Shown here one piece after another: positions 1-64,000 of a DNA stretch of 64,000 nucleotides. The notes beneath the pieces were generated by a model, which searched no databases, was not told the origin of the DNA, and saw only the letters and a list, made by a program, of their open reading frames with translations. Numbering within the stretch: position 1 is the stretch's first letter; each line of letters starts with the position of its first letter. The stretch spans positions 9,868-73,867 of IMG/VR virus record IMGVR_UViG_3300044898_000016, one strand, 5' to 3'. The position numbers were made by a program, and so were the translations under genes. This stretch comes from a virus. Its lineage: Duplodnaviria > Caudoviricetes.

Positions 1-2
1 AG

Positions 3-491
3 ATGGGTGCCGATAAGCAGAAGCGAGCGGTCTGCGAGCAGCGAGGTATCCGATTTTATGAGGTCGCGTCAGAGGGCGATCTACGGGAAGCGTTAGCCTC
101 TATTCGCAAGGTGTCTCCACGGCCCGACTCAAAATATCTTCAGTACCAGCGAGAACAGGAAGATCAATTTAACAAGACCGTGGTACGGCGATACGCAGAG
201 CCGCGACTTGCCGAGTGTGAGCACAAACTGGAGGCGGCGCGCGCACTTCTAGCCAATGAACTTAGTCGAGAGACGCCTGAGACGTTTCATTGCTGGGATA
301 CCGCCCAGCCGAGGCTTTATGCCGAATCGTTGGTTGCTAGATGGGAACGCTGCCTTGCTCGAGCGACTAATAAGGCAGAGGCCGAGTTTCGACGCAGGAC
401 CAAGCCGCCTCGCAAGATGGCGCGAGTGCGGAGGCGCCAGAACAAGGATTTTGACAAGCAGCGATTTGCGACCGGGCGGAGGCCAGCATGA
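3..491 (+). CDS. Hypothetical protein, probably 5'-truncated by the window edge; the first residues resemble the end of a DUF559/Vsr-like nuclease domain
   Basis: 162-aa ORF whose stop overlaps the next start (ATGA at 488-491). DKQKRAVCEQRGIRFYEV resembles the tail of very-short-patch nuclease domains. Confidence 0.55.
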   Translation: MGADKQKRAVCEQRGIRFYEVASEGDLREALASIRKVSPRPDSKYLQYQREQEDQFNKTVVRRYAEPRLAECEHKLEAARALLANELSRETPETFHCWDTAQPRLYAESLVARWERCLARATNKAEAEFRRRTKPPRKMARVRRRQNKDFDKQRFATGRRPA

Positions 492-1312
492 GCGACGACG
501 CCGTAACTGATCTAACTCGTGGCGTCTATCGTCGTCTCTATTCTGGCTTCACCAAAGGACAACGGATAAACCGATTGACACTTCAGGCTGAAGCATGGTT
601 CTGGCGAGTTCTGGCGACCGTAGACGACTTTGGCAATGGGGATGCCGACCCTGAACTGTGCCACGCAATGACGGCGGGACGCCGCAAGGTAACACCGAAG
701 CAAATATCAGGGTGGTTGCGGGAAATGAAAGACGCGGGACTTATTCGATTCTACGAAGCTAAAGGTGAGCCTTATCTACAGGTTGTCGGATTTGAGACCT
801 CTCAGCCAGCAGGGAAAAACGGCAAGCGAATGAAGCGTTTTCCGTTTCCAGGTGAGTCCGAGGGAATCCGGGTGAATCCGGAATTATCCGGTTCTGCTCA
901 AGCCTCCGAACACACTAACGATAACGAGAACAATAACGAAGACGATAACGAGAATACGTCGCGTGCCGCGACTGCTGTTGCTGTGTTTGACTTTTGGAGA
1001 AAAGAGAGCGGGCACGATCACGCTCACTTTACGGACAAGCGCCGGCGCAAGGTCTTGGCACGGCTGAGAGACGGTTATCCGGCGGAGAGGATCGAACTTG
1101 GTATTCGCGGTTGTTTGATGTCCGAGTTTCACCAGGGCAAGAACGACAGCGGGCAGAAGTTTGATGACTTGGAGTTGATTTGCCGAGACGGTGAGCACTT
1201 GGAAAAGTTCATCGCAATTTATGAAAACGGCGGGAGCAAGAATGGACACAAGGCTACAGCATCGCAGGGACGAGTTGATCAGCTCAGAGCCAACGCTGAA
1301 TTCCTACGATAA
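488..1312 (+). CDS. Phage replication initiator / replisome organizer
   Basis: N-terminal helical domain with VDDFG motif, low-complexity linker holding DNA repeats, and C-terminal FDFW...RRRKVLARLRDGY...DLELICRD domain typical of phage initiators. Confidence 0.8.
   Translation: MSDDAVTDLTRGVYRRLYSGFTKGQRINRLTLQAEAWFWRVLATVDDFGNGDADPELCHAMTAGRRKVTPKQISGWLREMKDAGLIRFYEAKGEPYLQVVGFETSQPAGKNGKRMKRFPFPGESEGIRVNPELSGSAQASEHTNDNENNNEDDNENTSRAATAVAVFDFWRKESGHDHAHFTDKRRRKVLARLRDGYPAERIELGIRGCLMSEFHQGKNDSGQKFDDLELICRDGEHLEKFIAIYENGGSKNGHKATASQGRVDQLRANAEFLR
851..953. repeat. Iteron-like repeats in the initiator gene (probable replication origin)
   Basis: Four 10-bp units ending in TCCG (851-890), then three 12-bp units ACGATAACGAGA/ACAATAACGAAG/ACGATAACGAGA (918-953). 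Confidence 0.65.
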
Positions 1313-1709
1313 AGCGGTTGGTCGGTTGGTCGTCAAGGGCCGCATCGGGGCAGGGCTGCCACCGCTAACGAACGAGGAACTGGCGATCCATACCGCAGTC
1401 TGGGCTGAGATTGTTTTCGGGGTGATTCCCGAGAGCCAACTTGAAAGAGCGTATGCCAGGGCGATGCAAGATAACGCGGACGGGTTTACGTTGACAGCCC
1501 CGAAACTGGTTCAGGGCTATCGCTCCCTGTGTGCGTCCGAAGCGTCAGCGCCTCAACTCCCGCAGACCTCTAACCTGCTGGCTGGAAAAGTCTGCAAAAA
1601 ATGTTTTGGATCGGGAATGGAGCAGTACGTTGAGGGTGGTTATAAGCAAGTGCGCCGATGCGATCACGTAGTAGCAGAGGATGACGACTCTGATATTCAG
1701 AATTGGTAA
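1242..1709 (+). CDS. Hypothetical protein with C-terminal zinc finger, at the helicase-loader position
   Basis: Overlaps the initiator 3' end; CKKCFGSG...RCDH motif. Start placed at ATG 1242 within ORF 1191..1709. Confidence 0.6.
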   Translation: MDTRLQHRRDELISSEPTLNSYDKAVGRLVVKGRIGAGLPPLTNEELAIHTAVWAEIVFGVIPESQLERAYARAMQDNADGFTLTAPKLVQGYRSLCASEASAPQLPQTSNLLAGKVCKKCFGSGMEQYVEGGYKQVRRCDHVVAEDDDSDIQNW

Positions 1710-1888
1710 GCGAAATGGACATCAAAAACTTATCGTTTGATCGGGAAGATTTATTGCGGCGCGTGTCGGCGGGTGATCATTCCAAGTGTCAGCACGACTT
1801 GCTTGGCACGTGCCCGGTTGAACTGGCCTTAGCCATCAGCGAAACAAGGAAACGAAACGAAGATGCCGAAAACTTGCCCGAGATGTGA
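1703..1888 (+). CDS. Hypothetical protein
   Basis: 61-aa ORF overlapping both neighbours in the operon direction. Confidence 0.5.
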   Translation: MVSEMDIKNLSFDREDLLRRVSAGDHSKCQHDLLGTCPVELALAISETRKRNEDAENLPEM

Positions 1889-2000
1889 TGAGTCTGAGCC
1901 AGCCGTCGAGTTCGGTATCTGCCGAGCGCGACCTAGCGGTTTCAATCTTTACTGCAAGCGATGCATAAGGGAAAAGATCGCGGATCAGCGAGCCGTCTGA
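1863..2000 (+). CDS. Small zinc-finger protein (45 aa, not in the ORF track)
   Basis: MPKTCPRCDESEPAVEFGICRARPSGFNLYCKRCIREKIADQRAV*, with two CxxC motifs. Confidence 0.6.
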   Translation: MPKTCPRCDESEPAVEFGICRARPSGFNLYCKRCIREKIADQRAV

Positions 2001-2106
2001 GGCTTCGCCGGATGCTTATCTGCTCAGAGTGCCAGCAAGGATGCTTCACTGAAGCAGAGTTTAACGAGCACGAATGTTTTAGCGCGTACTGAGTGAGGGG
2101 AACCAA

Positions 2107-2448
2107 ATGACTGACGAAGAAATTAACGAGCGAGTAGCAATGGAGATTATGGGCGAAGCACGCATTTGTAATCACAAGAAATATACCGACGAAACTGGCG
2201 CGTTTTGCGCGCAGGGATGCGAGAATTTTATCGTCCCTTACTACTCAACCGACATGTCGACGGCCATGCAAGTAATCGAAAAGATGCGCGAAGCGAGATG
2301 GTCGTTCGCTTGCACATTGTACGAGGGCAGGTTGCCCTATGCGTCGTTCTGTAAGCTCACAGCGGCATCAAGCAGGAATGCCGAATCTGAATCACTTCCC
2401 CGCGCGATCTGTCTCGCTGCTCTAGCTGTGGTGGAGAAGGAAACTTAA
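2107..2448 (+). CDS. Phage ABA-sandwich-domain protein
   Basis: EINERVAMEIMG...PYYSTDMSTAMQVIEK...SLPRAICLAAL pattern; GAGGGG SD upstream. Confidence 0.75.
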   Translation: MTDEEINERVAMEIMGEARICNHKKYTDETGAFCAQGCENFIVPYYSTDMSTAMQVIEKMREARWSFACTLYEGRLPYASFCKLTAASSRNAESESLPRAICLAALAVVEKET

Positions 2449-2516
2449 GAGTCTTTTAATAAACCACGACGCGCATTCCTAGATCGTGGAGAGCCCTAAG
2501 ACGGGCAGTGAGTTGA

Positions 2517-3905
2517 ATGAACATGAGCGCAAATTATCAAGAGTTTTTAGAGTCCAAACAAGTCGCTGTCGCACCGAGCGGTTTTACGCCCGATGCGCTT
2601 TGCTCTGAACTGTTCAAGTTTCAATCTGACATTGATCGATGGGCACTAGAGCGCGGACGTGCAGCGATCTTCGCTGATTGTGGGCTTGGCAAAACGCCGA
2701 TGCAATTGCAGTGGGCTGAGAGTGTAGCGCGCAAGTTAAATCGCCCCGTGCTAATTCACGCCCCGTTAGCAGTTTCAAAACAAACTGAGCGCGAGGGCAA
2801 GAAGTTCGGCATTCCCGTGAAAGTAGTCGCTTCGGATATTGAAGTGCGCGGGTCGGGTGTCTACGTCACGAATTACGAAAAGATGCAGCACTTCGATCCG
2901 TCACGTTTTGGTGGCGTGGTTCTTGATGAGAGTTCGATCCTGAAATCATTCACAGGCGCAACGCGAAACATGCTGATTGAACGCTACCACGATACGCCGA
3001 TGAAGCTAGCCTGTACGGCTACGCCGGCCCCGAACGACTTCATGGAACTAGGTAATCATGCTGAGTTTTTCGGAGTCCTAACGCGAACGGAAATGCTGTC
3101 TACGTTCTTTGTTCATGACGGTGGGGATACTGCGAAATGGAGATTGAAAGGCCACGCCGAAGAAGAATACTGGAAATGGATTTGCCAGTGGGCGGTGATG
3201 ATTCGTAAGCCGTCCGATCTTGGATACTCGGATGCTGGATTTGAATTGCCTCCGCTAAAGATTCACCACCATATCGTTGATGGTAAACCCATCGACGGAT
3301 TCTTGTTTCAAGTTGAGGCCCAAACCTTACAGGAGAGGCGACAAGCGCGGCGCGGGAGTTTGGAAGATCGCGCTCAGATGATGCGCGAAATCGTAGCAAA
3401 GAAACCAAACGATCCGTGGATGATTTGGTGCGATCTGAATGATGAGGCGGATTTGATTGAAAGCTTGATTCCGGGAGCGGTGCAAGTTGCCGGACGGCAT
3501 ACCGACGAGCAAAAAGAGGATCGGATGCTTGGATTCAGCGAAGGGCGCTATCAAACGCTTGTTAGCAAGCCGAGCATTGCGGGCTACGGGATGAACTGGC
3601 AGCACTGCCCGAATGTTGGCTATTTAGGGCTTAGCGATTCTTACGAGAAGTTTTATCAATCACTCCGGCGCTTCTACCGTTTCGGCCAGCAGAGCGAAGT
3701 CAACTGCCACATAGTTACATCCGAATCAGAGGGCGCGGTAGTCAAAAATATCGAACGAAAAGAATCAGATGCGATGCGCATGGCCCGCGAAATGGTAAGG
3801 CACATGAGCGTTTACAACACCGAAGCGGTTCACAGTCAAACGACTCGAACGGCATCAGCCTACAGCGCAGCGAAGCCTATGGCGCTGCCTTCGTTCTTGG
3901 GGTAA
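2517..3905 (+). CDS. SF2 (SNF2/DEAD-like) helicase
   Basis: Walker A ADCGLGKT, Walker B VLDESS, motif III TATPAP, C-terminal GMNWQ and QSLRRFYRFGQ. Confidence 0.9.
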   Translation: MNMSANYQEFLESKQVAVAPSGFTPDALCSELFKFQSDIDRWALERGRAAIFADCGLGKTPMQLQWAESVARKLNRPVLIHAPLAVSKQTEREGKKFGIPVKVVASDIEVRGSGVYVTNYEKMQHFDPSRFGGVVLDESSILKSFTGATRNMLIERYHDTPMKLACTATPAPNDFMELGNHAEFFGVLTRTEMLSTFFVHDGGDTAKWRLKGHAEEEYWKWICQWAVMIRKPSDLGYSDAGFELPPLKIHHHIVDGKPIDGFLFQVEAQTLQERRQARRGSLEDRAQMMREIVAKKPNDPWMIWCDLNDEADLIESLIPGAVQVAGRHTDEQKEDRMLGFSEGRYQTLVSKPSIAGYGMNWQHCPNVGYLGLSDSYEKFYQSLRRFYRFGQQSEVNCHIVTSESEGAVVKNIERKESDAMRMAREMVRHMSVYNTEAVHSQTTRTASAYSAAKPMALPSFLG

Positions 3906-4810
3906 TGATGAAAACACGAACAGCAACAGTGACGCCCGCAGTTATCGATCAGTGTTTTGGCGAAGGGTGGGCCATGTATCTCGGGGATTCGTGCGACGTG
4001 ATCAAGGGCGTCCCTGATGATTCAATTCACTATTCGATCTTCTCGCCGCCGTTTGCGTCGCTCTACACTTACTCGGCGAGCGAACGCGACATGGGCAACG
4101 CCAGAACGCACGCAGAGTTCTACGAGCATTTCCAGTTTCTTGTGAATGAGATTTACCGCGTAACGATGCCCGGTCGGTTGCTGTCCTTTCATTGCATGAA
4201 TCTGCCTTCGTCCAAACAGAGCGACGGCGTGATCGGGATTAAAGATTTTCGCGGCGATCTGATTCGCATATTCCAAGAGCCGGGATTCATCTATCACTCG
4301 GAGGTCTGCATTTGGAAAGATCCGGTCACGGCAATGCAGCGAACGAAAGCCCTAGGCTTGCTTCATAAGCAGATCAAAAAGGACTCGTGCATGAGCCGTC
4401 AAGGGATCGCGGATTATCTCGTGACGATGCGCAAGCCCGGCGACAATCCCGAACGAGTTACGCACACGAACGAGACGTTTCCTGTTTCGGTGTGGCAGCG
4501 GTACGCCTCGCCTGTTTGGTTCGACATCAACCCATCAAAGACTTTGCAACGCGAATCGGCGCGAGAAGATAAAGACGAGCGGCATATCTGCCCGCTTCAG
4601 CTAGAAGTAATTGAGCGCGCGGTTGAGCTATGGACTAATCCGAACGACACGGTTTTAAGTCCTTTCGCGGGCATCGGATCAGAGGGCTTTGTATCGATCC
4701 AAAAGCGGCGCAAGTTCATCGGTATCGAATTAAAAGAATCTTATTACGGACAGGCGATCCGAAACCTGACAGCAGCCGCACAACAGAGTGAAGGACTATT
4801 TGCAGCTTAA
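3905..4810 (+). CDS. Amino (N4-C/N6-A) DNA methyltransferase, beta class
   Basis: Catalytic FSPPF motif near the N-terminus, HICPLQL, and SAM-binding VLSPFAGIGSEG near the C-terminus. Confidence 0.9.
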   Translation: MMKTRTATVTPAVIDQCFGEGWAMYLGDSCDVIKGVPDDSIHYSIFSPPFASLYTYSASERDMGNARTHAEFYEHFQFLVNEIYRVTMPGRLLSFHCMNLPSSKQSDGVIGIKDFRGDLIRIFQEPGFIYHSEVCIWKDPVTAMQRTKALGLLHKQIKKDSCMSRQGIADYLVTMRKPGDNPERVTHTNETFPVSVWQRYASPVWFDINPSKTLQRESAREDKDERHICPLQLEVIERAVELWTNPNDTVLSPFAGIGSEGFVSIQKRRKFIGIELKESYYGQAIRNLTAAAQQSEGLFAA

Positions 4811-4825
4811 GAAGGGAGAGACAGA

Positions 4826-4876
4826 GTGGGCGAAATAACAGAAATTGGCTGGACTGAGGCAACTTGGAATCGATGA
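4826..4876 (+). pseudogene. Orphaned N-terminal relic of a Gp37/Gp68 (DUF5131) gene
   Basis: SD AAGGGAG, then GTG reading MGEITEIGWTEATWNR*; 8/16 identical to the N-terminus of 5392..6123 (MGKETSIEWTGSSWNP). Confidence 0.8.
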
Positions 4877-4904
4877 ATACCGGAACGCGGTACATGTCCA
4901 TCCA

Positions 4905-4913
4905 TGTTATAAT
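4905..4913 (+). promoter_or_regulatory. Extended -10 promoter, predicted leaderless start at ATG 4920
   Basis: TGTTATAAT; the ATG begins 7 nt after the end of TATAAT and has no SD. Confidence 0.65.
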
Positions 4914-4919
4914 GGCTGG

Positions 4920-5429
4920 ATGAAACACTCCAAGCAAACGAAAGCAAAGCTATCTAAGGCCCGTAAGGGCGAGTTGAACCCGTTCTATGGCAAGCATCAC
5001 TCAGACGAAACCAAGCGCAAGATGGCAGAACGAACGCGCTTGTTCAATCTCACGTCTCGCAAATACGAACTGTCTAAGCAGTCGATCAGAATTCCGCCGG
5101 AACCGGGCCTGTCTTATCTTGCGGGAGTCGTTGACGCGGATGGTTCTATTCGTTTTCGTCGAGGGCGTCCGTTCGTGTCTGTATATAACGGATGCGATGA
5201 CCTTATGCGTTGGCTGGTCAAGCGCGTTGGCGGTCAGTACAAGGCGGGTGATCTTCGCGGTAGGGTTCCTAATTGTACGTGGTCAATCAGTGCCGCAAGA
5301 GACGTTTATGCGCTCTGTAAAGCCCTTCTGCCTCGCTTGCTAGTAAAGCAGAGCGACGCAAGAGCGGCAATGGTCGCTCTGGAAAGTAAGTATGGGAAAA
5401 GAAACCTCAATCGAATGGACGGGATCTAG
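4920..5429 (+). CDS. Free-standing homing endonuclease, NUMOD3 + LAGLIDADG
   Basis: KHSKQTKAKLS...NPFYGKHHSDETKRKM (NUMOD3) and YLAGVVDADGSI (LAGLIDADG). Confidence 0.85.
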   Translation: MKHSKQTKAKLSKARKGELNPFYGKHHSDETKRKMAERTRLFNLTSRKYELSKQSIRIPPEPGLSYLAGVVDADGSIRFRRGRPFVSVYNGCDDLMRWLVKRVGGQYKAGDLRGRVPNCTWSISAARDVYALCKALLPRLLVKQSDARAAMVALESKYGKRNLNRMDGI

Positions 5430-6123
5430 TTGGAATCCGTGGCATGGCTGCATCAAAGTGAGCCCCGGCTGTAAGAATTGCTACATGTACCGCGACAAGG
5501 CGCGATATGGACAAGATCCGCTCAAGGTCGTTCGATCAAGAACCACGTTCAATGCCCCGCTGAAATGGCCTGAGCCTCGCGTGATTTTCACCTGTTCGTG
5601 GTCTGATTTCTTCATGAAGGAAGCCGACGATTGGCGCGATGCTGCATGGGACATCATTCGCAGCACGCCGCAGCATACCTATCAAATTCTGACGAAGCGA
5701 CCAGAGCGGATCGCGGATCATCTTCCGAGCGATTGGGACAGACAGGATCGTTGGAAGCATGTTTGGCTTGGCGTGAGTTGCGAGAACCAAGAGACAGCAA
5801 ATGATCGAATTCCGATCTTGCTGCAAACGCCAGCCGCAATCCATTGGGTAAGCGCGGAGCCATTGCTCGGGCCGATTCACTTCTGTGGACTCGGAGGGTG
5901 CTGCTCGGAGTATCGGGATTATCCGCTGGATTGGATCGTATTTGGCGGCGAATCAGGATCGGACTTTCGGGCAATGGAAATCGACTGGTTACGCGACGGC
6001 ATTGAGCAATGCAAAGAAGGTGGCGTCAAGATATTTACAAAGCAAGACAGCGGATTTAAACCGGGTCAGCAAGGGCGCATCCCAGACGAATTGTGGCTGA
6101 AAGAATTTCCAAAGGCAGCGTGA
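5392..6123 (+). CDS. Phage Gp37/Gp68 family (DUF5131) radical-SAM-like protein
   Basis: IEWT..WNPWHGCIKVSPGCKNCY, FTCSWSDFF, LTKRPER, VSAEPLLG, WIVFGGESG. Confidence 0.9.
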   Translation: MGKETSIEWTGSSWNPWHGCIKVSPGCKNCYMYRDKARYGQDPLKVVRSRTTFNAPLKWPEPRVIFTCSWSDFFMKEADDWRDAAWDIIRSTPQHTYQILTKRPERIADHLPSDWDRQDRWKHVWLGVSCENQETANDRIPILLQTPAAIHWVSAEPLLGPIHFCGLGGCCSEYRDYPLDWIVFGGESGSDFRAMEIDWLRDGIEQCKEGGVKIFTKQDSGFKPGQQGRIPDELWLKEFPKAA

Positions 6124-6126
6124 ACA

Positions 6127-6333
6127 ATGAAACTCTCAGATCGCATTGCAGCGGCAAAGAAAGCAAAGCCGGGTGATCTTTGGAGCAATCGAAAAGGACT
6201 CTACACGGTGGAGATCGTAGAGATTCGCAGGATGCTCAATCCTCAGGTCGTATTTAAGAACTTGTTGACTGGAAAGGACCCGGCCAAAGGGATCACACTG
6301 TTTGCAGATAAGGTTGAGCCGGTGAAGAAATGA
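6127..6333 (+). CDS. Hypothetical protein
   Basis: 68-aa ORF tightly coupled to its neighbours. Confidence 0.6.
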   Translation: MKLSDRIAAAKKAKPGDLWSNRKGLYTVEIVEIRRMLNPQVVFKNLLTGKDPAKGITLFADKVEPVKK

Positions 6334-6581
6334 GCGCACGAGTAAAACCAAAGACGATGATCGAATCCGATGCGGCGGCGATGATCGGGATTCATCCTGA
6401 GACGTTAGCCAGGTATCGACGCGAGGGCAGGGTTCCAACGTGGCGACAGGTTGGCCGGCTGATTAAGTACACGCCTGACGACGTGGATCGAGCTATCGCG
6501 TCTTTCGAGAAGGCCGGGCCTGATCTTGCTGAGGTTGAGCGGACGGCTCAACAGAAAGTTCTGAAGGGGCGCTTTGGTTGA
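6330..6581 (+). CDS. Excisionase/MerR-like helix-turn-helix protein
   Basis: ESDAAAMIGIHPETLARYRREGRVP...GRLIKYTPDDV. Confidence 0.8.
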   Translation: MSARVKPKTMIESDAAAMIGIHPETLARYRREGRVPTWRQVGRLIKYTPDDVDRAIASFEKAGPDLAEVERTAQQKVLKGRFG

Positions 6582-6604
6582 TCTGATTCTGAATATCCTT
6601 TTGA

Positions 6605-6657
6605 ATACCCGAAATGGTATATAGACAAGTCGATATAGTTTCGGTATAGTCGGGGGC
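6605..6657 (+). promoter_or_regulatory. Sigma70-type promoter inside a nested imperfect palindrome; leaderless start at 6658
   Basis: TAGACA (6622-27), 17 bp, TATAGT (6645-50), 7 nt, ATG. Inverted arms ATACCCGAAA/TTTCGGTAT and ATATAGAC/GTCGATAT. Confidence 0.7.
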
Positions 6658-6795
6658 ATGGAAAACAACTACAATACAACGCTCGAATCAATGGCAGCCG
6701 ACCAAGCGTTACTAGTCGAACTCGAAGGGCCGGTCTGTTCTGAGTGCAACAACACGCCCGAAACCGGAGCGTGCTTTTACTGCAAGATGGACTGA
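6658..6795 (+). CDS. Small Cys-containing protein (45 aa, not in the ORF track)
   Basis: MENNYNTTLESMAADQALLVELEGPVCSECNNTPETGACFYCKMD*, directly after the promoter. Confidence 0.6.
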   Translation: MENNYNTTLESMAADQALLVELEGPVCSECNNTPETGACFYCKMD

Positions 6796-6803
6796 AGATT
6801 TAC

Positions 6804-6995
6804 ATGCGATCTGAGAGGGATGAAAAGCTAAGCGAGGTAAAATTTCTAATCGCGTTCTACGAAAGGCGCGGCTGGGATTGGGGCTTACCCGCTGAATTCC
6901 TGCTACAGAAAGCTAACGGCGGGCCGCTGGTTATCCGAACACGAATTGGAGTTGAGAGTGAGCGAAAAACCACACGACAGAGGAAAGTGCGCTGA
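6804..6995 (+). CDS. Hypothetical protein
   Basis: ATG within ORF 6744..6995; fills the gap in the operon. Confidence 0.45.
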   Translation: MRSERDEKLSEVKFLIAFYERRGWDWGLPAEFLLQKANGGPLVIRTRIGVESERKTTRQRKVR

Positions 6996-7134
6996 CCTCG
7001 ATTGCTCGATTTGTGCAAACGGTGAAGATGAGTTTGAAGAATGGGTTTTCGAGGTAGGGCGTCAAATCGAATCCACGCGGCGATCCGAAACCATGTCGGC
7101 GGCTGACTATGGAATTACTATCAACGCGAGATAG
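6958..7134 (+). CDS. Small Cys-containing hypothetical protein
   Basis: GTG start, GKCADLDCSIC motif. Confidence 0.5.
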   Translation: MSEKPHDRGKCADLDCSICANGEDEFEEWVFEVGRQIESTRRSETMSAADYGITINAR

Positions 7135-7321
7135 CAGCCGCATCGTTCCTGACGAACTCTGCGAGCATGTTGAAATGGGCGCTCTCTCTGTGGGCGGTTT
7201 TTGTTTCACGGGAAGGCTTGATCCGATAAATGTTGGGATGTGTCAGCCGTGTTTAGATTGGTGTTTAGCGAACTTGGCTGATCCTGAAAAACTAGAAAAC
7301 CTAGGAGGCGAAATTGAATAA
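7109..7321 (+). CDS. Hypothetical protein
   Basis: 70-aa ORF overlapping its neighbours. Confidence 0.4.
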   Translation: MELLSTRDSSRIVPDELCEHVEMGALSVGGFCFTGRLDPINVGMCQPCLDWCLANLADPEKLENLGGEIE

Positions 7322-7559
7322 AGTTAAGCCATTTGTGGCGTTCGGGAACGGATACTCCGACGAATTTAAGACGTTCGCGCAAGCAAGGGCGGCGGTAAAA
7401 ACCAACAAGAACGGAGCGGTTTATGTGCTGGCTTGCTCTTGCGGCGACAACGAGGGATGCAGTTGGTGCAACGGGAATCATACATCGAAAGTCAGCACGG
7501 AGACCACGCGCGTGCTGCGGAAAACTGGCAGCAAGTATCGCTTTACGGGAGAAGGATAG
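7314..7559 (+). CDS. Hypothetical protein with CxC...CxxC
   Basis: GGAGG SD, TTG start, 81 aa. Confidence 0.65.
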   Translation: MNKVKPFVAFGNGYSDEFKTFAQARAAVKTNKNGAVYVLACSCGDNEGCSWCNGNHTSKVSTETTRVLRKTGSKYRFTGEG

Positions 7560-7565
7560 ACGGCC

Positions 7566-7739
7566 TTGTCTACCATCAAACAACTAACCTGCCTCCGCTG
7601 TGGAAATAAATGGTATCCACGAAGTCCTGATCCTCCTAAGACGTGCGCGGCGTGTAATTCTCCGTACTGGAATCGAAAGCGCGGGGCGGTCAGAGTTGGG
7701 CGTCCAAAACTAAAAAAGCGTTATGGGTCGAAAAATTAA
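7566..7739 (+). CDS. Small zinc-finger / basic DNA-binding protein (57 aa, not in the ORF track)
   Basis: GAAGGA SD, TTG; LTCLRCGNKWYPRSPDPPKTCAACNSPYWNRKRGAVRVGRPKLKK. Overlaps the downstream HNH start. Confidence 0.75.
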   Translation: MSTIKQLTCLRCGNKWYPRSPDPPKTCAACNSPYWNRKRGAVRVGRPKLKKRYGSKN

Positions 7740-8295
7740 AAACAAGACAGGCTGGCGTCTGGGCTACCTAAACGTAATTGAGTTGGCGGGAATGAAAGAC
7801 GGGCGCACTACTTGGCGTTGCGTATGCGACTGTGGCAGGGAAGTAATACTTCGCACTTCAAATATCCGAAACGATAAGGCGCGCAGTTGTGGGTGCCAAG
7901 ACGGAGTAAGAAGAACGCTGAAATTTGCCCGCATGATGCTAAAGATTTTTAGGCACTCCCACGAGAAGGGTCAACTACGCCGCAAGCACGCCCAAGACCG
8001 ACCATTTGAATTAACGGCAGAGGATATTGAGCGTTTGATTTTCTCTGACTGTCATTATTGCGGCGTCCCGCCAAGTAATGCCCGCCGATTAAAGGGCTAC
8101 CGGGAATATGCGTGGAATGGAATTGATCGTGTTGATAACGCTAAAGGCTATACCCCGGAGAATACGGTTGCCTGCTGCAAGACTTGTAACTATGCAAAAA
8201 ACAAGATGTCTGTCGATGAGTTTCTCGGATGGCTCGAACGTATAGCAATCCATCAAACCGCTTTGGGTAATATTTCCTTAAGGGAAGCAGAGTGA
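7723..8295 (+). CDS. HNH-type homing endonuclease
   Basis: WRCVCDCG...RSCGC N-terminal module; CHYCG...GIDRVDNAKGYTPENTVACCKTCNYAK nuclease motif. Confidence 0.85.
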   Translation: MGRKIKNKTGWRLGYLNVIELAGMKDGRTTWRCVCDCGREVILRTSNIRNDKARSCGCQDGVRRTLKFARMMLKIFRHSHEKGQLRRKHAQDRPFELTAEDIERLIFSDCHYCGVPPSNARRLKGYREYAWNGIDRVDNAKGYTPENTVACCKTCNYAKNKMSVDEFLGWLERIAIHQTALGNISLREAE

Positions 8296-9032
8296 AACTA
8301 CTCGATTTGTATTGCGGGGCGGGCGGTGCGGCTATGGGGTATTACCGTGCCGGGTTCACCGAGATTGTCGGTATCGACATCGATCCCCAGCCTAACTACC
8401 CGTTTGACTTTGTACGGATGGATTTCATGGACTTGTTCACTTATCCCTATCCGCAGTACTGGCAGGACGCCGACCTGATCCATGCCTCGCCACCGTGCCA
8501 GGCATATTCCGATCTCGCAAAGCGGAACGGGAACGAACACACGCACCCGAAGTACATTGAAGCTCTGCGAGAAATGCTGGACTCGACTAACAGGGATTGG
8601 GTTATCGAGAACGTCGAAGGCGCTCCCTTGTTTGAACCTCTCATCCTTTGCGGCACGATGTTCGAGTCTTTGCGCGTGTTGCGGCACAGACTGTTTGAGT
8701 TCTCTTACTCCATTATTCAGCGAAGCAAACTCGCCGCGCCTTTTCATCCGAAACATCCGCTTGTTTACACTCGCGACAAGCGAAAAGCGCATTACGGGAA
8801 GCTGAACGAGTGGGATTCGCCTGTCAGTGTTAATGGCGGCGGCAACTGCTCTGTCGAGGCGGCGCGAGACGCAATGGGCATCGACTGGATGACGAAAGCG
8901 GAACTTAACGAAGCGATTCCGCCGGCCTACACGGAATGGATCGGAAGGCAACTACTGGAAAGCGGACTGATACAAGCGAAAGTAGCGTGGACTAAATGGG
9001 ATGGATCGATCCAAAGGACTGAAGGAGCGTGA
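8292..9032 (+). CDS. C5-cytosine DNA methyltransferase (short phage type)
   Basis: LLDLYCGAGG (motif I), HASPPCQ (motif IV), VIENV (motif VI), EAIPPAY (motif X). Confidence 0.9.
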   Translation: MKLLDLYCGAGGAAMGYYRAGFTEIVGIDIDPQPNYPFDFVRMDFMDLFTYPYPQYWQDADLIHASPPCQAYSDLAKRNGNEHTHPKYIEALREMLDSTNRDWVIENVEGAPLFEPLILCGTMFESLRVLRHRLFEFSYSIIQRSKLAAPFHPKHPLVYTRDKRKAHYGKLNEWDSPVSVNGGGNCSVEAARDAMGIDWMTKAELNEAIPPAYTEWIGRQLLESGLIQAKVAWTKWDGSIQRTEGA

Positions 9033-9035
9033 ACT

Positions 9036-9263
9036 ATGAACTCGGCACTGATTATCTACGCGGTATTTTCCACCAGCGTCGCTGTGTGGGCTTTGTTTCA
9101 GCTATCGGTCGAGCGGTCACTGTCTCGCCTTGATGCTCAGTTTCGAGAGAGCGACCGCAAGTTTTATCGCGGATGGGAAAACATTTGGTTCGCTCAACTT
9201 GAAAAAACGACAGGACGATTAAGGCCCGCAAAGCCGAAAGTGCGACCAAAGAAAAAATCCTGA
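9036..9263 (+). CDS. Small protein with N-terminal transmembrane helix
   Basis: GAAGGAG SD, hydrophobic N-terminus, basic C-terminus. Confidence 0.6.
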   Translation: MNSALIIYAVFSTSVAVWALFQLSVERSLSRLDAQFRESDRKFYRGWENIWFAQLEKTTGRLRPAKPKVRPKKKS

Positions 9264-9304
9264 TATGCCAAAGAAGAAGAAGCGCAAGCCAAACCAAATC
9301 TAGG

Positions 9305-9517
9305 TTGATGAGGAACGGTGCAATCGATCCAGTCGAGGGCGCGGTTTGGCGTGTCGAGCGCAATGAATTAATCGACAAGCGGGCGGGCGGTGAACGCCGA
9401 TGGGTCGTTGACTTCCTTGCGAAGTACGTCCGGCCTGACAAGGTTGACGGCGCGTATTTGCCTGATGTCGAAGGCTCGCTAAATCCCGGTGAGGTCGTCT
9501 GGAATTGGCGACCGTGA
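9305..9517 (+). CDS. Hypothetical protein
   Basis: 70-aa ORF in the operon direction. Confidence 0.45.
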   Translation: MMRNGAIDPVEGAVWRVERNELIDKRAGGERRWVVDFLAKYVRPDKVDGAYLPDVEGSLNPGEVVWNWRP

Positions 9518-9602
9518 AAGCAAAAAAAGGATCGCTCCCCCTACTACGAGGTAGCGACCCTTAAGTTACGAAACGAACACTAAATGGAAGGATAGCAGAA
9601 TC

Positions 9603-9989
9603 ATGGTTGCTACGCAGTTGAAGTATCAAGAGTCGCTAGAGTCGCACGTGTGTGTGAGTTGTGGCGTTTCCTTTGCGATGCCAGAGTGGTTTATCGACGC
9701 GAGGCGCAAGGATAAGCGGGCCTATTACTGCCCTAACGGTCACTGCCTTTCTTATGCCGAAGGCGAGGCAGATAAACTGCGCAAGCAACTCGAAGCGGAG
9801 CGCGCGCGCATTGAGATGTTTCGACGTGAGAATCAAGAAAAAGAGCGGACAATAACATCTCTGAAAGGGCAAATCACAAAGACAAGGAATCGTATCAGCA
9901 AGGGTATCTGCCCCTGTTGCAATCGTTCGTTTGTGCAGCTCGGACGGCATATGAAAACAAAGCATCCTGACTACACGCAGAAGCAATGA
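9603..9989 (+). CDS. Zinc-finger / coiled-coil phage protein
   Basis: CVSCG, YCPNGH, coiled coil, and C-terminal CPCCNRSF...RHMKTKH (C2H2). Confidence 0.75.
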   Translation: MVATQLKYQESLESHVCVSCGVSFAMPEWFIDARRKDKRAYYCPNGHCLSYAEGEADKLRKQLEAERARIEMFRRENQEKERTITSLKGQITKTRNRISKGICPCCNRSFVQLGRHMKTKHPDYTQKQ

Positions 9990-10053
9990 GGATTGACCAC
10001 TTTGGGAGTCCCTAGCGGTCTCCCAGTCTGTTCGGTTTAGGAAAGGAATTTTA

Positions 10054-10401
10054 GTGACGAAAAAGGAATTGCAAGCCGAAGTTGAGCGGCTGAGAGGTGT
10101 GTTAGCGGGCCAAATAGATCGTGACATGATCCTTAAGCATTTAGGTTACACAGCGGGCGACGGGATAACGATTGCGGTTTCCCCGCCTGAGTTTGTGCGC
10201 CGATTTTTTGCTGAACTGTTTATCGTGGCAATGGACGATGCTCCTAACTTTCAAACAGGTTCAGTTCAATTTAAGGCTCAGGATTACGAGCTAACTATAC
10301 GACGCATTAGCGGCAAGTCTACCGCTCAGGTGTTAGGCGAATTGCGAGCTGAAAACGCTCAACTGCGTTCCGAGTTGGAGCAAACCCAAACGACACCGTA
10401 G
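10054..10401 (+). CDS. Hypothetical protein
   Basis: AAGGA SD, GTG start, 115 aa. Confidence 0.65.
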   Translation: MTKKELQAEVERLRGVLAGQIDRDMILKHLGYTAGDGITIAVSPPEFVRRFFAELFIVAMDDAPNFQTGSVQFKAQDYELTIRRISGKSTAQVLGELRAENAQLRSELEQTQTTP

Positions 10402-10515
10402 AGAGGTTTGCGCAGCCATGATCCAAAAAGCATTAGAACGACTTTCAATAGGAGCGATCATGTTGTGGTTTGGGATGCTGGCTGTGTCGAGATGGGGAAG
10501 GAAGAGGTTTGAGGC

Positions 10516-10998
10516 ATGATCAAATTTACTGTAGTAGGAATTCCGCAACCAGCGGGTAGCAAGCGAGCCTTCATCATTCCCGGTAAAGACGGAGCGAAGG
10601 GCCGTGCAATCGTGACGGACGCAAACCCAAATGCGCGGGACTGGAAGAACGCGGTTGCACAAACAGCAATCGAGTCACGCAATGGTGCTGGCCCCGACTT
10701 ACTGACCGGCCCGCTTTCGTTCACAGCGCGTTTCTACCGTCCGCGACCGCAAGGACACTACGGCAAGGCAGGGCTGAACAAGAAAGGGCGGGAGACGCCG
10801 TTTCCTACATCAAAACCGGACGTGTTGAAGCTAGCGCGCGGAACTGAAGATGCGTTGACGGGAATTATTTGGAGAGACGACTCGCTGATTGTGCATGAAG
10901 ATATTCGGAAGCTTTGGGGCGAGCCCGCAAGGTGTGAAATCGAGATACGCGAGGTTGTGAATCGTACAGCCTTGGAACCTGTTATCGGCGTAGATTGA
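10516..10998 (+). CDS. rusA: RusA-family Holliday junction resolvase
   Basis: VVGIPQPAGSKRA, KPDVLKLARGTEDALTGIIWRDDSLIV. Confidence 0.85.
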   Translation: MIKFTVVGIPQPAGSKRAFIIPGKDGAKGRAIVTDANPNARDWKNAVAQTAIESRNGAGPDLLTGPLSFTARFYRPRPQGHYGKAGLNKKGRETPFPTSKPDVLKLARGTEDALTGIIWRDDSLIVHEDIRKLWGEPARCEIEIREVVNRTALEPVIGVD

Positions 10999-11010
10999 AA
11001 AGGAGAAAGA

Positions 11011-11178
11011 GTGACAATTCTAAAGTTTCTACCGTGGGCGATTTTTAGTGGCGTGACGACGGCCTTCGCGTGGCCTTCTCTGTCCGCAGGGATGCGGGCC
11101 GGATTATTAATTTTCACGGCATGGTGGATCGCGGGAAATATCGCACACGAAATCTGTGTCGCAAAAAGAGAGAGGTAG
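11011..11178 (+). CDS. Small two-TM membrane protein (55 aa, not in the ORF track)
   Basis: AAGGAG SD, GTG; ILKFLPWAIFSGVTTAFAW...GLLIFTAWWIAG. Confidence 0.6.
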   Translation: MTILKFLPWAIFSGVTTAFAWPSLSAGMRAGLLIFTAWWIAGNIAHEICVAKRER

Positions 11179-11184
11179 TCAACC

Positions 11185-11541
11185 ATGAAACCACGGGAAG
11201 CCAAGAAGCGAATACGACTTCGAACAACCATCGTAATTGAGTCTGAGTCTGCGAAGGATTTAGACGACTCATTGAAACAAGGCGCGTCGCTCGCCAAAGC
11301 GTTAGTGATGGAAATGTCATGGAAATCCTATCGCCAGCGGGTTATTCCTCCGACCGCGCCAGACGTGCAGATCATTGAAAGCAAGCGAGCGTTTTACGGC
11401 GGCGCGTTCTCGCTGTTTCATTTGCTCACCCGAACGGTTTCCGTTGGGGACGAAGTAAGCGGGGCGGACATGCAAGCGATGGAAAGCATAGACCGGGAAT
11501 TCAAAGATTTTTATCTCAGAATGGAGGAAGGAAAAGAATGA
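11185..11541 (+). CDS. Hypothetical protein
   Basis: GAGG SD, 118 aa, ATGA overlap with the next gene. Confidence 0.65.
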   Translation: MKPREAKKRIRLRTTIVIESESAKDLDDSLKQGASLAKALVMEMSWKSYRQRVIPPTAPDVQIIESKRAFYGGAFSLFHLLTRTVSVGDEVSGADMQAMESIDREFKDFYLRMEEGKE

Positions 11542-11834
11542 GCGAAATCAACTGTTTTGCTGTCGAGCGACCGTGGGGCCGAAAAGAGCGGTTCATCTTC
11601 TGGCTGTTTCCGAAGGACTACAAAGCATTGCCGAAAGCACCGGCGACTCATAAAGATGTGCTCACGGTGCGAACGATCTGTGTGTTCGGGTTTATTGACA
11701 GGCTGAGAATTCTTATCTCAGGCCGCACGTTTGTGGAGACGAGGACGGTTTGCGAAAACGAAGTAGGCAACAACGCAACTGCCGTATCCATGTTTGTTCT
11801 CTCACCGTGGGATACGGATGACTACCATGACTAG
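11538..11834 (+). CDS. Hypothetical protein
   Basis: GGAGG SD, coupled start. Confidence 0.65.
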   Translation: MSEINCFAVERPWGRKERFIFWLFPKDYKALPKAPATHKDVLTVRTICVFGFIDRLRILISGRTFVETRTVCENEVGNNATAVSMFVLSPWDTDDYHD

Positions 11835-12030
11835 CGCATCGGTTCGCGGTTCTTTGGACTTTGAGAGCGCTCTCGCGGATCTGATTATTATCGCCCGCAA
11901 GGAGTTCGGCGAAACCGAGTACGCCTACTATCGCGTCGGAGGGCTGTATCGAGACAGTTTTGAGCGGGTTGTTTCACGTGAAGGGTGGCGTGAAGTCCTA
12001 CTCAAGATCATCAAGGAACTGCATGTTTGA
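11827..12030 (+). CDS. Hypothetical protein
   Basis: ATG overlapping the upstream stop. Confidence 0.5.
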   Translation: MTSASVRGSLDFESALADLIIIARKEFGETEYAYYRVGGLYRDSFERVVSREGWREVLLKIIKELHV

Positions 12031-12238
12031 AGATAATCCGCGCGACGCACAAGGGCGCATTCTGTACTTAGTTGGGGACGTTATGACAATCCCGTTCCAG
12101 CGCTACCCCGGCCCCGTGCCCGCCCCTGTTGAAGCGAGGGTTATCAAACAGCACTCGCCAACCTATTACGAATTTGAATGGATTGACGAATACGGGAAAA
12201 CGAAACGGCGAAGCTTAATCAGAAGTCAGTTACCTTAA
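12023..12238 (+). CDS. Hypothetical small beta-rich protein
   Basis: AAGGA SD, ATG overlapping the upstream stop. Confidence 0.55.
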   Translation: MFEDNPRDAQGRILYLVGDVMTIPFQRYPGPVPAPVEARVIKQHSPTYYEFEWIDEYGKTKRRSLIRSQLP

Positions 12239-12355
12239 AAAGAAAGACGCTCCCGGAACTGTCATTCCAAAAGCGTCCCCAGTTGAACTCCAAAGAGTTC
12301 GTGTGTGTTGCAAAGAGAAGATACCACAGAAAACACTTTGGAGAGGAATGAAAAT

Positions 12356-13330
12356 ATGAGTGCTGCGATTGAAGTTGCCCCAAAGATCGATCCGACAAAA
12401 GCTCTGGCTAATGTCATTAACCAGATCAATCGTCTTGAACAGTCTGAACATATCGTCATCTCGATGCTTTCCCTGCTTTCAGATGATGAGTTAATGGAGA
12501 CTCGAAACTCCGCGCGCCTGGTCTATTGCTGCGCTTGGAAGATCGAGATCGCTTGTGATGCCGAGATCTGGGATCGAACGAAAACGAACCTTACCAAGAG
12601 CGGCGTGAAGGACGTTGACGAGAAAGGAGTCATGGCTGCGGTGAACAAGCGTTCGCAAGAATTGGGATGCGGCGCGAGCACGATTCGTGCCAACCGGCAC
12701 CTTTATTTGACGTTTGAACCTCTGCTAAGTACTCAGCAGAGGTCACTGGACGACAAAGGGTTTTATCAGGCGGCGCTAAAAGCGGACGATCCGATCGCTA
12801 AAATCGAGGAGTGGACGCAGCGCAAACTCGACAACCCGCACTTCCGGCCGGCAGATGCTTGGCGAGAGGTCAACGCTGAAAAGGAGCCTGACGCGTCACC
12901 CGATCCGCGCCCGAGCGAGATTGCCGTGCTACATGATCCTGACGTTCGCGCGTGGCTAGAAGGCGACTTGGCAGAAGAGCAGACCAAGGAGCCAATGGTT
13001 CCGACGTGCGCGCCGTGGCTCCGCAATATGATCCATGCCAGGATCGGGCAAATCGAATGGCAGTTAGATCGCACGGTCGAGGGCGACTGTCGGATCATCA
13101 AACAGGCTGTCTCTGAAACGCTCGGCACTGACGACGAAGTGTTTATGTGGCTACAGGAGCGCAGCTACTTTATGAGCGATCCCGAGTTGGAAGATCGGCT
13201 AACGATGCTGGTCGAGTCAGGTCAAATCAGACTGAAACAGGCCGAAGGAAGAAAGAAGGGGCAACGCGGGAAAATGGTCGATGTCTACCTTCCGGTTTAC
13301 GGTTTGAATGGCGACGATGAAGACGACTGA
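12356..13330 (+). CDS. Hypothetical protein, possible DNA-binding (HTH / winged-helix-like) regulator
   Basis: GAGGA SD; KRSQELGCGASTIR (HTH-like) and C-terminal EDRLTMLVESGQIRL...VDVY (wing-like). Confidence 0.6.
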   Translation: MSAAIEVAPKIDPTKALANVINQINRLEQSEHIVISMLSLLSDDELMETRNSARLVYCCAWKIEIACDAEIWDRTKTNLTKSGVKDVDEKGVMAAVNKRSQELGCGASTIRANRHLYLTFEPLLSTQQRSLDDKGFYQAALKADDPIAKIEEWTQRKLDNPHFRPADAWREVNAEKEPDASPDPRPSEIAVLHDPDVRAWLEGDLAEEQTKEPMVPTCAPWLRNMIHARIGQIEWQLDRTVEGDCRIIKQAVSETLGTDDEVFMWLQERSYFMSDPELEDRLTMLVESGQIRLKQAEGRKKGQRGKMVDVYLPVYGLNGDDEDD

Positions 13331-13337
13331 AGAGAAA

Positions 13338-13568
13338 ATGCGTGAGCCAGCGTCAGCCGAAGATTGCTACGAGCGTGTCATGGCGTGGCGCAAGGCGAAT
13401 CCAAGGGCAAGCTGGCGCGAGACTTTTGAGAACGTCCCAAATCATTACTCGTCATCCGTGGCTATGTATGGGTCGATGCTCCAAGTTGAAAGGAAACGTG
13501 CGCCGGAGGATTTTAAGATTCACCTACACCCGCATCGGCCTGATTTCCACTATCAACCAAGAGACTGA
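13338..13568 (+). CDS. Hypothetical protein
   Basis: ATG just after the upstream stop. Confidence 0.55.
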   Translation: MREPASAEDCYERVMAWRKANPRASWRETFENVPNHYSSSVAMYGSMLQVERKRAPEDFKIHLHPHRPDFHYQPRD

Positions 13569-13604
13569 AGGTTGATCTATCGTTGGGAGAGGTAAAATAG
13601 AAAT

Positions 13605-13850
13605 ATGTTAAGACTTGAATCAGCACCGCTCTTGCAATGGGTGTCTGTCGAAGATCGGAAGCCGCCGATAAATTCAGTGAACAAGCCGCAACCTTATGTC
13701 TTGGCGATTGATGCGAAGGATCGAATGAGCGTTGGCTATGCGAGGCTGTATTCAACGGGTGAACTTTGGTGGACGTTTGCGAAGCCGATTGGTGAGCCGA
13801 CGCATTGGATGCCGTTGCCAAATCCGCCCGCCCGTTCGATTCGAGGGTAG
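13605..13850 (+). CDS. DUF551-like phage protein
   Basis: QWVSVEDRKP...PTHWMPLPNPP signature. Confidence 0.8.
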   Translation: MLRLESAPLLQWVSVEDRKPPINSVNKPQPYVLAIDAKDRMSVGYARLYSTGELWWTFAKPIGEPTHWMPLPNPPARSIRG

Positions 13851-13933
13851 ATGAAGACCCAGAACTCTCACGATGGATCGTTGTTGCGAGCCCTAGGACG
13901 GGCAGGAGGTTGAGTGATGATGGGGTGTGTTTG

Positions 13934-13943
13934 GGTGTATAAT
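13934..13943 (+). promoter_or_regulatory. -10 promoter element
   Basis: GGTGTATAAT; the predicted +1 (~13950-51) coincides with the stem GGCAAGT. Confidence 0.55.
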
Positions 13944-13950
13944 TCTCCGT

Positions 13951-14030
13951 GGCAAGTATGCGTCGGAACTACCTCTAGGCGTCTTTGACGTACAGCGCAA
14001 ATAGCGCGGAGTTGAGGCCGGGGACTTGCC
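13951..14030 (+). ncRNA. Candidate structured RNA / 5' leader (80 nt)
   Basis: Closing stem GGCAAGT/ACTTGCC with internal hairpins GCGTC-TTT-GACGT and GCGC-AAATA-GCGC. Confidence 0.35.
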
Positions 14031-14040
14031 GTAAAACTGA

Positions 14041-14292
14041 ATGACTATCAATTTTAGATTAGGCCCGATTGCTGTCACGGATATAAGAACGTGGCGTGAG
14101 GATTTGTGGGACGCGGGTTGGGTTGTTCGCCGCTTTGGTACGGTGCGGGGAACCCGCTGGTGGAAGTTGTTGCTATGGCGGCGAAGCGTTAAAAGAGAAT
14201 GCGACCAGATAAGCGCAAAATCTGTAAAGTTGGAAGGGGTCGAACTAAGAAGCGGCTGCGACGGCGCAAGCGCGTTCGTTACCGCAAACTGA
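14041..14292 (+). CDS. Hypothetical protein
   Basis: 83-aa ORF downstream of the promoter and leader. Confidence 0.5.
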   Translation: MTINFRLGPIAVTDIRTWREDLWDAGWVVRRFGTVRGTRWWKLLLWRRSVKRECDQISAKSVKLEGVELRSGCDGASAFVTAN

Positions 14293-14414
14293 CAACTAAC
14301 GGAGGCCGTCATTGCCGCTGAATCGTGGAGCATGGTGCTCGTGCCTTGGGAAAACACTCCGGCCTCTCGATGAGGATGTAAATTTGGCGCTACTCCGTGA
14401 AAGCCGGAGACACG

Positions 14415-14453
14415 AAAAAGAGCCGCTTGGGAGACAGGCGGCTCTTACTTTCT
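14415..14453. terminator. Intrinsic terminator, possibly bidirectional
   Basis: 11-bp stem AAGAGCCGCTT/AGGCGGCTCTT, A-tract before and T-rich tract after. Confidence 0.7.
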
Positions 14454-14755
14454 AAGGAGAGCGGAAAGGAAAAGGCCCGCGATGTTACTCACGAGCCCTC
14501 TTCTGTTTTTTAACGGGGGCCGACCTCCTCCACCAGAGCATTTGAAAGCGGACGCGCTGGGTGCCGCCGATGGAAGAGCCTCCCATCCATTGTGAATTGC
14601 GACTGAGGTTCCTCACGCCACGCCACTTTTTCAGGCCGCTGCCCACTTTTGGAACGCGAGACGACTTAGCGACTCTCTCAGACACGCCGCAATTCTACCA
14701 CGCCTCCCGCCAACCCTCAGAACTTAAACCCGCAAACAATGGCATTCTGAGGGGC

Positions 14756-14917
14756 ATGACAATCTCTGAATACTTCGCGCCTCGGTTTGGTTTTGGCTGG
14801 CTTATCGCCTTAATCGTGTTCATTTTGTGCATTGTGCTGGCTGTTCTTGGTGCCCACCTGACTCCCGTGATGGTGTTGGGATTGATTGGGGCTTTGGCGC
14901 TGGCACGTCTCACGTAA
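14756..14917 (+). CDS. Small two-TM membrane protein (holin/antiholin-like)
   Basis: MTISEYFAPRFGFGWLIALIVFILCIVLAVLG...VLGLIGALALARLT; start reassigned from 14561. Confidence 0.7.
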   Translation: MTISEYFAPRFGFGWLIALIVFILCIVLAVLGAHLTPVMVLGLIGALALARLT

Positions 14918-14933
14918 ACAAGGGATTCGTGCA

Positions 14934-15212
14934 ATGGACAAACTTAAGGTACTTCTCGGCTCAAACAAGTTTCGCGGTCTGCTCGTCACCGTGATCGGGT
15001 TGGCGATTGTTAAGTTTTTCAAGGTCGAAGTCGCGCCAACGACGATCATGGAGTTTGTTGTGCCAATTAGCGCCTGGCTGATTGGGCAGGGGATCAGCGA
15101 CGCGGGCAAAGGCGCGGCACAAGTTGAGGCTATCGTGAACACGATTAGCCCCGCGTCCGGGATGTCGCCCGACCAAAAATCGATCACGTTGGACGCCATT
15201 AAGAGCGTATAG
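14934..15212 (+). CDS. Putative holin
   Basis: MDKLKVLLGSNKFRGLLVTVIGLAIV...ISAWLIGQGISDAG two-TM pattern of phage holins. Confidence 0.65.
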   Translation: MDKLKVLLGSNKFRGLLVTVIGLAIVKFFKVEVAPTTIMEFVVPISAWLIGQGISDAGKGAAQVEAIVNTISPASGMSPDQKSITLDAIKSV

Positions 15213-15220
15213 GATCAAGC

Positions 15221-15589
15221 ATGAGTGACGACGCAATAACAATCGAGGAAGGTAAGCCGCCCTCACTGGGATTTGAAAGCATCGGCCCGTTTAGTGTCTG
15301 GAAAATCACGGTAGACAGCTACCGAGTGCCGGGGCTCACGGGTCGCGTAGACGAGGAAACCGGAATGCTTCACCTATGCTTAGATGAGCGGTGGGGCATT
15401 GAAGTTCCCAGACAATACGGAACTCAGGTGTGTTGGTTAATCGCGAACGCGCTGGCAATCGGCGCTGGTTATTCGTGTTTTGGAGAGCATAGTTTGATGG
15501 GCGATCCAAACAAGTTCAAGTGTCGGGTAACCGAGATTGCTACAGTGCCTGAAATCGAAATGCCGGAAATTACAGATACTGCAAGTTGA
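15221..15589 (+). CDS. Hypothetical protein
   Basis: AGGA SD, 122 aa. Confidence 0.65.
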   Translation: MSDDAITIEEGKPPSLGFESIGPFSVWKITVDSYRVPGLTGRVDEETGMLHLCLDERWGIEVPRQYGTQVCWLIANALAIGAGYSCFGEHSLMGDPNKFKCRVTEIATVPEIEMPEITDTAS

Positions 15590-15673
15590 GGGCTTTAGTC
15601 CGAACTGTGAAAACGAATTCGCCGTTCCGACATAGCGAAAGGACAGCGTTCGACATCCTATTGTGAGGTAACT

Positions 15674-16291
15674 ATGAGCAACGTACAACGTAATGTTTCC
15701 AACGCCGCAACCGAATCAGAAATGCTGCGCCAAATAACGCGTGAGTCATCTGCTATTGAGCCGCCTAACCGCCGCGCCTTCCTACGTCTTGCTGGCACAG
15801 GAGCAGCGGGGCTGGCCCTTGGCGGTGTAATCGCCCCTATTGGCACTCCTGGCACGCCTACACCCGCCTGTAGCCCTAAATCCGTCAACGCAGAGGTTCA
15901 AGTTGCTGAGACTTTCCTAAAGGTCGTTGCTGTCGAACTGCCAAATCAACAGGCATTCATCACCAAGATTCTCAAAGTCACTGACGACTTTAATACGGAT
16001 TATCAACGCGGCGACTTCGCCAACGCCGGAACCTTGTTTGCAACATTGAGCGGGGACTTTACGCATCTACTCAATGATGTCGGGGTGAACATCAACGCAA
16101 AGGTGAAAATTGCGCTGGTGTTGATTGATGCCGCGATCGCGGGGATAGCTGGATTGCTCAAGTCTCAAATCCCAGCGGCAACCCAGGCTGGCTTAATGGC
16201 TACTCTGCCCGCTGCACAACAGTCTCAAGCGGCTGTGATTGAGGCGAGAGCAGCACATGCTGAGGCGCTCTTTACGGCGATTAAGCAATAG
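15674..16291 (+). CDS. Putative Tat-exported (lipo)protein
   Basis: NRRAFLRLAGTGAAGLALGG twin-arginine signal, then TPAC (Cys as possible lipidation site), then amphipathic helices. Confidence 0.65.
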   Translation: MSNVQRNVSNAATESEMLRQITRESSAIEPPNRRAFLRLAGTGAAGLALGGVIAPIGTPGTPTPACSPKSVNAEVQVAETFLKVVAVELPNQQAFITKILKVTDDFNTDYQRGDFANAGTLFATLSGDFTHLLNDVGVNINAKVKIALVLIDAAIAGIAGLLKSQIPAATQAGLMATLPAAQQSQAAVIEARAAHAEALFTAIKQ

Positions 16292-16302
16292 AGGCGAAGT
16301 GA

Positions 16303-16629
16303 TTGGAACATTTCTTAACGCACTCATGGCTGAACACAGCCTTAACACTCGCGGTGCTTTCAGGCATCGTTTTACTACTTTTGAGGAGAAGAAAGATGGC
16401 AACTGCACAAGAAGTTCATGATCTCGTCGCCGCAGGAGTTGACGCGGTGAAGACACACTTGGATCAAGCGGCGGCGCGCGTAACAGCGTCCGTTGATGCG
16501 CTCAATCAATCAATCGCAGACCTGAAGGCGCAACTAGCAGCGGCCGGGACGCAGGCGGACTTTTCTGACGTAGAGCAGAAAGTTGCGGACTTGCAGGCCG
16601 AGGCTGATGCAATCGCGCCGTCCGCGTAA
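16303..16629 (+). CDS. Membrane-anchored coiled-coil protein (i-spanin-like topology)
   Basis: TM LNTALTLAVLSGIVLLLL-RRRK followed by an Ala-rich heptad region. Confidence 0.65.
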   Translation: MEHFLTHSWLNTALTLAVLSGIVLLLLRRRKMATAQEVHDLVAAGVDAVKTHLDQAAARVTASVDALNQSIADLKAQLAAAGTQADFSDVEQKVADLQAEADAIAPSA

Positions 16630-16644
16630 GAAACGAATCTCAGA

Positions 16645-16866
16645 ATGAGATGCCCAACGTGCAACCACAGCAACAAGAAAGAACCGGAGGCGGTTCACGT
16701 TGCGGGGCAATGCGAACGGTGCAACTGCGGATCATCGGAGATAATCAGGTGCACGGACTATTACTATCGGCCCTTCGATTACGGGGCCAACGTGCATTTA
16801 TGGGCCGAGCGGTTTAGCCATATCGTTCGGCCTCAAACCAGAGCAAGATCAGGAGGCGGATACTAA
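16645..16866 (+). CDS. Small zinc-binding protein
   Basis: CPTCNH...CERCNC. Confidence 0.6.
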   Translation: MRCPTCNHSNKKEPEAVHVAGQCERCNCGSSEIIRCTDYYYRPFDYGANVHLWAERFSHIVRPQTRARSGGGY

Positions 16867-16868
16867 AA

Positions 16869-17084
16869 ATGCCACACGATAAAAACGGAAATCTGCTTGA
16901 GGTTGGTGATTTAGTAGGCATTAAGGCTGTTGTCACCGCGATTCATGCAGGCGAAGAGTATTGCAACCTATCGCTGGAAACCGAAGAAGTGATGTTTCCG
17001 GGCGACAACAAGACAGCTCTGTCGCTGAACGCTAAACAGGTGAAGAAGGTTCATCAAGCGGAGCTTCTGACTTCTACAAGCTGA
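16869..17084 (+). CDS. Small SH3/KOW-like hypothetical protein
   Basis: GGAGG SD; MPHDKNGNLLEVGDLV motif. Confidence 0.7.
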   Translation: MPHDKNGNLLEVGDLVGIKAVVTAIHAGEEYCNLSLETEEVMFPGDNKTALSLNAKQVKKVHQAELLTSTS

Positions 17085-17169
17085 GATGTGGGAATACAGC
17101 TTGTTAAATTGAAGGGCGTGTCGCCTTGCAGGTTAAGCGCCCTATTCAAATCTGAGGTAATACGAGTGA

Positions 17170-17622
17170 ATGAGCGGAGAGATCGACCCGACTGCGAATG
17201 TGATCGCACTCAACGAGGCCGCAAACAAGCGGCAGGACGATTTGCGTCAGGCGGCAGAAAAGCTCACCGACTCCAAGATCGCAGATCTTGACAAGCGTAT
17301 TACAACCAGCGCGAATCATCAGCGAGAACTAGCGAAAGCTGAAGCTGCGCGACTAGACTCGATTAGAGCGGTAGACAGGGAAGAATTGGTTAAGACCGCG
17401 CGCGCCGTGGTTGATACGACAGAGGCTATACGCAAGCAACAAGAAGCCACGACTAGCGAGCAAAACAAGCGATTGCTGGCATTAGAGTTGGGACAGTCAG
17501 CATCGGGCGCGGGCACCGCAGGCGAAAAGAGCGGACGGCTATCACAGCAAGACTTGATCAAGTATGTGATCTATTTGATTTTGGCGGCAATTCTGATTGC
17601 AGGCTACTTGAAAAAAGGTTGA
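17170..17622 (+). CDS. Coiled-coil protein with C-terminal TM helix
   Basis: GAGG SD, long helix, YVIYLILAAILIAGYL-KK. Confidence 0.7.
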   Translation: MSGEIDPTANVIALNEAANKRQDDLRQAAEKLTDSKIADLDKRITTSANHQRELAKAEAARLDSIRAVDREELVKTARAVVDTTEAIRKQQEATTSEQNKRLLALELGQSASGAGTAGEKSGRLSQQDLIKYVIYLILAAILIAGYLKKG

Positions 17623-17753
17623 AAGAGGTGAGGCCACGCCCGAAAACGTGACCTCGACCGTCCATAGCCCGAGTTGGAGGGCAATACTGAAACAAGGAAA
17701 GATGTCGAGGATCGCAACCCTTCAATGAACGCTGATTTTGTAAGATTGTTCGC

Positions 17754-18143
17754 ATGAGTCATCCAGCAACCAATGTACGACTTATTCGCAGCATGCCAAA
17801 AATTGACGCCTCAAAAGGCTTGCTTAGTTTCCTGCAACGCCATTTTTCGCCACAATCGGAGGTGCAGATGGTAGCAGCCTCGCAATCGAAGGGGATCTTT
17901 CTTCCCTACCCACTGCTCGGAATCGTAATGACAATCGGGATTGTGGCCCTAAGCGGCATCATCGCGCTGGAGGTCCAAGTGTCAAACTTGAGCACTCAGA
18001 TTCTTTTGAGAGATGCAGACCAACGAGCGGCCAATCAGATTTCATCCGACAAGCTTTCAACGCTTGAGGTCTATCTACACAATGACCGAGAGCGAATAAT
18101 CAAGCTTGAGGCTGAGAAGGAAGTAATAGACAGAAAGAGGTAG
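17754..18143 (+). CDS. TM + coiled-coil membrane protein
   Basis: LLGIVMTIGIVALSGIIAL followed by heptads. Confidence 0.65.
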   Translation: MSHPATNVRLIRSMPKIDASKGLLSFLQRHFSPQSEVQMVAASQSKGIFLPYPLLGIVMTIGIVALSGIIALEVQVSNLSTQILLRDADQRAANQISSDKLSTLEVYLHNDRERIIKLEAEKEVIDRKR

Positions 18144-18148
18144 ATACG

Positions 18149-18400
18149 ATGCCCGACCCCGAACCGCAGCCTTGCCCCGCCTGTGACACGAAAATCATCC
18201 TAAATGGCGACGTGACGGCCCGCGTTCTCGATTCGATCTGTGAGCGTATTGATAAGTTTGTCGCCGATGGCCACAAGTTCCCTGACGCGCTAAAACTTGT
18301 AAACATGGCAAACAAGCTAGAGGATGATGCCTTTGCTTTCGCCAAGGAAGTAATGAAGCAGATCGGGTTTCAAGGGCCGTGGCCAAAGAGCATGAGTTAG
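18149..18400 (+). CDS. Hypothetical protein whose C-terminus is duplicated beyond the adjacent HNH gene
   Basis: GAGG SD; ends NKLEDDAFAFAKEVMKQIGFQGPWPKSMS*. The stop overlaps the HNH stop (TTAG). Confidence 0.7.
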   Translation: MPDPEPQPCPACDTKIILNGDVTARVLDSICERIDKFVADGHKFPDALKLVNMANKLEDDAFAFAKEVMKQIGFQGPWPKSMS

Positions 18401-19011
18401 AACGGCGTGGTCATCGTGCGCTCAATAGTCCATCCGCGCCGAAGTCGAGACGAGAGAGAATGAGAGTTGACGCCCATCTCGACCGCCCAATCATGAACTA
18501 CTTGAGTCTTACCGTTCCATGTAATTGAAATGTTTCGTCGTGTGTTTCTGGTTTGTATATCATTCGTGGCCCAGACGCAGTTGCTCTTTGAATAGCCCAG
18601 ATTGTTGTTTGTGCGTTCGAGGGAATGCCGATTAGAAGGGCGCAGGCCCATGTCGGCAAAGAATCCCTCGAAGGACTGCCATTTATCGCAAACGAGAATG
18701 CCGCGCTCGCCATAATCCGCATAGCTGGGATTGTTCGGGTTGCCGCATCTTTGGATCATGTGAGCCCATGCGGTGTATTCAGGCGTAAAGCTCATGCCGT
18801 GTCGCTTGCGGTTGTCGCTCTTTGTACCGCACTTGCCACAGGAAATGCTCGTACCATTTCGCAGGGTTGCGCCGCTCACGGTCTTTACGGTTCCGCACTG
18901 GCAGCGACAGTTCCAGTAGCCAACCTTGGAATTGCCTTTGTAAACCGAGTGCGAAAAATTAATAACGCACCAGCGCCCATACTCTTTGTTCGTCAGGTCA
19001 ATGCGTGCCAT
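18397..19011 (-). CDS. Free-standing HNH homing endonuclease (antisense, predicted leaderless)
   Basis: WNCRCQCG...SCGKC, HGMSFTPEY..W..MIQRC, YGERGILVCDKW, SLERTNNNLGYSKSNCVWA; TGTTATACT ends 7 nt upstream of the ATG. Confidence 0.9.
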   Translation of the reverse strand: MARIDLTNKEYGRWCVINFSHSVYKGNSKVGYWNCRCQCGTVKTVSGATLRNGTSISCGKCGTKSDNRKRHGMSFTPEYTAWAHMIQRCGNPNNPSYADYGERGILVCDKWQSFEGFFADMGLRPSNRHSLERTNNNLGYSKSNCVWATNDIQTRNTRRNISITWNGKTQVVHDWAVEMGVNSHSLSSRLRRGWTIERTMTTPF

Positions 19012-19086
19012 ATATTGAAGTATAACACAAGCGGCTAGAAACAGATAGTTATTTTAATTCCTGGTATTTCAAAGGAGTTACTTCTA

Positions 19087-19176
19087 AACAAGATGGAAGA
19101 CGAAGCGTGCCAAGTTCAAAAGATGATCCTCAAAGGGATTCATTACGACGGGCCAACGGGTAAGATGCTGGTTTAG
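19087..19176 (+). pseudogene. Orphaned C-terminal relic of the 18149..18400 gene
   Basis: NKMEDEACQVQKMILKGIHYDGPTGKMLV*; 11/29 identical, ungapped, with the stop at the same aligned position. Confidence 0.75.
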
Positions 19177-19190
19177 TAAACGGACACACA

Positions 19191-19760
19191 ATGATTTCAC
19201 TAGCCCCACGCAGGGCGCGCAAGTTCGCGGCTAAGTTGGTTTCAAACGGCTTCAATGCCGGGCAAGCCGTAATTGACTGTGGATTGACCAAGAACCGCAA
19301 TTCTGCGTATGTAACCGGCCACCGACTGCTAAAACATGCTAAGGTTAAGGAAGCAATCGAGCAACACCTTATGTCTGCCAAAATCTCTGCCGATGAAATC
19401 CTCGAAGAACTCTCCGTGATGGCTCGCGCTCCGGTTGAGAAAGTATCTGAAGCCGGAAAGTTAAAAGCCTTGGAACTTTCAGGGAAAGCGCAGAGACTCT
19501 TTGTTGATAAGGTTGAATCCACCGACACAACTGAACGCGATGCAACTGTTATAGCGATAACCGATTCGATTGACCGTGCGGCGCAGAGGTCTAATGTTTC
19601 TACCGACTTGGCAGCGATTCATCTTTTTAATCTACTTGATGAGTCTTCACCGGCCAGGGATTTAGCGCATTGGGGAAAGTATCGTGGAGTGATTGAGGCT
19701 GACTTAGCGGAAAAGGCCCACAAAACAGCGGAACCTGATGAAGTTGGCGGGGAGATGTAA
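19191..19760 (+). CDS. terS: Terminase small subunit
   Basis: RARKFAAKLVSNGFNAGQAVIDCG...GHRLLKHAKVKEAI...ADEILEEL...KLKALELSGK, the typical TerS HTH and oligomerisation pattern. Confidence 0.85.
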   Translation: MISLAPRRARKFAAKLVSNGFNAGQAVIDCGLTKNRNSAYVTGHRLLKHAKVKEAIEQHLMSAKISADEILEELSVMARAPVEKVSEAGKLKALELSGKAQRLFVDKVESTDTTERDATVIAITDSIDRAAQRSNVSTDLAAIHLFNLLDESSPARDLAHWGKYRGVIEADLAEKAHKTAEPDEVGGEM

Positions 19761-19765
19761 AAAAT

Positions 19766-19950
19766 TGAGCGACGAAATCTTTGACTACTTACTACGGACA
19801 ACCCCGCCTGACGAGCTAAAGCGTCAGTGGAAACAAGCGCAACGCGGAATGGGGTGGTTGCTCTGGCGAGACAAACATCCGAAGTGGGCGGGGTTTATTG
19901 ACGGAGCATGTTGGGCTGCGATGGCGCTGTTGCCGAGAGGAATTCACTAA
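19766..19950 (+). CDS. Hypothetical protein
   Basis: TTG start within ORF 19738..19950, abutting the next gene. Confidence 0.5.
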
Positions 19951-21270
19951 ATGGCAACCGATCCAACCGATCCACGCCTTCAGAAACTGCTCGACGCAAT
20001 GCGCAACTCTGTTGCGACCACCGATACATCTGTGCCGAGCAATCAGGTTGAGCAGCTAGCCCCCGCCACGCTCCCAATGGCCGGTGGACTGAGATTACCG
20101 GCACCGACTACTAATGATGGCACGGATGCACCCGCGTTACCGGATCGCGGGGCACCGCCTCCGGTTGCCCCTCATCCGCGTATTGGAGTGAGTTTCAAAG
20201 GGCTAACAGGTATCGATAAGTCTCTCGCCGATCTCGCTGTGAATAGAGAAGCCGCGCAGCAATTCCCATCGTCCAAGGTTGTAGATGGTGAGATATTGCC
20301 TCCTAAGATGCATCACGGATTAGGTGATCGTCTAAAATCCATCGGGCGTACAGCAGTCCTCGGTATGGGTGATATAGCGAGGAGCAATCCTAACGCCTCG
20401 ACGGGTCAATTGCTTGGCGCTGGTGCGGCTGGTGCAGCGACTGGCGGCGTCTCTCCGGTTACAGGTGATGCAATGCTACGCCGAGCACAGGTACAGCAGC
20501 AGGAGGGTGATGTAGGCCGTCAACTGGACATCGCCAAAGACAACGGACAGGTGAATGCGATTAACGCAGAGCCGGGGTTGAAAGCGGAAAAGATTCGCGT
20601 GGACCAGGAGATTGCTAATCAAAAAGCAGCACAAGAGGCAGCTACGGAATCTGATCGCACTGCTCGCGCGGATGCGGCGACTAAGGCCAGTGCATTACGT
20701 GACGCTGAACTTGCTCGTCACCACAAAGAGAATGAGCGACTCGGGGGAATTAGGGCCAATAAGATGCCCACCACTCGTGGCGAAGAAACACCTCAGCAAT
20801 ACCGTTCACGTCTCGGCCAATACCGTGCAGCAACCAAGGAACTCAACGATCTAACTGCACAAGAACAAGACGCAGCGCGACGTAAGGACGCCGCTTATGC
20901 TCGTGCGTCGTCGCTCAAGAATTGGATGAATAGTAAAACCAACGATGAACAGGGTAATCCAGTTTATGGAGCGGACGTAACCGCAGCAGAGGAAGCGGCG
21001 CGTGCGGCTGAGAATCGCTGGCAGAGTTATGCAGAGAAGTTGACGGGCGCAAAGGCTAAGTTGGTTCAGTATGGAGACGTGGACGAATCAGGGAATCCGA
21101 GCGAGCCGAAACAGGCTGCGCCGCAAACCGTTGGCCCGTCACCCGCACAACCTGAGACTCGCAAGGGTTCAATTACTAAAGCGCAACAGCAACTTTGGTT
21201 ATCTCATAATCCGGGTAAGTCACTTGACGATATGAAGGTGTTATATCCTAATGCGGTGATGGTGAATTGA
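19951..21270 (+). CDS. Probable internal virion / DNA-ejection protein
   Basis: Ala/Gln-rich helical protein with a Gly-rich hydrophobic segment (LLGAGAAGAATGG); lies next to the giant transglycosylase protein. Confidence 0.55.
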   Translation: MATDPTDPRLQKLLDAMRNSVATTDTSVPSNQVEQLAPATLPMAGGLRLPAPTTNDGTDAPALPDRGAPPPVAPHPRIGVSFKGLTGIDKSLADLAVNREAAQQFPSSKVVDGEILPPKMHHGLGDRLKSIGRTAVLGMGDIARSNPNASTGQLLGAGAAGAATGGVSPVTGDAMLRRAQVQQQEGDVGRQLDIAKDNGQVNAINAEPGLKAEKIRVDQEIANQKAAQEAATESDRTARADAATKASALRDAELARHHKENERLGGIRANKMPTTRGEETPQQYRSRLGQYRAATKELNDLTAQEQDAARRKDAAYARASSLKNWMNSKTNDEQGNPVYGADVTAAEEAARAAENRWQSYAEKLTGAKAKLVQYGDVDESGNPSEPKQAAPQTVGPSPAQPETRKGSITKAQQQLWLSHNPGKSLDDMKVLYPNAVMVN

Positions 21271-21512
21271 TGTTTCAAACATGGGAAGATAAGAAGCGAG
21301 AGACGTTTGATCGCGATGGCTCTGCGCTAGTTCTAAGGGTGGGAATGAAAACTGCTGTCCATATCAAGAATTTGTCCTACGAATGTAGTAGCGACCCGAA
21401 CCACTTTAATGAACGTATGTGGTCAGAAGGGCTAACCCAAATACTGGGCTACCATCTTCCGCGTTTGCAAGACGGCGAAACCTACAAGATGGTTATAGTA
21501 GATGCCCATTGA
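21267..21512 (+). CDS. Hypothetical protein (AT-richer insert between ejection-type genes)
   Basis: 81 aa, overlaps both neighbours; 23/60 GC in line 21361-21420. Confidence 0.55.
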   Translation: MMFQTWEDKKRETFDRDGSALVLRVGMKTAVHIKNLSYECSSDPNHFNERMWSEGLTQILGYHLPRLQDGETYKMVIVDAH

Positions 21513-24500
21513 CGGCAACGAAGATCCCTATTTCACTCCCGATCCTTCCCCTGCTCCACGGCGGGGTGTAACCAATAACTATGACGAGATAATTGACCGG
21601 CACGCAGCGCGTACAGGGCTGGATGCGAATCTGGTTCGTGCGGTGATCGGCCATGAATCCGGCGGCAATCGCGTAGCGGTATCGCCCAAGGGCGCGCGAG
21701 GGCTTGGTCAGTTGATGCCGGCGACGGCAGCGAGGTTTGGAGTGAAGGACGTTAACGATCCTGAGCAGAACATTCGTGGCGCTACTGACTATTTGAAGTT
21801 TTTGACCGACCGCTACAAGGGCGACACGGATAAGGTACTGGCGGGTTATAACGCGGGAGAAGGGAATGTTGATAAATACGGCGGCATCCCACCTTTCAAA
21901 GAGACTCAAAACTATGTTCCTGCGGTAAAAGCGCGATACGTTAAGCTCACAGGTCAGCAACCGCAATCGACTTCGCAAGACCCTTACTTTACGCCTGACA
22001 CAAAAGGGCAGAAGGCAGCGCAGCCAGCCACAACGGCAGACTCCTATTTCACTCCCGACGCTCAACCAGCTCAAGCGCTAAGCACAGGCAAAGGCGCGGT
22101 TCGGCCCGTCTCTGCTCCTGTACGTCGATTTGGTGGTGGACAAGTGAAACCGATGGCCCCTCGAAGTCTAACCACAAACGATGCTGCATGGCACTTCGGC
22201 ATGACGCCGGACGAGGCGCGAACGATGAGTCCAAAGGCTGCTCAGGTATTACAAGCAGCGGTTGCGGATGATGCGCGCAAGAAAGCGGCGGGACAGGCGA
22301 TCACCGCACCGCCCTTAGCCTATCAAAACCAGATGCGGGCGCAGGCCGGACTAAAACCCCTGCAATACAACATGCCGACGCAAACGGACGCACGAGCTCC
22401 CTACTTCAAGCCAGAGGTCGGTTCTCTCAATATAGACAGGCCGATTGTCGTCAGAGAACCACGTTCAGGTTTCACTACTAATCCCCAGAACGACGATCAG
22501 ATGAGACTGGCTATTCGCGCTCAAGTAGCAAAGGAAATGCGGCCCGACGATCAACGGTTACTTGACAGCGGAGAAGGACGTAGCGCGGAGATTGACGCAG
22601 AGACGAATCGAAGACTTGCCGAGATTAAATCAACGCAAGCTCGTGAGGCATCGCAGATACAGACAGGGCCAAGTGCTCAGGCTGCTCCCGACAGTACAGT
22701 TTCGGATCGACTGAAACAGATACTTGGAACTACCGTTCCTGCAATTGGATTAACTCAAGGGCTGAATCTGAATCAGCGTGACCAGCAACGGCTGAATGAC
22801 ATTATCGACAAGTACGCGCCGGGAGTTGCAGCACTGGATACGCCTGAAGGCATCAAAACTGACCTTCCGCGCGGCTTAATCCACGGTGCGACATTAGGAG
22901 CGGTTGGGCGACCTAAGCCGACTGATAGTAAGGAAGAGGTACTCCCCGGCATGACGCGGTTTGGATTTGGTGAGACGGCGGGTTCACTCGTTCCTCTCGC
23001 CGCAACGGAAGGGTTATTACCAGAGGGTCTAGCTCCAGCAGTGCGCACTGCTGCGACGTTCGGAGTGACGGGAGCAGGACGACAGGCCGTAAACGCCGCC
23101 GAAGGGCGTCCGGTTGACCTTAAAGCTCCATTAGTTGACGCTGCGCTTGGCTTGGTGATGGGTAGGTTATCTGGGGCTGATCCATCGATGCTGAGACGGG
23201 CAGCCGCTTACGTTGCGCCGGGATTGGCACTTGATATTGCACAGGGATCGAGCAAGGAAGACGCAGCACACAGAGCGTTGGTGAACCTAGGGTTTGCCGT
23301 TAGTGGAGGCGGGAAGGAATCGCCAGCCGAATCTGAAGCCGACCCACGCCCAGCCAGCATTGCTCCTGTAATTGCCGATGCTCGCGCTGAACGAGTGGCA
23401 GATGCAACACAAGGCGCACAACCGTTAGAAACAATTGATCCTAAACTGGCACGTACCGCGCTGGGAACGGCGCTAGCACAGAGGGGTGGAAATGAAGTTA
23501 ACGACACAGGAAGCCGAAGCGATGTTTTGGCGGAACCAGATGCAGTTGGCAGTATCAGAACGTCGTCCAATACCAGAGCAACACCCGAGGCAAGCGTGGT
23601 GGACTCGCCTGGATCCGCCAACCCAATCATCCGCCACTCCGATCCCCGAATCGACGGCGGCGAAGTCATTGGACGAACGGGAGACGGAAAGCTAAAGGTT
23701 CAAAATAACGAAGGCGGCGTTTCAGTAGTGCAAGATCCACGGCGACAGGGAAACCGTGAGGCCGCGATAGTACGAAGCCCGCCAATAGAACAAGCATCAG
23801 AACCCGCGCCCGCAGAACCTGCTAGTCAACCTGCTCTAGTCACACCAGAAGGGGGCGGATCGTCGCCCTCCACGCCTGAGATTGTGAAGCCGTGGGAAAT
23901 GACACGCTCTCAAATTGAGGATGAGTATCAGCGCAAGAAGGCTGAAGACGACAACTTGGAGGAGTCGATCTTAGGGCCAGAATTGGCGAAGCGATATGCG
24001 CGCCTTCAGCGTTCTGCGAATAGTTCTTATGACACCGAGAAGGCCAATCGCGCCAGCGATGAGATTGAGAAGATCGAAGCGTCATTGTCAGAACGTGATC
24101 GCAATCGTCTCTATGGCATTGGCGAAGAAGGGCCGCAGGTCGATGAACTGAAGGACTATCGGCAATCGCTTGGCAATCTGGACGATCACGATCCACGGTC
24201 ACTTGCCGAGAGTATGCGGTGGGCCGTGAGTCGCGTTGGGAGAGAAACCGATCCGGCGAAAATGACGCATGAGCAGCGCGTTGCCTACGGCACTCTGCGC
24301 GAGGCAGCACGGATCGCTTACGAGAACGGTTGGGATACGCAGGCTATTTCACGGGAAGCAGTGAAGGCAGCAGCGGGGCGATTTGCCGATCCTGAAGATG
24401 CTGCATTTATGCTTGATAGGTTCATCAAGAAAGACCCGCAGACGACTACGCCGCAACGAAAACAGATTGCTCAGGTCGCCTCGCCTTTAGTATCCGAAGA

Positions 24501-27500
24501 AGCGAAAGAGCCAATAGTACGAGTTGCTGAGGATCGTGATTTGTCTAAGTATCCGCTCACTCCCTATGAAAAGATTGCAGCGGAAATTACCGCTACTCTG
24601 CCTGCTCCCAAAGAAGGATATACGAGATTATACCGAGGTAAAGGGACTGGCAGGCTAAGTGGGCTAAGTAAACCTCGCACGGGCTATCCGGGTCAATGGT
24701 TTGATGTCAACCCAAAGGGTGCTGCTCTCTACGGAGTCACAAGAGAAGGCGAAATTAAATCTCTTAGTTATGTGGATATTCCAACCACCGAGATTAGTAA
24801 ATATCACGCTCTTGATATTGAGTTGCCAGTGGAAGAATTAAACAGAGGGGTCACGCCGGGGGAGTATGTTCTACCAAAAGAGATCGCGTCACAATCTAAG
24901 GAGATTAAGCTGAAAGGTGTCGATCCTGAAATAGTACGCGATCAAACTTTGAACCAAGGCTATATCTCCCCTACTCAGGAAGAAGCTAAATCTCCCCAAC
25001 CTAAAGAGGTCGTACCACTAGATAGGGCTGAACCTCAGATCGTACAGCCTGAGAGCGGGGCCAGTGAGCCGTATTTTACTCCCGAGAGGAATATCGATGG
25101 ACGAAATATCAACGCATCTGCCAATGCTAACGGTGCAACTGAAGGAACCACTGATAATTCACTGGCCTCCACGACCTCTGCCCGCAAAGCCCAAGTAGAT
25201 GCAGAGCGTGAGTCTCGTGGTGCGGAACCGCTACCTTGGAGTCCGAAAACTAAATCCGACGCTGAGCTTCTTGATTCCGCGAAACAAGCGAACGATTCCA
25301 ATCCCGATCAGCCGCGCAGGATAGTCCAAGAGGTATTAACTAAACCTCGCGCGCTTAGCGACAAGGAAACCGTTCAACTCGATCTCCATAAGCAGCAGTT
25401 AAAGAACGAGCACGCCGCGTTGCTTAATGAAATAGCCAAAACTTCCGATCCCGAGAAGCTAGCCACACAACGTGCTCAACTCGATTCAATTGAACGCGAT
25501 TTCGATGCGGTAGATCGTGCGTGGCGGGCGTCCGGCACTGAGAAGGGGCGCGGATTACGCTCTCAGCAGACCACTATTAACCAAGATTATGATCTTGTCT
25601 CAATGGTGACACGGTATAAGGCAGCGGTAGGCAAAGAGCCATCACCAGAGATTCGCACACAAATCGAAGGCTATCAGAAGCGTATTGCTGAACTGGAAGC
25701 GAACGCCACTAAAGCCACGAGCAAACGTGCGCTCGATGCCATTCAACGCGAAGTACGGGCGCAGGGGCGTGCTCGGACGCGCACGGTGTTGGATGCTGAG
25801 GCCGCAACGCTCAAACAAGGCATGGCAGCGGAGTTTGCGCGGCTTAAAACTGAACGCAGCAAAGGGCAATACACGTCGTTAGGTGGATTGGGTTCGCTTG
25901 ATCCTGAGGGAGTGATCACTAAACTCGCCCTCAAGTACGCACGTAATCGATTTGAGGCAGGGGTGAATACTGTCGAAGGGTTGACCGATGAAGTTCACTC
26001 GGCACTCAAAGATTTCGTGGACGTGAGTAAGCGTGACGTGGCGGCGATGATTTCAGGGTACGGACGGCAAGGAGTGGATAAGCGGAGCGAGTTGACGAAA
26101 CAACTATCCGCACTCAAGACCGATATGCGGCGCGAGTTGGCGGCTGCTGATGGCCCGAAACAGGGGCCGCGTAAGCCGTCCCCCGCTGGGCCACGCGAAA
26201 CGAAACAGATCATCCATCGTCGTTATGACAAGCAAATGGCCGAAGTTGTGCAGCAGATCGCTGCACTTGACGCTGGTACATACCAACCTAAACAACCACG
26301 CGGCGCGACAGTGTTAGACCGTGAAACTGAAGCGTCCAAGGTGGCCGTCGAACGCGCTAAGCAAGACTTTCAGATCAAACTTCGTAAGTGGCAGGATGAA
26401 CAGCGGAGTAGTTTTGACAAGGGACGCGATCTACTCACCAAAGTACGACGGTCAGTCGTACTGTCCAGTACGCAGGTGCTCGGCAAGCTCACTCGTGCAG
26501 CAGTTGAGCGCATGGCAGTGTCACCCGGAGAGGAGATGATCGGTGCGGCACTCAATCGCGTTCCCGGCATCAATCGCATCACTCGTCAAGCCCCCGTGGA
26601 GCACGGTAGTAGTCTCACTAACACGATCCGTATTGAAGCGAAAGTAGCGGCATCTGAGATTCGCGCACTCATGGATATTACTAATCCTAACGGTGAGATT
26701 CGCCAAGTGTTGCGCACGGGCCGCTCATCCAGTGACGTGAAACAAGGGGAAAAGAATTACGGGGAAGCGAGTCTTCTTGGCCTCTCGGGTCGCATCCACG
26801 CGGCACTAAAAACCGTTCCTCGTCTCGGTGGGGAGGTGCGTGGTATGGAGAAGTATTTAGAGTCAGTGAAACGTGATGACCCCACTGCCGACTTACACGA
26901 TCCTCGTACTATTGCACTCGCTGAAGGCGCGGGATACCTTGCGGGAAAGCGCCAAATCCTCATGCAGGACAATTCGGCTGCTGATTGGGTGAAAGAATCA
27001 GTCGCTAGTCTTAATCGCAAGGGCGTACCGGGGAAGGTCGCCGCTACTGCTACCGACATCGCCATGCCGATTAAGCGCGTGCCATTGAACTACGTCACAG
27101 AGTCGCTTAACTATGCTTTACCTGGGGCGCGGGCTGGATTAGGCATTGCTCGTGCGCTTAAGCAGGGTAATCTGATGAGCCTTGAGCCGGCAGAGGCGGA
27201 CGCAATAACCAGATCGCTAAAAAAGGCTGGTCCCGGTGCGGCGATGCTGCTGTGGGGGTATTTTAGCCCCCAAACTTTTGGCGGATATTACCATCCCGGT
27301 AAACGCGATGAGAGGGATCCGCAGTTTGGTGGAATGAAACTGTTTGGGCGTAACATCCCTCGGTTTCTGTCGCATAGTCCGCTGTTAGAAGCCGCGCAAA
27401 TCGGCGCAACGATTCGCCAGACTATTGACGGGCTACAAGAGTCAGGAGCGTCCAAAGGGAAGTTGAGCAACGCTACCGCAGGTATTGGACAAGCGGCCAA

Positions 27501-28209
27501 GGGACTAGGCGAGGAAGTACCGTTCCTCGAAGATCCGTATCGTGCGCTGCGAGCTATTCATGGTGAGGGTGGAGGGCTGGCGCGTTATGGTGGGGCGTTG
27601 GCGAGTAGTATTACCACACCGCCCGACGTGAAACGGCTGGCTGGCATCACCGATCCCGCAAAACCAACTACCACAGGTCAAAAGTTATGGCAATTCTCCG
27701 GCCTTACCCCAACGACTGCCATGCCCCGAAAGCCTGCTGGATTCGCCGACGAGATGCGCATGGGCATACCAGGATTACGTCAACAAGTAACGGCAAACAT
27801 TGCCAAGCAACGCACGGACGAAGTTGATAGATTGACATCTGCCGCGCGTAGAGGTCAAAACATCACTGCCGACGTGGATGCTGCGGTCAAGGCCAACATT
27901 CTCAAGCCGGGAGATGCTAAGACGATTGAATCAGCTGCGAAGCTGACCCCAACGCAATCACGATTCAAAAGCAAGGGGTTGCTTGATGCTATTACCGCAT
28001 ATGAAAACTACGACGCGAGCCGAAGATCGCAAGTGAAGGACATTCTTGCTGACAAGGCTACTGGCGTGGAGACGTTGCGGCTGGACGATCAGGGGGCTGC
28101 ACGCGACCGATTGCGTAAGCTCGGATTCACTCCCGGCATTCAAATCCCCAAGGCTCCTGAACGCCCGAAACGTCCACAAGCTAATCCCCGCGCGTGGGCG
28201 ACTCCGTAA
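21502..28209 (+). CDS. Giant internal virion / ejection protein with N-terminal soluble lytic transglycosylase and a central ART-like module (polyvalent protein)
   Basis: VRAVIGHESGG...GARGLGQLMPATA...VLAGYNAGEG...ETQNYV (SLT); RLYRG...GQWF...YVDIP...EYVLP (ART-like); long helical C-terminal half. Confidence 0.85.
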   Translation: MPIDGNEDPYFTPDPSPAPRRGVTNNYDEIIDRHAARTGLDANLVRAVIGHESGGNRVAVSPKGARGLGQLMPATAARFGVKDVNDPEQNIRGATDYLKFLTDRYKGDTDKVLAGYNAGEGNVDKYGGIPPFKETQNYVPAVKARYVKLTGQQPQSTSQDPYFTPDTKGQKAAQPATTADSYFTPDAQPAQALSTGKGAVRPVSAPVRRFGGGQVKPMAPRSLTTNDAAWHFGMTPDEARTMSPKAAQVLQAAVADDARKKAAGQAITAPPLAYQNQMRAQAGLKPLQYNMPTQTDARAPYFKPEVGSLNIDRPIVVREPRSGFTTNPQNDDQMRLAIRAQVAKEMRPDDQRLLDSGEGRSAEIDAETNRRLAEIKSTQAREASQIQTGPSAQAAPDSTVSDRLKQILGTTVPAIGLTQGLNLNQRDQQRLNDIIDKYAPGVAALDTPEGIKTDLPRGLIHGATLGAVGRPKPTDSKEEVLPGMTRFGFGETAGSLVPLAATEGLLPEGLAPAVRTAATFGVTGAGRQAVNAAEGRPVDLKAPLVDAALGLVMGRLSGADPSMLRRAAAYVAPGLALDIAQGSSKEDAAHRALVNLGFAVSGGGKESPAESEADPRPASIAPVIADARAERVADATQGAQPLETIDPKLARTALGTALAQRGGNEVNDTGSRSDVLAEPDAVGSIRTSSNTRATPEASVVDSPGSANPIIRHSDPRIDGGEVIGRTGDGKLKVQNNEGGVSVVQDPRRQGNREAAIVRSPPIEQASEPAPAEPASQPALVTPEGGGSSPSTPEIVKPWEMTRSQIEDEYQRKKAEDDNLEESILGPELAKRYARLQRSANSSYDTEKANRASDEIEKIEASLSERDRNRLYGIGEEGPQVDELKDYRQSLGNLDDHDPRSLAESMRWAVSRVGRETDPAKMTHEQRVAYGTLREAARIAYENGWDTQAISREAVKAAAGRFADPEDAAFMLDRFIKKDPQTTTPQRKQIAQVASPLVSEEAKEPIVRVAEDRDLSKYPLTPYEKIAAEITATLPAPKEGYTRLYRGKGTGRLSGLSKPRTGYPGQWFDVNPKGAALYGVTREGEIKSLSYVDIPTTEISKYHALDIELPVEELNRGVTPGEYVLPKEIASQSKEIKLKGVDPEIVRDQTLNQGYISPTQEEAKSPQPKEVVPLDRAEPQIVQPESGASEPYFTPERNIDGRNINASANANGATEGTTDNSLASTTSARKAQVDAERESRGAEPLPWSPKTKSDAELLDSAKQANDSNPDQPRRIVQEVLTKPRALSDKETVQLDLHKQQLKNEHAALLNEIAKTSDPEKLATQRAQLDSIERDFDAVDRAWRASGTEKGRGLRSQQTTINQDYDLVSMVTRYKAAVGKEPSPEIRTQIEGYQKRIAELEANATKATSKRALDAIQREVRAQGRARTRTVLDAEAATLKQGMAAEFARLKTERSKGQYTSLGGLGSLDPEGVITKLALKYARNRFEAGVNTVEGLTDEVHSALKDFVDVSKRDVAAMISGYGRQGVDKRSELTKQLSALKTDMRRELAAADGPKQGPRKPSPAGPRETKQIIHRRYDKQMAEVVQQIAALDAGTYQPKQPRGATVLDRETEASKVAVERAKQDFQIKLRKWQDEQRSSFDKGRDLLTKVRRSVVLSSTQVLGKLTRAAVERMAVSPGEEMIGAALNRVPGINRITRQAPVEHGSSLTNTIRIEAKVAASEIRALMDITNPNGEIRQVLRTGRSSSDVKQGEKNYGEASLLGLSGRIHAALKTVPRLGGEVRGMEKYLESVKRDDPTADLHDPRTIALAEGAGYLAGKRQILMQDNSAADWVKESVASLNRKGVPGKVAATATDIAMPIKRVPLNYVTESLNYALPGARAGLGIARALKQGNLMSLEPAEADAITRSLKKAGPGAAMLLWGYFSPQTFGGYYHPGKRDERDPQFGGMKLFGRNIPRFLSHSPLLEAAQIGATIRQTIDGLQESGASKGKLSNATAGIGQAAKGLGEEVPFLEDPYRALRAIHGEGGGLARYGGALASSITTPPDVKRLAGITDPAKPTTTGQKLWQFSGLTPTTAMPRKPAGFADEMRMGIPGLRQQVTANIAKQRTDEVDRLTSAARRGQNITADVDAAVKANILKPGDAKTIESAAKLTPTQSRFKSKGLLDAITAYENYDASRRSQVKDILADKATGVETLRLDDQGAARDRLRKLGFTPGIQIPKAPERPKRPQANPRAWATP

Positions 28210-28215
28210 TTCATC

Positions 28216-30267
28216 ATGCCCCTATCTGTATTTGAGGAAGAAGCTTTTAAGCTGTCGATTCATCCGGCGTTTCGACTCTCACCGGGCAGAGCGCTAGAGA
28301 GGCAAGGGTGGCAAAAGTGGCTACAAACTCTTGGCCCTAAAACCTTCGTTAAACCCTTCGCCTTTTTCCATGCTGAATTCTGGGATTGGCTATGGGATGC
28401 CCGCACACGCTTGCTCAATGGTGAAGTATTACCACCCGCCGAACTTGTCATGCTGCTCATTTGGTTTCGTGGGGGCGGCAAGTCATCTCACGTAGAGTGG
28501 GGGTGCATAGCAGAGGGAGCAAGAGCGCCAAAGGGGTTTATTGGTTATGTTTGCGAAACCGAAGCCCTCAGTCTCGGTCATATCCAGTCCATTCGCCGCC
28601 GTCTCGACTCCCCTGAAATAATCAAGCATTACCCCGGCATGGCAAGTCCTAAGCTCGACCGTCATGGACGCCAAGTAGCATGGAGACAGGATTATCTGTA
28701 CACCAAATCAGGCTGGGGAATTATTCCTATTGGCTTAGAAGAAGGTGTACGCGGCGGCAAGTTAGAGGATGTTCGGTTTACAACTCTCGTATTCGATGAC
28801 ATTGACAGTCGCACCGATTCCCCTGCCGCCCGTGAAAAGAAGCTTAAACGGATCGCGTTTGAAATCCTCCCCGCAGGGACAATGAACGCCGACACGATGG
28901 TGTGGTTCCCCCAGAACCTCATTGATGAAGATTCATGTCTCAATCAAATCTACACAGGCCGCGTAGATATCCTCTCTGAACGTCAAGTGTCAGGCCCGCA
29001 CCCTGCGTTTAGTGTATTGGAAATGATGCTGGACGAGTCCGCGGTAGGTCGTAAATGGTTTATTGCCAACGCCGTTCCAACATGGCCGGAAGTGGACATG
29101 AACGCGGCAAAAAAGTTCCTAGCCGATTCAGGCCGCGTAGCGTTCATGGCTGAGTATCAACATGACTTTGAAGCAGCCAGAGAAGGGCGAGTTTTACGCA
29201 ACTACAACGACGTGCTGATGGTGATCGACGAGGATGACTTTGCGCGAGTGTACGGGTCGATTACCGCACTAGACTCGTTTAATAAGTATTTTGGGCACGA
29301 CTGGTCGCGCACCAAGTCCGCTTACCATGCAAACGTAGGCGGAAAGCTCGCCATATCCAGTCAGAATTCCGCGCTACCGGGGAAGCTGATTTTATTTGAT
29401 TTGATGAGTTTCGAAGGCGGCACACAGGCGGACGACGTAGGCTTACGTTTCCTCGAATCTATCTCCCCAACCGTTCCCAATCGTGACATGACGTGGAAAC
29501 AATTAATCGAAGCGGCTCTATCCCGAAAAGGCATGGAACGGTTTATCAGTGATACTACTCGATTGATTGAAGCGCGGCGTAACGTGTTAGCTGATATCAT
29601 CCCCTCGCTGGTTGCCCCTGTGCTCACAGCTCGTCATTATGATCGGTTTGTTGGTAGTCACGATCAAAACAATGATGCGCTCCAGGTGTATCGTCGCGTG
29701 TTTGGCTTACCATTTCATCCCTGCAATCCCGGCGAGACTGGTGGGTTGGAATGGGCGGATCACTACATGCTAGTAGACAGGCAAACCCGTCACCCCTTTT
29801 TTGATGACGAGTGGTTGGGCAACGAATGGAGGTTAGGCTGTCCCGGCATGTTCATTCTCGTGAAGAACGGAAAAAAGAATTATCCAAAGAGTGCGACGCC
29901 TGACTTGTTACATGATTCCGACCTCTGCCGTTTCCAGTTTAGTAATTGGCGAATGCGGCCAACTCGCTTGACCGAAGCGGGCGCACTTGAACACGGACCA
30001 ATGAAAATGAACGACGACTTTGGGCAAATGCTGCAAATGATTCTATTTGGTAATCGCATCAACGCAGCGGCATTAAGCTATACTGAACAAGTGCGAAGCA
30101 TCATTCCCTCTAAGTACAATCCTGACAGATTAAAGACCGAATACTCACCTGAACTGGAAATCTCGATCAACTATCAAATGTCTCAAGCTAAGTCTCGTGT
30201 GCCGAAATCAGCGGTGGTTACTTTTGATGAATTTGGGGACCCCGTTACCGACCAGCAAGAAGATTAG
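28216..30267 (+). CDS. terL: Terminase large subunit
   Basis: Walker A WFRGGGKS, Walker B LVFDDID, FMAEYQ, nuclease YFGHDWS and NDDFG. Confidence 0.85.
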   Translation: MPLSVFEEEAFKLSIHPAFRLSPGRALERQGWQKWLQTLGPKTFVKPFAFFHAEFWDWLWDARTRLLNGEVLPPAELVMLLIWFRGGGKSSHVEWGCIAEGARAPKGFIGYVCETEALSLGHIQSIRRRLDSPEIIKHYPGMASPKLDRHGRQVAWRQDYLYTKSGWGIIPIGLEEGVRGGKLEDVRFTTLVFDDIDSRTDSPAAREKKLKRIAFEILPAGTMNADTMVWFPQNLIDEDSCLNQIYTGRVDILSERQVSGPHPAFSVLEMMLDESAVGRKWFIANAVPTWPEVDMNAAKKFLADSGRVAFMAEYQHDFEAAREGRVLRNYNDVLMVIDEDDFARVYGSITALDSFNKYFGHDWSRTKSAYHANVGGKLAISSQNSALPGKLILFDLMSFEGGTQADDVGLRFLESISPTVPNRDMTWKQLIEAALSRKGMERFISDTTRLIEARRNVLADIIPSLVAPVLTARHYDRFVGSHDQNNDALQVYRRVFGLPFHPCNPGETGGLEWADHYMLVDRQTRHPFFDDEWLGNEWRLGCPGMFILVKNGKKNYPKSATPDLLHDSDLCRFQFSNWRMRPTRLTEAGALEHGPMKMNDDFGQMLQMILFGNRINAAALSYTEQVRSIIPSKYNPDRLKTEYSPELEISINYQMSQAKSRVPKSAVVTFDEFGDPVTDQQED

Positions 30268-30297
30268 GATATCCATTTACGCCTATTAGTCCAATTA

Positions 30298-30307
30298 GGT
30301 GTAGAAT
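30298..30307 (+). promoter_or_regulatory. -10 element with near-leaderless start at 30314
   Basis: GGTGTAGAAT, 6 nt, ATG; same GGTG-TAnAAT context as 13934. Confidence 0.5.
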
Positions 30308-30313
30308 GCGCTC

Positions 30314-30583
30314 ATGGCACTCGCGGGGTTTAGTAATATTACGGACATGAAACGCCAACGAGTACAGACAGCGTTTCCGTCGGCGATTAACAAGCAAATG
30401 GAGCAAGTGAGTATGCCCGCAACATCAAAGTCGCAATTCAAACTCATGCAGGGCGTTGCGCATGGAAGTATCAATAAACCTGGACCGTCCAAGGTTGAAG
30501 CGAAAGAATACGTAGCAGGGCAGTCGCCTAAAGACTTACCTAACAAGGCTCCAAGGCGAAAGATAAAGTTTCCCAAGCCCTAA
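30314..30583 (+). CDS. Small basic head-module protein
   Basis: MPATSKSQFKLMQGVAHG...GPSKVEAKEYV; second in-frame start with GGAG SD at 30413. Confidence 0.65.
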   Translation: MALAGFSNITDMKRQRVQTAFPSAINKQMEQVSMPATSKSQFKLMQGVAHGSINKPGPSKVEAKEYVAGQSPKDLPNKAPRRKIKFPKP

Positions 30584-30693
30584 TATGATCATCAACATCA
30601 ACGATATATCAGTAGATGTGGTAATCGTAGATGCGATGCCACAATACCCGCCACCTGTGTTGGCGATTTGGTTCAGTAACGAAGGAGATTAAA

Positions 30694-31143
30694 GTGCACC
30701 CAGACGAAATGCATCTAAAATCAGTAGACGGTCACGCAATTGCCACGGTGAACATTCCTGCTCATCAGCAGGAAGTCGAGGTAGCCTACAGTGCTATCGA
30801 CGGATGCGCCGTCGCGGCGGTTGAGGCGTGGAACGACGTACGGGGCGAGAATGATGCTCGATTTGAGGTTTGCGATCCATCCTATCGCAGTACACTCATG
30901 GCTCACGCAGAGTCGGTTTACAAGGGGGCCGCGCCGTTGGAGGGCGATACCATGCTCGCATTGTTTGAGCAGCGAGTAGCGAACATTAGGGCTGAACAGG
31001 TGCGCGCGGCTTTTGCGCTTGCGCATCCCGTGGTCCCCAGTCCGGTCCCGACTGGCGGTAATCTTGAGACTCAAGGTATTGTCCGTCCGCTTAATCCGCA
31101 TGGAGTAATTACCCCGCATGAAGAACACAAAGGAGAAAACTAA
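30694..31143 (+). CDS. Hypothetical protein
   Basis: AAGGAG SD, GTG at 30694 within ORF 30631..31143. Confidence 0.65.
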   Translation: MHPDEMHLKSVDGHAIATVNIPAHQQEVEVAYSAIDGCAVAAVEAWNDVRGENDARFEVCDPSYRSTLMAHAESVYKGAAPLEGDTMLALFEQRVANIRAEQVRAAFALAHPVVPSPVPTGGNLETQGIVRPLNPHGVITPHEEHKGEN

Positions 31144-31499
31144 TGGCTCAGTTAGCTGGCTTACACGCGGATCAAATCGCGTTATCGAAACAGCAAATCG
31201 GCGGATCGTGTAAAGGCGCGTTAGCGGCCTATGCTTCAAATCCGTTTCTTACGGACGCCTCGATCGTTGCTGCGGACACAAATGCTGGACTTCAGGCGGC
31301 GGTGGTCACAGCAGCGGGCACGCTTCATGCTGAATGTCGCTACATGGCTCCGCGTATCAATCTTGGTCTGACGTTGGGATTGTACAGCGGCGAGTTGTCG
31401 AACGCTCGGATACTGAGCTTGACGACTGGCGCGGGCTTGGTGGGACTGACGGCGGCAGACCCGAATGTGGTCGCGGGCGCTGAGTATTCTCCGGAATAG
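31143..31499 (+). CDS. Hypothetical (possibly virion) protein
   Basis: AAGGAG SD, Ala/Gly-rich. Confidence 0.7.
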   Translation: MAQLAGLHADQIALSKQQIGGSCKGALAAYASNPFLTDASIVAADTNAGLQAAVVTAAGTLHAECRYMAPRINLGLTLGLYSGELSNARILSLTTGAGLVGLTAADPNVVAGAEYSPE

Positions 31500-31502
31500 T
31501 CC

Positions 31503-31919
31503 ATGTGGATATCCCGTGATGCTTACCAGCAACTTGTCACTCAGGCTGCTCAATGTGACTTGTTGTCCGCTGCGCTAGCGAAGGCTGAGACGCGGGCTGA
31601 GACAGCAGAGGCGGCGTTAATCGCTGAGCGTGCGCGGGTGGATAAGTTGAATCTCGCGGTCATGGATTACGGGGCCACGAAGTCAGGGTCGATAGCAATT
31701 AGTTCGCGGGTGGAGCCGCCGCCAAAGGTTGAACCCCATCCAAAGGGTTATCTCCATGAGCCTGATGAAGTCGAATTAGCCAAACTGGAATGGTACAAAC
31801 AGAAATGCCGAGAGGCTGGGCGTAACGAAGACGAAGCCACTGCGTATTGGGAAGCGGAGATGCGTGGAGAGCACCCGGCGTTACTAGGCGCGGCAATGGA
31901 TAGTGAGGCTGAGCAATAG
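31503..31919 (+). CDS. Coiled-coil hypothetical protein preceding the portal
   Basis: LAKAETRAETAEAALIAERARVD heptads. Confidence 0.7.
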   Translation: MWISRDAYQQLVTQAAQCDLLSAALAKAETRAETAEAALIAERARVDKLNLAVMDYGATKSGSIAISSRVEPPPKVEPHPKGYLHEPDEVELAKLEWYKQKCREAGRNEDEATAYWEAEMRGEHPALLGAAMDSEAEQ

Positions 31920-31921
31920 CC

Positions 31922-32119
31922 ATGTACTTCCGATTCAAAGTAACTGACGGCGACGCCACTACCTTTACGCAATGGACGGAAGAACTCGACGACGTGGCGG
32001 GGTCCAACGCGCAGCGAGTTGCCATAGTGTCACGCATTCGTGCCGCGCAGCCAGACTCCGCCATTGCTACTGAGAGGGCACAGGCGATACCGAATGCCGA
32101 CAAGCCAACTAGCGAATGA
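31922..32119 (+). CDS. Hypothetical protein
   Basis: 65 aa, ATGA overlap with the portal start. Confidence 0.6.
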   Translation: MYFRFKVTDGDATTFTQWTEELDDVAGSNAQRVAIVSRIRAAQPDSAIATERAQAIPNADKPTSE

Positions 32120-34806
32120 CCCCTCCAAACCAACTACAGCAGTCCCCCGCGCAACAGCCGCCGTCGGCTAATTTCGCCCCAACGAAGCCGTTGCTAGAAC
32201 TGAAAGCCGGGGCTCGGCACCCTGATAGCTATATCGCCAAAGCGTTAGCCGAACGGTTTAAGCACTTCCACCGCCGTGACCGTGACACGTTTCGTGAGAT
32301 CACTAACGTCGGTCAGCTTATATCCCTTTTTTTTAATGGTAAACAGTATCCCGCTCGTAATCCAATCGACGGTTCGTGGGGCGTACTTCCCATCACAGGC
32401 GGCGGCGACTCATCTCGTCGGGCGCTGAATGTGATGAACAATCTCAAGCAGAATCTTCTGACCAAATGGGAAAATTCTAGTCCTGACATTATCATCCGTC
32501 CCGGTCGCAATCTCGACACTTGTGCAAGTGCCGCTAAGTCTGCCGACGCGATAAATAATTTCTATGAGCGGCAATTCTACAACCATTGGTTCTCTCAACA
32601 AGAGGGGCTAATGGGAATGACTTTTGGTACATACATCGACCGCTACCGACAAGATGACTCTAAGATCTCCATGTCAGTGTTACAGGATGTATTTGAGATG
32701 AAGCCTGTAACTATGGGCGAGGGGGCCGGGATGTGCGGGGACTGCGAGTACGGCGGGACCGCAAGTGAGTTTCAAGGTGGACTGGGGGGTGATGGGGCTA
32801 TTGCGCAACCCAAGTGCCCTAACTGTCTATCTACTGCTGTCACAGTTACCCCACCAGCCAGTGACAACATTCGTAGTATGTCGGGACAGCGCTCACAGCA
32901 AGTAGGCGATCTAGTGTGCGAGTTGCTACCGATGCCCGCCTGTCGATGGGATCTGGCGCGGCGACCGGAGGATAGTAGCTGGTTTATTTACCGGCAACGG
33001 ATTTCCAAGGGTTCGGTCACTCGCGTGCTGGGCAATGTGTTGTTGCCCCAAGGTGAAGGGGATAGTGATCATGGGTTGGATGTGCTCAGAGCGTTACAGC
33101 ACGCGGGGCAAGCATTAGGTGGCAGTAGCAACTACGGCAATCAGCGTCAAGGTGATGACAATGGCGACATTAAGGGTAGCGAAACTACATTCGATGAGAT
33201 GTGGTTGGCACCCGATGATTATGCCGACATCAATCTGATTGGCGACGAAAAAACTGTTAGTGGAGAATCTATCCCCAAGGGTAAACTTACCGACTACTTC
33301 CCCGATGGCTTGTGCGCAGTCGGCCTTAATGGGATGGCGGTGGTGTTGGCCCTTTACGCTGAGAAGCATAGTGATCATATTGTATCGGGTACGTGGTTCA
33401 CGCAAGCCCAAACAGGCAGTGGACGGGGACTGGCTGATTCAGTGGAAGTCCAACGTCAGTTCAATACGATGAATAACCAAGCTCGTACTTACATGAGCGC
33501 GACCTATACTCCTGCCATCGGTTACGATAACGCTATTTGGACGGGCAGTAAGATGAAGTATTTGGGTGATCCGCACACGAACATTCCGTTTGATCTGACG
33601 AAGCTGCCCGAGGGGCGTAAGCTTAGCGATTCTATCTACCAGTTCCAGCCGACTGCAATGCCTGGGCAATTCTTTAATTACGCTCAGAATTTCCTGAACG
33701 TAATGTTCCAGAAAACTTCAATGGTGAGCGACTTCAGTAACGGTGAACCAGGTATCACCGCCCAAAATACCACGGCTACAGCAGCGGAGATCGACCAAGG
33801 TAATGCTGATTCTATTAATCAGCCAATCTTTTTAATCAAAGCTGACGCTCGCCGGCGTGGGGCGGAAATTACTATCAAACTATTTCGCCAGCACTTCCCG
33901 ATGAAGCGGTATTTTGATCTAGGTGGGCGATACGGACAGGTTCAAGGCGTGGAGTTGTCGTCAGCCGACTTGCAAAGCGATCTAGTGGTTGACGTTGTCC
34001 CTAACAGTGAGATGCCGAAAGGCCCATTCACGCAGAGGAAGAACCTGTCTACGTTATTTCAAATCACCGGAGGAGGCTTAGGCTACTCGCAACTGAAACA
34101 GGCCGATCCTAAGCTTGCATCAAACCTCACACAAGTATTTGACGTGGACATTGATTCCGATGTTGCAGATGACATCGCAGAACTTTGCCGCAAGCGGTTA
34201 AATCAGATGACGCAAGCATCCAAGGTTGGCGTTACCGATCCAAAGATCTTACTACAAGCAATCGATCCACCAATTGACGACGCTGAACCGAGTCTCGACC
34301 AAAAGGCGAAATGGTTTAGCGAGGCGTTGGATTGGGATGAATTACAGGATGCCCCAATGCCATTGCGTCAAGCGTGCTCACTGCTGGCTAAGAGTCTATT
34401 CCAAGGCTCTGTGCAGCAACAGGCTCAGATGGCAGCAGGGGCGGGGATCGTGCAAACAGCAGCAGCAGCACCGGGGGCTTTGGGCCAGCAAGCCTTGGAA
34501 GCGAATCAACAACAAGAAGGTGAGCAGCCTCCACAAATCGACCCCAACGCCGCGATGGGGATTCAGGCCGACCAGCAGGCCCAACAAGCGGACGCGGAGA
34601 CTCAGGCCCAGCAGACCCAAGCCGACGCAATGGAGAGTGACGCGGCTAGGCAGCATGAGGCAAGTGAGAGCGCCAAGCAAAGAGATCACGAGCTAAAAGT
34701 GAAAGCAGAGGATGCGAAGTTAAAGGCTAAGGAACACGCAAACAAGGTGACGTTAGCGAGGATGAAACCTAAGCCCAAACCAGCAGCGAAAGGAAAGATG
34801 CAATGA
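32116..34806 (+). CDS. Portal protein (podovirus type, long Gln/Ala-rich C-terminal barrel)
   Basis: 896 aa between TerL and scaffold; RGLADSVEVQRQFN, TATAAEIDQGNA, C-terminal Q/A helix; internal CGDC...CPNC. Confidence 0.85.
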   Translation: MTPPNQLQQSPAQQPPSANFAPTKPLLELKAGARHPDSYIAKALAERFKHFHRRDRDTFREITNVGQLISLFFNGKQYPARNPIDGSWGVLPITGGGDSSRRALNVMNNLKQNLLTKWENSSPDIIIRPGRNLDTCASAAKSADAINNFYERQFYNHWFSQQEGLMGMTFGTYIDRYRQDDSKISMSVLQDVFEMKPVTMGEGAGMCGDCEYGGTASEFQGGLGGDGAIAQPKCPNCLSTAVTVTPPASDNIRSMSGQRSQQVGDLVCELLPMPACRWDLARRPEDSSWFIYRQRISKGSVTRVLGNVLLPQGEGDSDHGLDVLRALQHAGQALGGSSNYGNQRQGDDNGDIKGSETTFDEMWLAPDDYADINLIGDEKTVSGESIPKGKLTDYFPDGLCAVGLNGMAVVLALYAEKHSDHIVSGTWFTQAQTGSGRGLADSVEVQRQFNTMNNQARTYMSATYTPAIGYDNAIWTGSKMKYLGDPHTNIPFDLTKLPEGRKLSDSIYQFQPTAMPGQFFNYAQNFLNVMFQKTSMVSDFSNGEPGITAQNTTATAAEIDQGNADSINQPIFLIKADARRRGAEITIKLFRQHFPMKRYFDLGGRYGQVQGVELSSADLQSDLVVDVVPNSEMPKGPFTQRKNLSTLFQITGGGLGYSQLKQADPKLASNLTQVFDVDIDSDVADDIAELCRKRLNQMTQASKVGVTDPKILLQAIDPPIDDAEPSLDQKAKWFSEALDWDELQDAPMPLRQACSLLAKSLFQGSVQQQAQMAAGAGIVQTAAAAPGALGQQALEANQQQEGEQPPQIDPNAAMGIQADQQAQQADAETQAQQTQADAMESDAARQHEASESAKQRDHELKVKAEDAKLKAKEHANKVTLARMKPKPKPAAKGKMQ

Positions 34807-35072
34807 AGTGTGAATACTGCAACCGTTCCGCGTATATGAACGACGGCGCAACGTGCGCGGGATGTGGCGCTCCGCTGTCTAGTCCTGCAACACCGTCAAT
34901 AATGTACGATCCCCAAGTGTTTGCTACTGACATGGCGCGATGCTTGGGGCAACCGAGTGTAAATATCCCTGTAAACATGCAGCAATTGCAGGGCGAACGG
35001 CTATCAGATTGGCACTCAATTCTTCAGGGTGCGGCAAGTGTGGGCGCAACTCTAGCGAGGATTCGATGGTAA
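34803..35072 (+). CDS. Small zinc-ribbon protein
   Basis: MKCEYC...CAGCGAP. Confidence 0.65.
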   Translation: MKCEYCNRSAYMNDGATCAGCGAPLSSPATPSIMYDPQVFATDMARCLGQPSVNIPVNMQQLQGERLSDWHSILQGAASVGATLARIRW

Positions 35073-35275
35073 TGGAGCCTAACCTCGAACTCGTCCGCAG
35101 CAAGCTTACAGTCAAATTCTTGGCTGAGCACTCAACCTTGCCTGATGCGGAATCCCTACTTCGTTCGCTCCGTGAAACGGTAACTTATTTAGAGCGCCGG
35201 ATAGCGAGAGAGAAAATTTTGAACCATAAGGCCGTACTCGTGGTAGTATCTGGGGTAGAGGCAAAGGCTTCTTGA
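35072..35275 (+). CDS. Hypothetical protein
   Basis: ATG overlapping the upstream TAA. Confidence 0.5.
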   Translation: MEPNLELVRSKLTVKFLAEHSTLPDAESLLRSLRETVTYLERRIAREKILNHKAVLVVVSGVEAKAS

Positions 35276-35421
35276 GTGGCCGCGATTCGTGCCACGAATG
35301 CCTTAGTGGGCATGCCCAAGCTAATGAAGAGTTTAAGAAACTTGCACGGCCACCGGACAACGAATCCTATCTGTGGCAGGTGGGTGCCCAATAACCCCAT
35401 CACCGGAAGAAGTCTGAACCT

Positions 35422-35517
35422 TTGACAACTTAACCTTAGCGGGGTGAATATCCGCAGGGCCGAGAGAGTTAATCAGTTTGAGAAATCAGATTGATTGGCT
35501 GTCTCGGCTTTTCATTG
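35422..35517 (+). promoter_or_regulatory. Repeated late regulatory element, copy A
   Basis: TTGACAACTTAACCT, small hairpin with GAATA loop, 6 nt, GGGCCG long hairpin, TTTTCATTG; homologous to 47193..47290. Confidence 0.7.
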
Positions 35518-35538
35518 GTAAAGCCGTTAAAGAACACT

Positions 35539-37044
35539 ATGAAAAACAAACTAAACCTACTGTCATTCCTGCTTCCGCTCTTTGAGATGGAAGTTAGTGG
35601 TGGCGGGGGTGATGTAGGGTCTGCTCCAGACCCAGCGGTAATAGCCGCCGTCGACTCATCATCGGCACCCACGGAGTCTCCTTCTGCTGATAGCAACGCT
35701 GACGACGTAACCGTCGGAGGACAGCAAGCGACTGAGGTCCAAGGTGAGGTCGATCCTCTCAAGGATGTTCCTACACTTGCCGAGTTGCAAGAGCAGGTAG
35801 CCCAAAAGGTTCCCCATGCTCAAGCGCTCGCCAACCTTCGGGCCGCTTATGAGGGTGTCAAGCCGCAACTAGACGAGTACAAAGCATTTGAGCCGTGGAA
35901 AGAAGTGGTGCAAGCCATTGGCGATCCACAACAGGCCCAACTTGCTCATGAACTTGTCGGGTTGCTGCATAGTAAAGTAGTCACGAATGGCGTTGAGGAA
36001 ATCACTAGTCGGCCCTTTTTGGAACGACTGGAATCCGAGAGTCCCGGTACGGTTGACCAAATCTTTGCGGATTTGCTTACCTATCAGGTTCCCGGCGAGA
36101 ACGGCCAGATGGATACGCTGGTTCGCCAGTTGTATCGATCGCACGGCCTAAATCCTGACCGCTTGGATGACTACCGCAACATTGACACGCTCCGCGCTTC
36201 AGGGGTCGTAACGGATGCCGACCTCAGTGGAATCCCTGATAAGTTTCATGCTGCGTTCAAAGCACTATCGGCGACCCAACGCGAGGATATTCTTGCGCAA
36301 AAGTCTACCGACGGTAATTTTCCTGCTGTAACGCTGGACTACTTGCAAGACAAGGCTGAAGCCTTGGAAGCGCGTAGCTGGCGGGAGAAGGATGAGGATA
36401 CTAAGCGGCAGTCCGCCGAACAGTCTCAGGCCCAATTCAAACAGCAAGTGGCAGCGGCAACCGAGCAGGACATTGCTACTGAAGTTCATTCTATTCACGA
36501 TTCCATCCTACAAAATCTGTCGTCACAGTTTACGTTTTCAAGTGACGCGGCTGTTAATTCGCTCGAACACAGCAAGATCATGGCAACGCTCGCAACGCTA
36601 CAGAATCCGGCTTACCGATTCGTGGCAGAGGAAGCGTTGAAGGCCGTTGGGGTTACTCTCAATGGCTTTGATGAACTTACTAATCGCTGGGAAGACAGGC
36701 GCAGTGCGTACACGCAATACAAGGCATATGGAGATAACTTGCAGGCTAATCGGGCGCTCTCAGAAGCAACCGCAGCCAAGCAACAAATCCTCGCCAAGTT
36801 GAACGACTACGCGCTGAAACTTGCCAAGGCCAGCGGTGAACGAGCAGCAACAGCAGCAGACGCTGTGAACGGACAACTAGAGACGGCAACGGCGCGTTTC
36901 GTGCCGGCGGGGAGTGGGGCGGTGCAGGGCAATAACAACCCTTACGCCAACAACCCTCACCCAGTTGGTTCGCAGGAGTATTACGCTTACAACCGAAATT
37001 TGGATAAGCAGTACAAACTCACTAACGCGTCGGTCTTCAGTTAA
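35539..37044 (+). CDS. Capsid scaffolding protein
   Basis: Acidic low-complexity N-terminus, long helical body, lies between portal and major capsid. Start placed at ATG 35539 (no strong SD). Confidence 0.75.
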   Translation: MKNKLNLLSFLLPLFEMEVSGGGGDVGSAPDPAVIAAVDSSSAPTESPSADSNADDVTVGGQQATEVQGEVDPLKDVPTLAELQEQVAQKVPHAQALANLRAAYEGVKPQLDEYKAFEPWKEVVQAIGDPQQAQLAHELVGLLHSKVVTNGVEEITSRPFLERLESESPGTVDQIFADLLTYQVPGENGQMDTLVRQLYRSHGLNPDRLDDYRNIDTLRASGVVTDADLSGIPDKFHAAFKALSATQREDILAQKSTDGNFPAVTLDYLQDKAEALEARSWREKDEDTKRQSAEQSQAQFKQQVAAATEQDIATEVHSIHDSILQNLSSQFTFSSDAAVNSLEHSKIMATLATLQNPAYRFVAEEALKAVGVTLNGFDELTNRWEDRRSAYTQYKAYGDNLQANRALSEATAAKQQILAKLNDYALKLAKASGERAATAADAVNGQLETATARFVPAGSGAVQGNNNPYANNPHPVGSQEYYAYNRNLDKQYKLTNASVFS

Positions 37045-37057
37045 AAGGAGAATCGAC

Positions 37058-38335
37058 ATGGGAGCAGTAGTATTCAGTCAGATCACTGACCTAAAACGAC
37101 AGGCAGTGGAAAATGATGTTCGTATGTTCTACGAGAACAACGATCCGGGGATGCGTGCGTTTGGTAAGGCAGTAGATAAGCCGAAATTGACAGAAAAAGG
37201 TTATCGCCTACCCGATTACTCACGCCGCCCGACTGGTATGACATGGTTCACGCCAGACAACAGCGACTTCAATACCGCCAACGGCCCGCAAACGGTCAGT
37301 ATGTGGGTTTATCCCACGATGTCTGCGTGGCCGATGATTTGGACAGGTTCGGCCATTGAGTCAATGGAGAACGACACGGAAGACAACGTGCAGTCCTACG
37401 ATCAGGTGATGGTGCAATACACCGAAACCTTCCGTAAGCGGATGAATCAGTATTTCTATGGCACCGGCAATGCTGCGGTAGCGTATTCCGCGTCAACAAT
37501 CAGTTCACTAGGATCGCAAACCCTGGCAGGTACTACCACCGCCGCAACCACGCCCGGACAGACCAAGGGAACGATGTGGCTTTGGGAGCAGGAATTCTAT
37601 CAGGCGATTAACGCCTCTACAGGAGCGGTTCGCGGCACGTTCGTCGTCACCACGGCGGGCACGTCGTCCTGTACGATCAACCTGCTGTCCGGCACTATCA
37701 CGTCAGGCGATCCAATCGTCATTCAGGGTAGTTACCAGTTAGCAATGCGTGGTATTGGTTGGCTTAATAGCGACCAGAACCGCGTGTTGCAGGGGTTGGA
37801 TACGTCCGTATACACCGACCTTAATGCTCCGGTAGTTGACCTCGTCGGTGCGTTACTCACGCCGGCTGCAATCGAGAACGCTAAGGCACTGTTGCAGACC
37901 CGTAATAACGCAGTGGACGCTAAAAACAACCTGACCGCATTCCTATCATGGGGTCAATACTCCACGATTCGCAAGCAGGGCTATAACCTTGGTTACTATC
38001 TCCGCGAAGATGCTGGTAGCGACACTATGAAGGGCGTACAGGGTGATTACACCGACGGCGATACTCGATTCATCTGTGACACCGACATGGACGAGGATCG
38101 GGTGTATTTCTGCAAGACTAGCGACTACAAAATCTACGAGATGAAGCCTTACGGAAAATACAACCGTGACGGACTGAACTCTCGTATGTTGCTTGGCGCG
38201 AACCAGACGGGTTCAGATAATTGGCAGAGCGCGCTCGGCTGGAAAGGGGCACCGGCCACACTATCGGCGCGAGGCTCTGCTTTCATTAAACGCAGTCAAC
38301 TCCCATATGCAACCGCCGTCTCCGCTGGCCTGTAA
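37058..38335 (+). CDS. Major capsid protein
   Basis: AAGGAG SD, 425 aa, follows the scaffold; RKRMNQYFYGTG, MRGIGWL, DMDEDRVYF; terminator downstream. Confidence 0.85.
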   Translation: MGAVVFSQITDLKRQAVENDVRMFYENNDPGMRAFGKAVDKPKLTEKGYRLPDYSRRPTGMTWFTPDNSDFNTANGPQTVSMWVYPTMSAWPMIWTGSAIESMENDTEDNVQSYDQVMVQYTETFRKRMNQYFYGTGNAAVAYSASTISSLGSQTLAGTTTAATTPGQTKGTMWLWEQEFYQAINASTGAVRGTFVVTTAGTSSCTINLLSGTITSGDPIVIQGSYQLAMRGIGWLNSDQNRVLQGLDTSVYTDLNAPVVDLVGALLTPAAIENAKALLQTRNNAVDAKNNLTAFLSWGQYSTIRKQGYNLGYYLREDAGSDTMKGVQGDYTDGDTRFICDTDMDEDRVYFCKTSDYKIYEMKPYGKYNRDGLNSRMLLGANQTGSDNWQSALGWKGAPATLSARGSAFIKRSQLPYATAVSAGL

Positions 38336-38353
38336 TTCACTTTTGACGGTTCC

Positions 38354-38382
38354 GGGGCGTCCGCTAAAACGCCCCATCTTTT
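38354..38382 (+). terminator. Intrinsic terminator after the major capsid gene
   Basis: GGGGCGT/ACGCCCC stem followed by ATCTTTT. Confidence 0.65.
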
Positions 38383-39061
38383 AATGTTCTTTGACAACTA
38401 AACCAATTGCTTGTTCAAGGGTCCAAAGTGTGGGCCTGCTTAGTCGGTCGTAAATCTTCGCCCGACTAACTCCGGTACGCTCAGACCATTCAGCTACCGA
38501 CAACGTCTCGCTATTAATCGTCACCATGCGATTGCTTCTGGTGTTGCGATTTTGCTCCGTGCGCGTAGCCCATCGGAAGTTATCCGGATGGTAGTCACCA
38601 TTCTTGTCCGGATAGCGATCAATGGAGTGAGTTTTTGAGGGCGGTATTCCCACGTCAGCACGGAAGGACTCGAAACTATGCCACCGTTCACATACAGCTA
38701 TGCCGCGACCGCCATAGTTATGGTACGAATCACATTTAGGGTTGTAGCATCGACGATGCATTTGTCGGAAGATCGCATAAAGCCTTGTCCCTGAAAGTCC
38801 GTGGATGAAATTCTGGCGAGGCTGCTCAGCGTTATAGCATCCGCAGGACTTGATTCTACTGTTAAGCAGTTGACTTGCTCTGACAATCCAAATAATGCCG
38901 CAGTCGCACTTACAGAGCCAGAACGCGCCTGCTTTTCTTTTCATGCCAAGGAATGCTAAAGGGGTGACGCGGGTAAATTTGACGCCGATAAGGTTGTTGA
39001 CCCGGTCAGGCGAAATTGGTTTACGAAGTTGCTTGAGAATTGTAAAGTTAGTTTCAGGCAT
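38381..39061 (-). CDS. Free-standing HNH homing endonuclease (antisense)
   Basis: WLCKCDCG...KSCGC, HGLSGTRLY, YGGRGIAVCERW, SIDRYPDKNGDYHPDNFRWA. Confidence 0.9.
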   Translation of the reverse strand: MPETNFTILKQLRKPISPDRVNNLIGVKFTRVTPLAFLGMKRKAGAFWLCKCDCGIIWIVRASQLLNSRIKSCGCYNAEQPRQNFIHGLSGTRLYAIFRQMHRRCYNPKCDSYHNYGGRGIAVCERWHSFESFRADVGIPPSKTHSIDRYPDKNGDYHPDNFRWATRTEQNRNTRSNRMVTINSETLSVAEWSERTGVSRAKIYDRLSRPTLWTLEQAIGLVVKEH

Positions 39062-39097
39062 TTAACGTTTCCTTTGACGATTAGATGTTGAATGTTC

Positions 39098-39147
39098 GGG
39101 GCCGCGAAAGGTGACTCTTTCGTGGCTCCATTAAAGTGATTTTATCA
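39098..39147 (-). promoter_or_regulatory. Extended -10 promoter plus 5' leader hairpin for the HNH gene
   Basis: Minus strand TGATAAAAT, then GGAGCCACGAAAG/CTTTCGCGGCCCC hairpin, then AAAGGA SD. Confidence 0.6.
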
Positions 39148-39208
39148 CAAAAGCGCTAGAGCTGCCCGCGCTTCGCAATCGGCGGCATTGACTCTAAAGG
39201 AGAAAATC

Positions 39209-39949
39209 ATGTCACTCTGGAATACACCGAACATTGTTGGGGTTGCCGTGCAGACGGGTAACTACACGGTACTCAGCAACACGGACTCTGTGCCGTTTCT
39301 AATCACGACGGCGGCAACGGCCACGCTTCCCTCCACTTCTGGATTGTATGCGGGGCAAGTCTTGTCCAACCGCACTGGCGGGCAAGGAATTGTTTTCATT
39401 CAAAACTCCGCGTCATCTACTGCGAATGTCACTGTAGCAGCGGGAAGCGGTGATGCTATTGTTGGTAATTCAGTAGCGGCTCCGGGACAGGTTCTTAAGT
39501 TTGAAAGTAACGGATTTGGCACTTGGTACGGTTCGGTTTATGGAACGACCGTGGGTGGGGCTAGTCCACAGACGGCGGTTGTGCCGTTGACCTCCGCTGC
39601 CATTCTGGCGGGCAACTCTACGCCATTTCAGTTGATTGCCGCACCCGGAGCGGGCAAGGCAATTCGCGTAATGGACTTAGGGTTGAAATTTACCGCCGCA
39701 ACTCAGTATGCCAACGGTGGCGCGTTAGAGTTTCGTTACACTGACGCGTCTGGTACGAAAGTTACCGCTGATTTAGCTTCGGCTATTATCACGAGCGCGA
39801 GCGGCACGTCCTATACCAATGTCGAGGGTATTGAGGCGAGTCTTACGCTAACCGTTAACGCGGGAATTTTCATGGCAGTGGCCTCGGCCCCGTTTATCAC
39901 AGGAACGGGGAGTGGAACTTTTTACATTACCTATCGAGTAATCGGCTAA
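39209..39949 (+). CDS. Probable capsid decoration / auxiliary virion protein
   Basis: AAGGAG SD, Thr/Ala/Gly-rich beta protein immediately after the capsid region. Confidence 0.65.
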   Translation: MSLWNTPNIVGVAVQTGNYTVLSNTDSVPFLITTAATATLPSTSGLYAGQVLSNRTGGQGIVFIQNSASSTANVTVAAGSGDAIVGNSVAAPGQVLKFESNGFGTWYGSVYGTTVGGASPQTAVVPLTSAAILAGNSTPFQLIAAPGAGKAIRVMDLGLKFTAATQYANGGALEFRYTDASGTKVTADLASAIITSASGTSYTNVEGIEASLTLTVNAGIFMAVASAPFITGTGSGTFYITYRVIG

Positions 39950-40801
39950 ATGGACGACTCGCCATACAATGATGCGCGCCGCTGGGCCGATGCCGGCATC
40001 TACAAGCCTCCGCTATTCGATGCGAAGCAATATCAGAAGCGTATCGATCGAATAGTCGGTGTCAGTCCATCGGGTGCGTCAATCGTCCGCCTCTCGTGGG
40101 CATGGGATGCACGCAAGTACGAGAACACAAGTTGGGACGAGTACGGGGTAGCTACCGCTGGAGAATGGCGACAGAAGTACCGCGCACTGACTATTGATAT
40201 TGGTAACGATGATTACGTGGATATTGCCCCGCCACGTTGGATACTTGAAGAACGGTTTGAGCCTGAAGCCATTGCACAGAGCTGGGAGCTTACACGTTAT
40301 CGCAAGATCGTTACAGGTACACCACCATTAATATGCCCATCGTGCCACACGTTTAAGTGGATCAGTGTTGACCAGAGTGAGGGACACTTACTTGTCTGTC
40401 GTTTCTGTAGCGAGTACCACGAACTCGCTACAGTGAATCAGGATGTTTGGGGGCCGGTCCCGCGTGAAGGTTGGTACAACATGCTGCCTTATGTAGGGAT
40501 TATCGCCGATCACGCAAATGGGTGCTGCAAACGGCTATGGGACGAGTCGAGAGAGATTTGCTACGGTACATACAAGGAACCCGACGGACGAGAATTAAAA
40601 CGGTTAAAGAAGGCTGTTCAGCTTCGAAGTAAAGAGGCCGCTACCAACCCACATATTGCCCCCGAGTTGGATGAAGTGGCCTTACAACAAGCAAAAGTGT
40701 GGGGATTGCAAATGATGCGGGACAAGGAAGTCCGCAGACGAAATGAGTTAGTGGAAATACGTCACCACCACCGGCCTACAAACAATCGAGTTTACGCATA
40801 G
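39950..40801 (+). CDS. Hypothetical protein with internal zinc ribbon
   Basis: CPSC...CRFC; 283 aa. Confidence 0.7.
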   Translation: MDDSPYNDARRWADAGIYKPPLFDAKQYQKRIDRIVGVSPSGASIVRLSWAWDARKYENTSWDEYGVATAGEWRQKYRALTIDIGNDDYVDIAPPRWILEERFEPEAIAQSWELTRYRKIVTGTPPLICPSCHTFKWISVDQSEGHLLVCRFCSEYHELATVNQDVWGPVPREGWYNMLPYVGIIADHANGCCKRLWDESREICYGTYKEPDGRELKRLKKAVQLRSKEAATNPHIAPELDEVALQQAKVWGLQMMRDKEVRRRNELVEIRHHHRPTNNRVYA

Positions 40802-40810
40802 GAGAAAACA

Positions 40811-41899
40811 ATGTCCGCAATGTTAGAAGAACGAGTCAAGCCAGAGATATTTGGTGGAGTTGGATATTTCGATAAGCGCGTAGTCGGGGCGAACGTCGTC
40901 CGTTGGGTGGGATACCCACTTGACCTAATCGTCCCTGAACGCAAGGCCGAAATTTCATGGTTGCGGGCGGGCGGTGAAGAGACCCCTAATCCATGTCTAC
41001 AGCGATACGGGCGTGGGTTTGTACCGCGCGGCCTGTCATCCATCCTTGAGATGGGTGGGGAGCCAATCCCTATGCGTCACCTGGGCGACTTGCAAGCCGT
41101 AGCGTGGCAGGGTATTCCACTAAACGAAGATGCGGTCAAGAATAAGTTTGGATTTGTCCCTGTGTACCCCGGCGACGGGTTGCGGGTACTACGCCGCTAC
41201 GCCATGAACTCAGGCGGTTCGCGCAAGGGCATGGACGAGATTACAGCGCTATTGGGCAAAGAATGGGATGAGTGCCACAACGACGAAGGCACGGGAATTC
41301 TCGACGTGATCGAAACGGCGATGTTTGGTGATGGCATGGCGAAGACGTTAAGAGGGCTTGAGGAACAAATTAAGTCTGCTGTTATCACCGATTCCCGCGT
41401 TGATATTGGTAAGTATAAGGCCGAATGGTTGACCCTCTGTAATGACGCTCGCAATTGGGCGACTCGCATGGTCAGCGTGGAACATGGGCTACTGAAAACT
41501 GGACATGTTGGTGAGTGGCAAGGTGGTCACTCGTACTCGTATTCTCCTATAGTGGAGATGTTGCTTGAGCAACTTGAGATCCCCCGTCAAGATCAACCGC
41601 TACAGGAAATGTCCCGCATGGTAGCATCGATGAACAATCAGGCGCAGCCCTCGCCGGGGATGTCCGCCGCCGATATGGACATCTTTGAGCGCCGCATGGA
41701 TGAGAAACTGGCACTAGCACGGCAAGCGGATGCGGAGAAGATCGCTGAGCTTGAGGCAAAGCTGGCTGCGAATGTGGCACGTGAAACGTCAGAAGAGTTT
41801 GTATGTTCAGGGCCGGATTGTGGGTATACCGCCAAGTCCGTTGCTGGCAAGCTTGCCCATGAACGCCATTGCAAGGCGATGAATCCTACGAGCGAGTAG
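40811..41899 (+). CDS. Hypothetical protein with coiled coil and C-terminal C2H2 zinc finger
   Basis: AGGAG SD; CSGPDCGYTAKSVAGKLAHERHC. Confidence 0.7.
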   Translation: MSAMLEERVKPEIFGGVGYFDKRVVGANVVRWVGYPLDLIVPERKAEISWLRAGGEETPNPCLQRYGRGFVPRGLSSILEMGGEPIPMRHLGDLQAVAWQGIPLNEDAVKNKFGFVPVYPGDGLRVLRRYAMNSGGSRKGMDEITALLGKEWDECHNDEGTGILDVIETAMFGDGMAKTLRGLEEQIKSAVITDSRVDIGKYKAEWLTLCNDARNWATRMVSVEHGLLKTGHVGEWQGGHSYSYSPIVEMLLEQLEIPRQDQPLQEMSRMVASMNNQAQPSPGMSAADMDIFERRMDEKLALARQADAEKIAELEAKLAANVARETSEEFVCSGPDCGYTAKSVAGKLAHERHCKAMNPTSE

Positions 41900-41910
41900 A
41901 GGGGTGATGC

Positions 41911-42672
41911 GTGGCGACAGTTCAAAGCATGTGTGGGGTCGTCCGTACTTTAGCGGACGATCCCTTACCGCAAAAGCCGTCAATGCGGCGGATTCTCACC
42001 GCTGTCACGCAGGCCACGCAGAGCTTTTATTCAAAATTGGAAGAAACGGGCCAGCCTTGGAGCCTCAAGCAAGACTATATGCTTAACGTGTCGTCCAATA
42101 CGGCTGACTATTTACTCAGTCTGGACGATTCATACGGTAAGCCACTTCAAGTACTCACCTACTACCCTCAAAATCCTTCTTACGTTCAGCGTCAGGTAGA
42201 GTTCGTAGAGTTCGCGGATATGAACTTTAACTGGCCGTTTCCTGTGAACATGGCGTCATGGTTGTGGACGGACGGTTCCAACTGCACGGCTATGCGCATG
42301 GCGTTCTATAAGCAAGATGACGGTTCAAGCTGGGTGCGAGTATTACCTCAACCTCAACTAGCAGCAAGTTATTTAATCAGCTACTCAAGTGGCGACTGGG
42401 CTAGTCAGATGGCACTGGAAAATTCGCCAGTGCTCACTCAGTTTCACCCGTTGGTAGAAACATGGGCCACGCAATCAGTATTGCCATCGTGCCAATGGTT
42501 AGCCGACCAGAAGTACAACATGGCGCATCGAGATGAAATTGCGCGAGCGTTGGAAAATGACCGTGTGCGACTAGAAGATGACTTTGACCGCTATCGACGC
42601 TACATGGTGGATGATCACATGGGGATTCGTCGCTCATGTTTTGACGGCGAAGACGTTGGAACGTGGATGTAA
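41911..42672 (+). CDS. Head-tail adaptor-like protein 1
   Basis: MATVQSMCGVVRTL N-terminal helix, beta insert, C-terminal PVLTQFHPLVETWA helix; adaptor position. Confidence 0.55.
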   Translation: MATVQSMCGVVRTLADDPLPQKPSMRRILTAVTQATQSFYSKLEETGQPWSLKQDYMLNVSSNTADYLLSLDDSYGKPLQVLTYYPQNPSYVQRQVEFVEFADMNFNWPFPVNMASWLWTDGSNCTAMRMAFYKQDDGSSWVRVLPQPQLAASYLISYSSGDWASQMALENSPVLTQFHPLVETWATQSVLPSCQWLADQKYNMAHRDEIARALENDRVRLEDDFDRYRRYMVDDHMGIRRSCFDGEDVGTWM

Positions 42673-43404
42673 ATGTCACTGGCCCTTCACACGATACTGC
42701 GCGAGGCCGCACTGAGAGTAAACGCCTTAGTTGGCGCAATAGCGCCGGCGCTGGAAGTCACCTATGCGGCGCTTCCTCTTACTAGCACAGTCTTTCAATC
42801 ATCCATTTTTCCCTTTACTGCGTTTTTAGATCAAGAGACGGCTAGTGTCGCTCGATTCGCAAACGCAATAAGTGAAACGGGCAATCATCCTTGGCGGTCA
42901 TTTGTTGGATTCACCGTCACCAACACGTTAGCCAGTGGTGATTCAATGCCTTCAGTCGGCAGTAACGGCGATCCGATTGTTGGCATCTACGGTTCGGTAT
43001 TAGACAGTGATGATCAGACAATTGTCTGCACTGAATATCCTGAACAGGTAATACGTAGACGATTGCAAAATCCCTCCATCTGGTCGATTCCTGTTTACGG
43101 GTTCAAGATGTCAGGGGACGGAATTACCCACACGCGGCCTAATGGTGTTGTGGTGCAGGTTTGTACGTTTAACTGGACCAAGGTAGCTGCGCTTGTGGCT
43201 GCTAATGGTAGCCTGCCATTACCCGACTCGCTGGCAAATGCGATTGTTTACGACATGGTGGGAGCGCTGGTGCGCGACGATGAGTTCATGGCGCAAGCGC
43301 GGGTATATCGAGCGTATGCGGACAATGTAGAACAGTCCATTCGACAGGGGTTAACCAGCGTGACGGAGCAAGCCATTGCTGGCCCGACGCTCACTCCAAG
43401 TTAA
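42673..43404 (+). CDS. Head-tail adaptor-like protein 2
   Basis: ALHTILREAALRVN N-terminal helix; LPLPDSLANAIVYDMVGAL C-terminal helix. Confidence 0.55.
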   Translation: MSLALHTILREAALRVNALVGAIAPALEVTYAALPLTSTVFQSSIFPFTAFLDQETASVARFANAISETGNHPWRSFVGFTVTNTLASGDSMPSVGSNGDPIVGIYGSVLDSDDQTIVCTEYPEQVIRRRLQNPSIWSIPVYGFKMSGDGITHTRPNGVVVQVCTFNWTKVAALVAANGSLPLPDSLANAIVYDMVGALVRDDEFMAQARVYRAYADNVEQSIRQGLTSVTEQAIAGPTLTPS

Positions 43405-43407
43405 GTC

Positions 43408-43989
43408 ATGGCAACTTATCAGACGCTGATCGATCTCGCATTGCAGCAAGCCCTTGCTGGTGGAGATCAGTTGCGCTCAGCTCTGCTCGACGCTGACATG
43501 ACGATGGAATCACTTGTCCAGCAAGTGTTTCAACAAGTGGCACTCAGATACGCAGGTGGTGACTCGGATTCTCAATCATTACTACGTGCTACGCATACAG
43601 TCGCGCTGACTAATGGCGTGGGTACGTTGCCTGACGAGGCGCTGACCTCGTGTATCTGGGGATCGTCAGTAGACGTGGACGGTGAGCCACTAATCGGCCC
43701 CGCAATGTCGTATATCCCGTGGATAAGCTTTACGCAGCCAAGTGATAATTTATTAGGTTACTATTCTGTCCGTGGTAACACTGAATTCTATTGGATTGAT
43801 CCTAACGAAACCTACACGCCGGGAGCGGGACGCACAGGTAATGTGGAGGTAACGATTGCTTCAGTGCCTTTAGTGCCCGCGAGCGCGAGCGATCCAGTGG
43901 ATGTTCCCAGTGAATGCTTCTCTGATTTAGTGACCGCGTTGGCCGTGGCGATTAGTAGCGTGATAGCTCGACAACAGAAAGCGGCGTAA
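43408..43989 (+). CDS. Head-tail adaptor-like protein 3
   Basis: MATYQTLIDLALQQ N-terminal helix; VDVPSECFSDLVTALAVAI C-terminal helix. Confidence 0.55.
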   Translation: MATYQTLIDLALQQALAGGDQLRSALLDADMTMESLVQQVFQQVALRYAGGDSDSQSLLRATHTVALTNGVGTLPDEALTSCIWGSSVDVDGEPLIGPAMSYIPWISFTQPSDNLLGYYSVRGNTEFYWIDPNETYTPGAGRTGNVEVTIASVPLVPASASDPVDVPSECFSDLVTALAVAISSVIARQQKAA

Positions 43990-46091
43990 TGTCACCTGTT
44001 AGAACCATCCACCCAACAGCCTACCAGCCCACCATTCCGCGATCTGGTGACACGCCCGATGACGCGATATTTTCAATGTCCAACATCATCCTCCGTGGGC
44101 AAGGGGCATTAAAGTACGCCGAGTGCTATGCAGGAAGTTACGACCTTAGTGAGACGATTGCCACTTCTGCTCTTACCGGAACATTGGCAGTTAGCACGGC
44201 AACGAAAACAGTCACGGGCAGTGGCACGACTTTCGTCACCGAACTTCATCTCGGCCAGTACGTGTTAGTAGCGAACGCGGCGAGTACGGCGTCTACACTG
44301 CTGACCGTCGAACGCATCGTCTCAGCCACGAGTTTTATTACCAGCCAATTCCCTGACTTCACTGAATCAGGTCGCACAGGGACACGTCTACCCATTATTT
44401 TCGCAGTGGACACACAGCGAGGCACGGCGTTGCGCGGCAATGTTATTAGATTAGACAAGGGAACGTTATTCTCTGTGGGCGATGGGGTATTTCGGTTAGA
44501 TGGTAATGCGATAAACTCGTCCTTAACACTCACCCGCCGCCCCAAAATAAGCTTGTACGCACCTGCCAGTGGTACTTACACTAGTTTCACCTTAGGCATG
44601 CCAACATCTGCCGCGCCGGGACTAGCAGCGGTGGGTGGAGGCTCGCCGGGAATGCAGGCGGGAAGTTACTCGATAGTGATTACTCCTGCACGCAAGGAAA
44701 CTCTTGGATTTAACAACCCATCCACTCGTGCAGATGTAACACTCGCCACAGGTGACAAAACCCGTATTACCTTCCCTGCGATGGACACAGCCAGTGGACA
44801 AAACGCATGGATTGTCTGGGGTACGACATTCGCCGCGTCATTAGGTGCAGACAAGAACTACCTTGAAGGCCCGTGGTTCAAAGTACAAATAGTAGACGAT
44901 ACCCAGGTATCACCGGTAGGTGGGACGTTTGACGTTGAATGGTTGGACGCGGAAATTGAACGGCAAGATGCAGTGACATTTGACAACGATGCGCCAACCG
45001 ACGCGGAGTTTGTCGTAAACTTCAATAACGTACCCGTGTACATCAGCTGCCAGGGGATACCGAACGCTGCGGGTAGTGTCACGTCGCCGGGGCCGTTTAT
45101 CGTACCAGCAAAGCCGAATAACGTAGAAGCCGCTCCTTTGGTGTTGGCGTTCTCATCGTCACCACCAGAGATTATTTACGGAGTGACAAGCGGGGCCGGT
45201 CGGCTATATTTACTCACCTCTACGCATTTGCAAGTTGCTCAAGGCACACCACAGCAAGACGTGCCAGTTATTATTCAACCATTCTGGCATAGTGGATTCA
45301 CTAACCCTTATCAAGTGGCGTTTTTCAACGGACGGCTATATGGATTTCCGGTTAGCGGCCCAACGCGGTCAGCGTCTGAAGGTGAGGAGGGTAGCGAAGA
45401 GGTATCATTCGCCGCTGCCGTGCAAGCAATTACTGGGAGTTGGGTGCCTGCTCGCGTAATGGTAGCCTACGATCCGGTTAACACTGCAATCTGTTTCTTC
45501 CATGCATGTGATTCGCTGAACAGTAGTGGGTATTGGACAACGAGAGTTTTAATGTTCGGCGTGCAGCAGGATAAATGGATAGGAGACGTGACGCTCACTT
45601 CCACATCTCGCGATATGATTGTTAGCGGCGTGGCGACCGTGGCCGATAGTTTAGAATTTCTTGCGGGAGGGCGCACTGCGGGTAGCACAGTAGCAACTAA
45701 AACCTACACTTTTGATACTATCTCGGGTGAGTCCGTACCGTGGCGACTAGCTCCTGCGTTCAGTGACACTGGCGACGAGTTGCGTTCACACGTAATTAAA
45801 CGCATACGAGCAACGGCCAAGTCAACGTCGGGATCGTTGGGTGTATTTGGATTCCAACCAACCCAAGTAATTGACATTTCGCTGTTGGCGACAGGGAACA
45901 GCGCAAGCCTTACGGGCGCGATTAGCTTGCCGAATACAACATCGGTGGCACTTACTCAACAGTTCCAAGTCAATTGCCCTAACCTCGATGTCTCCACAAT
46001 CCAGATACAAGGCACATGGGGCGGCACGGGTAATAAAGATAGAGTTGACGAGATCCTTTATGAGCTAGCCCCGCAAGGAGTCCGTAGATAA
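43989..46091 (+). CDS. Tail nozzle / stabilization protein (P22 gp10 / T7 gp12-like role)
   Basis: 700-aa beta-rich protein after the adaptors, in podoviral order. Confidence 0.65.
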   Translation: MSPVRTIHPTAYQPTIPRSGDTPDDAIFSMSNIILRGQGALKYAECYAGSYDLSETIATSALTGTLAVSTATKTVTGSGTTFVTELHLGQYVLVANAASTASTLLTVERIVSATSFITSQFPDFTESGRTGTRLPIIFAVDTQRGTALRGNVIRLDKGTLFSVGDGVFRLDGNAINSSLTLTRRPKISLYAPASGTYTSFTLGMPTSAAPGLAAVGGGSPGMQAGSYSIVITPARKETLGFNNPSTRADVTLATGDKTRITFPAMDTASGQNAWIVWGTTFAASLGADKNYLEGPWFKVQIVDDTQVSPVGGTFDVEWLDAEIERQDAVTFDNDAPTDAEFVVNFNNVPVYISCQGIPNAAGSVTSPGPFIVPAKPNNVEAAPLVLAFSSSPPEIIYGVTSGAGRLYLLTSTHLQVAQGTPQQDVPVIIQPFWHSGFTNPYQVAFFNGRLYGFPVSGPTRSASEGEEGSEEVSFAAAVQAITGSWVPARVMVAYDPVNTAICFFHACDSLNSSGYWTTRVLMFGVQQDKWIGDVTLTSTSRDMIVSGVATVADSLEFLAGGRTAGSTVATKTYTFDTISGESVPWRLAPAFSDTGDELRSHVIKRIRATAKSTSGSLGVFGFQPTQVIDISLLATGNSASLTGAISLPNTTSVALTQQFQVNCPNLDVSTIQIQGTWGGTGNKDRVDEILYELAPQGVRR

Positions 46092-46093
46092 TC

Positions 46094-46687
46094 ATGGCAA
46101 TTCCCGGCAGTGACGTAGTTGTCGATCCCACCATCGTGTATGACCAGTACAACACTACTGGTTCGTCGGTGGAGAATTTCTTTCTCAATGAGAACTTACC
46201 GCCGGGGAGCGCGGTCACGACTGTAAACGGGGTCGCTGGGCCGATTATTAACATCACTGGTGGGAGTACGGGATTGGCGTTCAGCGTGGGCGCGTCACCA
46301 GTCATCCTCAGTGGCACGACGGTAGCGGCCAGCGGTGGCACGGGTCAATCAAGTTATGCAGTTGGTGACATTCTCTACGCGTCAGGTACAACGGCCCTTA
46401 GTAAACTTGCAGATGTTGCCACCGGCAACGCGCTTCTCTCCGGCGGGGTAACGACCGCCCCCGCATGGGGGAAAGTTGGACTCACTACGCATGTCACAGG
46501 TGTGTTGCCTAATGCCAATGGGGGGATGGTGAAGATTAACGCGGCAGCAGTTGCGCCAACTGTTACCGATGATAGTTCAGCGGGCTATAGCGTGAACTCA
46601 TTGTGGACAGACACCGTGCTTCAGGACGGCTATATGTGCATGAGCGCAGCAGTGGGCGCAGCGATCTGGAAGAAGATAACGCCATGA
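46094..46687 (+). CDS. Short fibre/needle-like virion protein
   Basis: GGTGQSSYAVGDILYASGTTALSKL fibre repeat; APTVTDDSSAGYSVNSLW module. Confidence 0.65.
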   Translation: MAIPGSDVVVDPTIVYDQYNTTGSSVENFFLNENLPPGSAVTTVNGVAGPIINITGGSTGLAFSVGASPVILSGTTVAASGGTGQSSYAVGDILYASGTTALSKLADVATGNALLSGGVTTAPAWGKVGLTTHVTGVLPNANGGMVKINAAAVAPTVTDDSSAGYSVNSLWTDTVLQDGYMCMSAAVGAAIWKKITP

Positions 46688-47196
46688 CCACTATTCGCCG
46701 CCTCAATCCTGACACTGACCGAGGGCTACTTGTTGATGCTTACGCATGGGAAGCTTTTGCGCCTCGCTGGTTTAAGGATGCGGATAAAGTATTCGGGCCA
46801 CCGACATTGGTTGATTTCATCAAAGGAACGGAGCAGGATGATCGAGCAACATTCGGGATATTTGATGACGAGATTGCTGGTCTGATTATCCTCACATTGC
46901 GAGATAGCGCGGTAGAAGCTGACCTGATGGCTCGGCCTGGTGTTTCGCTTGAAATTATCGCGGCAGGTGCGTCGTCTTTACGTGATGCCGTATTCAGCGA
47001 CTTACCTGTCACGGCTATTTATTGCTGGCTAGCGAGAAAAAACTACCCCACTAGAAAGTTGTGTGCCATAATAGGTTTCTGTGATAGTGGACTACGATTA
47101 CTCAAGGGCGTATATCGCGGGCGAGTCATTGAGTGGTATCGGTTGGAAATCACGCGAGAGGCATGGGAAACGGAACAGCTAGCACTTGCCGCTTGA
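46684..47196 (+). CDS. GNAT-like (acetyltransferase-fold) protein in the tail/ejection cluster
   Basis: IYCWLARKNYPTRKLCAIIGF resembles the GNAT N...L...GF motif; start at ATG 46684. Confidence 0.55.
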   Translation: MTTIRRLNPDTDRGLLVDAYAWEAFAPRWFKDADKVFGPPTLVDFIKGTEQDDRATFGIFDDEIAGLIILTLRDSAVEADLMARPGVSLEIIAAGASSLRDAVFSDLPVTAIYCWLARKNYPTRKLCAIIGFCDSGLRLLKGVYRGRVIEWYRLEITREAWETEQLALAA

Positions 47197-47290
47197 TAAC
47201 TTAACCTGATAGGTGGAATACCTGACGGGCCGTGTGGGTGAATCAATTCGTGGATACGAGTTGCTTGACCGATACGGCCCCTTTTCATTG
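47193..47290 (+). promoter_or_regulatory. Repeated late regulatory element, copy B
   Basis: TTGATAACTTAACCT, AGG-TGGAATA-CCT hairpin, 6 nt after GAATA, GGGCCGT/ACGGCCC long hairpin, TTTTCATTG. Confidence 0.7.
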
Positions 47291-47292
47291 TT

Positions 47293-47811
47293 ATGGGTAA
47301 AAAAAAATCAGAGACTACGCAAAATCAGACGCAGAGCCAGAACCAGAACTATAACAACGCGTCTACGAATTCTTATAGTCAGATCACGCCCAATGACACT
47401 GCTGACATTAGCAAGTTTCGAGATTGGAATCCGCAGATCGATCCAGGTTTAGGCGCGCAATATGGCGCGGCGCATGAACGGCTTCACAGTTCATTCATAA
47501 ACCCCCTCGGCGGTTACTCCACGCCACAGATGCGTGACGCCCAGCAGCGTACTGGTGATAGACAGTTAAATCAAGATGAAGCTAGTGCCTTTAGAAGCGG
47601 TCAATACGATGTTAACAATCAAAAGGCGGGACAACTTGGGACACTAGCAACGTTGACGGCTCCGCGACTTGTACAGACAGGCTCTACGGCTAGTGGCACG
47701 GGGACGAGTTCAGGAACATCGTCAGGGACGGGGACGACGGTACAGTCAGGTGATCTGTTAGGGCAAATCCTCGGCGGTGCGGCGCAAGTCGGTTCAGCCG
47801 CGTTGATGTAA
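47293..47811 (+). CDS. Small ejection / DNA-transfer protein (P22 gp7 / T7 gp14-like role)
   Basis: MGKKKSETTQ N-terminus, Q/N/T/S-rich body, C-terminal GQILGGAAQVGSAALM. Confidence 0.65.
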   Translation: MGKKKSETTQNQTQSQNQNYNNASTNSYSQITPNDTADISKFRDWNPQIDPGLGAQYGAAHERLHSSFINPLGGYSTPQMRDAQQRTGDRQLNQDEASAFRSGQYDVNNQKAGQLGTLATLTAPRLVQTGSTASGTGTSSGTSSGTGTTVQSGDLLGQILGGAAQVGSAALM

Positions 47812-47819
47812 CCACGGAA

Positions 47820-47879
47820 ATGAATAAAAATATCATCGAACAATCTCTCGCTACGGCAAAGTCTCCCGTAGTGCTGTCA
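47820..47879 (+). pseudogene. Orphaned N-terminal relic of the PAPS-reductase-like gene
   Basis: MNKNIIEQSLATAKSPVVLS(S); NIIE..L....SP.VL.S is 10/18 identical to the 48676 gene N-terminus. Confidence 0.75.
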
Positions 47880-48593
47880 TCGCCTGCGCTGGTCGTAGAT
47901 GCGTCCTTGCTCGCGCTCTCGCTTTCTTACTTCTGGACGTTCCCTTCGTTTCCTTGCGGCAATCTTGGCTTTTTCTCTGCGGCGGAGTCGTTGTTCATCA
48001 GTAAGATTATGGTATCGAGCGCTTTCTATTTGCAGTTGACGCAGTTTCTTTTCTGGCGACATATTGAGCCGTCTTCGCTTACTGCCCCTTGCTTGCATCA
48101 TTCGGTGTCTAGTAGCCTCTGCGGAGTCCGGCGCGATAGTTTTAGACCTAGCGTCAGATCGCTCAATAGCGCATCGTCTACATGCTCGGCCATATCCATT
48201 TTGACGATAAGATTTATACGTATTCTCGGTAGAATACGGATGACCCTTCGGGCAATGAGTTTTTTTAATATTCATAGCCGCTGGCCCTACGCCACGCAGA
48301 ATGTTAACCCGCTGAGTAACCACTTCCAAGTGCCCAAAATTAACGCATCTTCGCACTCGGCAGAGATGGTCGCAGCACAACTCTTTAGGAACCAAACCGA
48401 CGAACAGTTCATAGCTAAGGCGATGGGCCATTCGAGCGCGGCCATTCCAAGTCATAACACCATAGCCCTCTGCGGCGGTCGATCCTTGCCACAACCAGCA
48501 TCCAGTTTCATGGTCTACCTTAATTTTCTCCAGAAAGCGCGCAAGTTGTACAAGTGTTTTTGGGAGTGTGGTATTCTTTGGGTTAGACATCAT
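47877..48593 (-). CDS. Free-standing HNH homing endonuclease (antisense)
   Basis: CWLWQG...GYG...AHRLSY...DHLCRVRRCVNFGHLEVV, then THCPKGHPY...CRRC zinc finger; AGAGGAGG SD. Confidence 0.9.
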   Translation of the reverse strand: MMSNPKNTTLPKTLVQLARFLEKIKVDHETGCWLWQGSTAAEGYGVMTWNGRARMAHRLSYELFVGLVPKELCCDHLCRVRRCVNFGHLEVVTQRVNILRGVGPAAMNIKKTHCPKGHPYSTENTYKSYRQNGYGRACRRCAIERSDARSKTIAPDSAEATRHRMMQARGSKRRRLNMSPEKKLRQLQIESARYHNLTDEQRLRRREKAKIAARKRRERPEVRKREREQGRIYDQRRR

Positions 48594-48619
48594 TGCCTCC
48601 TCTTAGGTAATGTTGTTTT

Positions 48620-48667
48620 GGTTGGCGAGAACTTAGAGGGTTCGCGCCAACCTTATTTATTATACCA
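48620..48667 (-). promoter_or_regulatory. Extended -10 promoter plus 5' leader hairpin for the HNH gene
   Basis: Minus strand TGGTATAAT (48667-48659); predicted +1 at 48652 is the first G of the GGTTGGCG/CGCCAACC hairpin. Confidence 0.65.
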
Positions 48668-48675
48668 AAAATCGC

Positions 48676-49347
48676 ATGAATCTAGTGAACAGTTTTAATA
48701 TCATTGAGGAGGCGTTGAGCCGGTCGGCTAGTCCGACTGTACTTTGCTCATTTCAAAAAGACTCAATGTTACTGCTTTGGATGGTGAGACAGATTAATCC
48801 AAATGTGCCTGTAGTCTGGTTTCACGATGCTCGGGACCCATTTGCCGAGAGTGTGATCATGGATTGGGACTTAACAGTATTCTCGTATCGACCCGCCGAC
48901 AGGTATCTCGTGCCGAGTGGGAATGGAATGATGTTAGTAGACGAGTACGCGATAGGCGCGGCCAGATTACCAACATTGAGAGACGTGGTAGAGGGTGAGC
49001 GGTGTGGATTAGAATCACTATCAGCCTCGCGCACGCCAAATTTCAACTACCCATTCGACATCACCTTTTTTGGCTTCAAGGCAGCGGACGCGACGGATCA
49101 TGAGATTACAAACCACGCAATACTGCCTCAACAATTCATTCTCGGCCATACCACGATGGTTGCGCCGTTGCACGAGTGGAGTAACAAGGACGTGTTGACC
49201 GCGATAGATGAACACGGCATCCCGTACCAGCCACGCGACGATTCGGTGACTATGTGCCAGCAATGTGCGAGTTCGTTAAGTCGCTGGAATGGTACGACGG
49301 CGTTATCAATCTTTCACAAACGATTTGGTTTCGAGCAAGTTCACTAA
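48676..49347 (+). CDS. PAPS-reductase / PP-loop superfamily protein with a degenerate P-loop
   Basis: VLCSFQKDSMLLLWMV (canonical SGGKDS), VVWFHD, FFGFKAAD, APLHEWSNKDVLTAIDEHGIPY. Confidence 0.7.
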   Translation: MNLVNSFNIIEEALSRSASPTVLCSFQKDSMLLLWMVRQINPNVPVVWFHDARDPFAESVIMDWDLTVFSYRPADRYLVPSGNGMMLVDEYAIGAARLPTLRDVVEGERCGLESLSASRTPNFNYPFDITFFGFKAADATDHEITNHAILPQQFILGHTTMVAPLHEWSNKDVLTAIDEHGIPYQPRDDSVTMCQQCASSLSRWNGTTALSIFHKRFGFEQVH

Positions 49348-49359
49348 GGAGACAATTTC

Positions 49360-50208
49360 ATGGCAATCACAAGTATCAATCGCAACGTCGTCACACAACT
49401 GCTATCGGCAAGTGGCAATGTTAATTTTGAGAGCGATCAAGTGCAATGCGACTGCACGAGTGGCGCGATTACCGCAACGCTATACCCATCGCCCGGTGAC
49501 GGCGCTTATCATCGAGTAGTAATAGAGAAAACTGATTCGAGCGCTAACGCAGTTACCGTCACGGACAGCACGTTTACCTTCTCACTCACCAATCAGTATG
49601 ACAGTGTGATCTGTGAATTGACGGCGGCGGGCGCTTGGGTTGGCACCGGGTCGTTTGATTCAGGAGGATCGGGTAATGTGGTTGGCCCAGCGTCGGCCAC
49701 CGCAGACGTTCCAGTGTTGTTTAGCGGTACTACTGGAAAGATAATCAAGAACTCGACGCCCACAGGCACGGGCAATCCAGTGCTACAGACTACGCCAACC
49801 TTGACTACGCCTGTCATTGGGGTAGCCACAGGAACGTCACTGGCCGCATCGGGACTTATCACGTCATCTTCACCGACAGCGGGTATCGGTTACGCGACGG
49901 GTGCAGGGGGCGCGGTTGCGCAGGGCACAAATCGCACCACAACGGTTGTGCTTAACACCATAGCCGGAGCGATTACGCTTATTTCGGCGGCAGGGTCAGC
50001 TACTCCGGCATCATTCACGGTAACTAACTCGGCAGTAGCGGCTACCGACACCGTGATCGTCAGTCAAAAGTCCGGCACCGATCTATATGAGATTTTCGTC
50101 ACAGCGGTTGCGGCGGGAAGCTTCAGGATTACCAGCTTCACCACGGGTGGAACAACGGTTGAAACGCCGGTGTTCAACTTTGCAGTTATCAAGAGCGTTG
50201 CCGCATAA
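49360..50208 (+). CDS. Fibre-like virion protein
   Basis: AAGGAG SD; VVGPASATAD, GTGNPVLQTTPTLTTPVIGVATG fibre repeats; C-terminal beta domain. Confidence 0.7.
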   Translation: MAITSINRNVVTQLLSASGNVNFESDQVQCDCTSGAITATLYPSPGDGAYHRVVIEKTDSSANAVTVTDSTFTFSLTNQYDSVICELTAAGAWVGTGSFDSGGSGNVVGPASATADVPVLFSGTTGKIIKNSTPTGTGNPVLQTTPTLTTPVIGVATGTSLAASGLITSSSPTAGIGYATGAGGAVAQGTNRTTTVVLNTIAGAITLISAAGSATPASFTVTNSAVAATDTVIVSQKSGTDLYEIFVTAVAAGSFRITSFTTGGTTVETPVFNFAVIKSVAA

Positions 50209-50220
50209 GGAGGCCTTGCT

Positions 50221-53200
50221 ATCGCCCTCATAGGTCTCAGCAGCTTCCAGCTCACCCCTGCCGTGAACGGCGGGTATAATACCGATGCGCTTACGGTCAG
50301 ATGGTGGTACGGGCGGGGATTTATTGACAGTTCGACGGTGTCAGTGCAGGGCGGTAATGGTGCGTCAGGTTTCTACATAACCTCCATTTGTACGGTAGAT
50401 GGTAATGGGATTATCACCGTACCGTCTACGTCGATCTATTCGACTTTGGACGCGATTGATCCTGCCCCACAGTCCATTCAATTCTTTGGACGACTCTACA
50501 GCGGCAATACGCCGAGACAATGGATTACTGCATTCAACTCCACGCCGACTGGCTGGGTCGTCCAAAATCCTACGCCACTGAGCGCCCTCACGTTTGAGGA
50601 GTTGGTATTAGAAAACCAATCAATTGTTCTAGCCAACCCGCCGCAAACTTTCTGGACGATAGCTCAGACACAAGCGTATATTGCATCACAAGGAACGTCG
50701 CCTCTGGCGAGTGATGTGGTGTTTGGGCGGACAAAACTGGATATTGCGCCTACTTCAGCCATCAACCCGGTCGCGGTTGGGGCAAATAGCTACGCAGCAA
50801 CCAATCATCTTGGTATTACTAAACTTGCCACAGCGCCTTTGTCTGCGACTAATCCCATCGCCGTTGGTAGTAATGATCCGCGATTAGGCGGCTATATCAA
50901 TGTTATGGCCTACGGTGCGATCGGTGACGATTCAACAGATAACTCAACCGCATTCACGAACGCACAAACAGCAGCAGCGGCAGTAGGTGCGGCTCTTTAT
51001 ATTCCGGTAGGTACGTTCCGAATGATTGGCGGGTTCGCATTTACATCTCCAGTGATATTCGCTCCAGGTGGGATCGTCAAACACGCCGGCGGTTCGCTTT
51101 CTTTCTCAAAAGCGGTCATTGCCGACCCTTCACCGCACTTCGCATCAACCTCGACGATAAGCGTTTCATTTCCCGGAAACACTTCGATTGATCGCTATTA
51201 CATTGATTGGTGGGGGACACCGGCAGGGTCTGATGATACAGCGATTTGCGAAGCGGCGGTTGCGGCGTTTCCCATTGGTGCCTACGTTAAGCTGATTCCT
51301 AATCGGGTCTATGCAACGCAAGGGCTGACGGTGAAGCAAGGTCAGACATGGGATCTGACCGGGGCCACGATTATCGCCTTACCCGGTACTTCTTTTCCAA
51401 ATGAAACATTCGATATTGGCGCAACAAATCCCCTGGATTTGAATGGCACGTTCTGGACGACTAACACGGCGATGTCTAGCGCGATAGCGGGTGCTACGTC
51501 GATCACGGTTACGAGTTCAGCGGGGTTTACGGCGGGAGATCGCATTGTCGTTTCAGCCGGATCGTTTACAGGGTCGGGGGTAGAGTTTGGGCCGATTGAA
51601 TTTAATACTGTTGCATCAATCCCTGACGGTACTCACATCAACGTCAAGACACCGTTGGCTTATAACTATTCCGGCTTCGGACTCGCTGGCGCAGCAAATC
51701 TCAAGGTCTATAAAGTCCCGGCGAATCAGCCGCGTAACATTAAGATATTTGGTGGCACGATTCAACCTTCCGCATCTTTTACTGGACCGTACCTTAATAT
51801 CAACGGAGCGGAGAATGTTGAAGTTTGTAACATTCTATTTAACGGTCTGGCAGGAGGGCTGACTACGGGCGGGTATGTTAGTGGGCTAAATTTCCACGAC
51901 TGCCAGTTAAAAGGAAACGGATTGATTTCAGCAGCGGTCAACTTTAATTTCGCTTCCTTAGTTTACAGCCGCATCACTGATAACCTGCTAAGCCTAGGCG
52001 GTAATACCTTACTTAATGGAAGTAACCTTGAAGTTACCTGCCATGACAATATCGTTTCGGACAATATCATCGGGCCGGTGCGAGCAACCGCAGTTGCGGG
52101 GATCGAGTTCAATAAGTCATCGTTCAATAATCAGGTTACTGACAATAACATCTGGGGACTGAGTGCCGACGTAACCGCGAACGTGATTACACGGGGGATT
52201 AGAACGCAGAGTTCGCCAGCGGGCACGGGAAATCTCATACAAGGAAACACTGTTAGAAATGTTTTCATAGGCATTGCCGACAACGCTGACAATTCCCTTG
52301 TAGACGGCAACGTCCTCGCGTCGGTATCCTCTCCTAGTACCTCGACCGGCATACTCACGGACAGCTTGAAGGGGACCATTGGGGATAACACGATCACCGG
52401 GTTTGATCGTAACACGGTTGACAGTGCCCTTACAGGCGTTCCGACCTTACGACGAACCTTGGGAAGGTCATATAGATTCGAGGGTAACGGCTCGCCTGAA
52501 GGCGTGATTACCGCGCCGGTTAGCTCGATGCATAGTCGGCTGGATGGCGGTGCATCCACCTCTTTATATGTGAAAGGAAGCGGCACTGGCAATACTGGAT
52601 GGGTTGCCCTTGGCTCGGGATCGTCCTCAGCGTTGACCCAAGTAGACGTTTCCTCCTACGCAACAGGGGGTGACGGCTCGCCCGGATCGCCGTGGACTGG
52701 CTGGAATGCCGCTACACCTTGGGCGGCGAACACGGCTTTCTACTTCAAAGATGGTTACTACTCAACATCGACTACAGTCCTCTGGGGGCTCTCAGGAATT
52801 GGGATCATCTTTTCTCCCGGCGCGATTATTAACTATACAGGGGCCGGTGTGGGCATTAGGTTTGACGCTACTGATTACGTTTCAAACGTCGGAGCGTACT
52901 TGGTCTATATCAACGTAAAAGGATTGCGACTTCGCACCACAACGGGTACTGACGGGGTGGTAGTAAATCGCGTTTTCAACTGCTCGTTTGATTTGAATGT
53001 TGGCGGGTTTAGTTCTCATCAGACCTATTTTTACCGAAGCATCACTAATCTAGTGTGGCTGAAATCTACAACCGGGTCGGAGGCAAATAGCATTGCCAAT
53101 AACGGTTTCCCGAATGTCACTACCTATGGCGATTACGCACTATACATCGCTGATGATGGCGGGGGCAGTTGCAATGAAAACGAGTTCTTCGTGAACATTG

Positions 53201-54015
53201 AGAACGCGAAAATCGCTGGCATCTACATGGGGAAGAGTTATCGAAACTCGTTCTCCGGAACGTCTGAGGGTAACGGGGTTGGGCCTAGTCTTGGGTGTGG
53301 GATGATCGTCTCGGCTAATGCTTCGTGGAACTACATTGCACTCGACAATGAAGGCAATCCGGGCGGCGAGCAGATTTACGGCCCAAACAATGTCTTTATG
53401 TCGAACATCTTCACCGATTTAGTGCGGCTGTATTCGGGTGCATACAGAAACACCTTTTTTGGTGGATTGTTCGATTCCGTTCAAGTTGATTCAGGGGCCA
53501 ATGGAAATGAGTTCCATCGCGGCACTTACAACTGGTCTGGGTCAGGAACTATCGTAGACAACGCGATTAATACCTACTGGGATTTGCGCGACAAAGCAAC
53601 GGGCAACCTCAAGGCTAAGTATGCATTCGGCGGCGAAGGCGATCACTTGGGGTTGTCGGTTTTCAATAACTCGCCTATCACCTATGCAGCCTATCTTGAA
53701 GCAGTAACTGCCAACGGTGCGGTCGTATCGAGACTGCAATCCGCAGCGAACGGAAACGGCTACACCGGAACATTCAGCGTGCATCCGTTCGGACTGCTCA
53801 CCAGCGGCACTCCTCGAATGACCGTATCTGCATCTCAGCCAATTTTCACTCTAGCACCCGTTGCGTTTGCCAGTCTTGGTGCGCCAACGGCGGGGAGTTT
53901 TGCCTACTGCTCGGATTCCAATACGGCGACGTGGGGCGCGACGATTGCTGGTGGTGGGTCAAATAAAGTGTTGGCTTTTTTTGGGGGCACAAACTGGACT
54001 GTTTTCGCTGTGTAG
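50221..54015 (+). CDS. Tailspike with two pectin-lyase-like beta-helix modules; probable AUC start at 50221 (ORF track uses GTG 50263)
   Basis: INVMAYGAIGDDSTDNSTAF and DVSSYATGGDG beta-helix caps; Asn/Ile-rich repeats; AAGGAGG 7 nt before an in-frame ATC. Confidence 0.8.
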   Translation: MALIGLSSFQLTPAVNGGYNTDALTVRWWYGRGFIDSSTVSVQGGNGASGFYITSICTVDGNGIITVPSTSIYSTLDAIDPAPQSIQFFGRLYSGNTPRQWITAFNSTPTGWVVQNPTPLSALTFEELVLENQSIVLANPPQTFWTIAQTQAYIASQGTSPLASDVVFGRTKLDIAPTSAINPVAVGANSYAATNHLGITKLATAPLSATNPIAVGSNDPRLGGYINVMAYGAIGDDSTDNSTAFTNAQTAAAAVGAALYIPVGTFRMIGGFAFTSPVIFAPGGIVKHAGGSLSFSKAVIADPSPHFASTSTISVSFPGNTSIDRYYIDWWGTPAGSDDTAICEAAVAAFPIGAYVKLIPNRVYATQGLTVKQGQTWDLTGATIIALPGTSFPNETFDIGATNPLDLNGTFWTTNTAMSSAIAGATSITVTSSAGFTAGDRIVVSAGSFTGSGVEFGPIEFNTVASIPDGTHINVKTPLAYNYSGFGLAGAANLKVYKVPANQPRNIKIFGGTIQPSASFTGPYLNINGAENVEVCNILFNGLAGGLTTGGYVSGLNFHDCQLKGNGLISAAVNFNFASLVYSRITDNLLSLGGNTLLNGSNLEVTCHDNIVSDNIIGPVRATAVAGIEFNKSSFNNQVTDNNIWGLSADVTANVITRGIRTQSSPAGTGNLIQGNTVRNVFIGIADNADNSLVDGNVLASVSSPSTSTGILTDSLKGTIGDNTITGFDRNTVDSALTGVPTLRRTLGRSYRFEGNGSPEGVITAPVSSMHSRLDGGASTSLYVKGSGTGNTGWVALGSGSSSALTQVDVSSYATGGDGSPGSPWTGWNAATPWAANTAFYFKDGYYSTSTTVLWGLSGIGIIFSPGAIINYTGAGVGIRFDATDYVSNVGAYLVYINVKGLRLRTTTGTDGVVVNRVFNCSFDLNVGGFSSHQTYFYRSITNLVWLKSTTGSEANSIANNGFPNVTTYGDYALYIADDGGGSCNENEFFVNIENAKIAGIYMGKSYRNSFSGTSEGNGVGPSLGCGMIVSANASWNYIALDNEGNPGGEQIYGPNNVFMSNIFTDLVRLYSGAYRNTFFGGLFDSVQVDSGANGNEFHRGTYNWSGSGTIVDNAINTYWDLRDKATGNLKAKYAFGGEGDHLGLSVFNNSPITYAAYLEAVTANGAVVSRLQSAANGNGYTGTFSVHPFGLLTSGTPRMTVSASQPIFTLAPVAFASLGAPTAGSFAYCSDSNTATWGATIAGGGSNKVLAFFGGTNWTVFAV

Positions 54016-54044
54016 GGGAGTTTTTGTTACTAGGGAGTAATGTA

Positions 54045-54392
54045 ATGGCAGAACAATTAGGATGGTATAACACGGTCACGCTCACAGCGGCAGCCACGGC
54101 GCAGAGCATTTACGCTCTGGTCACAAACACGTCGTTAGCCTATGCGCTGCCGAAGAACCTTCCCGGCCAGTGCGTGTCACTGAGTTTTACCGCAGACGTG
54201 CCGATTAAAGTTGGGTTTGCCAGCGGTGATCTTGATGATACGCACGGTGGGGGTTTAGGGGCCAACACTCCATTTACAGACTCCGCAAGCGGCGTATCGG
54301 GTAATACTATTCCCTTGGGACAAATGTACGTTTATAGTCCTACTGCAAGCGGTACGGCCACTTTAACTATTTACTTGAGATTTGTAGGGTAA
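54045..54392 (+). CDS. Small virion-type beta protein
   Basis: GGAG SD, ATG at 54045. Confidence 0.6.
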   Translation: MAEQLGWYNTVTLTAAATAQSIYALVTNTSLAYALPKNLPGQCVSLSFTADVPIKVGFASGDLDDTHGGGLGANTPFTDSASGVSGNTIPLGQMYVYSPTASGTATLTIYLRFVG

Positions 54393-54457
54393 TACACTGA
54401 AACGAAATTCTGGGAGCGCGGGTTCACGCTCGCGTGGCCTTTGTCGAAAGGAATGGC

Positions 54458-54685
54458 ATGTCAAGAAAAACAAAACTTAAAGCAGTACCCACCAACGGGC
54501 AAGACGTGGAAGCGCTAGCGGCCCAAGCAAAAATCGAGAGACAGAAGAAATGCAGCGAAGGGCTGAACAAGGTTTTAGCTGCACATAACTGTCAATTCAC
54601 GGTCTTAGTCCAAGTAGGGGACAAAGCTGTACCACTCGATCAGGTTCTAAGTTTACCGTTGCAGTTAATGGTTACGTCGAAATGA
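54458..54685 (+). CDS. Hypothetical protein (possible fibre assembly factor)
   Basis: AAGGA SD, lies between spike and fibre genes. Confidence 0.6.
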   Translation: MSRKTKLKAVPTNGQDVEALAAQAKIERQKKCSEGLNKVLAAHNCQFTVLVQVGDKAVPLDQVLSLPLQLMVTSK

Positions 54686-54692
54686 GGCTACC

Positions 54693-56693
54693 ATGAATAC
54701 CAGTTCAGTAGGGCCACAACCCGGCGCATCACAAACCGTTGGCGGATCGACGCTACCGGCTAGCCCAACCCCACGCCAAATTTTCACTAAGACTAGCGGC
54801 GGCAGCGAGGGGATGTATATTTGCATCACAGGTGGCGCGTGGCTGCTATTAGAAGCCGCTAGCGGGGCTGGAACGGTGACAAGTGTCAGTGTAGTTTCAG
54901 CGAACGGATTCAGCGGAACTGTGGCGAACCCTACGACCACCCCGGCGATCACGATTAATAACCCTACAGCACTTGTCGCGTCTACCTCTATCACTGCCCC
55001 GTTCTTCGCTTCTGCTGCGGCTGACGTAGCTGACGCGGGAGCGGTCAGGTTAGGCAACACAGAAGTCGTTGCATGGGAAAAAGCTACACCGGGAACTGAC
55101 TGGACGCTAGGTGTAAATGCCTCCGACATTTTAGCGACAAATGCACCCTTCCAAGCCTTAACTTTTAATAAAGTCACGATCACGCAACCCGCTTCAGGAG
55201 CTATATTGACCATTCCTGATGGTGTAACGCTGAACGCTGGAGCGGGTGGTACGCTAGGATCGAATGCGTTTACGTCAACTGCTTATGCACCGTTAGCATC
55301 GCCTACATTCACAGGAACTGTCACTATCCCAACTCCGTTCACTATCGGCGCAGTGTCGATGACGGCAACCGGAACTGAGTTGAATTTCGTGGCTGGTGTA
55401 ACGAGCGCAATTCAAACTCAATTGAATGCGAAGCAATCCACCGTTACGTTTGGCACAGGCGTGCAGACAGCTTTAGGGGTCAATGTAGGTTCTGCGGGCG
55501 CTCCTGTCCTTTTCAATGGCGCTGGCGGAACGCCCTCAAGCCTTATTCTCACCAATGCTACTGGACTCCCAGCAGCATCAGTTTTGGCTGGTAGTTTTGG
55601 CGCGGGTGCGTTCGTTATTAGCACATCGCTCCAAGCTGCAACCATCGAACTTGGCGCGGCCACGGATACTACGTTGTCCAGAGTCTCGGCCGGGGTGATA
55701 GCGGTAGAAGGCGTTAACGTCCTCGCATCTGGCGCTACCGGGGTGCAGACGTTTCTTACTACTCCCTCAAGTGCGAATCTGCGGGCAGCATTGACCGATG
55801 AACTTGGCACTGGCGCAGCACTCTTTGATGGGGCTACGCCCACTAGCTTTGTGGGTACTAATATCTCAGGCACCGCCGCGAGCTTAACCGCAGGGACTGC
55901 CACGAACGCAACCAACACTGCGGTGACTGAAGACACAACCACTAACGCCACGGTGTACCCTACGTGGGTCACGGCGAACACCGGGAATCTTCCGCAGAAG
56001 ACCACATCAACCAAGCTGACGTTTAATCCCTCAACAGCGGTGCTTGCCACTACAGGCAACATGGGTATTGGTACGGCGACTCCCGATCTCATATCTTCCG
56101 GGTTCCGTACCCTAACAATCCAAAGCTCATCAGCGCGGGCCAAGCTTGAGATGTCGAACACCGCAACAAGTACCGCTGGTGTGGCCGGGCAGATTGACTT
56201 TCTGAATGGCTCTACTCAACTGGCGGCCATACAATCAGTAGCGGACGGAGCTACTAATTCAGGATACTTAGCGTTCTTTACAAATAGCGCGGGCGGTGGG
56301 CTTACTCCTCAAATGTACATCAGAGCAACCGGAGTGCTGAACTTCAATACCGCGAATTACAACACCGGATCGTTGACTGTAGTTGCCGGGGTGATGACCG
56401 CTTCATCTGACGAGCGACTGAAAAATATACAAGGGCCATTTACTCGCGGATTGGATGCGATTCTAGCTCTTAATCCGATCCTGTATACATGGAAGCCGGA
56501 ATCGGGAATCAACTCTCCTTTGACCTTCGCGGGCCTTGGGGCACAGAACGTAATAAAGTCAATTCCAGAGGCAGTGTCACTTAATGGGAACGGGTTTTAC
56601 ACGCTGAGCGATCGTCCGATTATTAGTGCTCTGATAACTTCGATCAAGGAGCTGAACGCGCGGATTGTTACCTTAGAACAGGGGAAACAGTGA
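54693..56693 (+). CDS. Tail fibre with C-terminal peptidase S74 intramolecular chaperone
   Basis: APLASPTFTG fibre repeats; ASSDERLKNI...GLDAILALNPILYTWK...GLGAQNV...LITSIKELNARIVTLE. Confidence 0.9.
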   Translation: MNTSSVGPQPGASQTVGGSTLPASPTPRQIFTKTSGGSEGMYICITGGAWLLLEAASGAGTVTSVSVVSANGFSGTVANPTTTPAITINNPTALVASTSITAPFFASAAADVADAGAVRLGNTEVVAWEKATPGTDWTLGVNASDILATNAPFQALTFNKVTITQPASGAILTIPDGVTLNAGAGGTLGSNAFTSTAYAPLASPTFTGTVTIPTPFTIGAVSMTATGTELNFVAGVTSAIQTQLNAKQSTVTFGTGVQTALGVNVGSAGAPVLFNGAGGTPSSLILTNATGLPAASVLAGSFGAGAFVISTSLQAATIELGAATDTTLSRVSAGVIAVEGVNVLASGATGVQTFLTTPSSANLRAALTDELGTGAALFDGATPTSFVGTNISGTAASLTAGTATNATNTAVTEDTTTNATVYPTWVTANTGNLPQKTTSTKLTFNPSTAVLATTGNMGIGTATPDLISSGFRTLTIQSSSARAKLEMSNTATSTAGVAGQIDFLNGSTQLAAIQSVADGATNSGYLAFFTNSAGGGLTPQMYIRATGVLNFNTANYNTGSLTVVAGVMTASSDERLKNIQGPFTRGLDAILALNPILYTWKPESGINSPLTFAGLGAQNVIKSIPEAVSLNGNGFYTLSDRPIISALITSIKELNARIVTLEQGKQ

Positions 56694-56748
56694 AACGACG
56701 TGTACATGGTTTTCGTGATTTCAACTCAGTAAGGATGACTAGCTGCAA

Positions 56749-56898
56749 CTATTCCGCGTCTCTAGCAGACTCAAGAGCAGCGGCGTGGACGATGATTTCC
56801 AGTTTGTCCGTTGGGTAGTAAGTGAATCGCCCCGCGTACCGTCCACCCAACGGCACAGGTTCGTTAGTTGAAATTGGACGCTGAATCTTAACTATCAT
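56749..56898 (-). CDS. Small hypothetical protein (49 aa, not in the ORF track)
   Basis: GGAAGG SD; begins MIVKIQRPISTNEPVP. Confidence 0.5.
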   Translation of the reverse strand: MIVKIQRPISTNEPVPLGGRYAGRFTYYPTDKLEIIVHAAALESARDAE

Positions 56899-56956
56899 GC
56901 TGTTACCCTTCCTTCCAAAGCTCTATACTTGAGTACCCGATGTCAAAATCAGATTT

Positions 56957-57496
56957 TCAATCGCCATCAATGAACGTCACGATCTCGCCGTATTGCTCAT
57001 TAAAACTTTCAACGTAGTGATCGCAATTCATTCCGAGCACGTCATTAATGAAACTGCCCCAACTCTCAAATCGACAAATGAAAGCCACATCAAGCGCGTG
57101 GGCAATCCGAAGCAGGGTTTTCACGGTTACATTAACAGGGCAATAGATGTTCTCAAGTCGGGCGATCATGGATTGATGCAACCCTGCCTTGTCCGCCAGT
57201 TGACCTTGTGTTAGCCCCCGGCGCGTTCTGATAGTTCGCAGTTGATTGCGAAGTCGCCACGCCATGAATACAGCGTTCGCTTGATAGCGCCATTCTTTGT
57301 CGCGCATTTTTGCGATTAAGTCCGCCTCTTCACACGTCTTGAGGTATGCAATCATTGCGTCCTGTTCAGCCACAGACGGCATTCGGATCGAAGCGACACT
57401 TACGCGCTCTAAAGCACGCAAAGATAAGTTCCGCGCTTTCATCTTAGCGCAGTCAATCGCTCGCTTCAGCCCACCGTTTTTATTGAACGCGCTCAT
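56957..57496 (-). CDS. XRE-family HTH transcriptional regulator
   Basis: LRTIRTRRGLTQGQLADKAGLHQSMIARLEN...TVKTLLRIAHALDV. Confidence 0.85.
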   Translation of the reverse strand: MSAFNKNGGLKRAIDCAKMKARNLSLRALERVSVASIRMPSVAEQDAMIAYLKTCEEADLIAKMRDKEWRYQANAVFMAWRLRNQLRTIRTRRGLTQGQLADKAGLHQSMIARLENIYCPVNVTVKTLLRIAHALDVAFICRFESWGSFINDVLGMNCDHYVESFNEQYGEIVTFIDGD

Positions 57497-57502
57497 TCTG
57501 TC

Positions 57503-57721
57503 TCACCGGGTACTAAGGTCTCCCAAAACTCTCAACCCTTTCTCGGTCACCCGAGCACGGTTCCCTTTTCTCTCGATTAGTCCGCGCGATTCAAACTCGT
57601 GAACGATAGACGGAGACACCCAGATATTCGGAGCGATCCAAGCCCAGTCCTGGTAGACAAGCTCGGCCCCTTTTAGTGCGATGCGGGCGAGTTCTGCGGT
57701 GCGTCCTGAAGGGCTTTTCAT
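57503..57721 (-). CDS. Small winged-helix-like protein
   Basis: IVHEFESRGLIERKGNRARVTEKGLRVL. Confidence 0.6.
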   Translation of the reverse strand: MKSPSGRTAELARIALKGAELVYQDWAWIAPNIWVSPSIVHEFESRGLIERKGNRARVTEKGLRVLGDLSTR

Positions 57722-58005
57722 TGGGTTGTGTACCTCACGCGGCTAACCGCGTTTGCTGTCGTAGTAAAGACTGCGAAGTCGAAAGGATCGTAGTCCTGCC
57801 ACATGTGCGCAACGTACCAATGATCCTCAATCTGAAAATACATTCGGCGCCCGCGCCCGACCTCGAAATGGAAAGCAATCTCTCGTCCGTCAATGGTCTT
57901 ATATTGCTGATCCCATCCGCGTCCTTGAGTCCACGACATGCGTGGGCGCGGCGTTTTGTGTGCGATTACCACCTTAGACTTGTTACCGTCAACAAACAGC
58001 TTCAT
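57718..58005 (-). CDS. Hypothetical protein
   Basis: 95 aa, ATGA-coupled on both sides. Confidence 0.65.
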   Translation of the reverse strand: MKLFVDGNKSKVVIAHKTPRPRMSWTQGRGWDQQYKTIDGREIAFHFEVGRGRRMYFQIEDHWYVAHMWQDYDPFDFAVFTTTANAVSRVRYTTQ

Positions 58006-58544
58006 GCTGCCCTCATTTCTTTCTGTGCGGCCTCATACGTCGCATCTGATAGCACTCCGATGCGGATCGCCTCGGCTCTATTCAAAGGAATCCAACTATG
58101 ATGGCGCCTGCACAGCGCGATCCCGTTCGATAGTTCGTACTTCAGATCGGGCCTCAGACTTTTCTCTGCAATGTGATGGGCATCAAGGACACCCGAACAC
58201 GCGATCCCAGTAAACCCGTATGCGCCTAGTCCGCGAAACCGCGACACTTGACACTCGTTTCCGTCGCGCGCTTTCACCTTCCGTGCCCACGCTGCCAACT
58301 TCGCGTCAGGCTTCGCCTTGAGCGACTTCTTTCGATGAACCAGGCATCGGTTCGGCCCGGTCCGCAAACGACGCGGAGAGACGAAACTAAGAGCACCGCA
58401 GACCTCACAGAGCATTGGGACGTGGCCCGGCTTGGCATACTCCATTTCCATTGCCCCTGGTTTACGCTTGGCTATTCGCTTCGCTAGAAGCGCAGGGTAG
58501 TCAGGCTTTTTGAATCCTTTGTGATGTGGTTTGCGGGGTAGCAT
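58002..58544 (-). CDS. HNH endonuclease (NinG/McrA-like)
   Basis: VKARDGNECQV...LDAHHIAEK...YELSNGIALCRRHH. Confidence 0.85.
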   Translation of the reverse strand: MLPRKPHHKGFKKPDYPALLAKRIAKRKPGAMEMEYAKPGHVPMLCEVCGALSFVSPRRLRTGPNRCLVHRKKSLKAKPDAKLAAWARKVKARDGNECQVSRFRGLGAYGFTGIACSGVLDAHHIAEKSLRPDLKYELSNGIALCRRHHSWIPLNRAEAIRIGVLSDATYEAAQKEMRAA

Positions 58545-58551
58545 TTCGGTT

Positions 58552-58728
58552 CTATCTCAGATAGTAAATCAGCCAGTAGACGATGTAGCCCCACCCGAAA
58601 AACGCCGCGAGCATGGCCCACAAAAAAGCATGGAACGTGTGCCATGAAAGAATGAACGCCACGATCCCGCCGATTGAAAACCCGCCGCCAAAACAACCGC
58701 AACCGCTTGATGATTCATTCTCTGCCAT
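58552..58728 (-). CDS. Small membrane protein (58 aa, not in the ORF track)
   Basis: GFSIGGIVAFILSW...FLWAMLAAFFGWGYIVYWLIYY; AGGGAG SD. Confidence 0.75.
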   Translation of the reverse strand: MAENESSSGCGCFGGGFSIGGIVAFILSWHTFHAFLWAMLAAFFGWGYIVYWLIYYLR

Positions 58729-58743
58729 AACTACTCTCCCTCT

Positions 58744-59127
58744 TCAGTTGCCCGGCCTTCGTTCTCCGCTCTGCTCTGCGGGAGCAAGTTGTTTCAGTTC
58801 GGCGTGTAGATCCTCAATCGTTGCTCGCATCGCATCGTAATTCTCAAGGCGTGTCACTGATCCATCAACGCTCAACAATGCCGCAAACTCATCGTCTGTA
58901 ATCAACTCCGCATCGTGTAAATCGTGACGCGAGTAGCGAACGAGATCCCGCAACCGTTCGTTCTCGTTAATCGCTTCGATGGCCCATAGCACGGCGGATC
59001 GCTCAGCCTTATCAAAATTCAAGTCTCTATTTGGCGCGGACTCGATGCGTTCCCGAAGATGTTCAGCGCGTCGCGTCAAAACTTCTAATCGTCGAGCATG
59101 CCGTTGTGCCGGCGTTCGCTCTGCCAT
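58744..59127 (-). CDS. Hypothetical coiled-coil protein
   Basis: 127 aa in the minus-strand operon. Confidence 0.65.
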   Translation of the reverse strand: MAERTPAQRHARRLEVLTRRAEHLRERIESAPNRDLNFDKAERSAVLWAIEAINENERLRDLVRYSRHDLHDAELITDDEFAALLSVDGSVTRLENYDAMRATIEDLHAELKQLAPAEQSGERRPGN

Positions 59128-59129
59128 AT

Positions 59130-59540
59130 CTACTTTCCCTCTACTTCACGAATCTGAAACTTATAACCGCCGTGTTCTAAAGTTGCGGTGTCGCCACTTA
59201 CCGAAACCAGGAATAGGGTGCTCAGGTAGTCGGCTACTTCTTGAATTCGCTCGCAGCGTTCCTTGTGTGCTGCTTGCTGGGCAGTATGATCGTCAAGGTC
59301 ATTCCTGAGCTTAGCTTTCTGCCTTGTGATGGTTTCCGGTGAAGCTTGCGGCTTGCACCGCTTGCATGAATAGAGACCGCTCGTATCCGGCTCGTCAAGA
59401 GGGTTGCGCGTCCAGATGTGCGCGTTAGTTGCGCGCGGAACATAAGAACACTCTTGGGTATGAACAACGCGGGCATAGGAATGTCTCGCGCCTTTTGTTG
59501 TGACGTACCATTTTCGTGGCTCGTCTTCAAGCTCTGCCAT
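59130..59540 (-). CDS. Hypothetical protein with Zn-binding H...C...CxxC motif
   Basis: VVHTQEC...SCKRCKP. Confidence 0.65.
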   Translation of the reverse strand: MAELEDEPRKWYVTTKGARHSYARVVHTQECSYVPRATNAHIWTRNPLDEPDTSGLYSCKRCKPQASPETITRQKAKLRNDLDDHTAQQAAHKERCERIQEVADYLSTLFLVSVSGDTATLEHGGYKFQIREVEGK

Positions 59541-59546
59541 ATCCTC

Positions 59547-59825
59547 TCAACCTTCCCGCGCGTCCTCCGCGCTCAGTGTTTCAAGGCTCTGCGCGGGCGC
59601 TTCCTCGATCTTATATATCTCTGGTTTGAACGACTCGGTGCAGACATCGATCACGTTTTGGTTCTTCGTGGTAAACGTGTACTTGTTCAGCGCGTAGCGT
59701 GATTCATGGACGCCCCACATTCGCAATTCATACAGGAACAACCCCGCAGTCGTGCGATCAAAGAACATGATCTGGTAAGTTTTCTTCTTTGCCATCATCC
59801 CTCCTCTACGGGTTAGATCCCGCAC
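59547..59825 (-). CDS. Hypothetical protein (true start likely the ATG after GGAGGG, ~59798)
   Basis: 92-aa ORF in the operon. Confidence 0.55.
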   Translation of the reverse strand: MRDLTRRGGMMAKKKTYQIMFFDRTTAGLFLYELRMWGVHESRYALNKYTFTTKNQNVIDVCTESFKPEIYKIEEAPAQSLETLSAEDAREG

Positions 59826-59839
59826 TCAAATCAGTTCCC

Positions 59840-60553
59840 TTACGCAGTCTGCTCAGCTACTTGTTTCGCTGTTACCTCTTCGTAAGACCTCAAAGCCGTC
59901 CGCGCTGCTTTGATCGCATCGTTATCTACGTGGGCCACGATGTAATCGAGACGCGGATCGTCAAACTCGACTCCAAAGTTGAGAATTTCTTTCAGCGCAG
60001 CCGCGAGCCCTGCTACTGCTTCAGCGTGACGGCTAGCCATAGCAAACCAATCGTCGTCGGGTGTGGTGTGATCGGGATCGTAGGAGTTGACTGCGGTGAC
60101 GATTTGCTGACCGGCTTCCTCGCTGACAGCAACAGCGAGAAGGTTGGCGACTCCGTCAACGATCCGATTTCCGTCCAAAAGAAAAACTTTCTTTGGTCGC
60201 GGCGTTGCTACGTGCGTTTCAAATTCAGCCCCGCACTCAGAACAGAAATCAGGCGCACCTGTCGTCGTATGAATAAATGCCGCGCACCGTTTGCAAAGCC
60301 ACGTTTCAATAAGAACGAGCGATTCCTTCTCAACCTGAACCGCAGTGCCAGTATTTTTGTCGGCCTCTGAGGGAAAGGAACGGGCGTTCCATGCGATCCA
60401 CGTTCTCTCATGGAAGTGCTCCACGCGATCCTCTGTTATCAGTGTTCGCCAGCATTCCGCTTCATGTTTAATAGAAGCCCAGTGATTTCCTTCGGCCGTC
60501 GGAACGGCCTTGCAAAACGGACAAGACTTCAGTTGTTCAGAATTAACCGACAT
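59840..60553 (-). CDS. Hypothetical protein with Lar-like N-terminal zinc motif
   Basis: LKSCPFC...WIAWNAR; second CKRC...CSEC; GAGGTG SD. Confidence 0.7.
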   Translation of the reverse strand: MSVNSEQLKSCPFCKAVPTAEGNHWASIKHEAECWRTLITEDRVEHFHERTWIAWNARSFPSEADKNTGTAVQVEKESLVLIETWLCKRCAAFIHTTTGAPDFCSECGAEFETHVATPRPKKVFLLDGNRIVDGVANLLAVAVSEEAGQQIVTAVNSYDPDHTTPDDDWFAMASRHAEAVAGLAAALKEILNFGVEFDDPRLDYIVAHVDNDAIKAARTALRSYEEVTAKQVAEQTA

Positions 60554-60569
60554 GGAGACACCTCTTTCG

Positions 60570-60578
60570 TGTTAAAAT
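60570..60578 (+). promoter_or_regulatory. Extended -10 promoter for tnpB
   Basis: TGTTAAAAT, 12 nt upstream of the tnpB ATG. Confidence 0.55.
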
Positions 60579-60590
60579 GCAGTAATTAAG

Positions 60591-61709
60591 ATGGTTAAGA
60601 CGTTCCGATATCGAATCTATCCGAGCAAGCGCCAAGCGCAAACGCTTAACGATCAGTTGTCCGTGTGCTGCGAGCTTTACAATGCCGCGCTCCAAGAAAG
60701 ACGCGATGCTTGGAAGCTTGAGCGCAAGCCGATTAGTCGCTTCGACCAAATCAATCAACTGCCTGCAATCGGCGAATCGCGTCCGGACGTTGAGAGTCTC
60801 AATACTGGAATACTTGAAGATGCGATTACCCGCGTCGATAAGGCGCTCAAGGCGTTCTTTCGCCGCGTGAAGGCCGGAGAGAATCCTGGCTACCCTCGAT
60901 TCAAATCGTTCCGTCGCTATGGCTCCATGACCTTCCGACAGATTGGGAAGGCCCTCAACGGCAACAAGCTGCGCATCTCCAAAGTCGGCCACGTCAGAAT
61001 CAGGCTGCATCGCGTGATTGAGGGGACGATCAAGACCATGACGATCAAGCGAGAAGCCGGACGCTGGTTTGCGGCATTTGCTTGCGAAGTAAACCTCTCG
61101 CCGCTGCCGTTCAATCCGAACACCATAGGCATTGACGTGGGCCTCTCGCATTTTGCAACCCTGAGCGATGGATCGACCATCGACAACCCGCGTTATTATC
61201 CCGCCGGGCAATCGACCTTGAGAGTCGCGCAAAGACGCGTAGCGCGGCGCGGGAAGGGCTCTGGCCGAAGGCGCAAGGCGGTGCTGGTGTTGCAACGTGC
61301 CCATGCGCACATTCAGAATCAGCGGCGAGACTTCCACCACAAAGAATCTCGAAAGCTGGTTAATGGCTTTGGCCTGATCGCGGCTGAAGCTTTGAATATC
61401 AAAGGGCTCGCCGGCGGGATGCTGGCGAAGTCCGTCAACGATGCTGGCTGGGGACGATTTCTGAATATGATCGCGTACAAGGCTGAAAGTGCCGGGCGTG
61501 TGTTTGTTCAAGTCGATCCTCGCGGCACTTCGCAGACGTGTACCTGTGGCGCGAATGTTCGCAAGACGCTGGCTCAACGCTGGCATCTTTGTCTCTCTTG
61601 TGGTTTGTCCCTCGCTCGTGATCACGTGTCTGCTCAGGTAATTCTTTCCAGAGGTCAGGCTGACCTTTCAGGCGTCAACGTAGGTGTTTTAATGCCATGC
61701 GTTGCCTGA
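60591..61709 (+). mobile_element. tnpB: IS200/IS605-family RNA-guided nuclease TnpB, solo (no tnpA, no evident IS ends)
   Basis: KTFRYRIYPS HTH, GYPRFKS, RuvC-I GIDVG, RuvC-II AAEAL, zinc finger CTC...CLSC, RuvC-III RDHVSA. Confidence 0.92.
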
Positions 61710-61739
61710 GAAAATTCGTTGTTTGAATCGTGCCGCCAC
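61689..61739 (-). pseudogene. Gene start truncated at the tnpB 3' end
   Basis: GGAGG SD, 9 nt, GTG GCG GCA CGA TTC AAA CAA CGA ATT, then reads into antisense tnpB and stops after 16 codons. Confidence 0.55.
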
Positions 61740-61767
61740 TGTTGATTACCTCCTGCAAGGGCGGCGA

Positions 61768-62100
61768 TTAGCTTTCCCACTGTCTCTGACACTTTGGACA
61801 AGTCGAACCCAGCGGATCGCCGCACGTCGCACACTTAGCCCGATTCTGAATTCCGCGATTCAAGTCCCGAATCTGTCGTCTGAGATGTTCCCGATCTTCT
61901 TCGACTGCGAGTAGTTTGCGAATCCGCGCTAGTAGCGAGCCAACCACGTTCGGCGTTGCTTGCGTCATTCTGCCGCTGATTACGCCACGAGCATAAGACT
62001 CAATTTCATCATCATCAGCGACAGGGTGCCGAATAGATGCCAGCGCGGGAAGCGGAGACTCGTCACGTTGAACCGAATCTTTACCTTGATCAGTTTTCAT
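61768..62100 (-). CDS. Hypothetical protein with C-terminal zinc ribbon
   Basis: CATCG...CPKC. Confidence 0.65.
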   Translation of the reverse strand: MKTDQGKDSVQRDESPLPALASIRHPVADDDEIESYARGVISGRMTQATPNVVGSLLARIRKLLAVEEDREHLRRQIRDLNRGIQNRAKCATCGDPLGSTCPKCQRQWES

Positions 62101-62125
62101 TTCTTCTACTTCCCTTCCAGTGGAT

Positions 62126-62557
62126 TCAGTCCGCTACTCTGACTACGGCGATCTTGTCTTTGCCTACCATTGATTCGAGTTCAATCATTGGATCGATAGT
62201 TGTCCAGCCCTCAGGCAACGGCTCAACATCGTATTCGTCCTTGATATTTGGAAACGCCATCTGTAATTGAACTAACCATCGCTTAATTCCTTCAACCGCT
62301 CCGTGCTGATCGATCCGTTCCGCGAGCGTGCTAACAAATTCACTTGCTCCCGCGAGTTCAGGGAAGCATTTCAGCAGCCACGGCTTGCAAGTATCGCTAG
62401 CGCGAGGCAGTTGATGCGTAAACAAATTGTCGCCTGTCATCCAATTCAGGATCTCGTATAGATCGCCGATCCCGTTATCGCGCGGCCTCTTGCCTTCCGT
62501 GAGCAGTCGCCCGGTCGTGACGGTTAAAACCACTCGCAATGGAAATTGTTTTGTCAT
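62126..62557 (-). CDS. Conserved-type phage hypothetical protein
   Basis: FPLRVVLTVTTGRLL...LYEILNWMTGDNLFTHQLPRA; AAGGGAG SD. Confidence 0.75.
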   Translation of the reverse strand: MTKQFPLRVVLTVTTGRLLTEGKRPRDNGIGDLYEILNWMTGDNLFTHQLPRASDTCKPWLLKCFPELAGASEFVSTLAERIDQHGAVEGIKRWLVQLQMAFPNIKDEYDVEPLPEGWTTIDPMIELESMVGKDKIAVVRVAD

Positions 62558-62569
62558 TCGGTTTCTCCC

Positions 62570-62854
62570 TTATCTAATCCGTGCTGGCTTGCTGTAAGTG
62601 TGGCGCGTGTCGAGTCGCGCTATCTCAATCGTTTCTCGGCTGCAAGCGTCGCATCCCAAACCGCCTTGAACGTAATTCCACTTTGCCGCGTGCCTCGCGT
62701 TATCCAGTTCAATCGCTTCGTCCTGGCCTTCCAAAACCGTAAATTCAAGATGCGCAGAGCAGTGTTCACAACTAATTGAAACGTGCTCAACAAGTGCATC
62801 TGCCGGCGGGACCGGGGCGAGTTCGGTATGGCGTGAAAACATCTCTCCGATCAT
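62570..62854 (-). CDS. Zinc-binding hypothetical protein
   Basis: GGAGG SD, ATG at 62854; CEHC...CDAC. Confidence 0.6.
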   Translation of the reverse strand: MIGEMFSRHTELAPVPPADALVEHVSISCEHCSAHLEFTVLEGQDEAIELDNARHAAKWNYVQGGLGCDACSRETIEIARLDTRHTYSKPARIR

Positions 62855-63246
62855 GCTGCTACCTCCTGAAAACTTGCGGCTGGATTTTTCAGATGCACGG
62901 GACACGGCTCGCTCTTTCGTCTTAATCCGCTGTAGTCGTAAGGCCCGACTCCGTGTTTGCGATCTATTGCCTCTAGTTCGGCGATTGTGCGTTCCATTAT
63001 TCCGTCACAAATCTGCTTGTAGGCTCGAATGTAATCATCGGCGGTGACGTTCAGATAGCGGGGCGATCCGCAGTTGTTACAGGCTTCTACTTTGAGTCCG
63101 TTGACGTGCCGACACTCGCAAGTCCACGCGGGAACTGATCCGGCAAGAATCACCCCCAAAGGTGCGCCCATATCAATTTGATCCTGCTCGCGGAAGTAGG
63201 CGGCGTCAGGATCGGAAGCTGCTTGTGGTTTGGTTGCTGTGTTCAT
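62851..63246 (-). CDS. Hypothetical protein with RanBP2-like zinc finger
   Basis: WTCECRHVN...ACNNCGSPR. Confidence 0.65.
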   Translation of the reverse strand: MNTATKPQAASDPDAAYFREQDQIDMGAPLGVILAGSVPAWTCECRHVNGLKVEACNNCGSPRYLNVTADDYIRAYKQICDGIMERTIAELEAIDRKHGVGPYDYSGLRRKSEPCPVHLKNPAASFQEVAA

Positions 63247-63248
63247 GG

Positions 63249-63641
63249 CTATTCACCTTTCACAAGAGCAAGGGCGGCGTTGATAACTTTCATTTCAGGC
63301 GAATGCTGGTAGGCTTCCCATGCGTCGTTAGCAAGCGCGCCCGGCAATCCGATTCCATTAAAAGCGCAAATCGTTTCTTTGGCTTTCTGCAATGCTTCAT
63401 ACAGCGATGGCGCGGCGGCGATAAGGCGAGCGTTGGCTTGCGCTTCGATGTCGAAGTCTTCTGCCTTCTCTTCTTCGAGGCAGGGAAAATCATCGAAGTT
63501 CATCACCATTGCGATCGGCGCATTGGCGTTGCCCGCGAAGACCTCAATCGATTCGCCCAAATCAAGCTGCTGCACCTCAGCCGCTGAAGTCCACGGCCCA
63601 AGTGTATGCATCGCCTTCTCTTCCCTGTTTGCTGCTTCCAT
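63249..63641 (-). CDS. Phage hypothetical protein
   Basis: HTLGPW...ANARLIAAAPSLYEALQ, a common phage early-gene motif. Confidence 0.75.
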   Translation of the reverse strand: MEAANREEKAMHTLGPWTSAAEVQQLDLGESIEVFAGNANAPIAMVMNFDDFPCLEEEKAEDFDIEAQANARLIAAAPSLYEALQKAKETICAFNGIGLPGALANDAWEAYQHSPEMKVINAALALVKGE

Positions 63642-63668
63642 CGGACTCTCTTTCTATGTTGTGATCGA

Positions 63669-64000
63669 CTAGGATTTGACTGGAATAAATTGGCCCGCAT
63701 CAAGTCTGTACGGCTTGTTCGGCTCGATGCCGTTTTCCCCTGCCATCGCAACCGAGACGCGATATTTGCTGCCATCCCACCAGCGGATAATAAGAGTTCC
63801 TTCTTTGCCCGCCGTTGCAGTGCCGCTGTCGCCCGCCGTTGCAGTGCCGCTGTTGCCCGCCGTTGCAGTGCCTCTGTCGCCCGCCGTTGCAGTGCCGCTG
63901 TCGCCCGCCGTTGCAGTGCCGCTGTCGCCCGCCGTTGCAGTGCCGCTGTTGCCCGCCGTTGCAGTGCCTCTGTAGCCCGCCGTTGCAGTGCCGCTGTTGC
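63669..64000 (-). CDS. Octapeptide-repeat protein (GTATAG[DNY][SR])n, 5'-truncated by the window edge
   Basis: Minus frame ...GTATAGDSGTATAGKEGTLIIRWWDGSKYRVSVAMAGENGIEPNKPYRLDAGQFIPVKS*. Confidence 0.85.
   Translation of the reverse strand, partial: NSGTATAGYRGTATAGNSGTATAGDSGTATAGDSGTATAGDRGTATAGNSGTATAGDSGTATAGKEGTLIIRWWDGSKYRVSVAMAGENGIEPNKPYRLDAGQFIPVKS
63807..64000. repeat. Coding tandem repeat, at least 8 x 24 bp
   Basis: Unit GCCCGCCGTTGCAGTGCC(G/T)CTGT(C/T/A), running off the window end. Confidence 0.95.

Follow-up and report, generated by a model that had tools for sequence, protein, structure and literature searches.

Scars of probable intron-less homing at three gene ends of a Caudoviricetes phage

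Within a 64,000-nt stretch of the Caudoviricetes phage record IMGVR_UViG_3300044898_000016 (positions 9,868-73,867; hereafter the window), three free-standing homing-endonuclease genes were found, each lying between the working terminus of a neighbouring gene and an orphan copy of that terminus, here called a stub (Table 1). One is an I-CreI-like LAGLIDADG gene and two are unrelated HNH genes. As had been predicted, both kinds of gene end are affected, the 5' end in cases 1 and 3 and the 3' end in case 2. The three loci are probably scars of endonuclease-driven allele replacement, that is, of intron-less homing that was only half legitimate. Each stub is a genuine piece of another allele, what was imported is foreign to the sequence beside it, and related genomes show presence/absence polymorphism at all three loci, the occupied sites being those of L016, L017, G006, L021 and L044.

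Table 1. Positions of the features at the three loci, numbered within the window.
Feature	Position	Strand	Description
Case 1 stub	4826-4876	+	5' end of the resident DUF5131 allele: 16 codons from a GTG start, then a TGA stop
HEG1 extended -10	4905-4913	+	TGTTATAAT; TGNTATAMT match, 6 nt before the HEG1 ATG
HEG1	4920-5429	+	169 aa; NUMOD3 and single-motif LAGLIDADG homing endonuclease
DUF5131 gene	5392-6123	+	intact; Pfam DUF5131, E 1.2e-64, profile positions 1-222
p129	17754-18143	+	membrane/coiled-coil gene upstream of X; marks the resident lineage
X	18149-18400	+	intact 83-aa gene of the GPWPK-terminus type; putative imported allele
HEG2	18397-19011	-	204 aa, HNH family; PHROG 374 'HNH endonuclease', E 5e-58
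HEG2 extended -10	19019-19027	-	TGTTATACT; 7 nt before the HEG2 ATG
Case 2 stub	19081-19176	+	3' end of a P0022-type X allele, 32 codons with the stop
Case 3 stub	47820-47882	+	first 21 codons of a PAPS-reductase-like gene
HEG3	47877-48593	-	238 aa, HNH_3 family; Pfam HNH_3, E 2.6e-9; PHROG 826, E 7.5e-43
HEG3 leader region	48620-48667	-	extended -10 TGGTATAAT (48659-48667), stable hairpin, Shine-Dalgarno
PAPS-reductase-like gene	48676-49347	+	intact; Pfam PAPS_reduct, E 5.7e-6; codons 1-25 duplicate the stub

The original prediction that three endonuclease genes lie between divergent copies of a terminus was borne out in a window-wide control, in which each of 307 ORF termini was aligned to 1.5 kb of its flanks in three frames. 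With scores of 56, 48 and 45 the three cases took ranks 1-3; the best non-case terminus scored 42 and the 95th percentile was 33. The similarity was also above chance: out of 100,000 shuffles per case (fixed-register shuffles in case 1), the observed score was reached by 2, 0 and 0 in cases 1, 2 and 3, respectively. Matches to Pfam, PHROG or structures placed HEG1, HEG2 and HEG3 in nuclease families recognised as homing endonucleases. The motif TGNTATAMT occurs exactly three times in the 64 kb, just upstream of each stub-flanked endonuclease gene and in the right orientation, in agreement with the expectation that each has an extended -10 of its own. The inserts had been predicted not to be introns, and an Rfam intron search around the three loci gave no match, neither at the gathering threshold nor at E up to 1. 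Another free-standing HNH gene, the fourth endonuclease gene of the window (minus strand, 38381-39061), shares its PHROG with the HNH gene at 18397, and no stub was found in its flanks.

The case 1 stub lies 15 nt downstream of the methylase stop and reads VGEITEIGWTEATWNR (4826-4873) before its own stop; the working DUF5131 gene starts at 5392 with MGKETSIEWTGSSWNP. The two are identical at 7/16 residues, or 8/16 with the start codon counted (BLOSUM62 score 43, the value used in the shuffles). HEG1 matched Pfam NUMOD3 (E 5.6e-17) and a PHROG annotated 'homing endonuclease', and the top PDB matches of its AlphaFold model were I-CreI-type enzymes (E 2e-5, prob 1.00). Its transcript is probably leaderless. 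The imported replacement start of DUF5131 comprises codons 1-16 (5392-5439), with a 38-nt overlap between this start and the 3' end of HEG1. In tblastn the stub matched P0095 at 13/15 residues (E 8e-4) and P0033 at 12/15 (E 7e-3), and its identity was 87% to P0095 as compared to about 50% to the adjacent working copy. Against the intact gene of L032, 40/47 nt were identical, with four synonymous and one non-synonymous codon differences.

The closest endonuclease-free DUF5131 homologues (P0033 with 83% identity, P0034-37, P0041 and P0095; n=7, range 57-83%) all begin MGE.T.IGWTE.TWNP. They thus join a stub-type N-terminus to a window-like body, which is what had been expected of the empty allele. 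The working start in the window deviates at positions 3, 11 and 13, which are invariant among the seven, and its residues 1-16 share 9/16 with P0033 versus 83% over the whole protein. Directly past codon 16 the identity to P0033 is back at the gene-wide level, and the foreign stretch comprises only these 16 codons, ahead of TGGAATC. At the nucleotide level the swap is weak (31/47 vs about 80% elsewhere), the signal lying mainly in the protein sequence. Empty sites were present in L032, L033, L034 and L002-L009. In L016 and L017, DUF5131 genes are preceded by homologues of HEG1 (45% identity), in the order stub with Shine-Dalgarno and ATG, extended -10, endonuclease and new start. Both genomes carry TGATATAAT where HEG1 has its extended -10, and their stubs are alike, beginning MGEN.KI.

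For case 2, the C-terminus of X (18308-18400) and the orphan ending at 19176 agree at 11/30 residues, with the stop codon in matching register. The orphan had been predicted to begin at AAACAAG, but its actual start is at 19081, and it belongs to a different subfamily of X. It matched P0022 at 27/30 residues (tblastn, E 3.5e-14), which corresponds to 90% identity versus 37% to the adjacent X, and 76/96 nt were shared with the L022 gene (10 synonymous and 4 non-synonymous codon differences); upstream of the stub, identity to L022 falls to 12/39. Homologues of p129 are located directly upstream of P0022-type X genes in L022, L098 and L099 (51-56% identical) and in L100 (41%), and none was found in L011, L012 or L023. 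The window's X resembles the X genes of these last three, all endonuclease-free (83% identity to L011, 73% to L023 (P0004), 64% to L012). A hybrid junction at AAACAAG, as originally predicted, was absent, all 83 codons being donor-type (73-83% to L011 and L023). Since p129 accompanies P0022-type X elsewhere and X in the window is of the L011/L023 kind, the whole of X is foreign relative to p129. The entire small gene, not only its end, therefore appears to have arrived with the HNH gene. Empty sites were found in L011, L012, L022, L023 and L098-L101.

The stop of HEG2 overlaps that of X, and a HEG2 homologue (60% identical) is likewise flush with the X stop in L014/G006. G006 and L022 are 81.5% identical across p129 and into X as far as codon ~21. 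Past this shared start, G006 has 683 nt made up of a foreign X allele (about 62 codons) and the HNH gene, and beyond this insert 39/40 nt are identical to L022 over the last 12 codons, which form the G006 stub. The two stubs represent independent events, as the one in the window is 79% identical to L022 over 32 codons and the one in G006 97.5% over 12 codons. In the window, the position of the left crossover could not be fixed, and neither the actual donor genome nor the recipient one was found.

The case 3 stub begins 9 nt past the stop of the upstream gene, at the position where the gene starts in the empty sites (the P0002 contig and L036-L041), and its final two codons overlap the HEG3 stop. 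The relic at 47829-47882 and the working N-terminus at 48697-48750 share 10/18 residues. The PAPS-reductase-like protein is 56% identical to P0002 and 44% to P0003. The empty-site allele P0002 matched the stub at 11/17 residues (E 0.009), its second-best match in the window. The stub is only marginally nearer to the empty allele than is the new end (9/17), the only two relatives with a comparable N-terminus are distant and do not separate the two copies, and the origin of the stub is only weakly indicated. The hairpin in the HEG3 leader has a fold energy of -23.5 kcal/mol (z -5.2). In L021 and L044, homologues of HEG3 (37-40%) are found in this intergenic site with no stub beside them, and these two sites look like donor-type arrangements. 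In the record's own annotation the PAPS-reductase-like gene is truncated to 138 aa, and in L021 a 287-aa antisense ORF is called in place of the HNH gene.

In general, each stub matches the functional allele of another lineage better than the adjacent copy, as in the 90% against 37% of case 2 and the 87% against about 50% of case 1. The codon differences of the stubs are mostly synonymous (10:4 in case 2, 4:1 in case 1), which indicates that they were part of working genes until recently. Donor flanking sequence was co-converted: the 16-codon start in case 1, about 62 X codons in G006 and the whole of X in the window. The direct repeats TTGGAATC and AAACAAG, originally taken as junctions, turned out to encode conserved residues (T-W-N and N-K) within the homologous copies, and a target-site duplication was rejected for this reason. 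A divergent replacement end holds for case 1, gave way to replacement of a whole gene in case 2 and comes down to 11/17 vs 9/17 in case 3. The proposed general cassette recurs with homologous endonucleases in L016, L017 and G006, but not with a fixed stub. The fourth HNH gene, L021 and L044 all lack one, and the stub thus looks like a by-product of one-sided repair and not like a fixed part of a designed cassette.

According to the mechanism that we propose, the free-standing endonuclease of a donor phage would, during a mixed infection, cut the resident allele of its neighbour gene in a conserved motif near one end. The presumed motifs, read from the stub ends, are TWNP-WxGC in DUF5131, the surroundings of LLNK-MEDE in the 83-aa gene and, in the PAPS-reductase-like gene, the site immediately ahead of the SFxKDS P-loop, and the breaks at these positions would have been made by these enzymes. 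On the gene-body side, repair would proceed by recombination with the homologous gene of the donor. On the other side, with no homology between donor and recipient, an illegitimate join would link the resected end to donor DNA past the endonuclease gene; one junction would thus be illegitimate. In the product, the resident stub would be followed by the promoter and endonuclease of the donor and then by donor-derived coding sequence, in case 1 a 16-codon terminus fused to the resident gene and in case 2 all 83 codons of X in place of it. Because the imported piece brings its own start or stop codon, the gene would be functional without splicing, and the imported end may be resistant to cleavage.

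Alternatively, the stubs could be passengers, fossils of an earlier host's gene that move in the cassette and are silent on the former allele of this phage. P0022-type stubs do stand beside related HNH genes in both the window and G006, the stubs of L016 and L017 resemble each other, and in case 3 stub and new end are barely separable against the empty allele. However, the body of case 1 is closest to P0033, whose own start is stub-like, the G006 flanks match L022 on either side of the replaced segment, and p129 in the window is of the kind found with stub-type X genes. Moreover, the stubs of the window and G006 differ in length and in identity to L022 by mostly synonymous changes, unlike a single decaying passenger, and we regard this explanation as improbable. 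We consider it still less probable that ordinary mosaicism produced the loci, by nuclease-independent illegitimate recombination at module boundaries where endonuclease genes merely settle. These phages are extremely mosaic: nuclease genes have been located at exchange boundaries (PMC10448857), what the window has in common with G006 and G001 is limited to p129, X, the HNH gene and a few further genes, and the genes downstream of X are different in every relative. Against this, the three best terminal duplications among 307 termini all flank endonuclease genes, homologous endonucleases sit at the same gene ends in unrelated genomes with stubs again present, and the stubs end inside the most conserved motifs, typical of homing targets.

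Endonuclease genes within phage genes are classically intron-borne, and the inserts might be group I or II introns, or another spliced or bypassed element, with the orphan end used in the mature product. This is highly unlikely given that Rfam found no intron near any locus, that the non-coding insert of case 1 is only 47 nt long, that two of the endonuclease genes are encoded on the other strand and that each working copy is full length by Pfam, with a start or stop codon of its own. A chance similarity, or a tandem duplication in situ followed by divergence, has an equally slight probability: the stubs are short (16-32 codons) and the window null extends to 42 versus the observed 45-56, yet independent database proteins match the stubs best or second-best in the window, and the closeness of the stubs to foreign alleles rules out local duplication and divergence. 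The tests gave this last explanation no support.

Among known systems, the loci resemble the mORF hybrids of fungal mitochondria, in which a LAGLIDADG or GIY-YIG ORF lies within a protein gene, intron-free (Allomyces macrogynus atp6; Glomus atp6, atp9, cox2 and nad3; Rhizopus atp9; Mortierella cox2), and in which the native copy groups with close relatives while the inserted copy does not (PMC3630166). As in mORF hybrids, a working and a stranded copy of a terminus surround the endonuclease ORF, a foreign end probably sitting on the resident body with the native one left on the far side of the ORF. That the stranded copy is the native one and the working copy foreign is seen from relatives directly in case 1 and indirectly, via p129 and the G006/L022 comparison, in case 2, whereas the 11/17 and 9/17 of case 3 do not separate the two copies. 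The host here is a phage and not an organelle, two of three cases replace a 5' end whereas the described mORF cases are all C-terminal (PMC3630166), and in case 2 an entire small gene was replaced. In addition, the phage endonuclease genes have promoter-like sites of their own and are not in phase with the host gene, and two of them are inverted and of HNH families.

The free-standing endonucleases SegF, SegG, SegB and MobE of T4-like phages perform intron-less homing with co-conversion of flanking markers (PMC2988022, PMC3984707). Our loci likewise have a free-standing gene beside its presumed target, a patchy distribution among relatives and transfer of gene-adjacent donor sequence, and L021 and L044 look exactly like this kind of homing. 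In contrast, in the T4 cases described, both flanks are repaired by homologous recombination and no stub remains (PMC2988022, PMC3984707). Unlike a group I intron with an endonuclease ORF, no locus has a ribozyme core by Rfam at E up to 1. In a literature search, no account was found of stranded host-gene termini beside phage endonuclease genes. Bonocora et al. (2011, PNAS) reportedly described a cassette of MobA and the gene 60 bypass in phage T4. It resembles our loci in that an endonuclease gene travels with adjoining coding sequence that alters the host-gene target site. It splits the topoisomerase gene and needs ribosomal bypass, whereas here the gene is whole and a duplicate terminus is left.

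A broader joint reading is offered only tentatively, and we doubt that it holds as a whole. Phage free-standing endonuclease genes might be a class of their own among insertion elements, intron-less and self-repairing, with promoter, endonuclease and replacement terminus as the mobile unit and the divergent terminus as a putative immunity determinant. The stub might then serve as a homology arm for homing into further stub-type alleles, and the stop-free antisense frame of the case 3 family might allow translation of the host operon to continue through the inverted insert.

The pattern has so far been described mainly in fungal mitochondria. The loci provide sequence-level footprints of putative homing-endonuclease cut sites in uncultured phages and of the probable course of break repair where the homology between donor and recipient is limited to one side. 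Stubs and stop-free antisense frames also mislead gene callers during annotation. Since empty and scarred occupied sites are available at all three loci, and a stub-free donor-like occupied site for case 3 only, target sites and immunity are directly testable with synthetic DNA. Taken together, the loci point to a route, proposed but rarely documented, by which selfish nucleases may carry genes, whole or in part, from one phage to another that is very distant.

Each of three free-standing endonuclease genes of the phage (HEG1, HEG2 and HEG3) is accompanied by a stub, a stranded copy of one terminus of the neighbouring gene, which is a DUF5131 gene in case 1, an 83-aa gene (X) in case 2 and a PAPS-reductase-like gene in case 3. 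As had been proposed, both gene ends are affected, the 5' end in cases 1 and 3 and the 3' end in case 2. The window derives from an IMG/VR virus record of 73.9 kb, its genes lie almost throughout on the plus strand, and blastn against a phage collection detected no close relatives among GenBank phages. PDB sequence searches with all three endonucleases gave no match, and HEG1 was therefore examined by a fold search. A fourth HNH gene, also free-standing and absent from the original prediction, lies in a plain intergenic gap in which no duplicated neighbour terminus was found, and is thus an internal negative control. It is 39% identical over 133 aa to an HNH protein of the comparator phage G006 and is preceded by a -10-like site (TGATAAAAT) and a leader hairpin.

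Coordinates of the features in the window and in comparator contigs
Feature	Sequence	Coordinates	Strand	Remarks
Stub 1	window	4826-4876	+	DUF5131 start
HEG1 -10 hexamer region	window	4905-4922
HEG1	window	4920-5429	+	NUMOD3 motif; model with I-CreI-like single-motif LAGLIDADG fold
New DUF5131 start	window	5392-5429		within last 38 nt of HEG1, different frame
DUF3800-VII RNA match (Rfam)	window	13951-14035	+	40.2 bits (gathering score 36.2), E 1.5e-4; unrelated to the finding
p129	window	17754-18143	+	membrane/coiled-coil gene upstream of X
HEG2	window	18397-19011	-	PHROG 374 'HNH endonuclease', E 5e-58
HEG2 -10 hexamer region	window	19009-19027
Stub 2	window	19081-19176	+	last 32 codons of P0022-type X
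Fourth HNH gene	window	38381-39061	-	PHROG 374 (as HEG2), E 7.6e-66
Stub 3	window	47820-47882	+	PAPS-reductase-like start
Frame antisense to HEG3	window	47820-48698	+
HEG3	window	47877-48593	-	Pfam HNH_3 and PHROG 826
PAPS-reductase-like gene	window	48676-49347		public call for this record (P0001) is a 138-aa fragment from Met86
Frame antisense to HNH gene	L021	3041-3904
Frame antisense to HNH gene	L044	2418-3002
p172 homologue, lost stop	L044	2228-2413
DUF5131 gene, extra base	L016	3019-3075

The paired termini align without gaps, with 7-8/16 (case 1), 11/30 (case 2) and 10/18 (case 3) identities. Chance similarity was tested and rejected: the observed scores were matched by 2, 0 and 0 of 100,000 fixed-register shuffles, and when 307 ORF termini of the window were each compared, in three frames, with 1.5 kb of flanking DNA, the top three ranks were taken by the three cases (scores 56, 48 and 45; next best 42, 95th percentile 33). 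Duplication of the termini in situ was likewise tested and rejected. A reading of the inserts as spliced introns was also rejected, as no intron RNA was matched by Rfam around the three loci, either at the gathering threshold or at E values up to 1. TGNTATAMT matches the window (64 kb) at three positions, each immediately upstream of one of HEG1-HEG3 and correctly oriented, which is consistent with the proposal that each has its own extended -10 promoter. In HEG1 and HEG2 only 6-7 nt separate the -10 hexamer from the ATG and a Shine-Dalgarno sequence is absent, which suggests leaderless transcripts; a leader containing a Shine-Dalgarno sequence is present in HEG3 and in the HEG1 homologues of the viral contigs L016 and L017.

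For case 1, the original prediction that endonuclease-free alleles carry the relic-type start was borne out. All seven nearest homologues of the DUF5131 protein (P0033, 83%; P0034, 68%; P0035-37 and P0041, 56-60%; P0095, 57%) have a stub-like start, MGE.T.IGWTE.TWNP, and in the two for which DNA was available for checking (P0033 on L033/L034 and P0095 on L032) the gene follows the upstream gene with no endonuclease between. Stub 1 is identical to L032 at 40/47 nt, with 4 synonymous changes and 1 non-synonymous change, and is the second-best match in the window for both P0095 (E 8e-4) and P0033 (E 7e-3). The working start, MGKETSIEWTGSSWNP, is identical to P0033 at 9/16 positions and deviates at positions 3, 11 and 13, which are invariant across the seven homologues. 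From codon 17 on, identity is at the level of the remaining gene, so the imported piece ends at TGGAATC. This sequence was proposed as a junction repeat; it does mark the end of the import, but it encodes the conserved W-N-(P) and is no target-site duplication. A maximum chi-square breakpoint test of the DUF5131 gene against L032 and L002-L007, a set without the closer homologue P0033, recovered only the boundary of the C-terminal domain.

L016 and L017 carry 45% identical LAGLIDADG genes immediately upstream of distant DUF5131 genes, and share one layout: a stub, TGATATAAT, the endonuclease gene and an unusually divergent new start. Their stubs have a Shine-Dalgarno sequence and an ATG, and read MGENTKISWCDDT... 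and MGENSKIA followed by TGA. In both contigs a spacer of 20-30 nt separates the endonuclease from the new start; in the window the new ATG sits in the conserved K-Y-G-K-R codons of HEG1, and given that spacer, endonuclease gene and start may have been joined by a short deletion between ATGGG microhomologies. In L016, the DUF5131 gene contains an additional base precisely at the T-F/W-N-P codons (TTT C AAT CCC, compared with TTT AAT CCC in L017), so that the new start and the body are in different frames; the base reflects either imprecise repair at the presumed cut site or an error in sequencing.

For case 2, an exhaustive HMMER search revealed two kinds of C-terminus in the X family, ...GF.GPWPKSMS (the window X, L011, L012 and P0004) and ...GY.GPTGKML. 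(P0022, P0017, P0030 and P0032). Stub 2 is of the second kind (27/30 aa matching P0022, E 3.5e-14) and is identical to L022 at 76/96 nt, with 10 synonymous and 4 non-synonymous codon differences; upstream of LLNK the identity drops to chance. Because this homology begins before AAACAAG, the heptamer merely represents shared N-K codons, and its proposed role as a junction repeat does not hold. Nor is there a hybrid junction inside the gene, as X is of the L011/L023 type over its full length (83% and 73%). Homologues of p129 lie directly upstream of the inspected P0022-type genes (51-56% in L022, L098 and L099, 41% in L100), whereas none was detected beside L011, L012 or L023. Judged from this partnership, the resident X allele was most likely of the P0022 type. 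Most likely, a whole X was imported along with HEG2, and all that is left of the resident allele is its final 32 codons; no 5' stub of a P0022-type X was found anywhere in the window. That the endonuclease-free L011 and L012 already carry the 'new' end was considered as a refutation of case 2, but was dropped since, given the P0022 subfamily and its p129 partner, these relatives carry the donor-type allele. The small terminase could not be located in any of the related genomes, and synteny therefore does not extend rightwards of stub 2. The 230-aa protein P0005 matches X over residues 1-66 (74%) and continues with unrelated sequence right after LEDDAFAF, near the beginning of stub 2; this could mark a further rearrangement of that hot spot, or the contig could be chimeric.

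In G006 (locus L014), a 60% identical HNH gene lies flush with the X stop. G006 is 81.5% identical to L022 across p129 and the first ~21 codons of X, then carries 683 nt made up of foreign X sequence and the HNH gene, and resumes with 39/40 nt identical to L022 over the last 12 codons of X. As the stubs of the window and G006 differ in length (32 and 12 codons) and in identity to L022 (79% and 97.5%), the two events were separate.

The PAPS-reductase-like family of case 3 is rare, with two other proteins among 5.8 billion, and pattern scans of viral contigs for this protein and for HEG3 yielded no relatives. On its contig, the gene of P0002 (56% identical) follows the preceding gene at a distance of 4 nt and no endonuclease gene intervenes, so the site is empty; a metagenome scan added further empty sites (L036-L041). 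Stub 3 begins 9 nt after the upstream stop, the position of the gene start in empty sites, and extends to the codon immediately before the SFQKDS P-loop. It is identical to P0002 at 11/17 positions, compared with 9/17 for the working start, a direction that would fit a relic of the empty-site allele but is not decisive. In two occupied sites, L021 and L044, 37-40% identical HNH genes lie between homologues of the same two neighbours, and a stub is present in neither.

Neither the 238 codons of HEG3 nor the 273 of its L021 homologue include TTA, CTA or TCA, where ~8.5 and ~9.8 such codons are expected at a background of 3.6% (P ~2e-4 and ~5e-5); the L044 gene has two. The in-phase antisense frame of HEG3 is therefore open over 292 codons, from the stub ATG to the start of the PAPS-reductase-like gene, and may have been selected to keep the host operon translated across an inverted insert (anti-polarity or coupling). 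The p172 homologue of L044 lost its stop codon to the HNH insertion, and its frame now extends ~60 codons further, antisense into the HNH gene.

Every stub ends inside or beside the motif that is best conserved in its target gene, and every stub is a remnant of an allele that still worked until recently. With respect to the endonuclease gene, the imported part always lies towards the gene body. These features fit a break followed by one-sided homologous repair. The enzyme would first cut both strands of an allele lacking the endonuclease gene; of the two ends, the one towards the gene body would be repaired by recombination with the homologous gene of the donor, and the other would be joined illegitimately, as these highly mosaic phages share nothing beyond the gene. 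We infer that HEG1-HEG3 cut at the positions of the stub ends, that the imported ends resist cutting and that the far junction is illegitimate. Two-sided legitimate homing or long residence would be expected to look like the stub-free, donor-like sites (L021, L044 and the fourth HNH gene).

As interpreted here, the loci follow a modified form of T4-type intron-less homing, in which flanking sequence is co-converted (PMC2988022, PMC3984707). Among described systems, mORF gene hybrids of fungal mitochondria come closest; they likewise combine an intron-less endonuclease ORF, a foreign terminus on a resident body and a stranded native terminus (PMC3630166). The present loci differ from these hybrids in residing in a phage and in having 5' as well as 3' ends replaced. 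In addition, each endonuclease gene has its own promoter-like site, two of the genes are in inverted orientation, some of the enzymes are of the HNH kind, and in case 2 replacement extended to a whole small gene. The literature searches turned up no description of phage endonuclease genes accompanied by stranded termini of host genes. Three independent cases in one genome, together with comparators covering different states, are unusual. Such loci also damage annotation, as exemplified by the truncated public call of the PAPS-reductase-like gene, and the open antisense frame across HEG3 and its L021 homologue misleads gene callers.

Follow-up and report, generated by a model that had tools for sequence, protein, structure and literature searches.

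A free-standing HNH endonuclease gene between an intact phage gene and the 3′ remnant of another allele class

We analyzed a 64-kb stretch of DNA (hereafter, the window) from a single-contig phage genome of 73,867 bp that carries phage genes throughout. No close relatives were found among GenBank phages, where the only matches of the region were short HNH similarities in Ralstonia phages. The locus described here lies directly upstream of terS and is composed of the following features, in which X denotes the resident gene and X′ a different allele class of the same family:

17754..18143, + strand: up129, encoding a membrane and coiled-coil protein of 129 aa; conserved on the left side of X/X′ genes in this phage group
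18149..18400, + strand: X, the resident intact allele; 83 aa, with a CPxC head and a GPWPKSMS tail
18397..19011, − strand: free-standing HNH-type endonuclease gene; 204 aa, phrog_374 (E = 5e-58), convergent with X
19012..19080, no strand: AT-rich spacer (GC about 0.40), holding the upstream region of the HNH gene and the putative illegitimate junction
19081..19176, + strand: relic; the last 31 codons and the stop codon of the putatively displaced X′ allele, GPTGKML tail class
19191..19760, + strand: terS; PF03592 (E = 9.4e-11), phrog_51 (E = 5e-17)
28216-30267: terL; phrog_38

An antisense HNH gene between the 83-aa gene and terS, with overlapping stop codons, had already been described in a sequence-only reading of this DNA, and all of these elements were present. 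The TTAG at 18397-18400 on the + strand holds the stop codons of both genes (TAG for X, TAA for the HNH gene), which overlap by 2 nt. The start of terS lies 15 nt past the stop codon of the relic, which keeps its native spacing to terS, and an AAAGGAG is located within the spacer at 19073-19079 on the + strand. A scan of positions 17600-19600 for promoters and terminators yielded nothing above shuffle expectation and no consensus promoter. Of 18 metagenome loci, 15 were found by tblastn to carry up129 (33–57% identity) immediately 5′ of their X or X′ gene; the protein itself has neither a Pfam nor a PHROG match.

Gene X had no match in the GenBank phage collection, in Pfam, in PHROG or in a BFVD fold search. 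Its AlphaFold2 model (pLDDT 91.4) contains helices at residues 12–39 and 47–71, and the protein is thus predicted to form a helical hairpin. All 32 close homologues of X (54–84% identity) carry tails of the GPWPKS type, and the same is true for homologues down to 26% identity. One protein of 230 aa, P0045, consists of a typical X head and helix at residues 1–67 and then continues as an unrelated protein from inside the tail-coding region; this switch may mark a further rearrangement breakpoint in that portion of the gene.

Past the HNH gene, the same sequence-only reading had pointed out a stretch resembling the X tail, of the same length and with 11 identities. Indeed, the orphan frame at 19087-19176, which begins 75 bases past the HNH start codon on the + strand, can be aligned gap-free with the 29 C-terminal residues of X (11/29 identical), with its stop codon at the same distance. 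To put a value on this resemblance, a profile of the X family was built from the 32 homologues, with both the relic and the resident X protein excluded, and compared with the 2834 six-frame ORFs of the 73.9-kb genome. X itself was recovered with E = 1.5e-48 and the relic with E = 0.0014 (16.3 bits), versus E = 1.8 for the next ORF, in agreement with the earlier proposal that the orphan represents a genuine 3′ remnant of an X homologue. A tblastx comparison between the two flanks of the HNH gene gave E = 2e-4.

The likely source of this fragment emerged from a profile search of 1.84 billion representative proteins, which recovered the X′ class. Its members are full-length proteins of 72–87 aa with tails ending in GP(T/V)GK(M/L)L. 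Compared as protein, the level from which the age of the relic was also judged, the relic is identical at 27 of 31 positions (87%) to the end of the full-length, 85-aa X′ protein P0053, including two leucines that lie ahead of the point where the fragment had previously been thought to start. Identity to other X′ tails is 55–71%, versus 35–39% to the resident tail class. At the DNA level, 63 of 96 positions (66%) match the X′ tail of locus L056, versus 47 of 96 (49%) for the resident tail. The similarity to X′ begins sharply at 19081 (CTT CTA, encoding Leu-Leu), and no similarity to X′ genes was detected in the spacer left of this position. The frame of the relic is uninterrupted by stops or frameshifts and retains every residue of the conserved X′ columns (Asn, Glu, Tyr, Gly, Gly and Leu). 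With a separate allele class matching it at 87%, the relic is not a decayed copy of X's own tail, and a decayed duplicate was rejected as its origin. Judged from these protein alignments, the relic is a 3′ remnant of a P0053-like X′ allele, that is, of an allele class different from that of the resident gene.

The orphan frame might instead be an independent small gene of another family, or resemble the X tail by chance, and it does have an in-frame ATG and the AAAGGAG upstream. We regard this as barely credible, however, given the 27/31 identities to the C-terminal end of P0053 in an alignment anchored at the stop codon, the gap between the profile E-value of the relic and that of the next ORF, and the lack of any such small-protein family among the 1.84 billion representatives.

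In the metagenome loci, X′ genes occupy the same place as X, directly after up129, and no HNH gene accompanies them in any readable locus. GPTGKML-like X′ genes with no endonuclease in the available flank were found at L056, L057, L060, L064 and L065. The sequence-only reading had anticipated that homologues free of the HNH gene would end in a relic-like tail directly upstream of terS, and both parts of this expectation were borne out: P0053 and about ten others end in ..GI.Y.GPTGKML, and at L065 and L058 (the latter with a variant GEVGKML tail) terS/terL follow directly downstream of the X′ gene. When P0053 was used to query the viral contig collection, the only matching contig was that of L003, which is described below.

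How the relic relates to the resident gene had been explained by a swap of the terminus alone. The HNH cassette would have brought a new 29-codon C-terminus along with the endonuclease gene and recombined at an AAACAAG heptamer, so that codons 1–54 would be original and the relic would be the gene's original tail. The layout is exactly that of the WHO elements at the yeast aldolase gene FBA1, which comprise an intact resistant gene, a free-standing endonuclease and an orphan 3′ fragment (Coughlan et al. 2020, eLife; PMC7282813). In addition, the two tail copies are equal in length and begin with the same 7-mer. The linkage between heads and tails in the family nevertheless contradicts this view. 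In a set of about 90 family members, a head with 50% or more identity to that of the window is always followed by a tail that is 52–90% identical to the resident tail and 19–39% identical to the relic, whereas tails with 55% or more identity to the relic follow heads that share 24–35% identity with the window's head. Put the other way round, the window's head shares 51–84% identity with heads that bear resident-type tails, but only 24–35% with those bearing relic-type tails; in P0053, the head is 35% identical to the window's head and the tail 87% identical to the relic. None of the ∼90 members joins a resident-type head to a relic-type tail.

The heptamer fares no better as a crossover site. 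It is present at both copies (18310-18316 and 19086-19092), as had been noted, but it is not a special 7-mer: it occurs 23 times in the window versus 9 expected, it encodes a conserved Asn-Lys, and the similarity to X′ starts 6 nt to its left. We therefore regard it as a conserved codon pair rather than a demonstrated crossover point. Since head type is linked to tail type, the resident X is one coherent allele and not a chimera, and as a coherent allele of the other class it implies that the whole X′ allele, not just its terminus, was displaced. Exchange of the C-terminus alone thus appears improbable.

The HNH protein shows the hallmarks of an HNH (beta-beta-alpha-metal) nuclease core: it matched, besides phrog_374 ('HNH endonuclease'), four more HNH PHROGs, and a His...Asn...Asn-Cys-x-Trp-Ala-Thr block is conserved across 25 relatives. 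Its AlphaFold2 model (pLDDT 91.5) shows an N-terminal beta-barrel-like domain, a central domain and a C-terminal helical domain, the last of which is possibly DNA-binding. For the central domain (residues 66–160), the best structural match was the HNH restriction enzyme PacI (3m7k_A), with a middling Z of 6.4 and an rmsd of 2.4 Å over 80 residues. No Pfam match was obtained for the protein, a sequence search of the PDB was empty, and Foldseek against the PDB gave no clear match. The gene has no obvious Shine–Dalgarno sequence. It is a separate ORF on the strand opposite to X, with no intron or intein around it; an intron of group I or another type was rejected, as no Rfam family (including group I and group II) matched positions 17600-19800 at E up to 1.

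Among relatives that are otherwise syntenic, the distribution of the HNH gene is sporadic. It stands behind X in the window and in L003/L063 and is missing from about 20 other X/X′ loci (L001, L002, L027-L029, L056-L062 and L064-L072). No close HNH-free relative of this phage was found in which the pre-insertion state and the left crossover would be visible. Upstream of 26 other HNH relatives, the GPTGKML motif is absent; as it occurs in the window and L003 only, the motif does not travel with the nuclease alone.

Since the gene adjoins terS in the window, its product could be thought to assist the terminase in packaging, like the HNH proteins of HK97-type cos phages, rather than to act as a homing endonuclease. 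We consider this very unlikely. The gene is antisense to terS, is missing from nearly all relatives with the same gene order, and in L003 does not lie beside a terminase gene; the conserved, co-oriented terS/terL partner of the HK97 gp74 type is therefore not what we see here. Furthermore, a paralogue with 40% identity is encoded elsewhere in the genome, and relatives occur in many unrelated contexts.

The only independent second genome in which X, the HNH gene and a relic occur together is L003, a 70-kb viral contig. Over 5.4 kb, it shows 100% identity to L063, which comes from a different data set. Its gene order is up129 (52% identical to that of the window), X (45%), a convergent HNH gene (55–60%) and an X′ remnant. 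The L003 X gene is intact and of a third head/tail type, ending in GPWPKCLS. The junction between X and the HNH gene lies at the stop codon of X, the same as in the window to within 1 nt, and this 1-nt difference makes the L003 HNH protein 9 residues longer. With the junction common to both genomes, the joining of X and the HNH gene is old and shared. The X′ remnant of L003 consists of 12 codons just past the HNH start, of which 11 are identical to the end of P0053. Homology between the window and L003 stops at the stop codon of the relic, with unrelated genes beyond it in L003, and the two spacers cannot be aligned. Both X′ remnants belong to the same P0053-like class, as expected for a site-specific enzyme.

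The preservation of the two remnants stands out against their surroundings. Third codon positions of up129, X and the HNH gene are saturated between the window and L003 (36–40% identical), whereas the last 13 codons of the relics are identical at 27 of 39 nt (binomial p about 2e-4), and the seven codons of GPTGKML differ by 4 synonymous changes and no others. With flanks saturated and the relic well kept, neutral drift since the split of the two lineages could not have given the relics of L003 and the window. The pattern fits relics that were both orphaned recently and separately from functional X′ genes, or that have been renewed by repeated homing. The difference in relic length (31 versus about 12 codons) means that two events, or a later deletion, must be assumed.

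Preservation could also mean that the relic is kept because it is useful, either as a right-hand homology arm or as a mini-ORF that couples translation to terS. Such a function would be compatible with displacement of X′ by the X-HNH unit. In its favor, the fragment shows no decay in either of the two lineages, even though silent sites of the flanking genes have reached saturation, and homology between the two genomes ends precisely at its stop codon. A role as a homology arm has been proposed for yeast elements (PMC7282813) and for phage elements (PMC10055350). The mini-ORF would have 27 codons, starting at the ATG at 19093, with AAAGGAG 13 nt upstream, and the ribosome-binding site of terS is weak. 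Against a function speak the unequal lengths, with 12 codons making a very short arm, the long 13-nt spacing between the Shine–Dalgarno sequence and the ATG, and the situation in L003, which has no equivalent start codon and whose downstream gene has a strong ribosome-binding site of its own. Two recent, independent orphanings would explain the same data, and we therefore treat a retained function as possible but doubtful.

Similar arrangements were found at two further sites with other genes. Among 27 loci with related HNH genes, L047 shows the same layout: at L047:2242-3194, a 98-aa Cys/His-rich gene unrelated to X is followed by an HNH gene on the sense strand (43% identical to that of the window) and a 29-residue copy of the gene's end. 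The two flank copies are 62% identical (E = 2e-11), and the second overlaps the last 15 HNH codons in another frame. A flank-duplication test across 29 HNH loci scored only in the window, in L047 and in some low-complexity, GC-rich artefacts. Within the window itself, a 5′ relic (ATG at 47820) is separated from an intact 223-aa gene (48676) by an antisense HNH gene of another type (47877-48593, 238 aa). This relic has a TAK.P..LSS pattern in common with the homologue P0104 that is absent from the resident gene, and by this comparison it looks like a remnant of another allele.

These sites also bear on the question of whether the endonuclease was involved at all. Ordinary illegitimate recombination between mosaic phages might have happened to fall inside X′, with the HNH gene as a bystander. 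The boundary between X and terS is a module boundary with varied downstream genes, and cleavage by the HNH protein is a prediction only, both of which would be consistent with such an accident. However, in each of the window, L003 and L047 the remnant directly adjoins an endonuclease gene, gene and relic are separated by an endonuclease gene at 47820-48698, and the two independent X′ remnants are both P0053-like, which is expected of a site-specific enzyme. A bystander role is thus unlikely in our view, if slightly less so than the swap of a terminus.

Taken together, we favor the explanation that a unit of X and the HNH gene displaced an X′ allele that formerly lay directly before terS and left its 3′ end behind, to which we assign a probability of roughly 65%. 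As to cleavage specificity, repair pathway and direction of transfer, we infer the following course. The HNH enzyme would cut X′-type alleles of co-infecting relatives near codons 50–55, while X would be too divergent from X′ to carry the target. The break would then be repaired from the genome carrying X and the HNH gene. On the left side, resection would have to pass the X′ head, which lacks homology, before reaching shared upstream DNA, and the head would thereby be replaced as a whole. On the right side, the X′ tail would survive by illegitimate joining, as in one-sided homing, or alternatively through pairing with an X′ fragment that already lay behind the HNH gene, according to the WHO model. 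The product would have the order X, HNH gene, X′ tail and the recipient's own downstream genes.

A more far-reaching version, which we put forward tentatively and hold to be rather doubtful, is that the three elements (X, HNH gene and X′ fragment) together act as a portable homing unit of the WHO type in phages. Such a unit would carry a complete immune allele, rather than only a re-coded end of a gene, and a short piece of the sensitive allele that serves as a right-hand landing pad. If true, the landing pad would permit entry into any X′ phage regardless of its downstream genes, and the fragment would be renewed with each jump.

Several known systems resemble this locus. Mobile endonuclease ORFs that carry a foreign gene terminus occur in fungal mitochondria, in Allomyces atp6 and in Glomus atp6, atp9 and cox2. 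As in the window, the gene end is duplicated there, with one functional copy and one relic; unlike in the window, exchange is limited to the terminus, and the ORF is either fused to the new terminus or transcribed together with it.

In the WHO elements, the fragment is that of the previous, sensitive allele and has been suggested to provide a second homologous region, with no intron or intein involved (PMC7282813). The order of gene, endonuclease and terminal fragment is likewise found in the window, L003 and L047, and the fragment in the window likewise comes from an allele other than the resident. [quoted passage not shown] Such discordant halves were not observed here: the resident head and tail belong to one subfamily, the GPWPKSMS class, and the whole 83-codon allele was apparently replaced. 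The enzymes differ as well, the WHO enzymes being LAGLIDADG/intein-derived proteins with a zinc finger that act in yeast meiosis (PMC7282813), whereas the window's nuclease is of the HNH type and antisense, and its cleavage activity is predicted.

Among phages, the HEG-islands contain small ORFs that are fragments of cargo genes beside free-standing endonucleases (Barth, Dunham and Seed 2023, NAR Genom Bioinform; PMC10448857, preprint PMC10055350). The preprint suggests that these fragments are recombination substrates for later homing; the islands it describes are those of ICP1-like and T4-like phages, where the cargo genes are essential and the nucleases belong mainly to T5orf172 and other families (PMC10055350). 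Both settings have a phage endonuclease at a boundary of genetic exchange, with a fragment of the neighbouring gene alongside. Our case differs in that it concerns an uncultured 74-kb phage, a phrog_374 nuclease and a small gene with no family match, and in that the allele class from which the fragment came has been identified.

For the free-standing T-even enzymes SegF, SegG and MobE, intron-less homing and marker exclusion have been described: an endonuclease gene lies beside a resistant allele, and its product cuts the sensitive allele of a co-infecting phage, with co-conversion of flanking markers (PMC2988022). The same review describes one-sided homing in T4 by illegitimate break repair, in which homology is present on one side only and repair ends at microhomologies (Parker, Belisle and Belfort 1999, via PMC2988022); these events were laboratory-made (PMC2988022). 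The classic T-even cases are described as clean allele replacements that leave no remnant, whereas a natural remnant marks the junction in the window.

The mechanism is thus not new, and similar marks have been described in yeast and in other phages, but the locus is a clear new example. The remnant would constitute a natural record of a homing-type event that names the displaced allele class (P0053-like X′), and it suggests a cut site at about codons 50–55 of X′. If our explanation is correct, a highly divergent allele linked to an endonuclease can replace a small gene in its entirety. Together with the site at 47820-48698 and with L047, the locus adds to the evidence that free-standing endonucleases shape the mosaic boundaries of phage genomes, and it yields a concrete candidate pair of enzyme and target.

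Other observations concern endonuclease genes in and around this gene neighborhood. At L026:2989-5759, a distant X homologue is followed by a classical HNH ORF on the sense strand (His-His...Asn-Cys-Asn) and then by terS-like and terL genes. With an HNH gene of a different family between X and terS, the region behind X appears to be an endonuclease hot spot. The window holds a second phrog_374 HNH gene, the 40% identical paralogue mentioned above, at 38381-39061 on the − strand (226 aa), between genes for 473-aa and 253-aa proteins; tblastx detected no duplicated flank within 700 nt of it. At 15473-15731 on the − strand, antisense to + strand ORFs, the HNH protein has two weak tblastn matches (E = 0.006), which could be a decayed endonuclease remnant or due to chance.

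The surroundings of terS vary as well. The only close terS homologue, at L005 (51% identical), has no X-like gene upstream. In the syntenic contig L002, X is followed by a gene for a 60-aa membrane protein and then by a 421-aa gene and a giant gene, with no terS at that position. In the window, terS and terL (19191-30267) are separated by a gap of ∼8.4 kb that contains a 439-aa gene and a 2235-aa gene, the product of the latter carrying a lytic-transglycosylase-like region.
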